A DNA stretch of 55,226 nucleotides, the filler included, from Malassezia furfur (taxonomy: Eukaryota): the NCBI GenBank assembly GCA_052055015.1. It is 3 parts of 3 records of this genome, joined end to end, with 100 filler letters (N's around TTAATTAATTAA, not from the genome) between each part and the next. Parts side by side here need not be neighbours in the genome. Positions count along the whole stretch, not along the records: positions 1 to 18,505 come from JBQJIT010000207.1; positions 18,606 to 36,917 come from JBQJIT010000208.1; positions 37,018 to 55,226 come from JBQJIT010000209.1. The stretch is one strand, 5' to 3'. Below, piece by piece: positions 1 to 55,226 of this stretch. The notes beneath the pieces were generated by a model. It was given only the letters and a program-made list of their open reading frames with translations, made no database searches and had not been told where the DNA came from. The stretch's first letter is position 1. The number at the start of each line of letters is the position of its first letter. Made by a program: the position numbers and the translations under genes.

Positions 1-2
1 TG

Positions 3-1946
3 GTCGCGGCGCACAAGCAGCGCCGGCGCGTCGACCGCAACGCGATCATGACCGTCTGCACCATGCCGGTCGCCGAGCATTCGCGCGTGCGGCCGTTTGG
101 CGACCAGTCGGTGTTCACCGTCGCGCCGAGCACCTCGCAGCTGCTCTACTACAACTCGGTGCCGGCGATCCCGCGCAAGCCGTTCATCAAGCTGCCGCTC
201 GAGCTGTTCGACGACGAGGGCGCACAGAGCCTCAGCGGCAAAGGCGCCGAGATCGACGTGCGCAACGACCTCGTGCACTGCGGCGTGGACGTGTGCGCGA
301 TCGACGTGCCCCCGCTGTTTACCGAAAACTTTGACTACCAGCTGTTCCTGCGCGAGTTTGTGCAGGGCATCCTCACCTCGGACCTGCTCGAGGCCAAAAT
401 CTTTCTGCACGTCGCGCCGCCGGCGAACGCGTCATCGACGTCGTCGGGCACGCCGTGGGACGCCACCGCCAAGGGGCTCCTCGGCTCGCCCGCGTACGGC
501 GAGGGCTACATGCTGCGCGCCTCGGGGCCGGGCGCGTACGAGGTCGTGAGCAACGACGTGCTCACCGGCTGGACCTATCCGTACACGCCGCGCCTGCGCC
601 TGCCCAACAGCGCCAACTACACGCACCTCAGCTCGCTGCGCTTCCTCGGCGAAGGCGCGACATACGCGCTCTCGGCGCGCATCGGCTTCCGCAGCCTGAT
701 CGGCCATGCGTCGCGCCTCGAGGACGGGGTCGACGTGCACCACTCGGTGGTCGGCGCGCGCGTCAAGATCGGTGCGCACTCGCAGGTGCACCACGCATTC
801 ATCTGGGACGACGTGACCGTCGGTGAGGACTGCGTGCTCACCGGCTGCATCATCGGGCACAACGTCACCATCCTCGACCGTGTCCGCCTCGACCGCGGGA
901 CGATCGTCGCGCCCAACTGCGTGATTGGGCCAGATGTGCATCTTGAGCGCGGCGCGCGTGTGTCGCTGCACCGCTTCCGCGAGAGTGAGGACGACGAGGA
1001 GGAAGAGGAGGATGAGGCGCACGGCGGCGACGCCAGCGCGCTCGGCGCCAACGGCAAGGGCTACCTCTGGGAGCCGCTGCACGCCAAGGCGCACGACGCC
1101 GACTCGGACGAGGATGACGCGGACGAGATCGAGAACGCCGCAAACGCACAGCTGTTCGGCATGGACGCGGACCTGGCGGAGGTCGACCTGAGCGACGCGC
1201 CGTCCGACCTGTCGTCGATCGACGCCGACTCGGACCCCGAGGCGCTGCTCGGCGACGACACCGACGAGGAGCTCGACTCCGACTCGGATCTCGACTCTCC
1301 CGACTCGCCCTCGGGCTTTGGCAGCGTGTCACTCACGCTGCCGGACGGCACCGAGTCGCAGACGTACGGCGAAAAGGTCGAGACCGAGAACCGTCTGTCC
1401 GAGTTCCGCATCGAAGCCACCGCGTCGCTGGAGCGTGCGTTCGAGGAGAACCACGCCGCAGACAATGCGGCGATCGAGCTCAAGACGCTGCGCATGGCCA
1501 GCAACGTGCCGCCCAGCGAGGTGCGCCGCGTGGTGATTGCGTTTGTGCTCGCGCGCTGCGACGTGGAGCGCCCCAAGGAGACGGCCGACCTGCTGGACAA
1601 GTGGGGGCCGCTCTTCCGCGAGGTATCGCACGATGACCAGGTCGAGGCCATCGCAGTGATGCAGTCGTACTGCGCCATGCACCTGACCCATACGCGCCTC
1701 TTCCTGCCACTGCTGAAGAAGGCATACAACGACGAGATGGTGTCGGACGACGCGATCCTTGCGTGGTGGCGCCACCCGTCGAGCCGCAAGGTGGTGTACG
1801 AGCTCGACGAGAAGCGCGAGGCGGCCGTCAAGCCTGTCGTGCTCGAGCTCCGGAAACGTGCCGAGCCGGTCGTGCGCCATATCCTCGAGTCGCAGGAATC
1901 GTCCGAGGAAGACGACGACGACGACGAAGACGACGAAGACGAATAG
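3..1946 (+). CDS. GCD6: Translation initiation factor eIF2B epsilon subunit (5' partial, begins upstream of window)
   Basis: The frame is open from base 3 (VAAHKQRRRVDRNAIMTVC). It contains hexapeptide LbH repeats (SVVGARVKIGAHSQVHHAFIWDDVTVGEDCVL), the AAIELKTLRMASN motif, a C-terminal W2 domain (YNDEMVSDDAILAWW) and an acidic tail. Confidence 0.92.
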   Translation, partial: VAAHKQRRRVDRNAIMTVCTMPVAEHSRVRPFGDQSVFTVAPSTSQLLYYNSVPAIPRKPFIKLPLELFDDEGAQSLSGKGAEIDVRNDLVHCGVDVCAIDVPPLFTENFDYQLFLREFVQGILTSDLLEAKIFLHVAPPANASSTSSGTPWDATAKGLLGSPAYGEGYMLRASGPGAYEVVSNDVLTGWTYPYTPRLRLPNSANYTHLSSLRFLGEGATYALSARIGFRSLIGHASRLEDGVDVHHSVVGARVKIGAHSQVHHAFIWDDVTVGEDCVLTGCIIGHNVTILDRVRLDRGTIVAPNCVIGPDVHLERGARVSLHRFRESEDDEEEEEDEAHGGDASALGANGKGYLWEPLHAKAHDADSDEDDADEIENAANAQLFGMDADLAEVDLSDAPSDLSSIDADSDPEALLGDDTDEELDSDSDLDSPDSPSGFGSVSLTLPDGTESQTYGEKVETENRLSEFRIEATASLERAFEENHAADNAAIELKTLRMASNVPPSEVRRVVIAFVLARCDVERPKETADLLDKWGPLFREVSHDDQVEAIAVMQSYCAMHLTHTRLFLPLLKKAYNDEMVSDDAILAWWRHPSSRKVVYELDEKREAAVKPVVLELRKRAEPVVRHILESQESSEEDDDDDEDDEDE

Positions 1947-1950
1947 CTCG

Positions 1951-2754
1951 CTACGATAGCACTAATCCGAAACGCTCGACGACTTGCGCCACAATCGCGG
2001 TCCATTCCAGCATCGCACCGTTGCCTGCGTCAGCCCAATCACGTACCCAGATCGCCGCATGCTAACCGCTTCTCGATGGGGCCAAACACCTCGTAATGCA
2101 ACGTGTCGCGCAGCACATCCAGATGCTGGTCCGTAAGAGGGTGCAGATACATAAGCGTGTTCATCGCAGGATACACCCACGTCGGCGTGTCGGGCGACAG
2201 GGCGCGCAGGAACGACGTCACGACATTGTCGCACAGACCATGCGCAATCTTCGCGAGGGTATTGGCGCTGCACGGCGCAAGAAGCACGACGTCGGCCCAC
2301 CGACGCAGCTGGGTAAATAGCACGCCACGCACCTCGATATGCAGTACGGGGTCGCCCAGCGCCTTCCACGCGCCCCATTCGTCCGCATCGGTCCAGAGCC
2401 GGAGCCGAGGGCCTTGGGGCATCGTCGCGTCTCCGCCCTGCGCAATCGTTTCTGCGGCCTTGTTCATCGTAGAAAGATCTTGCACAGAATAGCTTTCGTC
2501 ATTCAACGCACGAATCGCGTCGCGGTCGACAAAATGCAGCGCGTCGCGCGTCGCGACGACCTGCACTTGGACGTTGGAGTACTGGTGAGCGGCCACAACG
2601 TTCGTACCTTGAGCAATTCCTGTGCAATCAGCGACACCTTGACACTCGCAACGCTCCCGGTGCACGCCAGCACCACATGCAGCGGCCGCTCGGCCGTCGG
2701 CGGCGCTTGGAGCGGCGCATACATCGACCGCAGCGAGCGTGGTACGTCCGTCAT
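1951..2754 (-). CDS. CAB3: Phosphopantothenoylcysteine decarboxylase (HFCD flavoprotein, Hal3/Cab3 family), 3 introns
   Basis: Motifs VVLACTGSVASVK, DPVLHIELRRWAD, APCSANTLAKIAHGLCDN, PAMNTLMYLHP and LACGDLGNGAM are restored by introns at 2582-2607 (26 nt), 2309-2332 (24 nt, in-frame) and 2025-2046 (22 nt). TAG stop at 1951-1953. Confidence 0.88.
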
Positions 2755-2770
2755 GCTATGTGGAGGCTAC

Positions 2771-4141
2771 TTACGCATCGGGTGCGGGGGAAGGCCAACA
2801 CAGCTCGTTGACCTGGGCATCCTGCAGCGTGCGGCGAATCATGCCTTCAAATGAGGCGAGCTGATGGAAGAGGGTCTCGTACTTTTCCTTCACGGCCGCA
2901 TCCACGGGGTACGTGCCCAGACCGGCGGCCAGCGCACGGAACGCCGACACACCGGTATGCACCTCTTCGGTGGTGCTCATCCCCAGCAAGGTCGGCACCA
3001 TGTCCTTGGATGCTGAATTGCGCAGCCCATAGGACAGGGCCGTGTATCCAAGTACATTGTCGGCCGTCACCGGCGCGACATCGGTGACGCTCGCCGCATT
3101 CTTCGCGCGCGCATGTGCCAGTTGCACTGCTTCGAGCAGCTTAGGATCCGCGGGGTGCCACGGGGGAGTACCGCGATCGGAAAAGAGACCCATAGAGAAT
3201 GGCGATGCATTGATAAGCATGGGTGGCTCCCAGTTCGCTTCCGGAGCGCTCGATGGCCGCGCGGCAAATAGCGGCCGCCATGCAGAAAGCAAGTCGGCAT
3301 GGAGTGTGTCGTTGCTGTAGCTGAGGATCACATCGAGCGGGCGGTACGGCGGGTGCGACGCAATCAGGCGCGAAATGCGCACAAGCTCGCCCAGCGGGTA
3401 TCCACTCATGCCCACATTCCGAACAATGCCCTGGTCTTTGAGCTTAAACAGGGTCCGTGCCGCTTCCAACACTTGTTCGTCGCCCGGTCCACGGATTTTT
3501 GCCGCGTCTTCGGGCGCCAGGCCGAGGAGACGGAGTGCCTCTTCTTGGCTGTGGGGTGCGCCTGCGCACGGAAGTCCGACCGCCTGGGCCGCGAGCGGCG
3601 CGCCCTCAGGCGCCTGGGCAATGTCCGGCTGATTGGACACGAACTCGATGTCATGGAGCAGAGCTGCGTCAAGATACGTGGTACCAAGCCGCTTCAAGCT
3701 CCTTTGGATAGACTCCTCGAGCCGCGCGGGCGAGTAGTCAAACTTGTCCTTTTCCGCACCGTAGCGGCCGCACTTGGTGATGAGAAAGTAGGAAGAACGG
3801 GGGTATTCGGGGGCGAGGATGCGAAGTGCGCGGCCCAGGACGAGCTCGGACGGCTCATAATACGCAGATGTATCCAAAGCGTTGATACCGTACCGGAATG
3901 CGAGGCGGAGAGCGCGCACAGCCGCGTTGCTGTACAGCAGTGCGTCGTCATTGTACTTGCCGTGCCCATAAACGCCCCCGCCGAACATCATGGGCGAGCA
4001 TTGTGTCTTGAGATCGGTAAGCGTCGCTGGTTTGGGCCATGGCGCCTCGCCGTCGCGCAAAGGCGCATCCTGCAAGCTGTCAAGCGGCACAAGCTCGCCA
4101 AACGACTCGATTGGCGGATCCTCCGGCAGCGGAGTTGGCAT
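2771..4141 (-). CDS. Aldo-keto reductase, D-arabinose 1-dehydrogenase (Ara2)/L-galactose dehydrogenase-like
   Basis: AKR motifs [19 protein letters not shown] and [34 protein letters not shown]. The likely ATG is at 4141 (MPTPLPED); the upstream part of the track ORF is an antisense shadow of PGK1. Confidence 0.8.
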
Positions 4142-4271
4142 GGTGGAGTGGCTGCGCGAAGCTTCGATGTGATTATGTAATACCTGCGCACCTACCACCG
4201 GCGTTTCCCGGGGCCGGACCGTGGGGAAGTGCACGGGGCGCGCCTCGCCTTGTCTTCCTACCGGAACCATC

Positions 4272-5522
4272 ATGTCTCTTACTACGAAGCTTGCCGTTAC
4301 CGACCTGGACCTTGCGAACAAGCGTGTTCTGATCCGTGTGGACTTCAACGTTCCCCTGGATGGTGACAAGATCACCAACAACCAGCGCATCGTTGCGGCG
4401 CTCCCCACAATCAAGTATGCCATTGAGCACAAGGCCAAGGCGGTGGTGCTGATGTCGCACCTCGGCCGTCCCGACGGCCAGAAGGTGGACAAGTTCTCGC
4501 TGAAGCCGGTTGTGCCGGAGCTGAGCAAGCTGCTTGGCCGCGACGTCGAGTTCCTCGACGACTGCGTCGGCCCCGAAGTCGAGAAGAAGGTGAACGAGGC
4601 CAAGGACGGCCAGGTGATCCTGCTCGAGAACGTGCGCTTCCACATCGAGGAAGAGGGCAAGGGCAAGAACGCGAGCGGCGAGAAGATCAAGGCCGACAAG
4701 GACGCCGTGGAGAAGTTCCGCCAGGAGCTGACCAAGCTCGGCGACGTGTATATCAACGACGCGTTCGGCACGGCGCACCGTGCGCACTCGTCGGTCGTGG
4801 GTGTGGAGCTGCCGCAGCGTGCGGCGGGCTTCCTGGTGAAGAAGGAGCTCGACTTCTTCTCCAAGGCGCTCGAGAACCCTGAGCGGCCCTTCCTGGCGAT
4901 CCTGGGTGGTGCCAAGATCTCGGACAAGATCCAGCTCATTGAGAACATGCTGGACAAGGTGAACATGCTCATCATTGGTGGTGGCATGGCATTCACCTTC
5001 AAGAAGCAGATTGACAACATGAGCATTGGCAGCTCGCTGTACGACGAGGAGGGTGCCAAGAAGGTGCACGAGATCATGGAGAAGGCCAAGAAGAACAACG
5101 TCGAGGTCCTCCTCCCCGTGGACTACGTGACGGGTGACAAGTTTGGCAAGGACGCCAAGGTCGGCCAGGCGGACGATGCGAGCGGCATCTCCGACGGCTG
5201 GATGGGCCTGGACATTGGCGAGAAGAGCCGCAAGCAGTTCGCCGAGGCGATCGTCAAGGCCAAGACGATCCTGTGGAACGGCCCGCCCGGTGTGTTTGAG
5301 TTTGACAACTTCGCCGGCGGCTCCAAGGCGCTGCTCGACGCGGTGGTCGAGGCCGAGAAGAAGGGCAGCACGGTCATTGTCGGCGGTGGTGACACGGCGA
5401 CGGTCGTGGCCAAGTACGGTGAGGAGAAGAACATCTCCCACGTGTCGACGGGCGGTGGTGCGTCGCTCGAGCTGCTCGAGGGCAAGGACCTGCCCGGTGT
5501 GTCTGCGCTGAGCTCCAAGTAG
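4272..5522 (+). CDS. PGK1: Phosphoglycerate kinase
   Basis: Contains [34 protein letters not shown] and [15 protein letters not shown]. 416 aa from ATG 4272, with strong codon bias. Confidence 0.99.
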
Positions 5523-5545
5523 GTGTGTGTATGTGATTAGCAACA

Positions 5546-7975
5546 CTATTCATTCTGCATAATGAACGCCATCTCTTGCTTGAGCGTTTCGTTGCGGTAC
5601 TGCAAACGAATGTTGGGCACGTTTGTCTTGGACACGTCGTTCCCGTCAGGCCCTGGCCGGAAAAAGTGTGTGCCGAGCCAGTGACGCTTGATTTCCATCT
5701 CCCAGCCAGACTGGAGCACGCTGTTGCGCGCCAGTTCGCACATGTCGGTCGACGTGAGCTTGTAGATCTGTGTCGCAATACTGTACTCCTCGAGCAGTGG
5801 CTCCTTCGACAGGTGGAATTGCAGCGGGTCGTCGGTCGACAGCGTGACGACAAGGCCCTTGCGGAAGTATTCCGGGAACGGGTTGCGCTCGTACGCCAAA
5901 AAGAGTGCATTGTTGCTTAGCGGCGACATGGCGAGCGGAATTTGCTTGAGGTAGTACAGGTACTGCAGCACAGGCACCTTGCGGAGGGTAATGCCGTGCG
6001 AGATCGACTGCGACGTAAGGTACGCGGCGGCCATGTGGTCTGGGTCGCCCGCCTCGCCCGCGTGCGGGCGGAGGACGAGCGTGGAGAAGCCGCGCAGGCG
6101 GCGCCACTGGTTGAGCGACGCCATGTTGGCATACATGTAGTACAGCCAGTAGGAGTACGGCGGGCTCTGGCTGTAGTTCCACTGCCGCGGCGGCGGGAAC
6201 TGGCGGAGGAAACGGCGCTCCGGCTTGCTCTCGTCGTCGACCATGTCGAAGCCAATCACACGCTGCAGGAAGATGTGCAGTTTGGGGTGCGTCTGGGGGT
6301 TCTGTGTCACCTCAAACAGCGGGTAGAAGATGTTGTGGAGCAGCTCCTGGAAGTTGGAGACGTTGTTGTTCGCCTTGTACACCTCGTACAGCCGCGGCAC
6401 CTGGATGAGCCACCGGATGTTGGGGCTGAACAGGTGGTGGTCCACGACCCAGCTCGCAAGCTTGTCCCACTCGTCCGGGCTGCGCCCGTAGATCGAGATA
6501 CGGTATTCCGACATCTGGTACTTGCTCTGCTCCAGGTCGTGCGCAATCTCGCGGGTGATCTCGGCGAGGTAGCGCCCGTTGATGTAGTTGTTCGTCTTGA
6601 GGAAGATCTCGCGGAGCTGCGACTTGCCGATCGGGTTGTATTTCAGATTGAAGCGGTCGAACCGGTGGAAGGCGTCCTGGTGCGCGTGCATGTCGAGCGT
6701 GTCGATGCTCAGGTCATACGCGGTGAGCCCGAGCGAGCGGAACACCTCGTCGAGCGTCAGCGTCTTGCCGTCGCGCTGCAGTACAAGGTCGTCCGGGAAA
6801 CGCTTGATCTTGGACTTGATGAAGCGCAGCAGGTGCTTCTGGTTCATGCTCGCGCTGTGGTGGACGTGGGTATCGACCTTACGCACGTTGTAAAAGTCGC
6901 GGTGCGGCACCTTCTTGATCGCATCCAGCTCGCGGTACTCGTTGAGCAGCTTGTACAGATTCCACTTGCCCTCGAGGTATTTGAGCCGGCGCCACGCAAA
7001 CGTCTTCGCAGGGCCATCGACCGTGAAATTGTGCAGAAAGTCGAGGTCGTGGAAGTACTCGTTGCTCGTGGGCACCTTGGTCACGTACCGCCGCGTGCGG
7101 TGCGCCGCGGCGCCTGCCTCGGCATGGCCGTTGCGTGGGTCGTTGTCATCGCGGTCGAACCACACCTGGAACACGCCCTGGTCCGCCTCGAACTCGAACG
7201 GGCGGTCGCCCAGCACATGCGGGCCAGGGATCGCCATGTCTGACATGCGGAACACGCCCGGCTTGCCGCCGCTGCTCTCGAGCAGCTGCTGCGCCGCGAC
7301 GACGTTGGCATGGGACGCGGGCGGCATCGGCTCCGGCAGCGCGCCGCCGGCGTCCGGCCGCACGAACGACGATGCGGGCGCGGGCGTAAAGTGCTCCCAG
7401 TGTGGCCGCGGCGGCGCAGGGTACACTTTCCACGGCTTGGGCCGCTCCGCTGCGTCGTCCCATGCGCAGCCGTCGACCTTCACCGCGCCGTCCTCGACGT
7501 GCTCGTCGATCACTGGCATCGACACGCCCGCGGCGCGCGACCACTCCTCGCAGTACTCTGCGTCCCAGTTCTTGGGGTTGTCAAACAGGTTGCCCTGCAG
7601 GCTCGCGTCCATGTACTTCTCGCGCAGCTCGAGGCAGCGGCGCAGGTTCTTGAACAGGTCCTCGCATTCCGACGGCATGTGGTGCGGCATCTTGAGGATC
7701 TGGCTCACGACGTGGTCGTCGCCGAACTGCATCTCCTCGCCCATCGTGAACGCGGTGCCGAGCGTCGCGGCCGCCTCGGTCGCGATCGCCGAGTCCATGG
7801 CGGAGAGTTTGGCGTCTACCTCGTCGTGATAGGGCGCGCCGTTTTCCTCCTCGTCCACGACATCGTCGTCGATCGCCGCCCGCCAGCTATCGCCGATGCC
7901 GCGCTCCAGCGACGCCTCGCGCGACTGCGACTCGTACTCGGCGGGCTGCCGCGGAAAGCGCCCGTACGCGCTCAT
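5546..7975 (-). CDS. AMD1: AMP deaminase
   Basis: Contains [37 protein letters not shown] and [10 protein letters not shown]. Likely ATG at 7975 (MSAYGRFP). Confidence 0.97.
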
Positions 7976-8029
7976 GGTGGAGAAAATAGTCTGCACGTGG
8001 CACCGCGCGCGACGCTGCACGCGTCGACG

Positions 8030-9823
8030 ATGGACACGCACCTGGATGCGCTGCAGCGCACACTCGATGCGCTGCATACGCAGCTTGCGTACACCAAGGA
8101 GCAGCAGCAGCATCCGTCGTACTTTACGAATGCCGTGCTGCGCACCAACCAGCTCGACATCCTCGAGCTGATCCGCGACGCCGATCAACTCGAGGCGTCG
8201 CTGTTTGCCTACCCCGCACGCGACGACGGCGCCGAGCGCGCAGGCGATGTACCGCTCGCGCCGCAGCCACGCGCAGTCCATATCCCTACGCCACTGCGCC
8301 GCAGCGCGACCGACGCGCCGGGCGCACACAGCGCGCGCTTCTACCTGCAGGCCGCCGAGAAACTCATGCAGAGCTAGTACGTCCCCGCTTTCTCACGCAG
8401 CCACAACGCGCCGCGCGCACGCAAACACATCCGCATGTTGCTCAAGCGCGACGGCGAGGTGCAGCGGCATATCCAGCGCTACGCGTCCACGATCGAGCAC
8501 GCGAAAAACACCCAGCCTACCCCGGGCAAGGCCCGGCCAAACCGCGCGCGGGCGTCGGACAACGGCGAGTTGCGGCAGCTCCGCGAGGAGATTCAGCGCG
8601 AGAAGATGGAGATTGTTGCGCTGGAGAACATGCTCGCGGAACTCGAGACTGCGCCGCAGCCACAAGCCGTCGAGCAGGCTGCCGAGCCAGTGGACGAGCC
8701 GGCGGCCGAGCGTGCGCCTGAGCCTAGCGCGTCCCCATCGAAGCCAGAACGCACCGCGCGCGCCCAGCCATCGTCTTCACGGACTGCAGCGCGCACGCCC
8801 AAGACCCCGGCGCCCAGTACGCCGTCCAAGGCGCCCCTGGCGCAATCTGTGCGTGCACGCACACCGGAACGGACACCGGCCACTGCGCGTCTTCGGCGCA
8901 CGCTGGACGGCACGCCGCGCTTTGCACAGAGCGTGTCGCAGCCGCCCAGCACGACGCCCGCGCGCCAGTCCCGGCGCCCGCTCGCACAGAGCGTCGCGTC
9001 GCCCTCGACACCAAACCGCCGCCCGCCGCCTGCGTCGCCCGCACGTGCGCTTGGCTCGCCAGCGGTGCGTGCGCCAGCGTCCCCGGCCATGCGTGCGCCC
9101 GCGTCCCCGGCCGTCCGCGCGCCTGCCTCTCCCGCCGTCCGCGCGGCAGCCTCTCCTGCCGTCCGTGCGCCAGCCTCCCCCGCTGTCGGTCGCGCCAAAT
9201 CCGGGACGCCGACGCGCCCGACGCTGCTCCCTCTCGGCCAGGTGCCGGCGACATCCGACGAGCTCGAGCGCATCACGACACTGCTCTGGACGCGGTTTGG
9301 CGAAGCGTTGCGGTACGTTAGCGCCGAGGAGCGCGCGCCGTTCAAAAGCACGTTTGCGCTCCTTGCGTCGCTCGAGTGCTGTGGGCAGGACCCCACTGCG
9401 CTGCAGACGGATGCGCCGGCGTCCGCAGACGACTCGGTGCGCGCGCCAAGCGGCGTGACGTCCCTGGCGACGCAGAGCAGTGCGGGCATACCGCTGAGCG
9501 CGCCGCTGAGTGTCAACACGGTGGTGATGGCGCACGTCATCCTGCTCCTCTTCCGTGCGCCGGCGCCGCACGCCCTCACGCTGCCCACCATCAAGACGCT
9601 CACCGACTCGTGGTGGCGGCAGCGGGGGCAGGACGTGTTCCGTGCGACGGCGGCGACACCCTCGCTGTCGCACGCCGAGGCCGTCCGCCAGGCGGGACTG
9701 GACGCGTCCGAGGTCGACATGGGCGGCGACACACTGGGGTCGCGTGCCGTGTACGGCCTCGTGGCCAAGAAGCTGCTGCGCATCCACCGCGCGGGCGGCG
9801 CAGCGACGATCCGGTTTGCATAG
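8030..9823 (+). CDS. SPC34: DASH/Dam1 complex subunit Spc34-like, with long C-terminal extension; 1 intron
   Basis: The N-terminal YFTNAVL...[16 protein letters not shown] matches my recollection of the Spc34 signature (FTNALL..I..LIRD...E..LF). Intron 8377-8400 (GTACGT...CTCACGCAG) joins it to a coiled coil (ARKHIRMLL...[16 protein letters not shown]) and a Pro/Ser/Ala-rich tail. Confidence 0.72.
9062..9181 (+). repeat. Coding tandem repeat, 5 x 24 bp (A[VM]RA[PA]ASP)
   Basis: Translation reads [40 protein letters not shown], with degenerate codons. Confidence 0.9.
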
Positions 9824-11337
9824 CTATTCGAGTACCTGGATTTTGGGTGTAGTGCCCATCTGCTGCACACGCGGGTCCATGCGGCCCACCGTCGCGTTCG
9901 CGGCCGCAATGTGCGCAAGCTGCTCCGCATCGTCGCGCTCCTTCTCGAGGCGCGCTACCTCGCCATCGAGCTGCACGCCGACAGCGAGCTGCGCCGCACG
10001 TGGCGCCGTAGTATAGGCATGCGCGTAAAACGCCAGCTTCTTGGCGATCCCGCGGTCGGTGGTGCCTAGCATCGCGGCCAGATCGCCCAGCGCATACACC
10101 AGCACCGGTGCATCGTCCGCGTCACGGACGCCTGGGGGAGCAAGTAAGGGGCGAATGTCGCGCAGGAGCATCGCAAGCAGCGCTGCGGCACTCGGTCCCA
10201 CATCGTTCGGACCGAGTGTGTAAAGAAGGTAGAGCCCGGCATCGTCCACACTCGTCAGCATGGTGCTTGCAAGCTTGGGCGACGTGCGTGGGTGTGCAAA
10301 CACAAACGGGAGAAGACGGCGGAGAAGCGTACGTATCGCCTCGCATGTCTCGTCGGACTCGGCAGACGGCGCCGTACCGGCGCGTGGGGTATCGTTGGGA
10401 GCGCGGGGTGCGGGGGTATCAGGGAGGGAGGCACGTGCAGAATCAGTGGACGTAGCAGCCGCAGGCGCCTCGGCATCTTCGAGTGGGGGCGGTTCACCGT
10501 CGCTATCCTCGTCGACAGGGGCTGCAGGAGCCGCTTCAGGCACATGCACCGGCGGCGGGCTGGCTGCAGGCACCCGAACTGGCTCGTTAGGTGGCTGGGC
10601 TCCGCACATGCGGCCCCGTGCCGCCTCCACAGGCAGACGCGCCAGCTGGCCGTGCCGCAGGGCGTACGCATACGCCAGCAGCACTGCGACTACATTGTAC
10701 CGCAAATCCGCACGAACTGCGACGTTTGACGCCGTAAGTTTCTCGACATCGCGCACAAACTCGGTTGTGCCGTCGAGCGTCGTGCGCTCGGTCCACCACA
10801 GCGGCACACCCTCGTCGTCCTCAAAGTACATGCGCGCCGCACGCGACGGGTCGCGCAGCAGCGACTGGAAGCGCTGGCGATCTGCAAGCGAGAGCCGTGC
10901 AAGCATCTCATCGGCATCGCTCCCCACGTCCTCGTCGCCGTCATGCTCTGCGCCGTCGTCATGCTCTGCATCGCTGCTCTCGTCGCTCAGGACACCCTCG
11001 CCAGTCTCGAGACGCCAGAGCAGCTCCATGGTTTTGCGCCTTTCCACGTCGTCCACCGATACATCTTCCTTGGACAGATTCTCACGCGCCGACTGCTGTG
11101 CAAACGGCTCCGAGCACGCGCGGTGCACATTCGCACGGAAGCACGCAAGCGAGCAGTAGGGGAGACGACACGTCGGGCAGTGGTACTTGGCCTCGCGGAG
11201 GAAGCAGCTGCGTGAGCGCATATGCATACATACATTCCGCATATCCGTGCCGTACCGGGCTCTGTGCGCTCGACCTCGTCCCGCGACGAGCGGCGCACAC
11301 GACGCGCCACCCGACGCACGTCAAAGAGGTCGGCCAT
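9824..11337 (-). CDS. HIT-type zinc finger protein (ZNHIT2-like); 1 intron
   Basis: Removing intron 11208-11233 (26 nt) gives CGICFLREAKYHCPTCRLPYCSLACFRANVHRACSEPF (zf-HIT). A LRYNVVAVLLAYAYALR helix follows downstream. Confidence 0.8.
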
Positions 11338-11376
11338 GAATGTGGAGGAAAAAGCTGCGTACGTCTAGATGCGGGG

Positions 11377-12509
11377 TCAAGTGGAGGACGCCGTGGACGC
11401 GAGCGGCGCCGTCCAGCGCGGCCGGTAGTGCACCTGGGGGCGCAGGATATCGTCGGCGCTCTGGATGATACGTAGCTCACGCATCCGCATAATTTTTACA
11501 CGGTCCTCCTCGCTCGCAAGGTGCGAGGGCTGCAGCGGATCAAGACCCTCCTGCTCACCGAGCATTTCCATCGCGCGCGCGGTGCGGATGAGCACCTGCT
11601 GCAGCGACGCCACAGCCAGCGTCACGGCGCGTGCAATAGGCAGAGTGCACTCGCCCTCTACGGGCGCGCCGTACCCGTCGTATGCGGCACGCGCAGGCAC
11701 AGGGACGTCCTCTTCGTGTTCCATAAACCGTGCAACGGTCAGTGCCGAGAACAGGTCGCCCACGCCGCTAAAGTACTCGCCCAGCGACGGGAATTGAAGG
11801 AACCACGGCTGAAGCTCCTTGGTATCTGCATTCCACGTCGAGCCCACGAGCAACATCGCCGGCTTCCCGTCAGGCATGGTGGGCATCGCGCCAATCGCAT
11901 TAAGGTCGTCTTTGCTCAGTTCGAGCGAGGTAATGAGCACATGCGGCACTTGGTACTCGTCGTGCAGCTTCGTCAGCGCCGCCTTCAGTGTCTCGATGGA
12001 GCGAATTTCGATGCCAGAAAGCACCTGAGCCTCAAACTGGTTGGGACAGATGATGGAGGCCAAGTGCAGCATGCGCCGGTAAATCGGCAGCACGTCCGGA
12101 TTCACATACATGCCCCGGTCCATGTCGCCCATGACCGGGTCGAGCAAGTAGACCATGTGTGGGTTCTTTTCGCGCTGCGCACGGATAAGCTTCTCCACCT
12201 CGCCGAGGGCCTCGGGCGACGGTGTGTAGCCCGTCAGCAGCCGGTTGTGCCGCAATAGCTTGTTGCGGTCCATATTGGAAAAGACGTCGGCCAGGTGCGC
12301 GGCGTCAAACCGCAAGCCACCCCAGCGGCCGTACCCCGTATGATTCGAAAACTGGACCGTATTCACAGCGTCAACGTCCCAGCCTAACAGCTGGCAGGGG
12401 AAGGTGGCTGCACGATTCCCTGGCATGAGAAGATGCACGTACCGACATAGCCCGTAGCGACATGGCTCTGGATTGTGAGCAGCCGATAGGACGCTGTATC
12501 GCTGCTCAT
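11377..12509 (-). CDS. BUD16: Pyridoxal kinase (PdxK/Bud16 family); 1 intron
   Basis: Intron 12420-12442 (23 nt) restores LLTIQSHVATGYVGNRAATFP. Also NTVQFSNHTGY, LDPVMGD, PNQFEA and FSGVGDLFSAL. Confidence 0.92.
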
Positions 12510-12543
12510 TGAGGTAAGAAGGTGTTGCTGACTCAGCCCGACC

Positions 12544-13755
12544 ATGGACCAAGACGCGTTCCGTCAGCTGGTCTCGGCGCCCCGCGAGGAAGTCGTGGGG
12601 CGCGGACAGGGATACGATCGCAACTTTGGACAAACATCGTACAGGAATCGGGAGCGGCGGCGCGCTGCGCGCGAGCCACGCGAGCAGCAGCCGGATTGGA
12701 AGCCCCGACAAGTGGGTGGGACAGAATTTCGTGGCTCGCACTCCAAGCATGCGTACATGGATCGGGCAGAGATGCGCCGTCGAGGGATCGAGATGCCGCT
12801 CGATGTGCGGCTACCGACCCTTCCTGATGCGGAAGCAGATACCGCAGGCTCTGAGAACGAGGCGCCGCCCGTCTCAGACGCAGACTTGGAGCAGGCGTGG
12901 GAATCTGGTCGTGCAGAACCGGGCGCGGACGCTCCCGGCCCTGATGCTCCCAAGACCGCATTCCGTCCGATTACAGAAACCAAAGAAGCACCGGACGTGA
13001 TCTACGTCAACGGCAAACGGATGCGGAAGAAGAAGAAAAAGGTGCCCGAGGCGTCGACGGAACCCCCCATCGCTACGCCCGAGGAGCCAAGCCATGCCAC
13101 GGCCTTCCGCCCGCGCAAGGCAACGTCGACGCATACCAATATACAAGTGCATTTGCCCCGCCACTCGCCTAATGTGAAGGACAGCGCAGAAGAGGCCTCG
13201 CTGCCTTCCTCGGATACCCATGCGCCTCCGCCTTTGACTCCTGCGACATCCAGCGAACAACAAGGTTCTTCTTCTGCCCAAGACGCTGCGCTACCTATGG
13301 ACACCCCTACTACGTCCGCATCCAACGGTGGTGCGTCGTCGGACGCGCCCAAGGCCCACCCGCCCGCCTGGCCCACCTTTGTGCCCGAGGTGAACGACGA
13401 CGACGACATTTTCGCCGACGCGGGCGAGTGGGAGGGTCTTTCAGAAGAGGAAGCTCCGGCGCCCAAGGCCGCTCCGGCCAAGCACGGCGACTGGTTTGCG
13501 CCGAGCAGTGCGGCCTCCCCCGACGCGGCCCTGGCGGCCGCGCCAGAGGCACGCACGCCGCCTCCACATTCCCCCCGCTCCGCGACGCCCGATACGCCGC
13601 CGACGCGCTTGGAAGGACTGAGTTCGAGCGCGCTGCCGAGCGAAATGAGCCGCTGGTTACTGTCGCGCGAAGACGAGGCGCCCGCGCGCCGCCAAGGTGC
13701 CGCGCCGAAGCGCAAGCGCAGCAAGAAGGGCCGTGGCGACCCCGATTCGCCCTGA
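12544..13755 (+). CDS. Low-complexity nuclear protein, probable divergent RED/IK-like splicing factor
   Basis: MDQDAFRQLV, YMDRAEMRRRG (compare RED YRDRAxERR), an NLS-like RMRKKKKK and DDDIFADAGEW. The family assignment is from recalled motifs only. Confidence 0.55.
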   Translation: MDQDAFRQLVSAPREEVVGRGQGYDRNFGQTSYRNRERRRAAREPREQQPDWKPRQVGGTEFRGSHSKHAYMDRAEMRRRGIEMPLDVRLPTLPDAEADTAGSENEAPPVSDADLEQAWESGRAEPGADAPGPDAPKTAFRPITETKEAPDVIYVNGKRMRKKKKKVPEASTEPPIATPEEPSHATAFRPRKATSTHTNIQVHLPRHSPNVKDSAEEASLPSSDTHAPPPLTPATSSEQQGSSSAQDAALPMDTPTTSASNGGASSDAPKAHPPAWPTFVPEVNDDDDIFADAGEWEGLSEEEAPAPKAAPAKHGDWFAPSSAASPDAALAAAPEARTPPPHSPRSATPDTPPTRLEGLSSSALPSEMSRWLLSREDEAPARRQGAAPKRKRSKKGRGDPDSP

Positions 13756-13783
13756 GCGCCGGCGCGCGTCCATAGATTACGTA

Positions 13784-13810
13784 ACGCGTAAAGCGCGTCG
13801 CGGCACGCGT
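13784..13810. promoter_or_regulatory. Two MCB-like ACGCGT boxes upstream of POL1
   Basis: ACGCGT at 13784-13789 and 13805-13810 in the 105-nt spacer before the POL1 ATG. POL1 is a classic MBF target in yeasts. Confidence 0.4.
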
Positions 13811-13860
13811 CTCGCGTGGAATTCCGGGCTAGCCGTGACGACGATCCGCGCGCAGGAGCG

Positions 13861-16800
13861 ATGGCGACGCGAGCACAGAGGCTCGAAGCCCTCGCGGCGC
13901 TGAAAGCCTCGCGCACCGGTGGCACACGTGTGCATGTACGTCCATTGTCTGACGCAGCCGAAAACCGAGGATGACGACGTGATCTACGACGAGGTCTCGG
14001 AGGAGACGTACCAGTCGATTGTCCGCGGCCGGATGATGGAAGACGACTTTATCGAGGATGATGACGGGAGCGGCTACGTCGACCATGGTCAGGACGAGTG
14101 GGAGACGCGTGAAGAGAGCGAGCCGGATACCGAGGACGAGCAAGAATACTACGAGCGCACCGGGCGCCGCAAGCCCAAGAAGGGCGCCAAGCGCACGCGG
14201 CGGACCGCTGCGGGCCAGCTAGACTACATGGGCCGCCCCAAGAGCGATGCGCTGCGGCCCCAGCGCGAGGCGGGCCCGAACAAGGAGTCGGAGGACGCGT
14301 TCATGTCGCAGCTCTTTGGCAACTTGCAAGGGTCGCTCGCGACGCCGGCGCGCCCCGCGGTGCCGAAGCTGCGGACGGGCAGCTACGAGTCACCCTCGGC
14401 CATGCTTGCACGGAAACGGAAGCAGCTGCATGCGACCTCGCTGCCGCCATTGCAGGACAGCTCGTCGTCCACCGAGGCGAGCAGCGACCCGCCGGAGCTC
14501 GGCCAGGAGGCGTGGACGAGCGATGTGCATGTCGCGGGCAGCGACTCGCCGCCGTGGGATATGAGCAAGATGGATGTCGTTGAGACGCCGATGCCGGCCA
14601 AGAAGCTCAAGAGCGAGCCGGCTGCGGAGGCCGACGACGAAGAGGATTTCGGCGTGATGCGTGTCGAGGGCAAGCGGCTCGACCGGCTCGTGAGCGGCAA
14701 GGCGCAGGCGCCGGTGCGTGCCGAGGTGCGTCCGCCCGTGCCCGCGACGCCCGCGCCGGTGGCGCGCCAGGCGCCGCACGCCAAGTCGACGCCCGCGCAC
14801 CTGCAGTCGTGGCATGCCGTGCACGAGGGGCTCGACTCAGCGAGTTCGCCGGCGTCCAGCGTGGCATCGCCCAAAGACGCGGCGCAGGCCGGTGCGGCGT
14901 CGTCGCAGATCGAGTGCTTCCAAGAGGACCGGTCGGTGCACTTTTTCTGGTTCGACCACTTTGAGAGCCAGGGCACGGTGCATCTGTTCGGCAAGGTGTG
15001 GGACCAAAGCAGCAAGCGCTACGTGAGCTGCTCGGTGAGTGTGGGCGGCATCGAGCGGTGTGTCTTTTTGCAGCCGCGCGACCGGATGCTGGTCAACGGG
15101 CATCCGTCCGACAAGGTCCCCGGCGAGGACGACGTGTACGAAGAGTTTGACGCGATCCGTACGCGGCATGGCATCCAGGCGTGGCTAGGCAAGTGGGTTA
15201 CGCGCAAGTACGCGTTTGAGTTGCCCGACGTGCCCGCCGAGGGCGAGTACATGAAGATCAAGTACGGCTTCGACGAGCCGCAGCTGCCGATGGACGTGAG
15301 TGGTGCGACGTTTGTGCGTGCATTCGGCACCAACACCTCGGCGTTTGAGCTGTTTGTGGTGAAGCGGCGCATCATGGGCCCGTGCTGGCTGCGCATCGAG
15401 AACGCGAGCGTGCGCAGCGACGCGCCGCAGACGTGGTGCAAGCTCGAGCTGGAGGTCGACGAGCCCAAGTCGGTGGCGCCGTTTGCGGACACAGACGCCA
15501 ACGCGCCGAAGGAGATGCCGCCCGTGACGATCATGAGCCTCTCGACGCGCTCCGTGGTGAACTACAAGGAGAACAAGCGCGAGATTGTCGCGGTGAGCGC
15601 GCGGACGTGGCGCGACACCTCGCTGGAGAACCCGACGCCGCCCGAGCAGCTGCCCTCGACGTCGTTCACGGCGGTGCGCCCGCTCGGCCCGTCGTTCCCC
15701 GCGCGCTTTGAGCAAGAGGCGCGGCAGGGGCGCACCAAGATCCAGGCGCTAAAGTACGAGCGTATGGTGCTGAACAGCTTCTTGGCGCAGGTGCACCTGA
15801 ACGACCCCGACGTGGTGCTGTCGTACGACTTTGCGGGCGCGAACCTCGACATTCTGCTGCACCGCATGCGCGACCTCAAGTGCGAGCAGTGGAGCAAGCT
15901 GGGCCGCCTGCGCCGCACCAAGTGGCCGCTGCTCAAGCAAGGCATGAACACGCGTGTGCTCGCTGGGCGCCTGGTGTGTGATTTGTCGAGCGACACGGCC
16001 AAGGGCATGATCAGCTCGACGACGTGGTCGCTGAGCGAGATGTGCCGCACCTACCTCAACACGCAGCGCGAGGACATCGACCCCGACGACGTGGCGTCCT
16101 ATTTTGACTGCACGGCGCCGTCGCCCGAGCGCCTGCTGACGTTTGTGCGGCACTGTGAGGTGGATGCCTACTTCCAGATGGCGATCGCGAGCCGCGTGCA
16201 GCTCCTGGCGCTCACCAAGCAGCTGACGAATCTCGCGGGCAACGCATGGTCGCGCACGCTGAACGGTGGTCGTGCGGAGCGCAACGAGTACATTTTGCTG
16301 CACGAGTTCCACCGGAAAAAGTACATTTGCCCCGACAAGATCTCGGCATGGGAGAAGAAGGCGCTGCGTGCCGCCAAGGACGACGGCGACGCGCCGCACA
16401 AGAAGGAGAAGTTCAAGGGCGGTCTCGTGTTTGAGCCGAAGCGCGGGCTGTGGGACCGCTACATCCTCGTGATGGACTTCAATTCGCTGTACCCCAGCAT
16501 CATCCAGGAGTTCAACATCGACTTTACGACGGTGGAGCGCGTCGGCGTCGAGGGCGACGCGGTGCCCGACATCCCGTCGTCGGACGTGGGGCAGGGTGTG
16601 CTGCCGCACCTGATTGCGACGCTCGTCAACCGCCGGCGGCAGGTCAAGGGCCTGATGAAGGACAAGCAGGCGCCCGCGCTCAAGCAGCTCCAGTGGAACA
16701 TCAAGCAGCAGGCGCTCAAGCTCACGGCCAACTCGATGTACGGCTGTCTGGGCTTTGAGAACTCGCGCTTCTACGCGCGTCCGCTCGCGGCGCTCACCAC

Positions 16801-18250
16801 GTTCAAGGGCCGCGAGATTCTGACCATGACGCGCGAGCTCGCCGAGAGCATGTCGCTCGACGTGATCTACGGCGACACGGACAGTGTGATGATCAACACC
16901 AACTGCGTCGACTACCAGGACGCGCTGCGCATCGGCCACGAGTTCCGCCGCGCGGTCAACGAGAAGTACAAGCTGCTCGAGATTGATATCGATGGCGTGT
17001 TCCAGCGCATGCTCCTCCTCCAGAAGAAGAAGTATGCCGCGCTGCTCGTCGCCGAGAACGGGCAGACCTCGACCGAGATCAAGGGTCTCGACATGAAGCG
17101 CCGCGAGTACTGCCAGCTCTCCAAGAACGTCTCGAGCTATGTGCTGGCGCAGATCCTCTCGGGCGAGGCCACCGAGGTGGTCGTCGAAAAGATCCACGAG
17201 TACCTCGAACAGGTCGGCAACGACGTGCGCGCGGGCCAAGTGCCGCTCGACGACCTCGTGATCTACAAGCGCCTCGGCAAGCGCCCTCAGGACTACCCCG
17301 ACGCCCAGAACCAGCCGCACGTCCAGGTCGCGCTGCGCATGCTCGCCAAGAACGAGAGCGCACGCAGCGGCGACGTGATCCCCTACGTCTTCTGCGTCGG
17401 GCCGCAGCAGGAGGCCAAGGCGACGCAGGCCGAGCGCGCCTACCACCCCGACGACGTGCGCCGCCACGCGGGCGAAGCGGCGTACGTGATCGACACCAAG
17501 CACTACCTCGCGCTGCAGATCATGCCGCCGATCGAGCGCATCTGCGAGAGCATCGAGGGCACGGACCGCGCGCGCCTCGCGGCGTGCCTCGGCCTCGACG
17601 TGCACGCCTACACGACGCCGTCCGGCGGCGAGGTCGCCACGGCCGGCCGCGAGTTTGCGCCGCTCGACAGCCAGGTGCCAAGCGCGGTGCGCTACGCACA
17701 GTGCGAGCCGCTCGAGGTGCGCTGCCGCGCGTGCGGCCACGCGGTGCAGCTCGGCGCCCTCGCCCAGCTCGCGCCGGACACGCCGCATGCGCTCGTGCGC
17801 GAGGGAGGGTACATGTGCACCAACGCGGCGTGTGCGCAGCCGCTCGGCCTCGCGTCCCTGGTGGTGCAGCTCGAGACGGCGATCCGCGCGTACATCGCGC
17901 GCTACTACCACGGCTACACGGTGTGCACCGAACCCACGTGCGGGGTCCGCACGAACCAGGCAGGCGTCTACAGCGGGCGGTGCCTCGCGGCGAATTGCCG
18001 CGGCACCACCAAGCGCGAGTACTCGGACAAGCAGCTGTACACGCAGCTGTGCTACCTCGACTACCTCTTTGACGCGGACCGCGCGCTCGCCGAGGTGGGC
18101 GACGCACCGCACCGCGCGTATGTCCACGACACCATCCGCGCGCACCGCGCCGCGATCGATGCGCTGCGCGCCGCCGTGCAGGAGTACCTCGGGCGCAACG
18201 GGCGCCGCTTTGTGGATTTGCGCAAACTCTTTGGCTTTATGCGTGTGTAG
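13861..18250 (+). CDS. POL1: DNA polymerase alpha catalytic subunit; 1 intron
   Basis: B-family motifs MDFNSLYPSIIQEFN, KLTANSMYGCLG and YGDTDS, plus C-terminal Cys clusters. First exon MATRAQRLEALAALKASR... is joined by intron 13936-13957 (22 nt) to PKTEDDDVIYDEV. Confidence 0.97.
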
Positions 18251-18735
18251 ATGTGTAGGACGCCAGCATCGCCGACAGACCCGGCACATCGTAGGGGATC
18301 GCCGACGTGCCCAGCGCATCGGCACGCAGCAGCTGCTCGACCGCCTCGCGCTTCACCGAGCGGTAGATGTCGAGCTCCACGGCGACGTCGGCGTCGGGGC
18401 TCGGCGCGCGCGCGGGGGGGGGGCGGCGGGCGACTGTGGGGCCGGTGGCGCGCGTGCACCACCTCTTGGCCCGCGGCGCGCGCCGTCGCACGCAGCTGGT
18501 ACGACNNNNNNNNNNNNNNNNNNNNNNNNNNNNNNNNNNNNNNNNNNNNTTAATTAATTAANNNNNNNNNNNNNNNNNNNNNNNNNNNNNNNNNNNNNNN
18601 NNNNNATTTGCCCGCGCCCGCCGCACCGTCGGCCTGCGCGCTGGCGGGCAGAGGGTCCGGCGCGGATACGCCTGCGGCCCCCGGCGCACGCTCGCGCGGC
18701 TCGGAGGTGGGATCACGAGGCGCCCCGCGTAGCAT
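18237..18735 (-). CDS. Hypothetical protein interrupted by scaffold gap
   Basis: An ATG at 18735 (MLRGAPRDPTSEP...) runs into the N gap. On the far side a protein-like C-terminus (VAVELDIYRSVKREAVEQLLRADAL) ends at 18237, overlapping the POL1 3' end by 14 nt. That the two halves belong to one gene is assumed, not shown. Confidence 0.35.
18506..18605. other. Artificial scaffold gap/linker (44 N + TTAATTAATTAA + 44 N)
   Basis: Exactly 100 nt, with a palindromic all-frame stop linker. Confidence 0.98.
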
Positions 18736-18889
18736 GGCCCCTCGTGGCAAGATGGAGGAAAAAACACGCGCGAGCCACCGTAGATGTTGGTGTGTGCCCT
18801 TGCCGCCCCTTTGCACGTGGCAAGCCTGGGCAATTATATAGGTATTTTCTATTTTTTCTCCGGTACTGAATTCGATTTCCCTACGAAGA

Positions 18890-21413
18890 ATGGCCTTCTG
18901 GGCACGCCTGCGCGCGCACCAGGTGCGTGCGCCGCCGCGGCGCGCACTGACCTGCAGGTGTTTGGCGCCGACACAGATGTAGGCAAGACGATCTTTTCCA
19001 CCGGACTCGCGCTCGCGACCGCCGCGTGCCCGCTCGACGGCGCGGCGCACGCAGAGCGCGTCGCCTACCTCAAGCCGGTCTCGACGGGGCCCGCACACGA
19101 GGCCGACGCAAGGTACGCACGCCCGCACGGCTCACGCCCAGCCACCTCGCGACGTTTGCGCCCCACGTACACAGCCAGACGCTCATCCAGTTCGCCGACC
19201 CCGTGTCGCCGCACCTCGCCGCGGTGCAGGCGACCGGATCGCTGCCGCCGAACGCGACCGACGCCGCCATCGCGCAGCAGGTGCGCGCCTGGCTCGACCG
19301 GTGCGCACACCCCGACGCACACGGCGCCGCATTCGACGCCGCGATCGTCGAGACCGCCGGCGGCGTGCACTCGCCGGCGCCCAGCGGCACGTCGCAGGCC
19401 GACCTCTTGCGCGCGCTCCGCCTGCCCGTCGTGCTCATTGGCTCGAGCCAGCTCGGCGGGATCAGCACGACGCGCGCAGCACTCGAGAGCCTGCGCATGC
19501 GCGGCTACGACGTCGACGCCGTGCTCCTCTTCCCCTCGCCGCGCTACCAAAACGATACCTACCTGCAGCAGCTGCTCCGCGACGAGCTCGACCTGCCCGT
19601 GTTTGCCGTCGGCGGGCCGAGCGCGCAGGGATGGGGGGCGCCGCCGATGCGCGCGCCGCACACCGCCGACGACGTCGCACAGATGCGCACCTACTACCAC
19701 GGCCTCGTCCACGGCACCGACGAGCGCCCCGGCCTCCTGCCCGTCGTGCGCCATCTGCGCGAGCGGCACGCGGCGCGGCACGCCGAACTCACGACGCTCG
19801 CCCCGCGCACGTACGCACAGTGCTGGTGGCCGTTCACGCAGCACACGCGGTACACGCCCGACGACGTGATGGCTATCGACAGCGCGCATGGCGACACCTT
19901 CGCCGTGTACGACCGCGACGCCCTCCGCCCGATGGTCGACGGCTCGGCGTCGTGGTGGACGCAGTGCGTGGGGCACGCGCACCCGCGCCTTGCAAGCGCC
20001 GCCGCGTACGCGGCAGGGCGCTACGGCCACGTCCTGTTCCCCGGCGCCGCGAACGCGCCGGCGCTCCAGCTCACCGAGCGCCTGCTCGGCCGCACGCCGC
20101 ACTCGTTCCGCGCGCCGGGGCACTGGGCGGACCGCGTGTTCTTTAGCGACGACGGGAGCACCGGGATGGAGGTCGCCCTGAAGATGGCGCTCCAGTCGGC
20201 CGTGCGGCGCTACGAGCCGCAGCCCACCGCCGCTGCGACGCACGCACGCATCGCGCCGGGGCGCGAGGCCGGCGGACTCGGCGGGCGCCCGCGCCGCGAG
20301 TGGCAGGTGCTTGGGCTGCAGGGCAGCTACCACGGCGACACGATCGGCGCGATGGACGCGTGCGAGCCGAGCGTCTACAGCGAGCACGTCGCTTGGTACC
20401 GCGGGCGTGGGCAGTGGCTCGCGCCGCCGACGCTGCACATGCGCGCGGGGCAAGTCGAGGTGCAGCTGCCGGCGTCTGTGTGCGCGGACGGCGCGCCGAC
20501 GGCCACGTATGCATCGCTCGACGACGTGTACGACGTGGCGCACCGCCTCGAGCACGACACACTCGCCGCACAGTACCGCGCCGCGCTCAACGATGCACTC
20601 GAGCGCCTCGTCCTCGTCGAGGGACACCGCTTCGGCGCGCTCGTCCTCGAGCCGCTCGTGATGGGCGCGGGGGGGATGGTGTTTGTCGACCCGCTCTTCC
20701 AGCGCGTGCTCGTCGACGTGGTGCGCGCACGCGAGGACCTGTTTGCGCAGCGCGACGCGCCGCTGCGCACGCCGGTGCCGCGCACGCCACACGCACCCGG
20801 CGCGTGGCGCGGCCTGCCCGTCGTGTTCGACGAGGTGTTCACGGGCCTCTTCCGTCTGGGCGTCGCGAGCGCCGCCGAGGTGCTCGGCACGACGCCCGAC
20901 ATTGCGTGCTACGCCAAGATCCTCTCGGGCGGCGTCGTGCCGCTCTCAGTGACCCTGGCCACGGAGGACATCTTCGCGACCTTTGCCGCCTCCCCCGAAA
21001 AGACGCACGCGCTCCTCCACGGGCACAGCTACACGGCGCACCCGGTGGGGTGCGCGGTCGCCAACGAGACGCTCACGATCCTCGACACACTGCACGCGCA
21101 GGGCGCATGGCACGCGCACCAGCGCGCGTGGGGGCGCGTGTGGAGCTTCTGGGACCGCGCGTTTGTCGAGCAGCTGTCGCACCACGAGCGCGTCACGAGC
21201 GCGATGGCGCTCGGCACCGTGCTCAAGATCGAGCTCGCGGACGCGCACCAGGGCTACGCGTCGAACGCCGCCGCGTCGCTGCTCGACGAGCTGCGCACCC
21301 ATGGCGTGCACCTACGGCCACTGGGCAACGTGGTCTATGTGATGTGCAGCCTCACCACGCCCGCCGACGTCCTCGACGCGGTGCGGACGCGGCTGCTCGC
21401 CGCACTTTCGTAG
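18890..21413 (+). CDS. BIO3-BIO1: Bifunctional dethiobiotin synthetase / 7,8-diaminopelargonic acid aminotransferase (BioDA, BIO3-BIO1 fusion); 2 introns
   Basis: BioD part: VFGADTDVGKT, YLKPVSTG, VETAGGVHSP, LGGISTT. BioA part: DGSASWWTQ, FSDDGSTGMEVALKMA, SYHGDT, VFDEVFTG and PLP lysine ACYAKILSGG. Introns at 18923-18957 (35 nt) and 19113-19141 (29 nt). Confidence 0.93.
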
Positions 21414-21419
21414 CGTACT

Positions 21420-23953
21420 CTACAACTTCCACTGCGACGTGGACGAGGCGCCTGGCGCCGGCGCCGCATCGCCCTTCGCACCCCGCTTGCCGGACACGGC
21501 CTGCTTGACGCTCTGCCGCTTGCTGTCCTTGCCGACGACCGACACACCCTTGTTGCCCAGCAGGCTCTTGAGCGCCTCGTCTTTTTGCGCCTTGACCGCC
21601 GGCCGCGGCGCGCCGCCGTTGCGTGCAATCGCCTCCTCGGCACGCTTGATGCGCTCGTTCCGCTTGCGCTTCGCCTGCCGCAGCTGGTTGTGCTGCCGAC
21701 GCTTGTCCGCCGACGACATCTCGCTCTTGGCGCCCGCCAGCGCCGGCGCGTGCGACGACGCGGCATACACCTCCTCGGGCGCCAGCATCGTGCCAGCCGA
21801 CATGGTCGTCGGCAGCGCCGACTCCATCGCGATCGACGGCGTATTCGACACGGTCTCGATCGCCGCCTTGGGCGCCTTGGGCGTATAGTGCGCATTGCTC
21901 AGCGCATCAAGCTTGTTGAACAGGCTCTCCAGGTCCCGCGAAATCGCCTGGTGTTCGCGCGCAAGCTTCGCATCGCTCTCGGACGCCGGCACATCGGCCG
22001 CATCGCCCCGCGCCGCTTGGTACTCGTCCTCGTACAGCTCCGCAAGGCTCTTGTGGCTCTTGGCATCCGACAGGTCCAGCAGCTTCGCCGAGGTGAAGGG
22101 CAGCGCATCGAGATCGCGCTGTCGGATCACGTCGTCGTAGTGCCGGTCGAGGATCCGCCGCTTGATCATCGCCTCGATGCCTTCGTTGTGCTCCTGCGTG
22201 GCCACCGGCGTGGTCTTCGCACTCCGGTCAAACTCCAGGTCCTCCTCGAGCAGACTGTCCACGGGGCGCGCACGCGACGACGCCTCGCCCATCAGCGTCC
22301 AGTCCTTGGCCTGCACATTTTCGTCCTCGTACCGCGCAATTTCGTCGCGCAGCTCTTGCTGCCGCCGCTCGTACGCAGAGAGGTAGTCGCCCTCGGGCTC
22401 GGGCTCGTCGGCGAAGAGGTCGCCCGCCACGCGCGAGGCCGTCGCATCCGCCTGGGCATCGTCGCTCTGCTCCGACTCGGAGGCCTCCTCCGTAGCGTCC
22501 ACAGCCGCCTCCTCGTCTTCCTCGTCGTCGTCTCCCTCCTCTTCCTCGTCGTCGTCTTCCTCGTCATCTTCCTCTTCGTCCTCCTCCTCGTCCTCCTCCT
22601 CGTCCTCCTCCTCGTCCATGTCCACAGGGCCATCCTCGCCATGGCCCACTGCAATTTCGTCCTCCACCTCTTCTTCCTCGTCCTCGTCGTCACTGTCGCT
22701 GTCGCTGTCGTCGCCCGCGCCAATCAGCCCGGAAATCTGACCCCGTGGCCGCGCCTTCTTGATCGGACGCACACGCACTTGGTCGTGGAAACGCACACTC
22801 GTCTTGCGCTCCGGCTCAGCAGGCGGCGCCGGCGCCGATGGACGCGCCTTACGTTGCGCCTTGGGCGCCTTCTTCGGGGGATCGAAAAAGTCGGAGTACA
22901 TAATGTCGGCACCGGACATTTCTTCCTCGTCCTCCTCCTCGCTCTCCTCGTCTTCGTCCCCGACCGAGGCAAAGAGGTCGATCCCGTCGTCCTCTTCCTC
23001 GTCGTCTTCGCCAGACAGGTTGGCACGCGACGTCGACCCCTGGCGCTCGGCCGCCTCGGTCCGCCGGTTGAACTCGTCAATGGAAAAGAAACCGTCGTCC
23101 AGCGTCGGATGCTGCCGCTGGCGCGACGTCGACGACGCTTCCGGCTCGTCTTCGAGCTGGTCAAGCAGGCTCTTGGACGCACGGCCCTCGTCCGCGTCCT
23201 CGTCGCTGTCGTCGCTGCCCTCGCCGCCTTCTTCTTGCTCCATCAGCGCTTGGAACAGCGCAGGGTCGCTCACATTGTACATGTTCATCATCTCCTCGCG
23301 CTCCTTCTCCGCCTTGCGCTTCTGCTGCTCCTCCTCGGAGTGCAGCGGCTCATAAAACACTTCGTCAGGGTCCACGTCGCTCAGGTCCGACGCGCCAGGG
23401 AAGCCCTCATCGGCGCTGTCGCTCTCTTCGTCCTCCCACTCTTCGTCACTGCCCTCATCGCGCGTGGCATCGGCGAGGACGTCGTCGTCCGACGACGAAG
23501 CCTCCTCGTCGTCGTCGTCCTCGCCCACCGCACTCGACATCACTTTTTCCAGGACTTTGGACAGCTTGGCGGTGCGCAGCTCGAGCTGCTGCCACACCTG
23601 CTCATTCTCCATGCCGTCCAGCACCAGCTGGTCGAGCGCCGTCGCCGGAAAGAGCGGATGCGCGGCATCCTCCTCGCCACGCTTGCGCTTCTGTGCACCG
23701 CCGCTCGCCCGTGGCTCGACGGATTGGAGCAGCGACGAAATATACGGGAGCGAGCTCTTTTCTTGCGTCACGCCTGTGTCAGACGACCCAACGTACCTTG
23801 GTCAAAGAGCGCTTTGGTGGCTAGCTTCGCCGCGGCGTGCGTCTCGGCATCGCCGATCGCGAGCACATGCGGCGCTTTCTGGATGTGCTCTACTAGCGAC
23901 TGCGCCTGCAGCGGAGGCTGTCGCTCTACGGCCGCCGACTCTGCTCGCGCCAT
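21420..23953 (-). CDS. MPP10: U3 snoRNP / SSU processome protein Mpp10; 1 intron
   Basis: Contains EQVWQQLELR, LDDGFFSIDEFN, WTLMGEASSRARPVDSLLEEDLEFD, KSHKSLAELYEDEY, KLDALSNAHYTPK and LAPEEVY, with long acidic tracts. Intron 23774-23796 (23 nt). Confidence 0.93.
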
Positions 23954-24029
23954 CGCAACCGCCGGACGATCGAATCACGAACCAACGTCGCGAAATATTT
24001 TAACGGTCACGTGCACCGTCCGGGGGAGG

Positions 24030-24487
24030 CTACGAAGACGCCTCCCAGGGCTTCTTGGGCCGCTCGAGCGTCGAGCTGCTTGGCTCGCTCTCGTTGATCT
24101 TGAGAGGAATGTCGCGCACGCCAGGGATCTTGTCTTCTTGTCCTGTCGCGATCAGCTCGACAATCGCGTTGAAGGACGCGGGGTACTGCTCCATTGGCTC
24201 AGACGTCTCCGGCTGAGCTTCTGCGTCCCCTTGCGACGCAGAAGTTGCCTCAGTGGGTGCCGGAGTGCTTTGCGACTGTGCTCTGCATCAGTAGCCGCAA
24301 CGTACTTGTGCTCGTAGTAAAATTGGCGTGCCCGTGCAACCGTCGCTTTGATCTCCTCCTCCGACGCGCCTTGCTCAATCATGGGTGCAATAATGGCCTG
24401 GATACCTTGCTGCGCAGTCAGACGCGCAACACCACCTACCTGGAGCTCGGCATCGTCCGGCCCATCCGTGGACCCCACAACGCTCAT
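24030..24487 (-). CDS. PEX39: PEX39-like (Yjr012c/C6orf226 family, DUF5572) PTS2-import factor; 2 introns
   Basis: After removing introns 24410-24439 (30 nt, in-frame) and 24283-24305 (23 nt), the 134-aa product reads DDAELQQGIQAII...ARARQFYYEHK...YPASFNAIVELIATG...IPGVRDIP...RPKKPWEASS*. Confidence 0.75.
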
Positions 24488-24553
24488 TGTGCGCGGCAAA
24501 CGTGTTGGTGGAGGTACCACGTGCTCGCCTTTCGCCGTACGCCGCGCGTTGTC

Positions 24554-26087
24554 ATGAGCGAAGAGGCGGCCTGGGAATCGCAGGCGCCGCCCGAGAGTGC
24601 CACTCCTTCTGCCGCTCCTGCTACGGCACAGCAGGAACCGAGCACACACGCAAATGCCCATGGGCCAGCAACGGCGCCCGACAATGAATACCTCCGCCGA
24701 CGCGTTTTGTACGTGTCGGCGAACCAACCGGCGCTCCTGCGCCTGCCTTCTGGCATGACGAAGCAGGTGGTCTTGGAGCCTGGAAAAACGGTATCAATCG
24801 GCAAATTTGGCTCCTTTGCTGCGGACGACGTGATTGGGCGTCCATATGGTCCGACGTACGAAATTCAGGCCGACGGTCAGCTGCAAATCATGCACCAAGA
24901 CGTGGCAGAAACACTGAGTACGTCTCTCGCTCATCGCAGCCGAAAATGAAGCCACGAACGAAAACATATTTGACGATGGCGAGTCGCAATCGCTCTCGTA
25001 CGAAGACATCAAGGCGCTCAAAGAGGCAGGCGCTACAGGACGCGTGCGTTGCCTTCGCTCACCCAGGAAATCATCCAAAAACAGCTCGAGGGGAACAAGA
25101 GCTACGACTTGCGCACGACGTACAGCCGCGACAAGATCATGAAGCGCAAGGAAGCGAAGCACCTCAAATTCTTTACGCCGCTGCCCCCGGACCTCTACAA
25201 TGTGGCCTGGTACAACTTTGAGCGGCACCCGGACAAGATTCGTTGGCTCCGGCCCGATGCACTCTCACAGCTGCTGTCGTTTGCCGACGTGCGTGCTGGA
25301 GGGAAGTACTTGGTGGTCGATGGCGTCGGGGGTCTGCTCACCGGCGCGATTCTCGAACGCATGGGCGGTACGTCTTCCAGGCTGACGGCAGGGAGTGGAT
25401 CGGTGCATTTGATCCATGATGCAGATTCACCCCCGGCATTGGAGCTGCTGCCGCTGTTTAATCTCACGCCCTACCACACCCGTCATGTCCTGCATACGAT
25501 GCACTGGGCGGCTACCGAGGGCCGCTGGACGCTGCGTACGTTCCCTTCCTGACGCAGCGTCACATATGGCCGACGAACTTGCGCGTGTGTACAAGACGGA
25601 CCGCGAGCGCAACCGCGCTAGGAAGAAGCGCGCGGGAATCGAAGAGTTTGTGGCCACACGTCAGCAATTTTTTGACGGCGAGTTTGACGGGTGCGTCGTA
25701 GCGACTGACGCAGCGCCATCATTGCGTGCCCCTATGAGCCTTATTCGGTGATCCACCGATTTTTGCCTTACCTGGCAGGCTCGTCCAACGTTGCTGTGCA
25801 CAGCCCGCAGCTGCAGGTACGTTGCCCGACTAACCCAGCCCCTGGTGGAAACCCAAGCGCGGCTGCGTGCGAATCCCAATTTCATCAACGTCTCTATCAC
25901 CGAGCCGTGGCTCCGGCGGTACCAGGTGTTGCCGGCACGGACCCATCCGGACATGTCGACGTCGGCCAGCGGCGGCTACATCCTGCACGCTGTGCGCATC
26001 CTGAGCGACGACGACGAGCTCGATGAAAATGACTCGTCCGGGGGCCCCGCTCCGCCTCCGGCCACCGACGCCGCGCCAGAGGCCTAA
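24554..26087 (+). CDS. TRM6: tRNA (adenine-58-N1)-methyltransferase non-catalytic subunit Trm6/Gcd10; 6 introns
   Basis: Contains SIGKFGSF, ATNENIFDDGESQSLSYEDIKALK, LRPDALSQLL and EPWLRRYQVLPARTHPDM...GGYIL. Introns at 24918-24939, 25044-25066, 25368-25391, 25536-25557, 25691-25713 and 25817-25838 (22-24 nt each). Confidence 0.92.
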
Positions 26088-26331
26088 CCTCCACCCGTTC
26101 GCCAAAATTAGCGCAGACCGCGCACGGACATCCATCTGGGTAGATGTTACGTAGATTTTGGATCGAACAATTTTGGGATTAACGTGCGGAACAGGCGGCA
26201 CACTGTCTATCGTTCACGACAGCATCTGTGTCGCGTGTGCCTGACCGCGGTCCAGAGACCATCGTGGATTGGAACCTTGCTTACGCTGTCCTGAACCATC
26301 GATTGCACCGTCTGCGAACTTGGAAGCCCTG

Positions 26332-27462
26332 ATGCCTCTGTCCAGCTTGCGCCACGTCACGGGGACGTCCGATGTGGTTCTTGAGCGCATGCTCACGGCC
26401 TTCGGAACGAGCCCTCCAGCTACGGACGGCGCCCTGAGCGCGGAGTCAGACAGGGCTTCGCTGGTGTCCGATTCCGAGTCGCTCTCGGACGAAGACGAGT
26501 GGCTGCCCGAGGCGCGCTCGACAAAGAACCCAGAACCGTACGTTATTCACCGTCCGTTCGATTTTGCGACTTTTCACCGCAGCCTGCCGTCTTTGAAACC
26601 GTCCAATTCGCTCCGGAGGAAACACAGTACCAAGCGCTCGCAGCCGCCCGGCGCGGCACGCGCACCCCCTGCGCACGACGCACAAGGCTCAGGGGATAAG
26701 GTCTCGCTGATTCGACGCCTCACCAATGGCGAATCGCGGCGCCAGCGCCGCCGCCAAGTCAAGCTGCGCCATTTCCACGGCCGAGTACTGGGCGTGCTGC
26801 ACGGCGGGCCGGACCCGATCTGCCCTGACGAGATCGGGAAGCCCGCGGTATCCCGGGGTCTCGGCAAGGCGACACCTGCCCCGTGCGAACCACCTTTGGC
26901 TCAGCCTGGCGCCACAATGAACGACCTACCGCTGGAGCGGCCCGTTACGCCGCTGTGTACCAAGATTGCGCGGTCACAGTCCCTGCGGTCTATGCCACCG
27001 CGCCGCAAACCCGTACCGCGCCTCATCTCTCACAGCCGCGCCGAGAGCGAGCCGACGCCCTACCAGGACGCAAGCCAAGTACACGCGCTTCCGCGGCGGG
27101 CATCGCACCAGTCACTCTCCCTGCGGCCCAGTAACCAGCCACCTCCTCGGCCACCAAAGAGTGCGCTACGAAGGATGGCCACCGTGTTCCGGCCGTCACC
27201 GGTGGTGGCCGCAACATACGACCCGTCGTGTGCGGTAGGCATCCACTCCTTCGAGTTGTCTTCGTCGACCAGCTTCGATGCCCACGACTACGAAGCGCCA
27301 CCGCTCGACTCGGACCATTCCGACACGGACGATACCGACAGCGCACCCGATACGATGTACACCCGCGTATCCGCGCAGCCCCTGTTCGGGATGCAGAGCG
27401 CCATCAAGAACTTTGAGACGATGCCCCCCTTCCTTGCCCCGCCCGTGAATGTGCCTCGGTAG
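26332..27462 (+). CDS. Hypothetical Ser/Pro/Arg-rich, probably disordered protein
   Basis: 376-aa ORF from ATG 26332 filling the space between genes, with PPPRPPKS and PPRRKPVP motifs. No recognisable domain. Confidence 0.55.
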   Translation: MPLSSLRHVTGTSDVVLERMLTAFGTSPPATDGALSAESDRASLVSDSESLSDEDEWLPEARSTKNPEPYVIHRPFDFATFHRSLPSLKPSNSLRRKHSTKRSQPPGAARAPPAHDAQGSGDKVSLIRRLTNGESRRQRRRQVKLRHFHGRVLGVLHGGPDPICPDEIGKPAVSRGLGKATPAPCEPPLAQPGATMNDLPLERPVTPLCTKIARSQSLRSMPPRRKPVPRLISHSRAESEPTPYQDASQVHALPRRASHQSLSLRPSNQPPPRPPKSALRRMATVFRPSPVVAATYDPSCAVGIHSFELSSSTSFDAHDYEAPPLDSDHSDTDDTDSAPDTMYTRVSAQPLFGMQSAIKNFETMPPFLAPPVNVPR

Positions 27463-27569
27463 AACGACGTGAATAGCTACACCCAATCATCCCTCCATGT
27501 GGTGCCTTGGTCCATGCGCAACCTCTCGGCCGACGATCCCCCACGCCTGGACTCCGACGGCCGCATGCG

Positions 27570-28559
27570 ATGGCCGGGGCATCAGCACGCGTCGGCGAGG
27601 ACGTTGAGCAGCGTTCCAATCTGATCAAGTTGGCAGCTGATGGCTACCTCGATTCGCACCTGGTGGACCGGAAAGTCCGGCCGAACCAAACAGGGGTACG
27701 CGGCCCAGACGCGTTGGCGTCGGGCACCGAGGCGCGAACCCGCATTGCGCTCACGGCGCAAAACTTGGACCAGATCCCCGAGGCCGAACAGCTGGCGCCC
27801 GGCATCCGCCTGCCGGAGCATGTGATGAGTGCGGTGCCGCCAGTCGCGGGGCCTGGCTGCTCCGACCAGGGCACCGGCGAGGCCGGCCCCGGCGGATTGG
27901 AGGGCGATCTGGAACCGAGTGTCCCGCCCGAGCTCGACCCACGCACGCCCGTGTTCCGCCCGGGCCACCCGAGTGCCGGCTCTGTCTTTTCGGTGGCCGT
28001 CCAGCCTGGTTCGCCACGGAGCGTCGCGACGATGGAGATGGACCGAGGGCCGGAGCGCCCGGCGCGCGCCGCGTCCTCGGTGGATGTGTCGGTGCAGACG
28101 TTGTCCGACGACGACGCCTCGTCCTCGCGCGCTACAACGCCTGTCTACTCTGGGAGAGACTCAGGCAGCGTGGCGCCCAATACCCAGGGCACCTCGCGCC
28201 CCGAGAGTCTCGCGGACAGCGAGGCAGGCAGCGTGCTGAGCGACGCCAGCCACGTGGCCTACTCGGCAGACGTCCGTGAGCAGGAGTTGGCCATCGAGCA
28301 GCAGCGCATGCGCGAGCGCGAGCTGGTCGGTGGCGAGCTGGGGATCGGCGGCCCGATCGCCGTGCCGTTCGCGCGGCTGCCGGACCAATTGGTGCAGTTG
28401 CGTGGCTCGCAGTCACACCGCTCGATGAGCTCGGCGGCGACGGTCGCCTCGTCGCCCGCAGCCTCCGTGCGCGAGTACGACCAGGAGGAGCCCGGGTCGC
28501 CGACGCGCGGCAGCGCGTGGGGCCCCCGCGGGGAAGCGGCCGACCCGCTGCGTCCGTAG
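27570..28559 (+). CDS. Hypothetical low-complexity protein
   Basis: 329-aa ORF from ATG 27570 with protein-like segments (IALTAQNLDQIP, VREQELAIEQQRMRERELVGGELGIGG). Function unknown. Confidence 0.55.
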   Translation: MAGASARVGEDVEQRSNLIKLAADGYLDSHLVDRKVRPNQTGVRGPDALASGTEARTRIALTAQNLDQIPEAEQLAPGIRLPEHVMSAVPPVAGPGCSDQGTGEAGPGGLEGDLEPSVPPELDPRTPVFRPGHPSAGSVFSVAVQPGSPRSVATMEMDRGPERPARAASSVDVSVQTLSDDDASSSRATTPVYSGRDSGSVAPNTQGTSRPESLADSEAGSVLSDASHVAYSADVREQELAIEQQRMRERELVGGELGIGGPIAVPFARLPDQLVQLRGSQSHRSMSSAATVASSPAASVREYDQEEPGSPTRGSAWGPRGEAADPLRP

Positions 28560-28603
28560 TGTGTACACGTGACTTAATCGGCGCCGGCGCTTGCGCTTCG
28601 ATC

Positions 28604-30421
28604 ATGGCGAGCCTGCTGCGCTGGAGCGCGCGCGCGGTGCATCGCGTGCGGCCTGTGTCTGCGCCAAGTGCGCTGTGCGCGGTGCGGTGCCTCAGCACGG
28701 AACCCGCGCGTGCCGACTGGCCCGCGATGCCCCCCGTGTCGGTGGACGAGCCGAACCAGCTGACGAAGCTGGTGTCCGACGCGCTGCACCTGCCGCGTTT
28801 TGCGGCGCACTCGTCGTCGGTGGTGCGCATCGAGACCCCGCGGCAGTTCTACGGGCTGCTCAAGACCAAAATCCTGCAGGCCAAGCACCGCATCTTCCTC
28901 TCGACGCTGTACGTCGGCAAGGAGGAACGCGAGCTGGCGCGTTATCTCTACGAGGCGCTCTCGAAGCGCCCCGAGCTGCAGGTCACCATCCTCATGGACG
29001 CGATGCGCGCCACGCGCGAGTCGCCCAAAAGCGTGTCGAGCGCGTCGCTGCTCGTGCACCTCGCAGGGATGTTCCCCGACCAGGTGGACATCCGCCTGTA
29101 TGCGACGCCGCTGCTGCGGCCGAACAGCGCCAAGGCGCGCATCATCGGCAAGCGCTTCAACGAAGGCTTCGGCCTGCAACACATGAAGGTGTACGGCTTT
29201 GACGACGACGTGATCATCACCGGCGCGAACCTCTCGCGCGACTACTTTACGCGGCGCAAGGACCGCTACATGATGATCCGCCGGCACGCGTTCCTCGCCG
29301 ACTATCTCCATGCGCTGATCCTGCTCGTGAGCCGCTTCAGTTACGCGCTGCGCTACAACGGCGACGCCGCCGAGCTGCGCAAGATGATCCAGGCGATGCC
29401 GGAGCTGGACGACGCGTCCGACGAGTACATCGCCCTGTGCCACGCACCCTTCCTGCTCGAGTGGGACGGCGGCGCAAACCTGCTGTCCGCGGAGGACACC
29501 GACGGGACGATCAGTTCCGCGGGCCTGTGGCCCGACAACAAGTCGTTCCCGGAGCGCAACTGGTCCACGTCGGCCACCAAGGCCCTGCACGACTTTACCG
29601 CGCGCTGGTACGAGCGCACGCAGGACACCAGCGGCGCGCCGCCGCAGCATGCACCACCGCACAACGCAGACACTTTCCTTGTGCCCTTGCTGCAGATCGG
29701 TCAGCTGAACGTCACGCAGGAGGCCGACATGATACCCTATCTCAGCCGATACCTCGGCGCGCTCCAACGCCCCGCGGAGCACGCCGCGGACGAGCCGCCG
29801 TACGCCCTCGTGGATATCACCTCGGGCTACTTTAGTCTCGCGGGGGTGTACAAGTCGCTTGTCTTTTCCCCCGAGCTCCACGCCCACGGGCAGCAGCCGG
29901 GCCGCATCCCGGTCGCCTTCCGGCTCGTGGCGGCCTCGCCCGAGGCCAATGGGTTCTTTGGGAGCAAGGGGATCAGCGGGCGCATCCCGCACGCCTACAC
30001 CTACCTCGAGCGCCAGTTCTGGGAGCAGGTCGTCCAGCGCGGCCTCCACAAGCCCGTGCGGCGCAGCGCCGAGGCGGCCGAGGCCGACCCGACGCCGACG
30101 ATTGAGCTGCGCGAGTGGCGCAAGTACGGCTGGACGTACCACCAGAAGGGTGTGTGGATCACGCCCCCGGGCACCACGCTGCCGAGCGCCACGCTCATCG
30201 GCTCGTCCAACTACGGCATGCGCTCCGAAAACTTTGATGTGGAGTGCTCGCTGCTGATGACCACCGAGTCGAGCCCGCTGCGCCGCCTGCTCGAGGCCGA
30301 AGTAGAGGACATGCGCGACGACGCACGCGACCTGATGGACGTGCAGGCGTTCAATGCGCCGGACCGCAAGGTCGACCTGATCACGCGCATCCTCACGCGT
30401 CTCGTCCGGTACATGCTGTAG
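28604..30421 (+). CDS. PGS1: Mitochondrial phosphatidylglycerophosphate synthase (PLD superfamily)
   Basis: Arg-rich presequence, RIFLSTLYVG, GLQHMKVYGFDD, GANLSRDYFTRRKDRY, ASPEANGFFGSKG and WTYHQKGVW...IGSSNYG. Confidence 0.93.
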   Translation: MASLLRWSARAVHRVRPVSAPSALCAVRCLSTEPARADWPAMPPVSVDEPNQLTKLVSDALHLPRFAAHSSSVVRIETPRQFYGLLKTKILQAKHRIFLSTLYVGKEERELARYLYEALSKRPELQVTILMDAMRATRESPKSVSSASLLVHLAGMFPDQVDIRLYATPLLRPNSAKARIIGKRFNEGFGLQHMKVYGFDDDVIITGANLSRDYFTRRKDRYMMIRRHAFLADYLHALILLVSRFSYALRYNGDAAELRKMIQAMPELDDASDEYIALCHAPFLLEWDGGANLLSAEDTDGTISSAGLWPDNKSFPERNWSTSATKALHDFTARWYERTQDTSGAPPQHAPPHNADTFLVPLLQIGQLNVTQEADMIPYLSRYLGALQRPAEHAADEPPYALVDITSGYFSLAGVYKSLVFSPELHAHGQQPGRIPVAFRLVAASPEANGFFGSKGISGRIPHAYTYLERQFWEQVVQRGLHKPVRRSAEAAEADPTPTIELREWRKYGWTYHQKGVWITPPGTTLPSATLIGSSNYGMRSENFDVECSLLMTTESSPLRRLLEAEVEDMRDDARDLMDVQAFNAPDRKVDLITRILTRLVRYML

Positions 30422-30482
30422 CCCCCCCGCATTGGCCTCCACCCGTCCAATTCGGCGCATTTTCGCGTCAACTGCCTCCACC

Positions 30483-31632
30483 ATGCCGCGACGCGTGCGT
30501 CGCCGCCGGCAGCAGGACGACGACGAGGGCGAGCCGATCACCGTGTCGCAGTCGGAACGCGAGGCGTTCGACGCGGAGCTTGCCGACCGCGTCTCGCGCT
30601 GGTCTGAGGCGTACTCGGACAGTACGTTGCACCGCTCACGCAGTCGTTGAACAGCTCCCGATGGAGCTGCAGCGCACGTTTGACCTCATGAAGGAGCTCG
30701 ATCGCCAGTCCGAGGGTACGCGCCGCGCTCACACAGACGAAAAAACGGAGATCGACGTCCTATGGAAGCAATACTGCGCCGCGCGGCACTGTGGGCCGCT
30801 CGCCGCCGAGGCGCACGCCGAGGTCAAGCAAGAGACGCACGGCGACGAGAGCGGCGCGGCGAGCAGTGCGGCGAGCGGCGCGGCGGGCAACACGGCCAGC
30901 ACGTCCGACGCCGCTGCCGAACGCCACGACCTGCTCCTGCGCCTGTCGGCGCGCGCACAAAGCACCGTGTCGATCGGCGACGAGAAACTGGCGCTGGCCG
31001 TCGCCGCCTACGACTCGGTCGACCGGCACATCCGCCGCCTCGACGCGGACCTGCTCAAGAACGAGCGCAGCCTGCATGCGGGCCTGCGCGAGGAACTCGC
31101 GGGCAAACCGGCCAACGACGGGACCACGACGGCGCTGCCGCTCGCGAGCGACCGCTTCTCGCCTGACGGCCAGCTGCTCACGTTCTGGAGCGGGCTCGTA
31201 CACCTCGATACGCTGACCTGCCTGGCCTACCTAAAGGAGCACCTCGCCAAAGAGGCCGCGGCCGCCGATGCGCGGCCTGCCAAGGGGCGGCACAAGCGCA
31301 CCGCGTCGCAACAGAGCGCATCCCACGCCGAGCCTGCGGGGATGACGCGCTTTGCCGAGACCGAGGTGGACCCGAGCGAGCCGCGGTACTGCTACTGCGA
31401 CCGCGTGTCGTACGGCGAGATGGTCGCGTGCGACAACGACGACTGTCCGCGCGAATGGGTACGCTGCCTGCACTTACCCCAGTTCCACTACGCCTGCGTG
31501 GGCCTCGAGCAGCCGCCCAAGGGGCACTGGTACTGCCAGTTTTGTGCGCCGCCGCACTGGAAGGGGCCCGGCACGCGCGTGCCCGACGACGCGCCGATTC
31601 GGCCCCCGAAACGCGTCGCGACGCGTGCTTAA
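30483..31632 (+). CDS. ING-family PHD-finger chromatin protein (Yng2/Pho23-like); 3 introns
   Basis: ING N-domain (VEQLPMELQRTFDLMKELD; DEKLALAVAAYDSVDRHIRRLDADL) and PHD finger EPRYCYCDRVSYGEMVACDNDDCPREW|FHYACVGL. Introns at 30622-30643, 30716-30736 and 31459-31482. Confidence 0.9.
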
Positions 31633-31676
31633 TAATTTGTAAAATAGACGCGCCGCGCCGCACGCGCCCCGCGACC

Positions 31677-34558
31677 ATGTCCGGCTTCATGTACCCCACG
31701 GAAGAAGCGCGGCGCGACAAGGGCGACGGAGGTACGTGTGGCGCTCATGTAGCCTCGGAGAGCAGCTTTGTGGCCTTCTTTGCGTCGCTGCCCCCGGCCG
31801 TGCCGGGCACCGTGCGCCTGTTTGACCGGCAGGACTTTTACACCGTGCATGGGCAGGACGCGCTGTTCGTGGCGGACACCGTGTTCAAGACGCAGTCGGT
31901 GCTCAAGTACCTCGGCAAGAAGAGCGACCAGGGCGGGCTGCCCTCGTGCACGCTGTCCGTGTCGGCGGCCAAGAGCTTCCTGCGCGACGCGCTCACCGCC
32001 AAGCAGTTCCGCATCGAGATCTGGGCGCCGAACGAGGGCACCGGGCGGCGCAGCGGCGCGTGGCAGATCAGCAAGCAGGCGTCGCCGGGCAACCTGCAGG
32101 ACGTGGAAGATCTGCTGTTCCTCAACGCCGACGTCGTGACGAACCCCATCGTGCTGGCGCTGCGCGTCAAGGCGCAGGACGGCCTGAACACGGTCGGCGT
32201 CGCGTTTGCTGATGCGACCAACCGCGAGATGGGCCTCGCGGAGTACGCGGAGAACGACCTCTTCTCCAACACCGAGTCGCTGCTCATCCAGCTGGGCGTC
32301 AAAGAGTGCCTCTTGCCCGCCGACGAGGCGCAGACCGACTACGACCTCGCCAAGCTGCGCACGGTGGTCGACCGGTGTGGGTGCGTGCTGAGCGACGTGA
32401 AGAAGAGCACCTTCACCACCAAGTCGATCGAGCAGGACCTGCGCCAGCTTGTCAAGCACGTCGGTGCCGCGCCGCCCGAGTTTGAGCACAAGGTGGCGCT
32501 CTCTTCCGCGGCGGCGCTGCTCACCTACCTCAACCTGCTCAGCGACGAGGCCAACCTGGGCCAATTTGCGCTGCGCACGCACGACCTGTCCGAGTACCTG
32601 CGGCTGGACCACGCGGCGCTGCGTGCGCTGAGCCTGTTCCCCGAGCAGACCGGCTCGGCGGCGTCGTCGAACCGCAACACGAGCGTGTTTGGATTGCTGA
32701 ACCACTGCAAGACCGCACAGGGCACGCGCATGCTGCACCAGTGGCTCAAGCAGCCGCTCGTCAGCGTGCCGGCCATCGAGAACCGGCAGGCGCTCGTCGA
32801 GATCTTCTTTGCGGACGTCGAGGCGCGGCACGCGCTGCAGGACACCTACCTCAAGTACATGCCCGATATGCTGCGCATCAGCAAGCGCTTCCAGCGGCGC
32901 GCCGCGACGCTCGAGGACGTGGTGCGGTGCTACCAGGCGGTGGTGCGCATCCCGGACCTGATCGCGACGCTCGACGCACTCGCCGCCACGCCGCTGTTCC
33001 AGAGCACGTTTGTGGCGCCGCTGCGCGACCTCAATGAGCACCTCGGCAAGCTCGTCGAGATGGTCGAGATGACGATCGACCTGGACGAGCTGGCGCACCA
33101 CAACTACGTGATCAAGCCCGACTTTGACGAGAGCCTCGGCACGATCAAGACGCAGCTCGGCCGGGTGCGCGACCAGCTCGACGAGCAGCACGCACTCGCC
33201 GGCCAGGACCTCGGGCTCGACACGGAGAAGAAGCTGCACCTCGAGAACCACACGTCGTACGGCTACTGCTTCCGCGTGACGCGCACCGACGCCGGCGTGC
33301 TCAAGAACCGCAAAGGATACATGGACCTCGGCACGGTCAAGGGCGGCGTCTACTTCACCACCGCCGCGCTGCGCGACCTCAACGACGAGCACCGCATGCT
33401 GTCGGACAACTACGCACGCACCCAGAGCCGCCTGGTCAAGGACGTGATCGAGATCGCCTGTACGTTTCCCCCGCTCACCCAGCCTCGTACACGCCGCCGC
33501 TCGAGCAGTTCAACGTGGTGCTGGCGCACCTCGACGTGGTGATCAGCCTCGCGCACGTCGCGCACAACGCACCCATCCCCTATACCAAGCCGCGGATCGG
33601 CGAGCGCGGCTCCGACCTCGTGCTGCACGCGTCGCGGCACCCGTGTCTCGAGGTGCAGGACGAGATCCACTTTATCCCCAACGATGTACAGATGCTCCGG
33701 GACACGTGCGACTTCCTGCTCGTCACCGGCCCCAACATGGGCGGCAAGTCGACCTACCTGCGCCAGATCGGCATCGTGACGCTCCTCGCGCAGATCGGGA
33801 GCTTTGTGCCCGCGGACGAAGGCGCGCGCGTGCCCGTGTGCGACTGCATCCTCGCGCGCGTCGGCGCCGGCGACAGCCAGCTGAAGGGCGTCAGCACGTT
33901 CATGGCCGAGATGCTCGAGACGGCGACCATCCTCAAGACGGCGACACGCGACTCGCTCGTGCTGATCGACGAGCTGGGGCGCGGCACGTCGACGTACGAC
34001 GGCTTCGGCCTCGCGTGGGCGATCTCGGAGTGGATCGCGACGCGCATCCACGCCAAGTGCGTGTTTGCGACGCACTTCCACGAGCTGACCAACCTCGCGC
34101 ACGAGCAGCCCAACGTGCAGAACCTGCACGTCGTCGCGCACGTCGCGCCGCGCGACGGCGGCTCCCGCTTCGACAAGGACATCACGCTCCTGTACAAGGT
34201 CGAGCCGGGCGTCAGCGACCAGAGCTACGGAATTCAGATCGCCGAGCTGGCCGACTTCCCCTCGAGCGTCATCCGCCTCGCGAAGCGCAAGGCCGAGGAG
34301 CTCGAGGGCGACCCCGAGCACAGCGCGGCACCCGCCCATGCATCCGAGGAGGAGACCGCCGCAGGCCTCGCGCTCGTCGACCAGTTCCTCGCGGCATGGG
34401 TCGACCGCTGCGGCAAGCGCGCACGCACCGACGACGACGACGAGGCGCTCGCGGCGCTCCAGGCGTCTATCCAGGAATACGACGAAAAGATTCGCGCCAA
34501 CGTACGTACACACACCCTCACACAGCCATGGACCGCCCAAATCCTACAGCAGTTCTAG
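31677..34558 (+). CDS. MSH2: DNA mismatch repair protein Msh2; 3 introns
   Basis: Contains [67 protein letters not shown] and FATHFHELT. Introns at 31732-31752, 33460-33482 and 34502-34525. Confidence 0.96.
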
Positions 34559-35113
34559 GCGGCCGGCGGCGGCAGCGGCTGCTCGTCGGGCACGCTGACG
34601 AAGCGCACGAGCCGCGCAAGCACCGCACGGTCGATGTCGTAGTCAATCGCAAGCTGGTCAAGCGTCGCGTCCTTGGGCGCACCACGGTACTCTTCCAGCA
34701 GGCGCACCAGCTCGGGCGCACTCAGCCCCACGGCCGGCTGCGCGGCGTCCTCGCCTTCGTGCTGCGCACGTGCCTGAAGAATGCCGAGCATGGCGTCCGA
34801 CTGCGTAAGCAGGCCCCGACGTACCTTGCCCGGGCGCTCCTGCAGCCCACGCACCTCGACGGCGCCGAGCGCGTGCAAGTTCTGCAGGAACTGGGGGTCG
34901 CGCGCGTCCTGCAGGATGGCTGGGTCAGCCGGCAAACTGCCTACATTGGTCCTTGGTGAAACGCGACGTGTCGTGCGTCTCGGCTCCGTGCGGCGCCGAG
35001 GCATGTGCACCCGGCGCCTGCGGCATCGCTCGCGCTCCAACGCCGGGCGCCGCAGGCTTCGAGGCCGCAGTCGCGCCCAGCTTGCGCGCCGGCTTCGAAC
35101 TGGCGCTGCCCAT
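34555..35113 (-). CDS. Small protein with N-myristoylation motif, NDUFAF4-like (complex I assembly factor candidate); 2 introns
   Basis: Starts [11 protein letters not shown]. Introns 34920-34944 and 34801-34824 give [24 protein letters not shown]...LVRLLEEY...[22 protein letters not shown]. The stop codon overlaps the MSH2 stop (CTAG). Confidence 0.6.
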
Positions 35114-35184
35114 CGTGGCGGTGGAACCTCCACCTGCGTCGGTCCCCTCCACGCCCGGGCGCTCCCCCCTGGGCCCCCACCACG

Positions 35185-36330
35185 ATGAAGGGCCTGTTCA
35201 AGCGCGGACCCCGCATCCCCGAGGTGAACAAGCCGAGCGCCTCGGACCCGTACGGCAGCGGCCCCAGCGACGCTGAGCTCCTCGCCGAGTACGGCGGTGG
35301 CGTCTCTGCCCAGCGCGCGTCGCGGCCGCAGCCCCCGTCGGACCCGTACGGCGCACCACGCGACCCATACGGCGCACCACGCGACCCGTACGGCGCACCA
35401 CGCGACCCGTACGGCGCACCACGCGACCCGTACGGCGCGGCCTCGTCGCGCGGCAGCGGCACGCCCACCGGCTCCCAGGGATACGCGTCGGGTCTCTCGT
35501 CGTACGCACAGCCCTCGTACAACCCCAGCCAGGCGCCGGCGTACAGCGGTGCCGGCGGAGCGGCGGCGTCGTCGTACCTCGCGCACGACCCCTACGCACA
35601 GACGCAGGAGCAGCAGCCGCTGGATCCCGAGGAGGAGGAGATCCAGGATCTCAAGTTCCAGATCCGCGCCACGAAGCAAGAGTCGCTCAGCAGCACGCGC
35701 AACGCTTTGCGTCTGGCGCGTGAGACGGAAGAGACCGCGACCAACACCATGCTCAAGCTCGGCGAGCAGAGCGACACGATCGGCGACACGGAGCGCCACC
35801 TCGACATTGCCAAGGCGCATGCGTCGCGTGCCGAGGACAATGCGCGCGAGATCAAACAGCTCAACAAGTCGATCCTGCGCCCCAAGATCATCCGCAACAA
35901 GCGCGCGAAGCGGCAGGCGCAGGAAGAAAAGGCGCTGCAGCGCCACGTCGACGAGCGCACGGAGCGCGAGCTGACGCGCGAAGAGGTCCTTTCGTCGCAG
36001 CGCCGTGTCGACGATGCGGTGAACGACAGCGGGCCGTTTAACCGGCTGCGGAACAAGTTCCAAGGCACGCAGGCGGAGCTGGTGGACCCCAAGGCACAGC
36101 GCGCGCGCTACCAGTTCGAGGCGACGCAGAGCGACGACGAGCTCGAGGACGAGCTGGACGCGAACCTGGACGACATTTCGGCGCTGAGCGCACGCATGAA
36201 CCTCCTCTCCAAGGCGATGGGCCAAGAGGTCAATGCGCAGAACAAGCGCCTCGAGCGCGTCTCCGACAAGACCTCGGCGCTCGATACGCGCATCTACGCG
36301 GGCACGCAGCGCCTGGCGAACCTCAGGTAG
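35185..36330 (+). CDS. SEC9: Plasma-membrane Qbc-SNARE Sec9 (SNAP-25 family)
   Basis: Two SNARE helices (TKQESLSSTRNALRLARETEETATNTMLKLGEQ; EDELDANLDDISALSARMNLLSKAMGQEVNAQN) with an RYQFEA linker. Confidence 0.92.
   Translation: MKGLFKRGPRIPEVNKPSASDPYGSGPSDAELLAEYGGGVSAQRASRPQPPSDPYGAPRDPYGAPRDPYGAPRDPYGAPRDPYGAASSRGSGTPTGSQGYASGLSSYAQPSYNPSQAPAYSGAGGAAASSYLAHDPYAQTQEQQPLDPEEEEIQDLKFQIRATKQESLSSTRNALRLARETEETATNTMLKLGEQSDTIGDTERHLDIAKAHASRAEDNAREIKQLNKSILRPKIIRNKRAKRQAQEEKALQRHVDERTERELTREEVLSSQRRVDDAVNDSGPFNRLRNKFQGTQAELVDPKAQRARYQFEATQSDDELEDELDANLDDISALSARMNLLSKAMGQEVNAQNKRLERVSDKTSALDTRIYAGTQRLANLR
35341..35437 (+). repeat. 21-bp coding minisatellite GACCCRTACGGCGCACCACGC (DPYGAPR), about 4.6 copies
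   Basis: Near-perfect tandem copies are directly visible. Confidence 0.95.
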
Positions 36331-36348
36331 TGTACAGCTACGGCGTGT

Positions 36349-36917
36349 CTAGTAGATCTCATCAAACGGCCGGGTATCGTGAAAGCAGCTGTCCCACACC
36401 TCGTCGACGACGCGCGCGGCGGTCGCCTCGTCGGGGCACGCCGCGTTGCCGCGCACCGACAGGATCGCACGGCGCCGCGCACAGTTCTGCAGCTGGCGCA
36501 GGAAGGTGTAGTTGTGCCGGTTGATCTCGCGCGTCCAGCGACAGTCGCCCGAGAGCGTCGCGGCGCGGATCTCGCTGCAGGCATGGTGCCGCAGGTTGCT
36601 CCAGTCGACCTGGAAGCGGCAGTGGTCCCACCAATGCACCATCTCGTGTGCAAGCGTGTCTTCGAGGTGCGTCTTGCTGTAGATGCGGTTCGCACACAGC
36701 AAAATGCCCGCCTCGCTCGGCGGGCGCCCAGGCGGCGACGGCGAGAAGCCGCCGGCAATGTCGGGCGGGCACGACGCGATGAGCAGCTTCGGCGGGACGG
36801 AGAGCGTCCCAGCATCGCTCGATGCGCGCGGCGTCACCGGGTCGCAGTCGAGGAGCGTGAGATGCTTGACCATGAAGCGCACCATGGGGCTCGAGCGGAG
36901 CAGGTCGTCCTGCCACT
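36349..36917 (-). CDS. ATP23: Mitochondrial inner-membrane metalloprotease Atp23 (5' end lost in gap)
   Basis: Contains [32 protein letters not shown] (HExxH), HHACSEIRA and [12 protein letters not shown]. Confidence 0.93.
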
Positions 36918-37017
36918 NNNNNNNNNNNNNNNNNNNNNNNNNNNNNNNNNNNNNNNNNNNNTTAATTAATTAANNNNNNNNNNNNNNNNNNNNNNNNNNN
37001 NNNNNNNNNNNNNNNNN
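36918..37017. other. Artificial scaffold gap/linker (44 N + TTAATTAATTAA + 44 N)
   Basis: Identical in structure to the gap at 18506-18605. Confidence 0.98.
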
Positions 37018-37797
37018 CGCGGCGCCCGCGGCACCAGCCGCGCCGACGGCGGCCGCCGGCACTGCGGACGAGGTCCGTGCGCCCTCGTCTGCCGGGATCG
37101 TCTCGTCCGACACGGCGCTGGCGACATCGTCGTCAATGTACTCGTCGTCGTCGAGCGAGTCGCCCTCGTGCGTGCTCGTATAGGCTGCATCATCATCGTC
37201 ATACTCGCCGCCGTCGTCGCGCGAGTACTGACTCGGCTCAGTGTAGTCTTCCGAGGCGCGAGGGGCGCCACTCGCGCGCGAGGGGCGCGCCGAGGACACA
37301 TACGTCTCCTGGTCCTCGTCGGAGTACACGCTCGCATCGTCCGTGCGGCGCGACGACTCGGTGTAGCTGCGGTCGTCGTATTCGCCGGACGGGCGCGTGG
37401 ACGCATCGTAGTCGTCGTCCTCATCGGACGCGGTGCGCTCTGTATAATCGTCGTCGTCGTACTCGTCCGAGTACTCCGACACGTCTTCTTCGTCTTCGTA
37501 CTCAGGCTCCTGGGAGTCGTACGTGCTCGCCAAATCCTCTTCGTCGTCCTCTAGGATGTCAGAGTACTGGTCGCGCGCCCGCGACCCGGTGCCGGCGGCG
37601 CCTGCGCCGGCGGCAGCGCCCGTTGGACCCGCGGTGCGGCTGCCAAAGCGCGAGGCACCGGTCGCATTTGCGTCGTTCGCGCTGGGGACCGGCACGCTCT
37701 GTGCGGTGTCTGTTCGTGCAAAGGTTTCCGTCTCAGGCTCATCCTTGCGGCGGCCACGGAAACCCATTAGTTTGGATGGATTAAACGCCTTGCGCAT
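37018..37797 (-). CDS. Hypothetical protein, Asp/Glu/Tyr/Ser-rich N-terminus (3' end lost in gap)
   Basis: Open frame from ATG 37797 (MRKAFNPSKLMGFRGRRK) into the gap, with coding-like codon use and repeated acidic segments punctuated by Tyr. Confidence 0.65.
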
Positions 37798-38889
37798 ATT
37801 GTGCACCACGACGTGCTCGCTTGCTGGTCACAAGCGCGCCAAACTGTGCGGTGGTGAAAGAGAGACGCCAAGGGTAAGGAGAAAAAGAAGGACGGTTCAC
37901 GGAAGATCAGGCACCGACGAGCGGCGATCGCGGGTGTGACGGCAGAGAAGGATGATGTGCGTCCAGACGCGCTACCTCTACCCCGAAACCGTAGCTGCCC
38001 AGGGGTTCAATCGGTGTACGTCGCGTGAACAAGATGGTCGTGACGCTGCCTGCGTCCACTGCAGCGCAACTGCCAAACCCAAACTTCTGCTGGGGTGATC
38101 TCGCCAGCGTCTCCACACCCCCTGCCGCTCCCAATGCAGCCGACGCATCGGGACGTGCATCCACCAATCAAATGCGGCTCCGGCGAAACAAAACTCGCAT
38201 CGCCCCGGCTGCCGCAGTGCCGCGCTGCACAAAATCGGCAAGGAAACTCGACTGGCATTAATCGCTATGCAAGGTGCGCGCGACCCTTGGCGTCAAGATT
38301 GGCCCTGTGCAGTGACCGGCTCCTACCCCAGGCTGTGGGGTCAGATGGCAGGCCCGATCCTGTGATCCAGGATGCCCCCCTCACGTGGTACAAATGAAGT
38401 TGGGGGCACCACGCGAGGCACAGCGATGATCGACGCAGCTCGCCGGCGCCCCGGTTTGCGATCGTCGTGCTGGAGCGTGCGGAGTAAGCGTGCAAATCGG
38501 GCCGAGGCGTTCTGCCGCAGGGGCACCGTGTGCCAGCCGCCCCTATAGTTTCGCGAGGACCTCGTGTGCCGACCATGAATCGTCGTGCCAAGCCGGCGCG
38601 TACCCCCCCTGCCGGCCGCCGTGCTGGCGGACATTGCCGCGCCGGCGCCTAGCTCCTGTAGGTTCTCGCCTCGTGCCCTGCGTAGTTCATACACACCTCC
38701 ATCGCCTCACCTAGCCCTCCACATGGCCACAGCGGCGATGGCGTGACGCGTGCTGAGAAAGTGGCATTTCCGCTCAACTCATTGGCCGCCTCCACCTGCC
38801 TGCGGGGCTGCTTGCGTGATGTGCGAAGGCGCGATTTCTTCGTGGCGGGCACGCCTGAGTCTTCTTGGTAGCGACCGACGACGTCCAGC

Positions 38890-41800
38890 ATGACCACCTC
38901 GCGTCCGTCCGCGCTGCAGAACACGGCCATCTTTGCCGGTGGCGCTTTGGCGGGTGCTGGTCTGTACTCCCTTGCGCGTTCCCTCGTCGCGTCGAAGCAG
39001 GCGCCTGCCGTCGACTCCCGGCTGGCGGAGGCCGTGCCGGAGCGCGCCGTCGACCAAGCGCCGCAGCCGACGACCGCCGAGCCGCAGCCGTCGCCTGGCG
39101 CAGACTTTGTGCCGCCCACGTCATCGGATGATTTGTACGACGAGTGTGGTGTGATGGGCATTCCCTACGAGGCGCGCGCGCAGCTGCCGCCCGTCGACGA
39201 GCTGGCGACGCACATGGATCTGGAGCACGCGCACCCTCTGCTGCCGACGCACGTCACGTCGCAGGCGCAGTTTGACGTGCCCGTCCTGGCGAACACGCAG
39301 CTTGCCATCGAGATGCTGGCGTACACGCACAGCGACGTTGTGTTCAGTTACGAGAGTAGCGTCGCGGGCGGGTTCGGTGCATACTGCGAGGCGCAAGAGC
39401 GCGCCGCGCAGGCCGGTGATGCGCCGCGCACGGGCGCCAAGGTGTACTCGATGCAGGCGCGCGCCGGCGCCGGCAGTGCAATCGCCGGCTTCTTGCTTGG
39501 CGAGGGCACCGCCTCGGCGCCAGCCGCGGTGGAGCGCGCGCGTGTCACGGCGCTCGTCAATGCGCAGAGCCTCCAGGCGATGGGCCCCGCGCTTGCGTCC
39601 ATGGACGCTACGAACCGCCACAACCTTGTGGTGCACGTGTCGACGGCGAGCCAGTCGACCTCGGACGAGCTGCTGGTCACGAACGACTACGCCGCGACGC
39701 TGAACACCGCGGCGCTGCTCGGCGACGCCGGCTTCGAGGTGGTGCTTTCGTCGACGCGCGCCGAGGCCATCGAGTGTACGCACTATGCGTACACGCGCCA
39801 GGCCGACAAGCCGCTTGTGCACATCTTTGAAGGCGCGTACGCCGGCAGTGAAGTCGGCCGTGTCGTGGTGCCGGGCGCGAAGGCCAAGCCTGCGTCGCCG
39901 CTGTCGCCGTTTGCGTACACGGGCCCTGCGTCGCCCGACACGGTGCTCGTCCTGCCGAACGGTTCGCTGTCGCTCATGGCGCGCGCTTTGCTCGTGTCGC
40001 TTAGTGCGTCGCTGCGCGGCAAGGTCGGCGTGTTGAGCGTGCGCCAGCTGTACCCGTGGAACGCCTCCGAGCTTGCGCGTGCGCTCCCGTCGAGCGTGCG
40101 CACCGTGCGCGTCGTCGAGGAGGCGTACGCGGCGCTTGGCGGCGCGCTCTACGCCCACGTCCTTGAGTCGTGGCTCGGTGGGTCGTTTGGCGCGCGCAGC
40201 ATCGATGTGCAGTCGCTGGTGCTGCCCCCCGGTGAGCCGCTCTCGCCCGAAGAGTGGCACGCGCTGCTGTCGGCCGCCGCGTCGTCGCCCGCGCCGCTGT
40301 CGCTTGCGCAGATCCGCGCGGAGCGCACCGAGGCGTCGCTGGTGGACCTCCTTTCGCTGTCCAGTGCGCAGCTCATCACGTTTGTCGGCGGGGACAAGGG
40401 CGCGACCACTGCGGCCGCGCGCCTGCTGGCCGACTGGCTGTTTGCCGACAATGCATCGCTGCACGTGCGTCTGCTGACGCGCTACGACAACTACCACGCG
40501 TCCGGCGCCGTGCGCGCCGATCTGGTGGTGAGCGAGCGTGCGAGCGACATTCCCCTGCCGCTGCTTGCGCGCCGCGGCGCATCGCATGTGGTGGTCGTCA
40601 GCGAGCCGAGCACGGTGCTGCCGAGCTTCCAGGCCCTGGACGCTCTCCGCGAGAACGGCACCGTACTCCTGAACGCCGGCGGCTGGGCGCAGGAAGACGT
40701 CGAGGGCGCGCTGTTCGCCGCCGACCAGCAGCTGCTGGCGCAGCGCCACGCCACGCTCTACGTCGTGGACGCGGCACAGGCCGCGCATGCGCTCGTTGGC
40801 CATGTCGACGCGCACGCCACGGGCAAGGGCAAGACGGGCGACGCGCCGAGCGCCGCGGACCTTACCGCGAGCGTCCTGGCGGCGTCGGTGGTGAGCGCGG
40901 TGGCGGCCTCGTCGCAGAACGTTTTGGCCACGCGTCTGCCCAAGCTCGCGCGTGTGGCGTCGCACGCGGGCAAGACGCTCGCCGCCGCCGCCGAGGAGCA
41001 CACGCAGGCCATCGACACGCAGGCCTTTGCCAACGCCACGGACGAGCACGCGGAGCGGGCGGCGGAGCGTTTGACTTCGCTTGCGTACAACAGCTTCCAG
41101 CCCGCAACGGGCGAGGAGGAGACGTCGTCGTCGGTGACCCGTGCGTCGTGGGCGTTTGCCGCATGGCAGCTGCTTTTCCGCGAGGCGTATGCGCTTGAAA
41201 GCCGCGCGCTGCGTCCTGACCTGCCCGAGAAGACGTACGACGTGACGGTCAGCGTGAACAAGCGCCTGACCCCGCTCGAGTACGACCGCAATCTGTTCCA
41301 CATGGAGCTCGACACGCGCGGTACCGGGCTCAAGTACGAGGTCGGCGAGGCGCTCGGCGTGCACGGCTGGAACGACGACGAAGAGGTGGCGCGCTTCATC
41401 CGGTGGATTGGTTACAACCCGGAGGAGATCGTGAGTGTGCCGAGCGTGATCCACCCCGGCGAGTTTGAGAGCCGCACGGTGTACCAGGTGCTGCAACAGA
41501 ACCTCGACTTGTTCGGCAAGCCGCCCAAGAGCTTCTTCGAGGCGCTCGGCAAGGCGGTCGCGAGCAAGGACGAGGAGCGCTGGCTGCGCTTCATCAGCTC
41601 CGCCGAGGGTGCCAGCACGTTCAAGAAGCTCTCCGAGGACGAGACGGTGACCTACGCCGACGTCCTGCACATGTTCCCCACCGCGCATGTCAGCATCGAC
41701 TGGCTCGTGGAGCATGTGGAGCCGATCAAGCCGCGCCACTACTCGATCGCTAGTGCGCAGGTGGCCGTGGGCGACAGCGTGCACCTGCTCATCGTGACGG

Positions 41801-42444
41801 TCGACTGGAAGACGCCGCGTGGAAGCACGCGCTACGGCCAGTGCACGCGCTACCTGTCGCGCCTCACGCCAGGCACCAAGGTGACGGTCAGCATCAAGCC
41901 GTCCGTGATGAAGCTCCCGCCGCTCGACACGCAGCCGATCATCATGGCCGGTCTGGGTACGGGTGCAGCGCCGTTCCGTGCCTTTTTGCAGGCACGTGCG
42001 TACCAGCGCGCCCAAGGCAAAGAGGTCGGGCCGATGTACTACTACTTTGGCTCGCGTCACCAGGCAGCCGAGTATCTCTACGGCGAGGAGCTCGAGGCGT
42101 ACCTCAGCGACGGCCTGCTCACGCACCTCGGCCTCGCGTTCTCGCGTGATCAGGCCAAGAAGGTGTACATCCAGCACAAGATCAAGGAGGATGGCCGTCA
42201 GCTCACGGCGTTCCTCGCGCCGGAGCTGGGCGACCAACCCAGCGAGTCCGAAAAGGTGGCTGAGGCGCTCGACCATGACGGCCGCAAGGGTGTTTTCACC
42301 CTGTGTGGTCCCGTCTGGCCCGTGCCTGACATTCAGGACGCGCTCATCACTGCGTTCATCGAGCGCGGCTGGACCAAGGAGCAGGCCGAGGCGCACCTCG
42401 AGCAGCTCAAGGACGAGGAGCGCTATGTGCTCGAGGTTTACTAA
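38890..42444 (+). CDS. MET10: Sulfite reductase [NADPH] flavoprotein (alpha) subunit
   Basis: PFOR-like N-terminal half and FNR-like C-terminal half: NKRLTPLEYDRNLFH, KPRHYSIAS, IMAGLGTGAAPFRAF, YYFGSR, AFSRDQ and ERYVLEVY*. Confidence 0.95.
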   Translation: MTTSRPSALQNTAIFAGGALAGAGLYSLARSLVASKQAPAVDSRLAEAVPERAVDQAPQPTTAEPQPSPGADFVPPTSSDDLYDECGVMGIPYEARAQLPPVDELATHMDLEHAHPLLPTHVTSQAQFDVPVLANTQLAIEMLAYTHSDVVFSYESSVAGGFGAYCEAQERAAQAGDAPRTGAKVYSMQARAGAGSAIAGFLLGEGTASAPAAVERARVTALVNAQSLQAMGPALASMDATNRHNLVVHVSTASQSTSDELLVTNDYAATLNTAALLGDAGFEVVLSSTRAEAIECTHYAYTRQADKPLVHIFEGAYAGSEVGRVVVPGAKAKPASPLSPFAYTGPASPDTVLVLPNGSLSLMARALLVSLSASLRGKVGVLSVRQLYPWNASELARALPSSVRTVRVVEEAYAALGGALYAHVLESWLGGSFGARSIDVQSLVLPPGEPLSPEEWHALLSAAASSPAPLSLAQIRAERTEASLVDLLSLSSAQLITFVGGDKGATTAAARLLADWLFADNASLHVRLLTRYDNYHASGAVRADLVVSERASDIPLPLLARRGASHVVVVSEPSTVLPSFQALDALRENGTVLLNAGGWAQEDVEGALFAADQQLLAQRHATLYVVDAAQAAHALVGHVDAHATGKGKTGDAPSAADLTASVLAASVVSAVAASSQNVLATRLPKLARVASHAGKTLAAAAEEHTQAIDTQAFANATDEHAERAAERLTSLAYNSFQPATGEEETSSSVTRASWAFAAWQLLFREAYALESRALRPDLPEKTYDVTVSVNKRLTPLEYDRNLFHMELDTRGTGLKYEVGEALGVHGWNDDEEVARFIRWIGYNPEEIVSVPSVIHPGEFESRTVYQVLQQNLDLFGKPPKSFFEALGKAVASKDEERWLRFISSAEGASTFKKLSEDETVTYADVLHMFPTAHVSIDWLVEHVEPIKPRHYSIASAQVAVGDSVHLLIVTVDWKTPRGSTRYGQCTRYLSRLTPGTKVTVSIKPSVMKLPPLDTQPIIMAGLGTGAAPFRAFLQARAYQRAQGKEVGPMYYYFGSRHQAAEYLYGEELEAYLSDGLLTHLGLAFSRDQAKKVYIQHKIKEDGRQLTAFLAPELGDQPSESEKVAEALDHDGRKGVFTLCGPVWPVPDIQDALITAFIERGWTKEQAEAHLEQLKDEERYVLEVY

Positions 42445-42591
42445 GCACAGACCCTTCGGGCGTGCGCACGGCCTGCAGCCGACCGTAGTCGATAGCACGT
42501 GACATTTTTGGGAAATGGATAGTTTTGGAAGCCGCGGCGAGCGAGGGCGCCCTGCTGCGATCCGAAGCATTTGTCTCTCACCACTAACGCG

Positions 42592-43210
42592 ATGGCGACT
42601 GTTGCCCAGAAGATCCTCCGCACGGCGAACGCGCCCAACGTCCCCCCCACCGAGACCGAGGTCCTCGTGTGCCAGGCCCTGATTGACCTGGAGAACCACG
42701 TCCCGGAGCTCAAGGCTGAGCTGCGCCCCCTCCAGGTCAGCTCGGTGAAGGAGGTCGACGTCAAGGGCGGCAAGAAGGCCTACGTGGTCTTTGTGCCCAT
42801 GCCCCAGCTCAAGGCCTTCCACAAGATCCAGCAGCGGTATGTATTTGCGTTGCGAAAGAACCGTGTGCTAACCTTGCAGGCTAACCCGTGAGCTCGAGAA
42901 GAAGTTCTCGGACCACCACGTCGTGTTTGTTGGCCAGCGCCGCATCCTCCCCAAGCCGAGCAGCCACAGCCGCGCCAAGCAGCCCCGGCCCCGCAGCCGC
43001 ACCCTCTCGTGGGTGCAGGACGCCATCCTTGACGACCTCGTGTTCCCCACCGAGATCACCGGCAAGCGCACCCGTGTCGCGACCGACGGCAGCAAGCAGA
43101 TCCGCGCTGCTCTCGACTCGAAGGACGCGACCAGCCTCGAATACAAGCTGGACACGTTCTCGAGCGTGTACCGCAAGCTCACTGGCAAGGACGTTGTCTT
43201 CTCGATCTAA
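42592..43210 (+). CDS. RPS7: 40S ribosomal protein eS7; 1 intron
   Basis: Contains [36 protein letters not shown] and [13 protein letters not shown]. Intron 42837-42879 (43 nt, GTATGT...GCTAAC...GCAG). Confidence 0.97.
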
Positions 43211-43800
43211 GAAGCCGACAGTTTGTCATGCAGTCGTCCACTTGCCCGGTCGCAGCGATCACTTGCTCCTACCTGCGACTGGAAAAGCCGCTTTTTGCCT
43301 GTCTACAAAACGGCCGCGAGTATGACGACCGGCGGTGCGTACAGGCGCTCGTTGGACTGGGCTGCCATGTACTATTGTCCATCTTCTTGTTCTCTGTACC
43401 GTCCACTGCCAAGGTGCAATCGCCATACCCTGTAGTCGGACGTAACGCCAAAAAATAACTCGTCATCGACCGATATAGTGTGCGTCGTGGGAAAGCGAGC
43501 TACATGCGCGGCGTAGGCAGCGGCGCGCACCATGGCAGCAGGCCGGCCGTACGCGCTGCCGAGAAGCCCTCGACAGGTTTTTACGCCGGTGCGGCTGCAT
43601 AAACCAAGACAATTAAGAATTACGCGCGTGCCTATGCGTGTACATTGGATGCTCCTTGCCTCGTGCACACGTCCCTTTTGTGTCGCGTCTGCGGAGCCGT
43701 GCCATGTGTCACGACCGGCTCCGTAGGCTTGGGCTGCGTGCGAATTAGCCGCCCGATTCTCCCGATCTCGACGACCGCCTGTCAGGGTCCACAGGGCTTC

Positions 43801-45087
43801 ATGGACGAAGTGGTGCCGAAGCTGTGGATCGGCGAGCTGCCGTCGTGCCTCACGCCCGATTACCTGGCCCATGCCAATATCCACTGGATTGTGTCGTGTA
43901 TGCGTAATCCGCCGACGCCGCCCCGCGTCCCAGAGGCCGACGGTAGCACACGTACCATTCCGCAAGACCATGTGCTTGTCATCCCCATGGACGACCAAGA
44001 AGATACCCCTGCCTACATCTACTTTTCTCAGTGCAACAAATTTCTTGCCAATGCGCTGCATGACTCATGGGAAGATGACGAAGAGCCCACCGAGGATACG
44101 CAAGATCCGCACTACGTCGAAGGCCTGACCCTCCGCCAGGGCCGCCCCGGCCTATGGAGCCCGCACGCCGAAGGCGCCGTGCTGGTGCACTGCCAGGCCG
44201 GATGCTCACGTAGTGTCACGGTATGTCTACGTGCTCACCTAGATGGTCGCCGCGTACCTTATGTGGAGCCGGGATTTGACGGTTGCGCAAGCGCTCGCTC
44301 TGATCCGGCGCCAGCGTCCCATGGCGGAGCCCAACGAGGGATTTATGCGCCAGTACGTGCGGCGCCTGCTCACCCAGACTCGAATTGTTCCAACAGGAAA
44401 AGTGCCGCGTCAACCTGCAGAGCCGCGACGTGCGGCGCTACCTCATCAGCCGAACGAATGCGCTGGATGGCCCTGTGACGCCCGACATGCTGCTGACGAC
44501 CTACCCCTACACGGCGCCGTCGGATCCCTACTCGGACGTGCGCATTGACGCGCAGGACGGCGCCGAAGTGGCCGCGCAGGCGCCCACCACGTGCCTTCGC
44601 TGCAAAAAGTGCCGGCACGAGCTCGCGATCGATCAGCATGTCGTGCAGCACGAGCCAGGCAAAGGCAAGATGGCCTTTGAGCCGCACCGGCGCGACGGAG
44701 CGCGGCGCGGCGGCGACTGGACGCCGACAAGTGCTGATGGCGCCGTGAGCGCGGCACAGCCAACACTGCCGCCGCATCTCGCGCGCATCCGTGCTGGGAT
44801 TGCGGCGCAGGCGGCGCAGACCAACTTGCTGCACTCGCCACAGTGCTCGGCGTACTTTGTCGAGCCACTCAAGTGGATGGTGGAGTCGAGCAACTTGGTC
44901 GAGGGCGAGTTGGCCGGGCGGCTGCTGTGTCCCAACGTGCGGTGCCACGCGAAGCTCGGCACGTGGACCTGGGCTGGCTCCCAGTGCGCCTGGTACGTCG
45001 GTGTGTGACTGACACAGTGGAGCCTGGGTGACGCCGGCGTTTGCACTACAGCGTGCCAAAGTCGATCAGGTGCGGCGATATCTATAG
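43801..45087 (+). CDS. YVH1: Dual-specificity phosphatase Yvh1/DUSP12 with C-terminal zinc domain; 3 introns
   Basis: Active site VLVHCQAGCSRS, EPNEGF, LRCKKCRHEL, YFVEPLKWM and CPNVRCHAKLG..W.GSQCACGAWVTPAF. Introns at 44221-44242, 44353-44377 and 44993-45017. Confidence 0.92.
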
Positions 45088-45089
45088 GT

Positions 45090-45514
45090 CTAGCCCAAGA
45101 AATTGACCACGAAGAAGTGCAGTACAATGGAGGCGAACACAAACTGGCCAAACGCGCTGCGTGTGAGTGGGCCGACGTACTGTCCCTGGGAAGAGGCGTC
45201 GGCGTTGGTGAGCGCCTTGGGGTCCGTCTGCAGGCGGAGCGCGAGTGTGAGCACAAACTGGCCGACGGTCGCCGCGAAGCTGTGTGAGCGGCGCGCACGC
45301 ACCCCGCAATGAACGAGTTGAACGGGTAGTTGGAGATGAACATGCAATACGCGAGCTGCGCGATGCCAGTCACCAGCAGAAACGCGAGGAACGCATCGAG
45401 CACCTTAAACGGAGCCGGCGTCGTCTGCTTGTACGACGACACAAGCTTGTGCAGCGCGCTCGACACGTCGCCGGCCGCCGACGGTGCGGGTGTCGGTGCC
45501 TTCTTTGGTGGCAT
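45090..45514 (-). CDS. OST2: Oligosaccharyltransferase subunit Ost2/DAD1; 2 introns
   Basis: Contains KVLDAFLAFLLVTGIAQLAYC, NYPFNSFIAG|FAATVGQFVLTLALRLQ and LHFFVVNFLG*. Introns at 45280-45302 and 45157-45180. Confidence 0.93.
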
Positions 45515-45594
45515 GCGGTCAAGCCACTGCCACGTGCGTCCACGTGGGGAAAAGAAGAGAAAGTGCGCGCGTCGCCGCCTCTGAGCACCACAGC

Positions 45595-47607
45595 ATGAAC
45601 CCGAACGCCCCGAGCTTTGGATTCAACCCAGCTGCGAGCGGGTTTGTGCCGCGCGCTGCGCAGCAGCAGCAGCAGCAGCAGCCGGATATGGGTGCCTACT
45701 ATAACCAGGGATTCACCGGTCAGGACTATAGCCAAGGCTTTACGGGCCAGGGCTTTGCGAACCAGGGCTTTGCGAACCAGGGCTTTGCTGGTGCGGATTA
45801 CGCGTCGCAGGGCTTTGCCGGTGCTGGATTCGGTGCGCCGCGTGCGCCTGCGCCGACGACGGGACAGGCGCCGTTGCCGCCTGCCGCTGCGGCGCTGGCG
45901 GCCGACAAGCCGGCCGGGGCGAAGAAGGCCGTAAGCATCTCGCTGGGTGGCGCCAAGAAGGACACGGCGCCTGCAAAGGCCGAGCCCAAGGCAGCGCCAA
46001 AGGCTGAGCCGAAGACCGAGCCGAAGGCCGAGGCCAAGACCGAGGCCAAGACCGAGGCCAAGACCGAGGCCAAGGCGGAGCCCAAGACGGAGCCCAAGGC
46101 GGAGCCCAAGACCGAGGCGAAGACCGAGGCCAAGGCGGCGCCCGAGGGCCAGGTCGGCAAGCAGCAGACCAAGGTTGAGAAAAAGGTTGCAGAGAAGGCC
46201 GCCGTTGACGCCGACAAGGTGCTGGACGATGCGCGGAAGGCGACTGACGAGGAGACGCTGAAGGACCTGTTTGGCGATGCCGAAGTCAAGTCGCACATGA
46301 ACGTGGTGTTTGTGGGCCACGTCGATGCGGGCAAGTCCACGCTGGGTGGCAACCTGCTCTACCTCACCGGCATGGTGGACAAGCGCACGCTGGAAAAGTA
46401 CGAGCGCGAGGCGAAGGAGCTGGGCCGTGAGTCGTGGTACCTTTCGTGGGCGCTGGACTCCACCTCGCAGGAGCGCGCCAAAGGCAAGACGGTCGAGGTG
46501 GGCCGCGCGTACTTCGAGACGCCCAAGCGCCGCTACACGGTGTTGGATGCGCCCGGCCACAAGTCGTACGTGCCGAACATGATTGGCGGTGCGGCGCAGG
46601 CGGACGTGGCGATTTTGGTCATCTCGGCGCGCCGTGGCGAGTTTGAGACGGGCTTTGAGCGTGGTGGCCAGACGCGGGAGCACGCGGTGCTGGTCAAGAC
46701 GGCGGGTGTGCAGCGCCTGATTGTGGTGGTGAACAAGATGGACGACCCGACGGTGAACTGGGACAAGGAGCGCTACGACGAGATTGTGGGCAAGCTGTCG
46801 CCCTTCCTTAAGGCGAGCGGCTTCAACCCCAAGGACGTCTCGTTCATCCCCGTGTCGGCGTTCAGCGGCGCGAACCTCAAGGAGAAGGTTGCGGCGTCCG
46901 AGTGCAACTGGTACGACGGTCCGCCGCTGCTGGACTACCTCGACGACCTGAACCTGGGCGACCGCAAGCTGAACGAGTCGCTGAAGCTGCCGGTCAGTGA
47001 AAAGTACGCCGATATGGGCACGTACGTCGTCGGGAAGCTCGAGAGCGGGCGCGTCAAGAAGGGCGACAACCTGATCCTCATGCCGAACCGCACGCCCGTC
47101 GAGGCGGTCGGCATCTTTTCCGAGCAGGACGAGGAGGTACCTGCGGCCATCTCGGGCGACAATGTGCGCATCAAGCTCAAGGGCGTGGACTTGGACGAGG
47201 TGCAGGCCGGCTACGTGCTCACCGAGCCGCGCGACCCGGTGCATGTGGTGACGCGCTTTGAGGCGCAGCTGGCCATTCTCGAGCACCGCAACATCATGTG
47301 CGCGGGCTACAGCGCGGTGATGCACGCGCACGCGATGTCGGAGGAGGTGAACCTGGTCGAGCTCCTCCACTACTACGACAAAAAGACGGGCAAAAAGTCG
47401 CGCCGCGGCCCGCAGTTTGCCAAGAAGGGCATGAAGATCATTGCGCTGGTGCAGACCAACGAGCCGGTGTGCCTGGAGCGCTTCAAGGACTACCCCCAGC
47501 TCGGGCGCTTCACGCTGCGTGACGAGGGCAAGACGATTGCGATCGGCAAGGTCACCAAGCTGCTCGATGACACGCCCAACCTGGACAAGCTGAGCCTGAA
47601 CAACTAG
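45595..47607 (+). CDS. SUP35: Eukaryotic release factor 3 (eRF3)
   Basis: PAM2-like N-terminus (MNPNAPSF, FNPAASGFVP) and GTPase motifs GHVDAGKST, GKTVEVGRAYFET, DAPGHK, NKMDD and LGRFTLRDEGKTIAIGK. Confidence 0.98.
   Translation: MNPNAPSFGFNPAASGFVPRAAQQQQQQQPDMGAYYNQGFTGQDYSQGFTGQGFANQGFANQGFAGADYASQGFAGAGFGAPRAPAPTTGQAPLPPAAAALAADKPAGAKKAVSISLGGAKKDTAPAKAEPKAAPKAEPKTEPKAEAKTEAKTEAKTEAKAEPKTEPKAEPKTEAKTEAKAAPEGQVGKQQTKVEKKVAEKAAVDADKVLDDARKATDEETLKDLFGDAEVKSHMNVVFVGHVDAGKSTLGGNLLYLTGMVDKRTLEKYEREAKELGRESWYLSWALDSTSQERAKGKTVEVGRAYFETPKRRYTVLDAPGHKSYVPNMIGGAAQADVAILVISARRGEFETGFERGGQTREHAVLVKTAGVQRLIVVVNKMDDPTVNWDKERYDEIVGKLSPFLKASGFNPKDVSFIPVSAFSGANLKEKVAASECNWYDGPPLLDYLDDLNLGDRKLNESLKLPVSEKYADMGTYVVGKLESGRVKKGDNLILMPNRTPVEAVGIFSEQDEEVPAAISGDNVRIKLKGVDLDEVQAGYVLTEPRDPVHVVTRFEAQLAILEHRNIMCAGYSAVMHAHAMSEEVNLVELLHYYDKKTGKKSRRGPQFAKKGMKIIALVQTNEPVCLERFKDYPQLGRFTLRDEGKTIAIGKVTKLLDDTPNLDKLSLNN
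45661..46140 (+). repeat. Sup35 N/M low-complexity repeats: (CAG)7 polyQ, xxQGF/GQDY pentapeptides, K[AT]E[AP] 12-bp array
   Basis: QQQQQQQ; YNQGF TGQDY SQGF TGQGF ANQGF ANQGF AGADY ASQGF AGAGF; then about 14 KAEP/KTEP/KTEA/KAAP units from about 45976. Confidence 0.9.
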
Positions 47608-47635
47608 ACGCACCATCGTAGCTACTCCATGTTTT

Positions 47636-49096
47636 CTATACATAGCGCACCTCGCCCTCCGAGTCGTAGCGCGGCACGAGGCCCCACTCCTCCGCCGACT
47701 TGGGCGGCGGCGCGCTCTCTACCTCGCCTTCGGCCTTGCTGTGCCGGGGGACGCGTGGCGCATCCGACACGCCCGCCTTGCGCTCCTTGATCTTTTGCGC
47801 AGTCTCCATCACCTCGGGCCGCGAGAAGTAGTCGGCCAGCGCCAAGGTGCTTACCAGGATCGCCACAATACCAAATACGAGCGCCAGCGCACGCCGCGTC
47901 GCGTCCCACTTGATGCTCTGTTCGATCTCCGTCTTGAGGTCGCTCAGAAAGATGGTGAAGCGGTTGTTCAGGTCTTGGATATCGAGCTCGAGGTTGTTGT
48001 TCTCCTCCTTCACCTCGTGCTTGCGCTGGTTCATGTCCACCTGGATGTCGTGCTTCAGCCGCTCAATCTCCGCCTGCATCTTCTGCGAAAGGCCGTCCAC
48101 CTCGCGCTGCAGCAGCGACGTCAGACTGCGCAGCGCCGCAGCATCGTTGCGCGCACGCACACGCACCTCGGTCCGCAGCTCGGAGAGTGCAGAGGAGAAG
48201 AGGTACAGCCGGTTGTCCAAATCGCTGCGGTCAATGCTCCGCACCGCCAGCTCCTCGCCACGCTCCTGCAGCATCGACCGAGTGAGGTCCATGATGGCCT
48301 CGGCCGGGTCGTGCCGGCGGTCCGTGGGCACCGCGCCGGAGGCGCCGTCGCGCGCAGCCACCCAGCCGCCCTGCTCGAGGCGCCGCACAAACACGTGCGT
48401 GTTGAACGGCTGCTCAAACTTGTTGTACACGGGGTGGTGGGGCGGCGTCGGCAGATCGCTCGCCTCAAAGCTCGTCCGTTCCATGGGCGCCATCGACCCT
48501 GCAGCGGTCCATGCGGCGCTTTCATCGCCCTGCGCATCCTCCAACGGCGCCTCGGCGTCCTTGGCATCGTCGGCCTCGCGCGCCTCCGTGTCAGACTTGG
48601 GAGCGGGGCTCGACGATCCCATTAGGCTCGTGTCCTCAGCCTTGTCGGCCGGGCGCTCTTCCCGGAAGAAGGACGGCATGTCCTTCGCGGAACCACTGCC
48701 TCCCATCATCAGGCTGCTGCCCGGCGCACGCTTCTGTGCGTGCAAGAAACGCTGCTTGAGCAAATCCTCGGCCGTGGGGCTCACGAGCGGCAGTGCCGGA
48801 TCAGCGCTATCCTCGGGGATGTGCGGCCAATCGTCGGCAGCACGCATTTGCTTCGCCATCGCTGCACGCGCACGACGTGCCTCCTGCGACACATCGACGC
48901 GCGAGCCCTTGGACGGCTTGTCGCCGGCGTTGGACGCCGGCTTGCTGGGCCGCGCCTTGAGCGGCGCCCCGACGTCCTTGTCTTTGTCGGCCTGCTTGGG
49001 CTTGCCACTGGAGAGGCGCCAATGCGCCGCTGGTACGATGGGCAGCCGCACCCGCGGCCGCGCATACGGTGCGCCGATCACTACGCGTCGGAGCAT
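47636..49096 (-). CDS. Mitochondrial DUF1640 / CCDC90-MCUR1 family coiled-coil protein (Put6/Put7-like)
   Basis: Arg-rich presequence, FNTHVFVRRLEQGG, AEAIMDL, LYLFSSALSELRTEV, a long coiled coil and one C-terminal TM helix after KWDATRR. Confidence 0.8.
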   Translation of the reverse strand: MLRRVVIGAPYARPRVRLPIVPAAHWRLSSGKPKQADKDKDVGAPLKARPSKPASNAGDKPSKGSRVDVSQEARRARAAMAKQMRAADDWPHIPEDSADPALPLVSPTAEDLLKQRFLHAQKRAPGSSLMMGGSGSAKDMPSFFREERPADKAEDTSLMGSSSPAPKSDTEAREADDAKDAEAPLEDAQGDESAAWTAAGSMAPMERTSFEASDLPTPPHHPVYNKFEQPFNTHVFVRRLEQGGWVAARDGASGAVPTDRRHDPAEAIMDLTRSMLQERGEELAVRSIDRSDLDNRLYLFSSALSELRTEVRVRARNDAAALRSLTSLLQREVDGLSQKMQAEIERLKHDIQVDMNQRKHEVKEENNNLELDIQDLNNRFTIFLSDLKTEIEQSIKWDATRRALALVFGIVAILVSTLALADYFSRPEVMETAQKIKERKAGVSDAPRVPRHSKAEGEVESAPPPKSAEEWGLVPRYDSEGEVRYV

Positions 49097-49232
49097 CAAT
49101 ACGCGCCGCGACCGCAACGGAGGAGCCGCACGACGCCCTCGACGCGGCGCTTATTCATCGGCTGAGTCAGCAGGACGCTGGGGCCACCGAGGCAGTGAAC
49201 CTGCCCGTCAGGCCGCACCCACCTTTGTGACC

Positions 49233-49943
49233 ATGGCCAGCGCACCGCCCTCGGTACAGGACGACTTGAACCCAACGCGTACGTGCCCCGCCCACCACTC
49301 ACGCAGCCACGGCAGGGTACAACCCCGGTCAGAAAAAGACACTTCAGGAGTACGCCGCGCTCGATGCGGAGGACGAGAGTTTGCGGCGCTGGAAGGAGTC
49401 GCTCGGCATCAGCACGAGCGCCGGCGCAGGCACTCTCGACCCGAACGCGCCCAAGCTCACCATTCACTCGCTGTCGCTCGTGAGCGATTCGATCGCGTCG
49501 GGCGGCATCACACTCCAGCTCGACCAGCCCGGCGATTTGGAACGGGCGAGCAAAACCCCGCTCCAAATCCCCGAGGGGATCGAGTACGCCGTGGCGATCC
49601 GCTTCACGTACGTGTGCCCACTCACCCAGCGTCGGACGCGAAGTGCTCTCGGGCCTCAAGTACCTCCAGGTAGTCCGCCGCGCCGGTGTGCCGGTCGATC
49701 GCATGGAGGAGATGATCGGGTCCTATCCCCCGCGCGCCGAGCCGTACGAAAAGCGCTTTGCCCCGAGCGAGGCGCCGAGCGGGCTGCTCGCGCGCAGCGG
49801 CTCCAACAGCGTGCGCACGCGGTACGTCTGCGGGCCTCACACAGCATCCTCGATGACGACGGTGTGGTGTATGCTGACTTTACGTGGTCCTTCAAGGTGC
49901 GTACGCGGTGCACCGCAGCTGACCGCAGTTGGTCAAGGCGTAA
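49233..49943 (+). CDS. RDI1: Rho GDP-dissociation inhibitor; 4 introns
   Basis: Contains GYNPGQKKTLQEYAALDAEDESLRRWKESLG, EVLSGLKYLQVVRRAG, EEMIGSY and EAPSGLLARSG. Introns at 49279-49306, 49608-49629, 49822-49844 and 49897-49928. The last acceptor is ambiguous; using 49918 moves the stop to 49957. Confidence 0.9.
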
Positions 49944-49975
49944 AGGTCGTTTGGTAGTGACTAGGGGTGACGGGG

Positions 49976-50649
49976 CTATGTACTCCCGGAACGTTGTACA
50001 GAGGAATCGTCGGCATCTGACGCCGAGGCCTGACTCGTTTTGCGTTGCTGCATGCGCCTGGGTGAGCCAAGAGGCAACGTACTTGCGCGCCTGCAGGATC
50101 ATTTGCGCCTTGCGCTCCTTGAGCGCCTTTTCACGGTCCTGTGGCTGTGCCTCCCATTGACACTTGACGGGCTCGGCGGCGTTGGGGACCGCATCCGCGC
50201 TAGCCACGCGCTCGTCGAGGTGGAAACGCTTAATCAGGTCCGGCGTCCCGCTCGTCGACGGGGCGCTCGTGGCAGTGGACGGTGTGCGCGGCGTCGTCGC
50301 TGTCGCGGGTGGTGCGTTGGCGGCGCGCTGCATCTCGGCGACGCCCGGGAAGTGCGGCGGTGGCTGCGTCAGACGTGACCACGTACCATAGGAAGGTATC
50401 CGTCCTGCAAGATGCGCTCACAGGTCGCTTCGGCGCTGCCGGAGCGCAGCAGGTCGTATCGGATCGACGGTTCCGGAATGTGGGGAAACATGGTCTTGAC
50501 CGTTTCGACCATTTGCTGGGTCTGCACAGCATTGGACAGTTCTGTGCGCCTGCTCCCTGTCTTAGCCTTGCCGACGTACCGCCTCCGATCATGCGCAGCA
50601 TCATCCACAGCACCAGGAGCGCGAACAGCGCTCCCATCAGGTCGTTCAT
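49976..50649 (-). CDS. ER membrane CUE-domain ERAD factor (Cue1/Cue4-like); 3 introns
   Basis: N-terminal TM helix, CUE domain (MVETVKTMFPHIPEPSIRYDLLRSGSAEATCERIL) and a Ubc7-binding-type helix (W...REKALKERKAQMILQARKRM). Introns at 50557-50579, 50364-50386 and 50058-50082. Confidence 0.85.
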
Positions 50650-50733
50650 CGTGCCCCGGCGCGCGGCGTGGTTGTCACGTGATACAAAAGGCCGTCGGTG
50701 CCGCGGGCGCACCGTTTGCCGACCATTCGCCAG

Positions 50734-51187
50734 ATGTTTGTCACGGCGGCTAGGCAGACGAACGCGCCCACGACGTTCAGCAAACTGCACAAGCAGTATG
50801 TGCAGAACCTGTACCGCCGGTTTCTGCGCAACTCGCTGGACTGGCACATCCGCCGCGATCTTTGGCGCGCGGACGCACAGCGGATCCGTGCCGAATTCGA
50901 GCACAACCGCAACGTAAAGAACCCGCGCGAGCTCGCGACGATCCTGCAGCAGGCCGAGCAGCAGCTCGCGAGTCGCCAGCACCCGGACCCATACAAGCGT
51001 ACGTTGCTTTGCATGCTAACGCAGCCCCGACCTACGTGGGTGGTACCAAGTGGTATGTCGGCACTGACGGCGCAGCTCATGTCCAGGGAGCGCAACTTGC
51101 CGGTACGTTGTGGACGCCCGCTGACCGCAGCCGCGCATGTTCACGGACGAGGAAAAGACGGAGTCGCTGAAGGACCAGCGCGTGTAG
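50734..51187 (+). CDS. NDUFB9: Complex I accessory subunit NDUFB9/B22 (LYR family); 3 introns
   Basis: Contains VQNLYRRFLRNSLDW, IRAEFEHNRNV and HPDPYK|PPTYVGGTKW|ERNLP|PRMF. Introns at 50999-51024, 51053-51086 and 51103-51130. Confidence 0.9.
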
Positions 51188-51421
51188 AGAGTAGCTCTCA
51201 ACCGATCCACAGCACTGATACGGCCGTAGTTGCGCGCCGGCGTCCGCCCAGGCTCGTAGAGCGCGCCGGCGTCTTGCCGCGTGGTGTGGTTGCGTCCGAG
51301 GCCCTGCCGACGCGCCGCGCGAGCGCCTGCCCACGCTGGGTGTTGGTGCACAACCTTTTTTTTGTCATTTCCGAAAACCACTACGATCCTCCAAACCAGA
51401 AACCAACCCTAACCACACCGC

Positions 51422-52957
51422 TCACGGCGCCTCGGTCAGAAGCGCGTCCAGCGTCTCGAGCACATGCGTTCGGTCGCTGCGCTCGTCGCTGGTGCCCTGC
51501 TCCGCCTCGCGCAGCCGCGTCAGGTGCTGGCGCCACGCAGCGTCGCTCAACGAGAGATGGAACTGCGTGCGGCACAAAAAGTACGACTCCATTTTGTTCA
51601 GCTCGGCCAGCGGGATGCCGGTGACCTCGTGCCACGTCTTGTTCAGGAAGGTGTTGTCGTCCAAGAACTTGTTCGCCATCATCAGCCCCAGGGTGAGCAG
51701 CTTGAACGGCGTCGTGGACGTCGGCTGACTCACCAGCCCCAGCGCGGTCTCGGCATCGGCGTCGATCGCGGCGGGGAAGAGCTGCACGTAGTACAGCGCA
51801 AGCACGACGGCCGTGGGCGTGAGCAGCGTCTGCGCCAGCACCTGGTGCACAAAGCGCCGGAACGCCGGACTCGCCTCGCCCGCGAGCGTCGTGTGCTTGT
51901 TGGGCGTGCGCGAGCGGCCCGACGCGCTGCGCGGCCGCTCCGTGGGCGTTGGCGACATGCTCAGCGACGGGAACGCGCGCGGGTTCTGCCCCATCTCGCG
52001 CACGAGGCGGTGCAGCGCCGTGGACCGCGGCCCGTCGTCCAGGCGCGCCTGCGACGCGTCCTCGGCGATGCGCAGCGCCTCCATCGAGCTGTCGAGCGCA
52101 CGCTTGTCGCTCGCGGGCGACGAGCACGTCGAGGGCGGCGTCGAGGGCGTGTACGACTCCGAGATGCTCGCGCCCGAGCTCGTGCTCGCCGTGTCCGAGT
52201 GCTCCGACGAGCGCGACGGGCTCGCGCCACGCGACACGGACGCCGGCGGCGTGCCCTGCGGCGTGCCCTGCGGCGTAGAGGTCGTGTTGCCGTGCTCATC
52301 CACGCGCCCTGCCGGGCCGAGACCAATCAGCGCCGCGCTTGCGCGCCAGATCGCCTCGGCGCAGAACGCCGCAAGCGGCACCGCCGTCGCCTCGGGCGGC
52401 GGCGTAGGCGTGCGGTCGACCGGCGCCGGCTCCGGCGCCGCCTGCTCGTCGTAGAACGGCGCATAGGCGGCGCCCGTGCCGTAGTGCGGCGCCGGTGCGT
52501 ACGGCGCGGGCGGCGCGGGTGGCGCGTACGCCTGCGCGTGCGCCTGCGCCGCATACGCCTGTGCGTGCGCGGCCTGCGCCGCATACGCCTGCGCGTGCGC
52601 CTGCGCGTGCGCCTGCGAATGCGGCGCCCACGACGCGCCCCAGCCGGGCGCAGGGGGCGCCGCGCCGTAGCCGTACGTGGGCGCGGGCTGCTGCCAGTCC
52701 GCGTACATGCCGTGCGGCTGTTGCTGTGGCATAGGCATGTACGCGGGATACCACGCGTGAGCCCAGGGGTGGTGCGGGTCGTGCCGGGGCCGCGCGGCGT
52801 TGAGCCGCGGCGCCGGCGGTGCACACATCACCATGCCCATGGGCATGCCGGGCCATGCCTCGCTCTGGAGCGGATACGGCATGCCCTGCTGTGCGTGTGG
52901 GTTGTTGTTGGCGAAGCCTGCATCGAAGTAGGCTCCGCCGCCCACCGACATCATCAT
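51422..52957 (-). CDS. Pho85-type cyclin (Pcl/Clg1-like) with long low-complexity N-terminus
   Basis: Cyclin box FRRFVHQVLAQTLL...VVLALYYV...LMMANKFLDDNTFLNKTWHEVTGIPLAELNKMESYFL. The start at MMMSVGG (52957) is a best guess. Confidence 0.85.
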   Translation of the reverse strand: MMMSVGGGAYFDAGFANNNPHAQQGMPYPLQSEAWPGMPMGMVMCAPPAPRLNAARPRHDPHHPWAHAWYPAYMPMPQQQPHGMYADWQQPAPTYGYGAAPPAPGWGASWAPHSQAHAQAHAQAYAAQAAHAQAYAAQAHAQAYAPPAPPAPYAPAPHYGTGAAYAPFYDEQAAPEPAPVDRTPTPPPEATAVPLAAFCAEAIWRASAALIGLGPAGRVDEHGNTTSTPQGTPQGTPPASVSRGASPSRSSEHSDTASTSSGASISESYTPSTPPSTCSSPASDKRALDSSMEALRIAEDASQARLDDGPRSTALHRLVREMGQNPRAFPSLSMSPTPTERPRSASGRSRTPNKHTTLAGEASPAFRRFVHQVLAQTLLTPTAVVLALYYVQLFPAAIDADAETALGLVSQPTSTTPFKLLTLGLMMANKFLDDNTFLNKTWHEVTGIPLAELNKMESYFLCRTQFHLSLSDAAWRQHLTRLREAEQGTSDERSDRTHVLETLDALLTEAP

Positions 52958-53219
52958 CCTTCGGAAGCGGGAGCGGGGATAGGCGTCTCGTGCCGTTCCT
53001 GGCACGAGCGATCGACGCAGCAAGCGCTGTGTCTCGTCCTGTGGCGCGTAGCCGCCCCTAAACCGTCGATGTCGCGTCCCTGCTGCTGGTCTGCACCGCT
53101 GGCGTGGTGTGCACTCCGGCCACGGCCCCTTTCTTCGATCACGGAAACGTCCCGGTGGAAAAAAGAAAAACGCGCCCGGCCGGCGTCGCCCCTCCCCCCG
53201 ATCCCCCGATCGCGTCACC

Positions 53220-54470
53220 ATGGCCGCCGCGCCGGCGCCCGCGGACGACGGCGCGTACATCCGGCGCACGTACGCGCACTTTGCGCGCAACGGCGTGCCG
53301 AACGACGGTGTGGATGCGGGCGAGGAGCATACGCGCCACAAACACGCGCCGCCGCTGTGGAACGCGCCGCCGGCTAGCCGCATCCTGCCCGCGCACGCGT
53401 TCGCCCAAGACCTCGCGCGGCAGCAGTCGCTCGACCGCTTTGGGTTCTACGATGCGCGCCCGGCGCACGCCCATGCCGAGCCGCTCGTGCTCCCGCGCAA
53501 GGCGCAGGCTGCCAAGCCGCCGAGCGCGGCGCATGCCCAGCAGCTGCGCGCCCGCCCCGCCGACGTACGTCGCGACGCGCGCCGCGTCGCCAAGTGGGCC
53601 CGTATGCTCGAGCTGCGCGACGGACGCGCGTACCTGCGTGCACCCCATGCCGTCGTCCGCCGCCGCGTGTACAAGGGCATTCCGGATGCCTGGCGCGGCG
53701 CAGTTTGGTTCGCGCTCGCCCAACACCCCGACGTGCAGATGCCCGACGAAGCGCTGCGGCTGCCCAGCACCCACGACGTGCAAATTGACCTTGATGTGCC
53801 GCGCACGATGCGCGGACACGTACACTTTCACACACGGTATGGGCGCGGGCAGTGCGACCTGTTCACGGGCCTACATGCAGCGAGCCTATTGTGTGACGAG
53901 TGCGGCTACTGCCAGGGCATGGGGCCGCTCCTGGGCACCCTGCTGCTGTACATGGTGCCGGCCGACGCGTACGCGATGCTCGTGCAGCTGCACACCAAAT
54001 ATGCCTTCCACGATCTTTTCCGCCCCGGCTTCCCGGGGCTTCGCACCGAGCTGTTTGTCCTGCGTACCCTGCTCGAGCACTATACCCCCCGCGCGGCGCA
54101 CGCAGTGGCGTCGTGCGGCGTTGCGCCGAGCGCGTTTGCGACGGGGTGGTACATGACCCTGTTTTCCGGCGTGCTGCCCTTTGCGACGCAGCTGCGGCTC
54201 TGGGACGCATTCCTCCTCGACGGGCGCGACGTCATCACGCTCGCGGCCGTCGCGGTGGTGCTTGCGATCGAGCCGCGCCTCGGTACGCCGCCGACCGACT
54301 GGGCCGTCGAGGCGCTCAGTGCGCCCCTGCTCCCCGAAAGCGACGACGCGCTGTTGCAGTGGATCGCGGCGCGCCTCGATGACGCACGTACGCAGCGCCT
54401 CCTGCGCGACGCGCGCGCCGCATGGGCCGCGCACTGTGCGGACGGCACCGCCGACGACGTCTTCTTGTAG
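53220..54470 (+). CDS. TBC-domain Rab GTPase-activating protein
   Basis: Contains DRFGF, KGIPDAWRGAVW, the IDLDVPRT arginine finger, the GYCQGM glutamine finger and WYMTLF...QLRLWDAFLLDG. Confidence 0.92.
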   Translation: MAAAPAPADDGAYIRRTYAHFARNGVPNDGVDAGEEHTRHKHAPPLWNAPPASRILPAHAFAQDLARQQSLDRFGFYDARPAHAHAEPLVLPRKAQAAKPPSAAHAQQLRARPADVRRDARRVAKWARMLELRDGRAYLRAPHAVVRRRVYKGIPDAWRGAVWFALAQHPDVQMPDEALRLPSTHDVQIDLDVPRTMRGHVHFHTRYGRGQCDLFTGLHAASLLCDECGYCQGMGPLLGTLLLYMVPADAYAMLVQLHTKYAFHDLFRPGFPGLRTELFVLRTLLEHYTPRAAHAVASCGVAPSAFATGWYMTLFSGVLPFATQLRLWDAFLLDGRDVITLAAVAVVLAIEPRLGTPPTDWAVEALSAPLLPESDDALLQWIAARLDDARTQRLLRDARAAWAAHCADGTADDVFL

Positions 54471-54498
54471 CCCACGTGACGGTGCACGTCCCTCCACG

Positions 54499-55226
54499 AT
54501 GACCGACAGCCTGCCGCAGCTGTCGGCGCTGTGCCGCCGTGGTACGTAGTGCGCGCTCATCCAGTCATTCTGCGGAATTTGGCAGGTAGGTGTGCGTGCT
54601 GATGCAGCGGTGCACGACCTGGGCGATATGCCGTACCGGCTCGCGCGGCCCATCTTACAGCAGTGTCGGCCTGAGCAGCTGCGCGAACTCGAGGCGGCCT
54701 CGCCGGTATGTCGCCACACTGACGCAGCACCTCGCCGAGGACACCGAGGGTACGCTGCCAGCTCACGCAGAACTCTGGCAGCACGCGTGCCTGCGCGACT
54801 TCTCCGATCTGCGCAAGCTCCACGAGGACGGCGCACTGCCGCCGCCCGCGAGCTGGCGGACGCTGTACAATGTAGGTGTGTCTCTCACGCAGGACAAGCA
54901 GCAGCAGATCGAAGCGGCCAAGGCCGCAGCGACCGCCAAAATCAAGGGGCGGTACGCCGAGCACAGTGCACAGAAGGATGCCAAAAAAATGGTCGTGAGC
55001 GACGTCAACTTGCGCCCGGCACGCGCGCGCGCCAAGGCGCCCAAGGCGCCGGTCACCGCCGGGCAGGCCATGATGGCCCGTGCGCGTAACGGGTCGGCGA
55101 TGCAAATGCGCCGCATGATGCTCATCCCGCCGCGGTCGGGGGCACGCGCAGCACCCTCATCCGCGCAGGGGTTTGTGCGTGCGGCGCCGGCACCGCGTCC
55201 GCGCGTTGCCGAGGACGCCGCGCCGC
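54499..55226 (+). CDS. ELA1: Elongin A-like protein (3' partial); at least 5 introns
   Basis: Spliced product MTDSLPQLSALCRRVILRNLAAVHDLGDMPYRLARPILQQCRPEQLRELEAASPHLAEDTEELWQHACLRDF...SWRTLY (BC box plus Elongin A domain). Introns at 54542-54564, 54586-54607, 54706-54727, 54750-54770 and 54872-54892. Confidence 0.85.

Follow-up and report, generated by a model that had tools for sequence, protein, structure and literature searches.

Intron-containing genes in the window

The analysed window comprises 55,226 nt of a draft Malassezia furfur assembly (GCA_052055015.1) and includes two 100-nt N/linker blocks. Exon translations share 94–99% protein identity with M. furfur and M. brasiliensis, in agreement with the Malassezia-type genome named in the initial annotation. 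Judged from the sequence, the organism is a yeast of the M. furfur / M. brasiliensis group and the DNA of the window is nuclear, with introns in about 20 of the roughly 32–34 genes. A catalogue built independently of the initial annotation contains 47 GT-AG introns in 20 genes, spanning positions 2025 to 54892 (Table 1). Pervasive ultra-short introns had been described over this same span, and the total of 47 and the median of 23 nt were reproduced. The earlier length and gene counts are nearly identical to ours, differing at 22 nt (10 vs. 11 here), 24 nt (7 vs. 6) and in the number of genes (19 vs. 20); the extra gene corresponds to the doubtful upstream intron 49201..49222.

Table 1. Introns catalogued in the window. 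SM, strict motif; FT+ and FT−, frame test passed and failed; 3n, length a multiple of three; SF, no in-frame stop; fractions, exact recovery with non-Malassezia orthologues unless stated; L001–L004, four metagenomic Malassezia loci.
Gene	Position	Strand	Length (nt)	Support and remarks
A, PPC-decarboxylase-like flavoprotein	2025..2046	−	22	SM; clean ORF on removal; FT−, flank overruns stop
A	2582..2607	−	26	Relaxed motif, donor GTACGA; FT+
E, unknown ORF 8402-9823	8377..8400	+	24	SM; doubtful start
B, zf-HIT protein	11208..11233	−	26	SM; FT+
C, pyridoxal kinase	12420..12442	−	23	SM; FT+
D, DNA polymerase alpha catalytic subunit	13936..13957	+	22	SM; FT+
F, dethiobiotin synthetase / DAPA aminotransferase	18923..18957	+	35	SM; clean ORF; FT−, first exon 33 nt
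F	19113..19141	+	29	SM; FT+
G, Mpp10	23774..23796	−	23	SM; FT+
H, KPWE-domain protein	24283..24305	−	23	SM; FT+
H	24410..24439	−	30, 3n SF	SM
TRM6 intron 1, phase 1	24918..24939	+	22	2/4; gapless alignment; absent L001, L002; 32 nt L003; 25 nt L004
TRM6 intron 2, phase 0	25044..25066	+	23	3/4; absent L001-L003; 25 nt L004
TRM6 intron 3, phase 1	25368..25391	+	24, 3n SF	4/4; absent L001-L004
TRM6 intron 4, phase 1	25536..25557	+	22	3/4; absent L001-L003; 24 nt L004
TRM6 intron 5, phase 2	25691..25713	+	23	3/4; 27 nt L001, 28 nt L002, 31 nt L003; absent L004
TRM6 intron 6, phase 0	25817..25838	+	22	4/4; 34 nt L001, 35 nt L002, 30 nt L003; absent L004
J, ING-family PHD protein	30622..30643	+	22	SM; FT+; 1/11 ING homologues
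J	30716..30736	+	21, 3n SF	SM; not recovered with ING homologues
J, in PHD finger	31459..31482	+	24, 3n SF	10/11 ING homologues
MSH2, after 18-aa first exon	31732..31752	+	21, 3n SF	SM
MSH2	33460..33482	+	23	Contiguous human MSH2 coordinates
MSH2, before 11-codon last exon	34502..34525	+	24, 3n	SM; FT−, short last exon
L, unknown	34801..34824	−	24, 3n SF	SM; FT+
L	34920..34944	−	25	SM; FT+; internal stop
Ribosomal protein S7e	42837..42879	+	43	Pfam Ribosomal_S7e: exon 1 to 72, exon 2 from 74, split codon 73
N, dual-specificity phosphatase	44221..44242	+	22	Pfam DSPc: exon 1 to 89, exon 2 from 90
N	44353..44377	+	25	SM; FT+
N	44993..45017	+	25	SM; clean ORF; internal stop; FT−, last exon 70 nt
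DAD1/OST2	45157..45180	−	24, 3n SF	Pfam DAD: exon 2 is 56-82 plus 5 further residues, exon 3 from 89
DAD1/OST2	45280..45302	−	23	Pfam DAD: exon 1 to 54, exon 2 from 56, split codon 55
Possible 5' leader upstream of gene 47636-49096, doubtful	49201..49222	−	22	SM
RhoGDI	49279..49306	+	28	2/4; gapless alignment
RhoGDI	49608..49629	+	22	4/4; Pfam Rho_GDI 108, then 110
RhoGDI	49822..49844	+	23	4/4
RhoGDI, before 15-nt last coding exon	49897..49928	+	32	0/4; sole support, conserved C-terminal LVKA / ITKE alignment
R, CUE-domain protein	50058..50082	−	25	SM; clean ORF; FT−
R	50364..50386	−	23	SM; internal stop; FT−
R	50557..50579	−	23	Relaxed motif, branch box CTAAG; FT+
NDUFB9 (LYR protein)	50999..51024	+	26	3/3
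NDUFB9	51053..51086	+	34	2/3; third gives 4-nt-shifted equivalent
NDUFB9	51103..51130	+	28	1/3; gapless alignment with 3 orthologues
Elongin A (ELA1)	54542..54564	+	23	SM; FT+; internal stop
Elongin A, after 21-nt exon	54586..54607	+	22	SM; FT+; internal stop
Elongin A	54706..54727	+	22	Pfam Elongin_A, joint with 54750..54770
Elongin A	54750..54770	+	21, 3n SF	Pfam Elongin_A, joint with 54706..54727
Elongin A	54872..54892	+	21, 3n SF	SM; FT+

Length distribution and splicing signals

Intron lengths show a sharp peak at 21–26 nt (21 nt, 4 introns; 22 nt, 11; 23 nt, 11; 24 nt, 6; 25 nt, 4; 26 nt, 3), with eight longer introns of 28 (two), 29, 30, 32, 34, 35 and 43 nt and an overall mean of 24.7 nt. 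The donors are GTACGT (27), GTATGT (5), GTGCGT (5), GTACGC (4), GTAGGT (3) and others (3). CTCAC is the most frequent branch box (19), followed by CTGAC (15), CTCAT (5), CTAAC (3) and others (5), and the acceptor is CAG in 45 introns and TAG in two. The donor, the branch motif close to the YAG and the frequency of CTCAC given in the initial annotation all hold in this tally. In 28/47 introns the branch A occupies position 16–18 (range 15–35), consistent with the earlier estimate of about 15–20 nt. In 33/47 it stands at −6, followed by exactly 5 nt (range 4–8 nt after the A). The reported lack of a polypyrimidine tract was likewise borne out across the 47 introns: the spacer is 54% pyrimidine and the stretch from branch box to YAG 40%, and the longest pyrimidine run is at most 4 nt in 37/47.

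The strict motif was a regular expression, GT[AG]NG[TC]...CTNA[CT]...YAG, applied to both strands; gene models were built by codon score, and some introns entered through a relaxed motif. Since GT/AG termini and motifs were search criteria, their 47/47 frequency is partly by construction. Counted up to 27 nt, the composite motif has 44 matches against 2.76 ± 1.58 expected from 50 second-order Markov simulations, an approximately 16-fold enrichment. In the codon-score frame test, in which the best frames on either side must differ by the intron length modulo 3, 40/47 introns passed (binomial p = 3.3e-13). Seven failed with untrimmed flanks, and most of these failures are attributed to flanks overrunning short terminal exons or the end of the CDS.

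Protein evidence for the intron boundaries

Homology-level support, defined as exact recovery with non-Malassezia orthologues, contiguous Pfam/PDB coordinates or orthologues without the intron, was obtained for 24/47 introns; the other 23 are supported by motif and reading frame only. Non-Malassezia orthologues alone, aligned as proteins to the genome under a flat GT-AG penalty, recovered exact coordinates for 6/6 TRM6, 3/4 RhoGDI and 3/3 NDUFB9 introns and, with 10/11 homologues, for the in-frame 24-nt intron of the PHD finger. Because this aligner also places spurious in-frame GT-AG "introns" in low-complexity regions, one recovery by itself is weak evidence. In NDUFB9, intron 51053..51086 bypasses an earlier CAG at 51075, and the 23-nt alternative breaks the frame; a 16-nt exon (51087-51102) directly follows.

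Profile and structure coordinates were also compared across the junctions. MSH2 exon 2 residues 2–567 match human MSH2 16–584 and exon 3 residues 2–274 match 588–852; residue 568, residue 1 and the codon split between them account for the gap, so that the human coordinates are contiguous over 33460..33482. In Elongin A, exons 3 and 5 leave 8 positions of the Elongin_A profile uncovered (exon 3 reaches 32, exon 5 begins at 41), and the 22-nt exon 4 together with the split codon fills this gap exactly. In the ING-family gene, the exon after 30622..30643 covers ING profile positions 9–30, and exon 4 begins at PHD position 23 of 47; with 31459..31482 retained, the PHD finger reaches only 13.3 bits, below the cut-off of 24. 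Exon 2 of the zf-HIT gene begins at profile position 11 of 30, which places the first CxxC in exon 1. Exon 2 of the pyridoxal kinase gene aligns from its first residue with residue 21 in solved structures of pyridoxal kinases, and upstream sequence must supply the preceding 20 or so residues; the 22-aa exon 1 searched alone gave no match. Exon 2 of the DNA polymerase gene begins at DNA_pol_alpha_N position 20 of 66, and exon 1 of the flavoprotein gene matches the N-terminal residues 12–43 of human PPC decarboxylase (1qzu, E 0.007). Both exons flanking 19113..19141 match AAA_26 (positions 7–47 and 67–171); no junction-level homology was found for 18923..18957. The profile search gave no homology for gene L.

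It is possible, though rather unlikely, that the catalogue is partly over-called, with a minority of the 47 segments not constitutively removed or not introns. Such segments may be coding sequence that is retained, may belong to alternative isoforms or may match the motif by chance. Suspects are the 3n segments free of stops, the two cases in a leader or an unknown gene, and the neighbours of very short terminal exons. About 2.8 chance matches are expected in the window, and nearly half of the introns (23/47) are without homology support. Eleven introns have lengths divisible by three and leave the frame intact; nine of these have no in-frame stop, so that retention would keep the frame open, and homology-level support exists for only five of the nine. 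Introns 30716..30736, 31732..31752 (the 18-aa first exon of MSH2 being too short) and 34502..34525 were not recoverable through homology. When 49201..49222 is spliced out, all that results is a short upstream ORF ending at the main ATG, and the first exon before 8377..8400 extends just 11 nt past a possible ATG, with an in-frame TAG at the donor; a profile search of the exons found no homology support for the latter. Both are doubtful as coding introns. On the other side, all strict matches of ≤30 nt are catalogue introns, frame-consistent within genes, or nested alternative ends of such introns, and the remaining strict matches all exceed 30 nt. Moreover, each stop-free 3n segment for which homology or intron-less orthologues gave a test (24410, 25368, 31459, 45157 and 54750) came out as an intron. 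Taking the introns out brings reading frames and conserved protein sequence back together at the exact base, and the combined DNA and protein evidence supports the catalogued segments as genuine spliceosomal introns.

Comparison with other Malassezia loci and deposited gene models

Introns also occur in the TRM6 genes of the four metagenomic Malassezia loci, with residue and phase as in the window, but the subsets differ; where a locus lacks an insert of the window, its coding sequence runs on unbroken. Mpp10 and one intron of gene H behave likewise: the Mpp10 orthologues in L001, L002 and L003 are gap-free through the 23774..23796 site, and the gene H orthologues in L001 and L002 are continuous over the 24410..24439 junction. 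The L004 Mpp10 gene has a 26-nt intron whose position was not compared with 23774..23796. Near 24283..24305 the alignment to intron-less gene H orthologues is gapped, and L004 gene H has a 24-nt phase-2 intron. Protein models deposited for M. brasiliensis and M. furfur (P0001, P0054 and P0072) use the same junctions as the window.

The initial annotation had named assembly indels as a competing source of the frameshifts. On this view, assembly or sequencing errors would break the frames and the splice-like motifs would be coincidental. The window is indeed a draft sequence with linker blocks, but such errors would be of 1–2 nt, not blocks of 21–43 nt each with donor, branch and acceptor. The motif enrichment, the 11 segments that break no frame, the orthologous introns in four independent assemblies and the shared junctions of deposited models also stand against this origin. 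It is effectively refuted by block size, signals, enrichment and orthologous introns, and we give it practically no credence.

The six TRM6 introns are 22–24 nt in the window, whereas they are 24–35 nt in the four other loci, the orthologous introns being 2–13 nt longer. The window lineage is the short extreme of the intron architecture of the genus. Insertions, deletions or truncations exactly at junctions were found in 6/17 deposited Malassezia protein models (three genes), in line with the earlier warning that gene finders would mis-annotate these genes. Annotators already work with a minimum intron size of 10–20. We found no paper reporting a lineage at this short extreme, the branch A at −6 in 33/47 introns, internal exons down to 16–22 nt, or the junction deviations in the deposited models.

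Very short introns have been published for the genus. M. sympodialis has 5350 curated introns with a mean of 30 bp, 99% of them supported by RNA-seq, and 829 peptides mapped to splice junctions (PMC5389616); for M. restricta introns the mean is 37.2 bp and the median 30 bp (PMC9241646); and a review mentions "very short introns" (PMC7426719). The shortness stressed in the initial annotation is real (21–43 nt) but less unusual than supposed. The architecture is already published and RNA-verified for the genus, and the finding is right but ordinary.

Proposed intron recognition and comparison with Stentor

We infer the recognition mechanism in its entirety. The window introns are laid out as a GTACGT-like donor, an unbiased spacer of 6–9 nt, a CTSAC branch box with its A at −6, and a single free base ahead of the CAG; they would be recognized across the intron (intron definition). 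U1 and U6 would base-pair with the donor, and U2 would pair with the branch box, which lies only some 5 nt further on. For the 3' splice site, the earliest suitable AG would be taken, at a fixed distance of about 5 nt past the branch A and with no polypyrimidine tract to help. Taken as a whole, the window very probably contains ordinary U2-type GT-AG introns compressed to little beyond their three signals.

A more tentative suggestion, raised in the initial annotation and not favoured here, is that the short spacing reflects a spliceosome specially adapted in this lineage rather than mere tolerance by the standard machine. Altered U1/U2/U6 pairing regions, a lost recognition of polypyrimidine tracts of the U2AF type or a different geometry of SF3b/Prp8 would be examples. 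The short donor-to-branch (16–18 nt in 28/47) and branch-to-end distances, the missing polypyrimidine tract, the prevalence of CTCAC and the shortening relative to the four Malassezia loci are consistent with it. A search for snRNA genes in the window found none. Stentor offers a comparison: it has 15-nt introns with the branch A 5 nt from the intron end, as in 33/47 window introns, and yet conservation is reported for the pairing boxes of its U1, U2 and U6 (PMC9505925). Tiny introns therefore need not imply changed snRNAs.

Intron Catalogue and Enrichment Over Chance

The window has a G+C content of 64–68% over its 55,226 bases. Chaining of the longest ORFs without a coding score was useless, because long ORFs arise on both strands at 65% G+C; coding frames were told apart by a G+C content of approximately 0.85–0.9 at codon position 3 against approximately 0.45 at position 2. 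Both strands were searched with a strict composite pattern, in which a donor GT[AG]NG[TC] is followed by CTNA[CT] and then by YAG within a few bases. The pattern matched 68 times, and 44 of these matches are ≤27 nt, compared to 2.76 ± 1.58 expected from 50 second-order Markov simulations of the window, which excludes a chance origin of the intron set. Real matches cluster at lengths of 21–26 nt, while simulated ones are flat over lengths. Each strict match of ≤30 nt is a catalogue intron or a nested alternative end of one. The remaining strict matches are all longer than 30 nt, and several lie inside presumed coding ORFs, for example in MSH2.

The catalogue was built from a codon log-odds score, trained on twelve long high-GC3 ORFs, combined with a dynamic programme able to jump candidate introns and followed by gene-by-gene curation. 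A relaxed-motif version of the programme fused adjacent genes and served only to add three non-strict introns. A total of 47 introns in 20 genes were catalogued independently, the first at 2025 and the last at 54892, exactly the number and range of the initial annotation. Their lengths are 21 nt (four introns), 22 nt (11), 23 nt (11), 24 nt (six), 25 nt (four), 26 nt (three), 28 nt (two), and 29, 30, 32, 34, 35, and 43 nt (one each). The initial annotation had listed otherwise equal lengths, with one intron moved between the 22- and 24-nt classes, and had counted one gene fewer (19). The median length is 23 nt, the mean 24.7 nt and the maximum 43 nt, and 39 of the 47 introns fall within 21–26 nt.

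Two identical blocks, each made of TTAATTAATTAA between two runs of 44 N, were observed in the window; TTAATTAATTAA contains stop codons in all six frames. These blocks resemble artificial contig spacers or masked stretches and divide the window into three parts, so gene order across them may not be real.

Features of the window and of orthologous TRM6 loci; positions count along the window unless a locus is named
Feature	Position	Remark
Window parts	1-18505; 18606-36917; 37018-55226	
Spacer-like blocks	18506-18605; 36918-37017	100 nt each
Intron, doubtful as coding	8377-8400	Preceded by 11-nt first exon of unknown ORF
BIO gene (dethiobiotin synthetase / DAPA aminotransferase) intron	19113-19141	
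TRM6	24554-26087	
TRM6 in metagenomic Malassezia loci	L001:2947-4351; L002:2935-4350; L003:2932-4344; L004:1888-3290	
Genes fused by relaxed-motif programme	28604-34959	Example
ING gene (ING-family PHD protein), PHD finger intron	31459-31482	24 nt
Strict match inside MSH2	32243-32291	Presumed coding
MSH2 intron between exons 2 and 3	33460-33482	
Intron, doubtful as coding	49201-49222	22 nt; merely makes short upstream ORF ahead of gene 47636-49096
Region with palindromic CCATGG	49230-49238	Includes RhoGDI start codon (+ strand, 49233)
NDUFB9	50734-51187	
NDUFB9 micro-exon region	51025-51130	
NDUFB9 intron, form kept	51053-51086	34 nt
NDUFB9 intron, form rejected	51053-51075	23 nt
NDUFB9 16-nt exon	51087-51102	
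Elongin A	54499 onwards	
Elongin A micro-exon region	54565-54749	

Reading Frame and Protein Evidence

Without recourse to homology, the best codon-score frame was determined on both sides of every intron, over flanks of at most 120 nt. The frames of the two flanks differ by the intron length modulo 3 in 40 of the 47 introns (chance 1/3; p = 3.3e-13), and the seven failures lie mostly beside short terminal exons whose flank enters non-coding DNA. All 17 multi-exon models tried are stop-free ORFs, given the 34-nt form of one NDUFB9 intron.

Pfam was scanned exon by exon and profile coordinates were compared across the junctions. The coordinates on the two sides are 72 and 74 for S7e, 89 and 90 for DSPc, 108 and 110 for Rho_GDI, and, at the two DAD junctions, 54 and 56, and 82 (plus five residues) and 89. 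In Elongin_A they are 32 and 41, and this gap of eight residues is filled exactly by the 22-nt exon and a split codon. The short first exons gave no match in the Pfam scan. Residues 2–567 of MSH2 exon 2 correspond to residues 16–584 of human MSH2 in solved structures, and residues 2–274 of exon 3 correspond to 588–852, with human coordinates contiguous over the intervening intron. The 22-aa exon of the pyridoxal kinase gene matched nothing in the PDB. The PDB coordinates of the BIO gene exons are non-contiguous and hence carry no information on the intron between them.

Introns were also located with our own protein-to-genome aligner, which charges a flat penalty for any GT...AG jump of 15–90 nt and gives no motif bonus, using non-Malassezia orthologues as queries. 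All six TRM6 introns were recovered exact to the base, introns 1 to 6 by 2, 3, 4, 3, 3, and 4 of four queries. Three of the four RhoGDI introns were exact (2, 4, 4, and 0 of four queries), as were all three NDUFB9 introns (3, 2, and 1 of three queries), the odd query giving an equivalent shifted by 4 nt. The 24-nt intron that lies within the PHD finger of the ING gene, in frame and free of stops, was recovered by 10 of 11 homologues. Where this gene is of low complexity, the aligner also proposed in-frame "introns", which were discarded because they differed from query to query. Multiple alignments of TRM6, RhoGDI, and NDUFB9 contain no indel at any junction; the partners were sequences from Pseudozyma, Tilletiaria, Sporobolomyces, Crucibulum, Cryptococcus, Microbotryomycetes, Blastobotrys, Exobasidium, Grifola, and Somion.

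The initial annotation had held that the introns restore reading frames or conserved protein, and this applies to 24 of the 47 at the level of homology and to 40 by the codon-frame test. The other 23 were called from motif and frame only. Perhaps a handful of these 23 entries are retained, alternative or false introns, and such partial over-calling is the only live rival explanation; two catalogue entries are doubtful as coding introns (see table). On the DNA and protein evidence, the segments as a set were accurately observed and correctly read as spliceosomal introns.

One of the doubtful entries adjoins a further feature. The palindromic CCATGG that holds the RhoGDI start codon also holds, on the - strand, the ATG with which a short upstream ORF begins; this ORF is followed by the 22-nt intron-like segment in the leader of the neighboring gene.

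Tiny Exons and a Double Acceptor in NDUFB9

NDUFB9 contains internal exons of 28 and 16 nt between tiny introns, and the 16-nt exon is backed by the alignment of the Exobasidium, Grifola, and Somion orthologues. Elongin A contains internal exons of 21 and 22 nt. The NDUFB9 intron ahead of the 16-nt exon passes over an earlier CAG at 51075 and ends at a second branch-box-plus-CAG unit at 51086. The 23-nt form ending at the earlier CAG was rejected and the 34-nt form retained, because the shorter form breaks the frame. Since the acceptor is not the first CAG, its choice seems to depend on proximity to the branch box and not merely on which AG comes earliest. With a complete unit also ending at 51075, this intron is a candidate for alternative 3' splice-site use.

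Intron Anatomy and Class

All 47 introns have GT...AG ends, partly by construction because GT and AG were search criteria. In the donor, G1, T2, and G5 are invariant (47/47), and A3, C4, and T6 occur in 41, 37, and 41 introns, respectively. The hexamer GTACGT accounts for 27 donors, and GTRNGY fits 46, the sole exception being GTACGA. The 3' end follows the pattern C(-9) T(-8) S(-7) A(-6) C(-5) N(-4) C(-3) A(-2) G(-1). A CTNA[CT] box, a sequence motif whose use as branch site is putative, is found in 46 introns (CTCAC in 19, CTGAC in 15, CTCAT in five, CTAAC in three, CTGAT and CTTAC in two each), and the remaining intron has CTAAG. The acceptor is CAG in 45 introns and TAG in two. The putative branch A lies at intron position 16–18 in 28 of the 47 and is followed by exactly 5 nt (A at -6) in 33, with a range of 4–8 nt. 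Pyrimidines make up 54% of the spacer between donor and branch box and 40% of the stretch between branch box and YAG, and the longest pyrimidine run is ≤4 nt in 37 introns, showing that they have no polypyrimidine tract. The G+C content of the introns is 62%.

None of the 47 donor hexamers fits the U12-type donor [AG]TATCCTT. By their ends, donor, branch box, frame restoration, and presence/absence polymorphism among loci, the segments can be classed from sequence as U2-type (major) GT-AG spliceosomal introns. In Paramecium, selection acts against introns with a length that is a multiple of three. Selection of this kind is not evident among the 47 introns, where 11 such introns were counted vs. 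15.7 expected (one-sided p = 0.096, not significant); nine of the 11 have no in-frame stop.

The U2-type signals are canonical and stand at a fixed minimal spacing. Recognition would take place across the intron: U1 and later U6 would pair with the donor, and U2 with the branch box, which follows after only some five bases. The acceptor would be the first suitable AG about five bases past the branch A, without a polypyrimidine-tract step. Scanning the window for Rfam families and tRNAs revealed no snRNA, no other Rfam family, and no tRNA.

Comparison With Other Malassezia Loci

The exon translations are most closely related to TRM6 of M. brasiliensis and M. furfur (99% identity), RhoGDI of M. 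furfur (94%), and NDUFB9 of M. brasiliensis (99%). The window is therefore nuclear and comes from a member of the M. furfur / M. brasiliensis group; these identities bear out the "Malassezia-type" genome of the initial annotation. One metagenome scan with the TRM6 alignment retrieved four Malassezia loci (L001–L004) with a G+C content of 55–56% and 67–80% identity in the best segment. A greedy search removing one intron at a time stalled on these loci where two introns need joint removal, and full protein-to-genome alignment was used instead.

TRM6 introns in the window and in four metagenomic Malassezia loci (length in nt)
Locus	Intron 1	Intron 2	Intron 3	Intron 4	Intron 5	Intron 6
Window	22	23	24	22	23	22
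L001	absent	absent	absent	absent	27	34
L002	absent	absent	absent	absent	28	35
L003	32	absent	absent	absent	31	30
L004	25	25	absent	24	absent	absent

In this alignment the TRM6 introns occupy the same residue and phase across loci, with different occupancy. The window has six introns vs. two or three in the other loci, intron 3 is seen in the window only, and none is common to all five. Lengths are 22–24 nt in the window vs. 24–35 nt in the four loci; in this small sample of four loci, the introns of the window are 2–13 nt shorter than the orthologous ones and more positions are kept. The genes neighboring TRM6 are syntenic in the other loci. The Mpp10 intron of the window is absent from L001, L002, and L003, and L004 has a 26-nt intron somewhere in Mpp10, its position relative to that of the window being uncompared. 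The first intron of the gene encoding a KPWE-domain protein is absent from L001 and L002.

Relatives without an intron have an uninterrupted coding sequence, which is strong evidence that the corresponding segments of the window are non-coding. Assembly indels as the source of the apparent introns were rejected, since they cannot give blocks of 21–43 nt with three ordered signals, eleven of them a multiple of three in length, at positions common to four other assemblies. The presence/absence variation in TRM6 could help to place losses or gains of introns in time within the genus.

Deposited Protein Models

The deposited M. brasiliensis and M. furfur proteins P0001, P0054, and P0072 use the catalogue junctions, so these very introns are already present in public annotation. 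Other models depart from them. Among five TRM6 models from named Malassezia, one deviates (M. furfur CBS 9595, three deletions). Three of seven RhoGDI models deviate, with an 8-residue insertion plus a truncation in M. yamatoensis, a 10-residue insertion in M. nana, and a deletion together with an altered end in M. cuniculi, as do two of five NDUFB9 models (M. psittaci, lacking both micro-exons; M. equina, a garbled stretch). Over the three genes, 6 of 17 models (P0002, P0057, P0062, P0064, P0074, and P0080) deviate exactly at junction positions, which upholds an earlier warning that gene finders would mis-annotate such genes. The deviations are consistent with mis-splicing by software and suggest that tiny introns may have been retained or misplaced in public annotation. 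A minimum intron length above approximately 20 in a gene finder or read mapper would leave many genes of the genus broken or mistranslated.

Comparison With Known Short-Intron Systems

Short introns are an already published feature of Malassezia gene architecture, and the window adds detail but no new phenomenon. A review describes Malassezia genes as having "very short introns" (PMC7426719). For M. sympodialis ATCC 42132, 5350 curated introns with a mean of 30 bp are given, 99% of them supported by RNA-seq (Zhu et al. 2017, PMC5389616). Mapping in that work allowed introns of 10–2000 bp, 829 peptides fall on splice junctions, and the absence of such introns from mature RNA is shown there for the genus (PMC5389616). 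The annotation of M. restricta KCTC 27527 set the minimum intron length at 20 and at 15 (PMC6473144), and 2150 introns are given for M. restricta, with an average of 37.2 and a median of 30 bp (PMC9241646). The window fits this architecture in organism and in intron length: it shares with both species the genus, compact genes, and GT-AG introns of a few tens of bases, whereas its introns are shorter and vary less in length (median 23, mean 24.7) than in M. sympodialis (mean 30) or M. restricta (median 30). A search of the literature accessible outside most subscription journals and supplements found no Malassezia length mode, branch-site position or motif, and Figure S8 of PMC5389616 may show a length distribution.

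Residual interest would lie in the apparently shorter and tighter length class of the lineage, the putative A at -6 rule, the predicted exons of 16–22 nt, and a possible lineage-specific retention of intron positions. It is conceivable, though on balance doubtful, that intron compression in the M. furfur / M. brasiliensis lineage has gone beyond that of other Malassezia, down to a near-fixed unit of 22–23 nt, often with exons of 16–22 nt between the introns, that this unit may be about the shortest that a fungal U2-type spliceosome can physically handle, and that more positions are kept (TRM6, 6 vs. 2–3). Such a unit would consist of the donor hexamer, a spacer of about 7 nt, CTSAC with A at -6, and CAG. 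If further compression is true and undescribed, the lineage would offer a culturable, transformable yeast in which the smallest distances from donor to branch and from branch to acceptor could be measured, and could show whether U1 and U2 occupy one 22-nt intron simultaneously.

In model yeasts and mammals, the usual donor-branch and branch-acceptor distances are well above 16–18 nt and 5 nt. A culturable yeast with 22-nt introns, in which 16–18 nt lead from donor to branch A and 5 nt from there to the end, would be a convenient test of early spliceosome assembly on little RNA. Spliceosomal introns of about 20 nt occur in nucleomorph (Bigelowiella, 18–21 nt) and microsporidian genomes, which are reduced genomes with reduced spliceosomes and AT-rich introns. 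The introns of the window are similar in length, but Malassezia has a GC-rich genome and is a basidiomycete that grows freely and can be cultured.

The introns of the ciliate Stentor coeruleus are reported to be 15–16 nt long and approximately 76% A+U, with the branch A at position 10 of 15, 5 nt after it, and no strong branch consensus (PMC9505925). The U1, U2, and U6 pairing boxes of Stentor are described there as conserved despite 15-nt introns (PMC9505925), so small intron size alone is no proof of a changed spliceosome. The adapted spliceosome put forward in the initial annotation stands as a conjecture. On these published features, both systems have near-minimal U2-type introns, and 33 of the 47 introns in the window have the same 5-nt spacing from branch to end. 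In contrast to the A+U-rich introns and weak branch consensus of Stentor, those of the window are 62% G+C and 6–8 nt longer, and both their CTSAC box and their GTACGT donor are strict. They do not belong with Stentor-type tiny introns so described; the resemblance is one of working between unrelated lineages.
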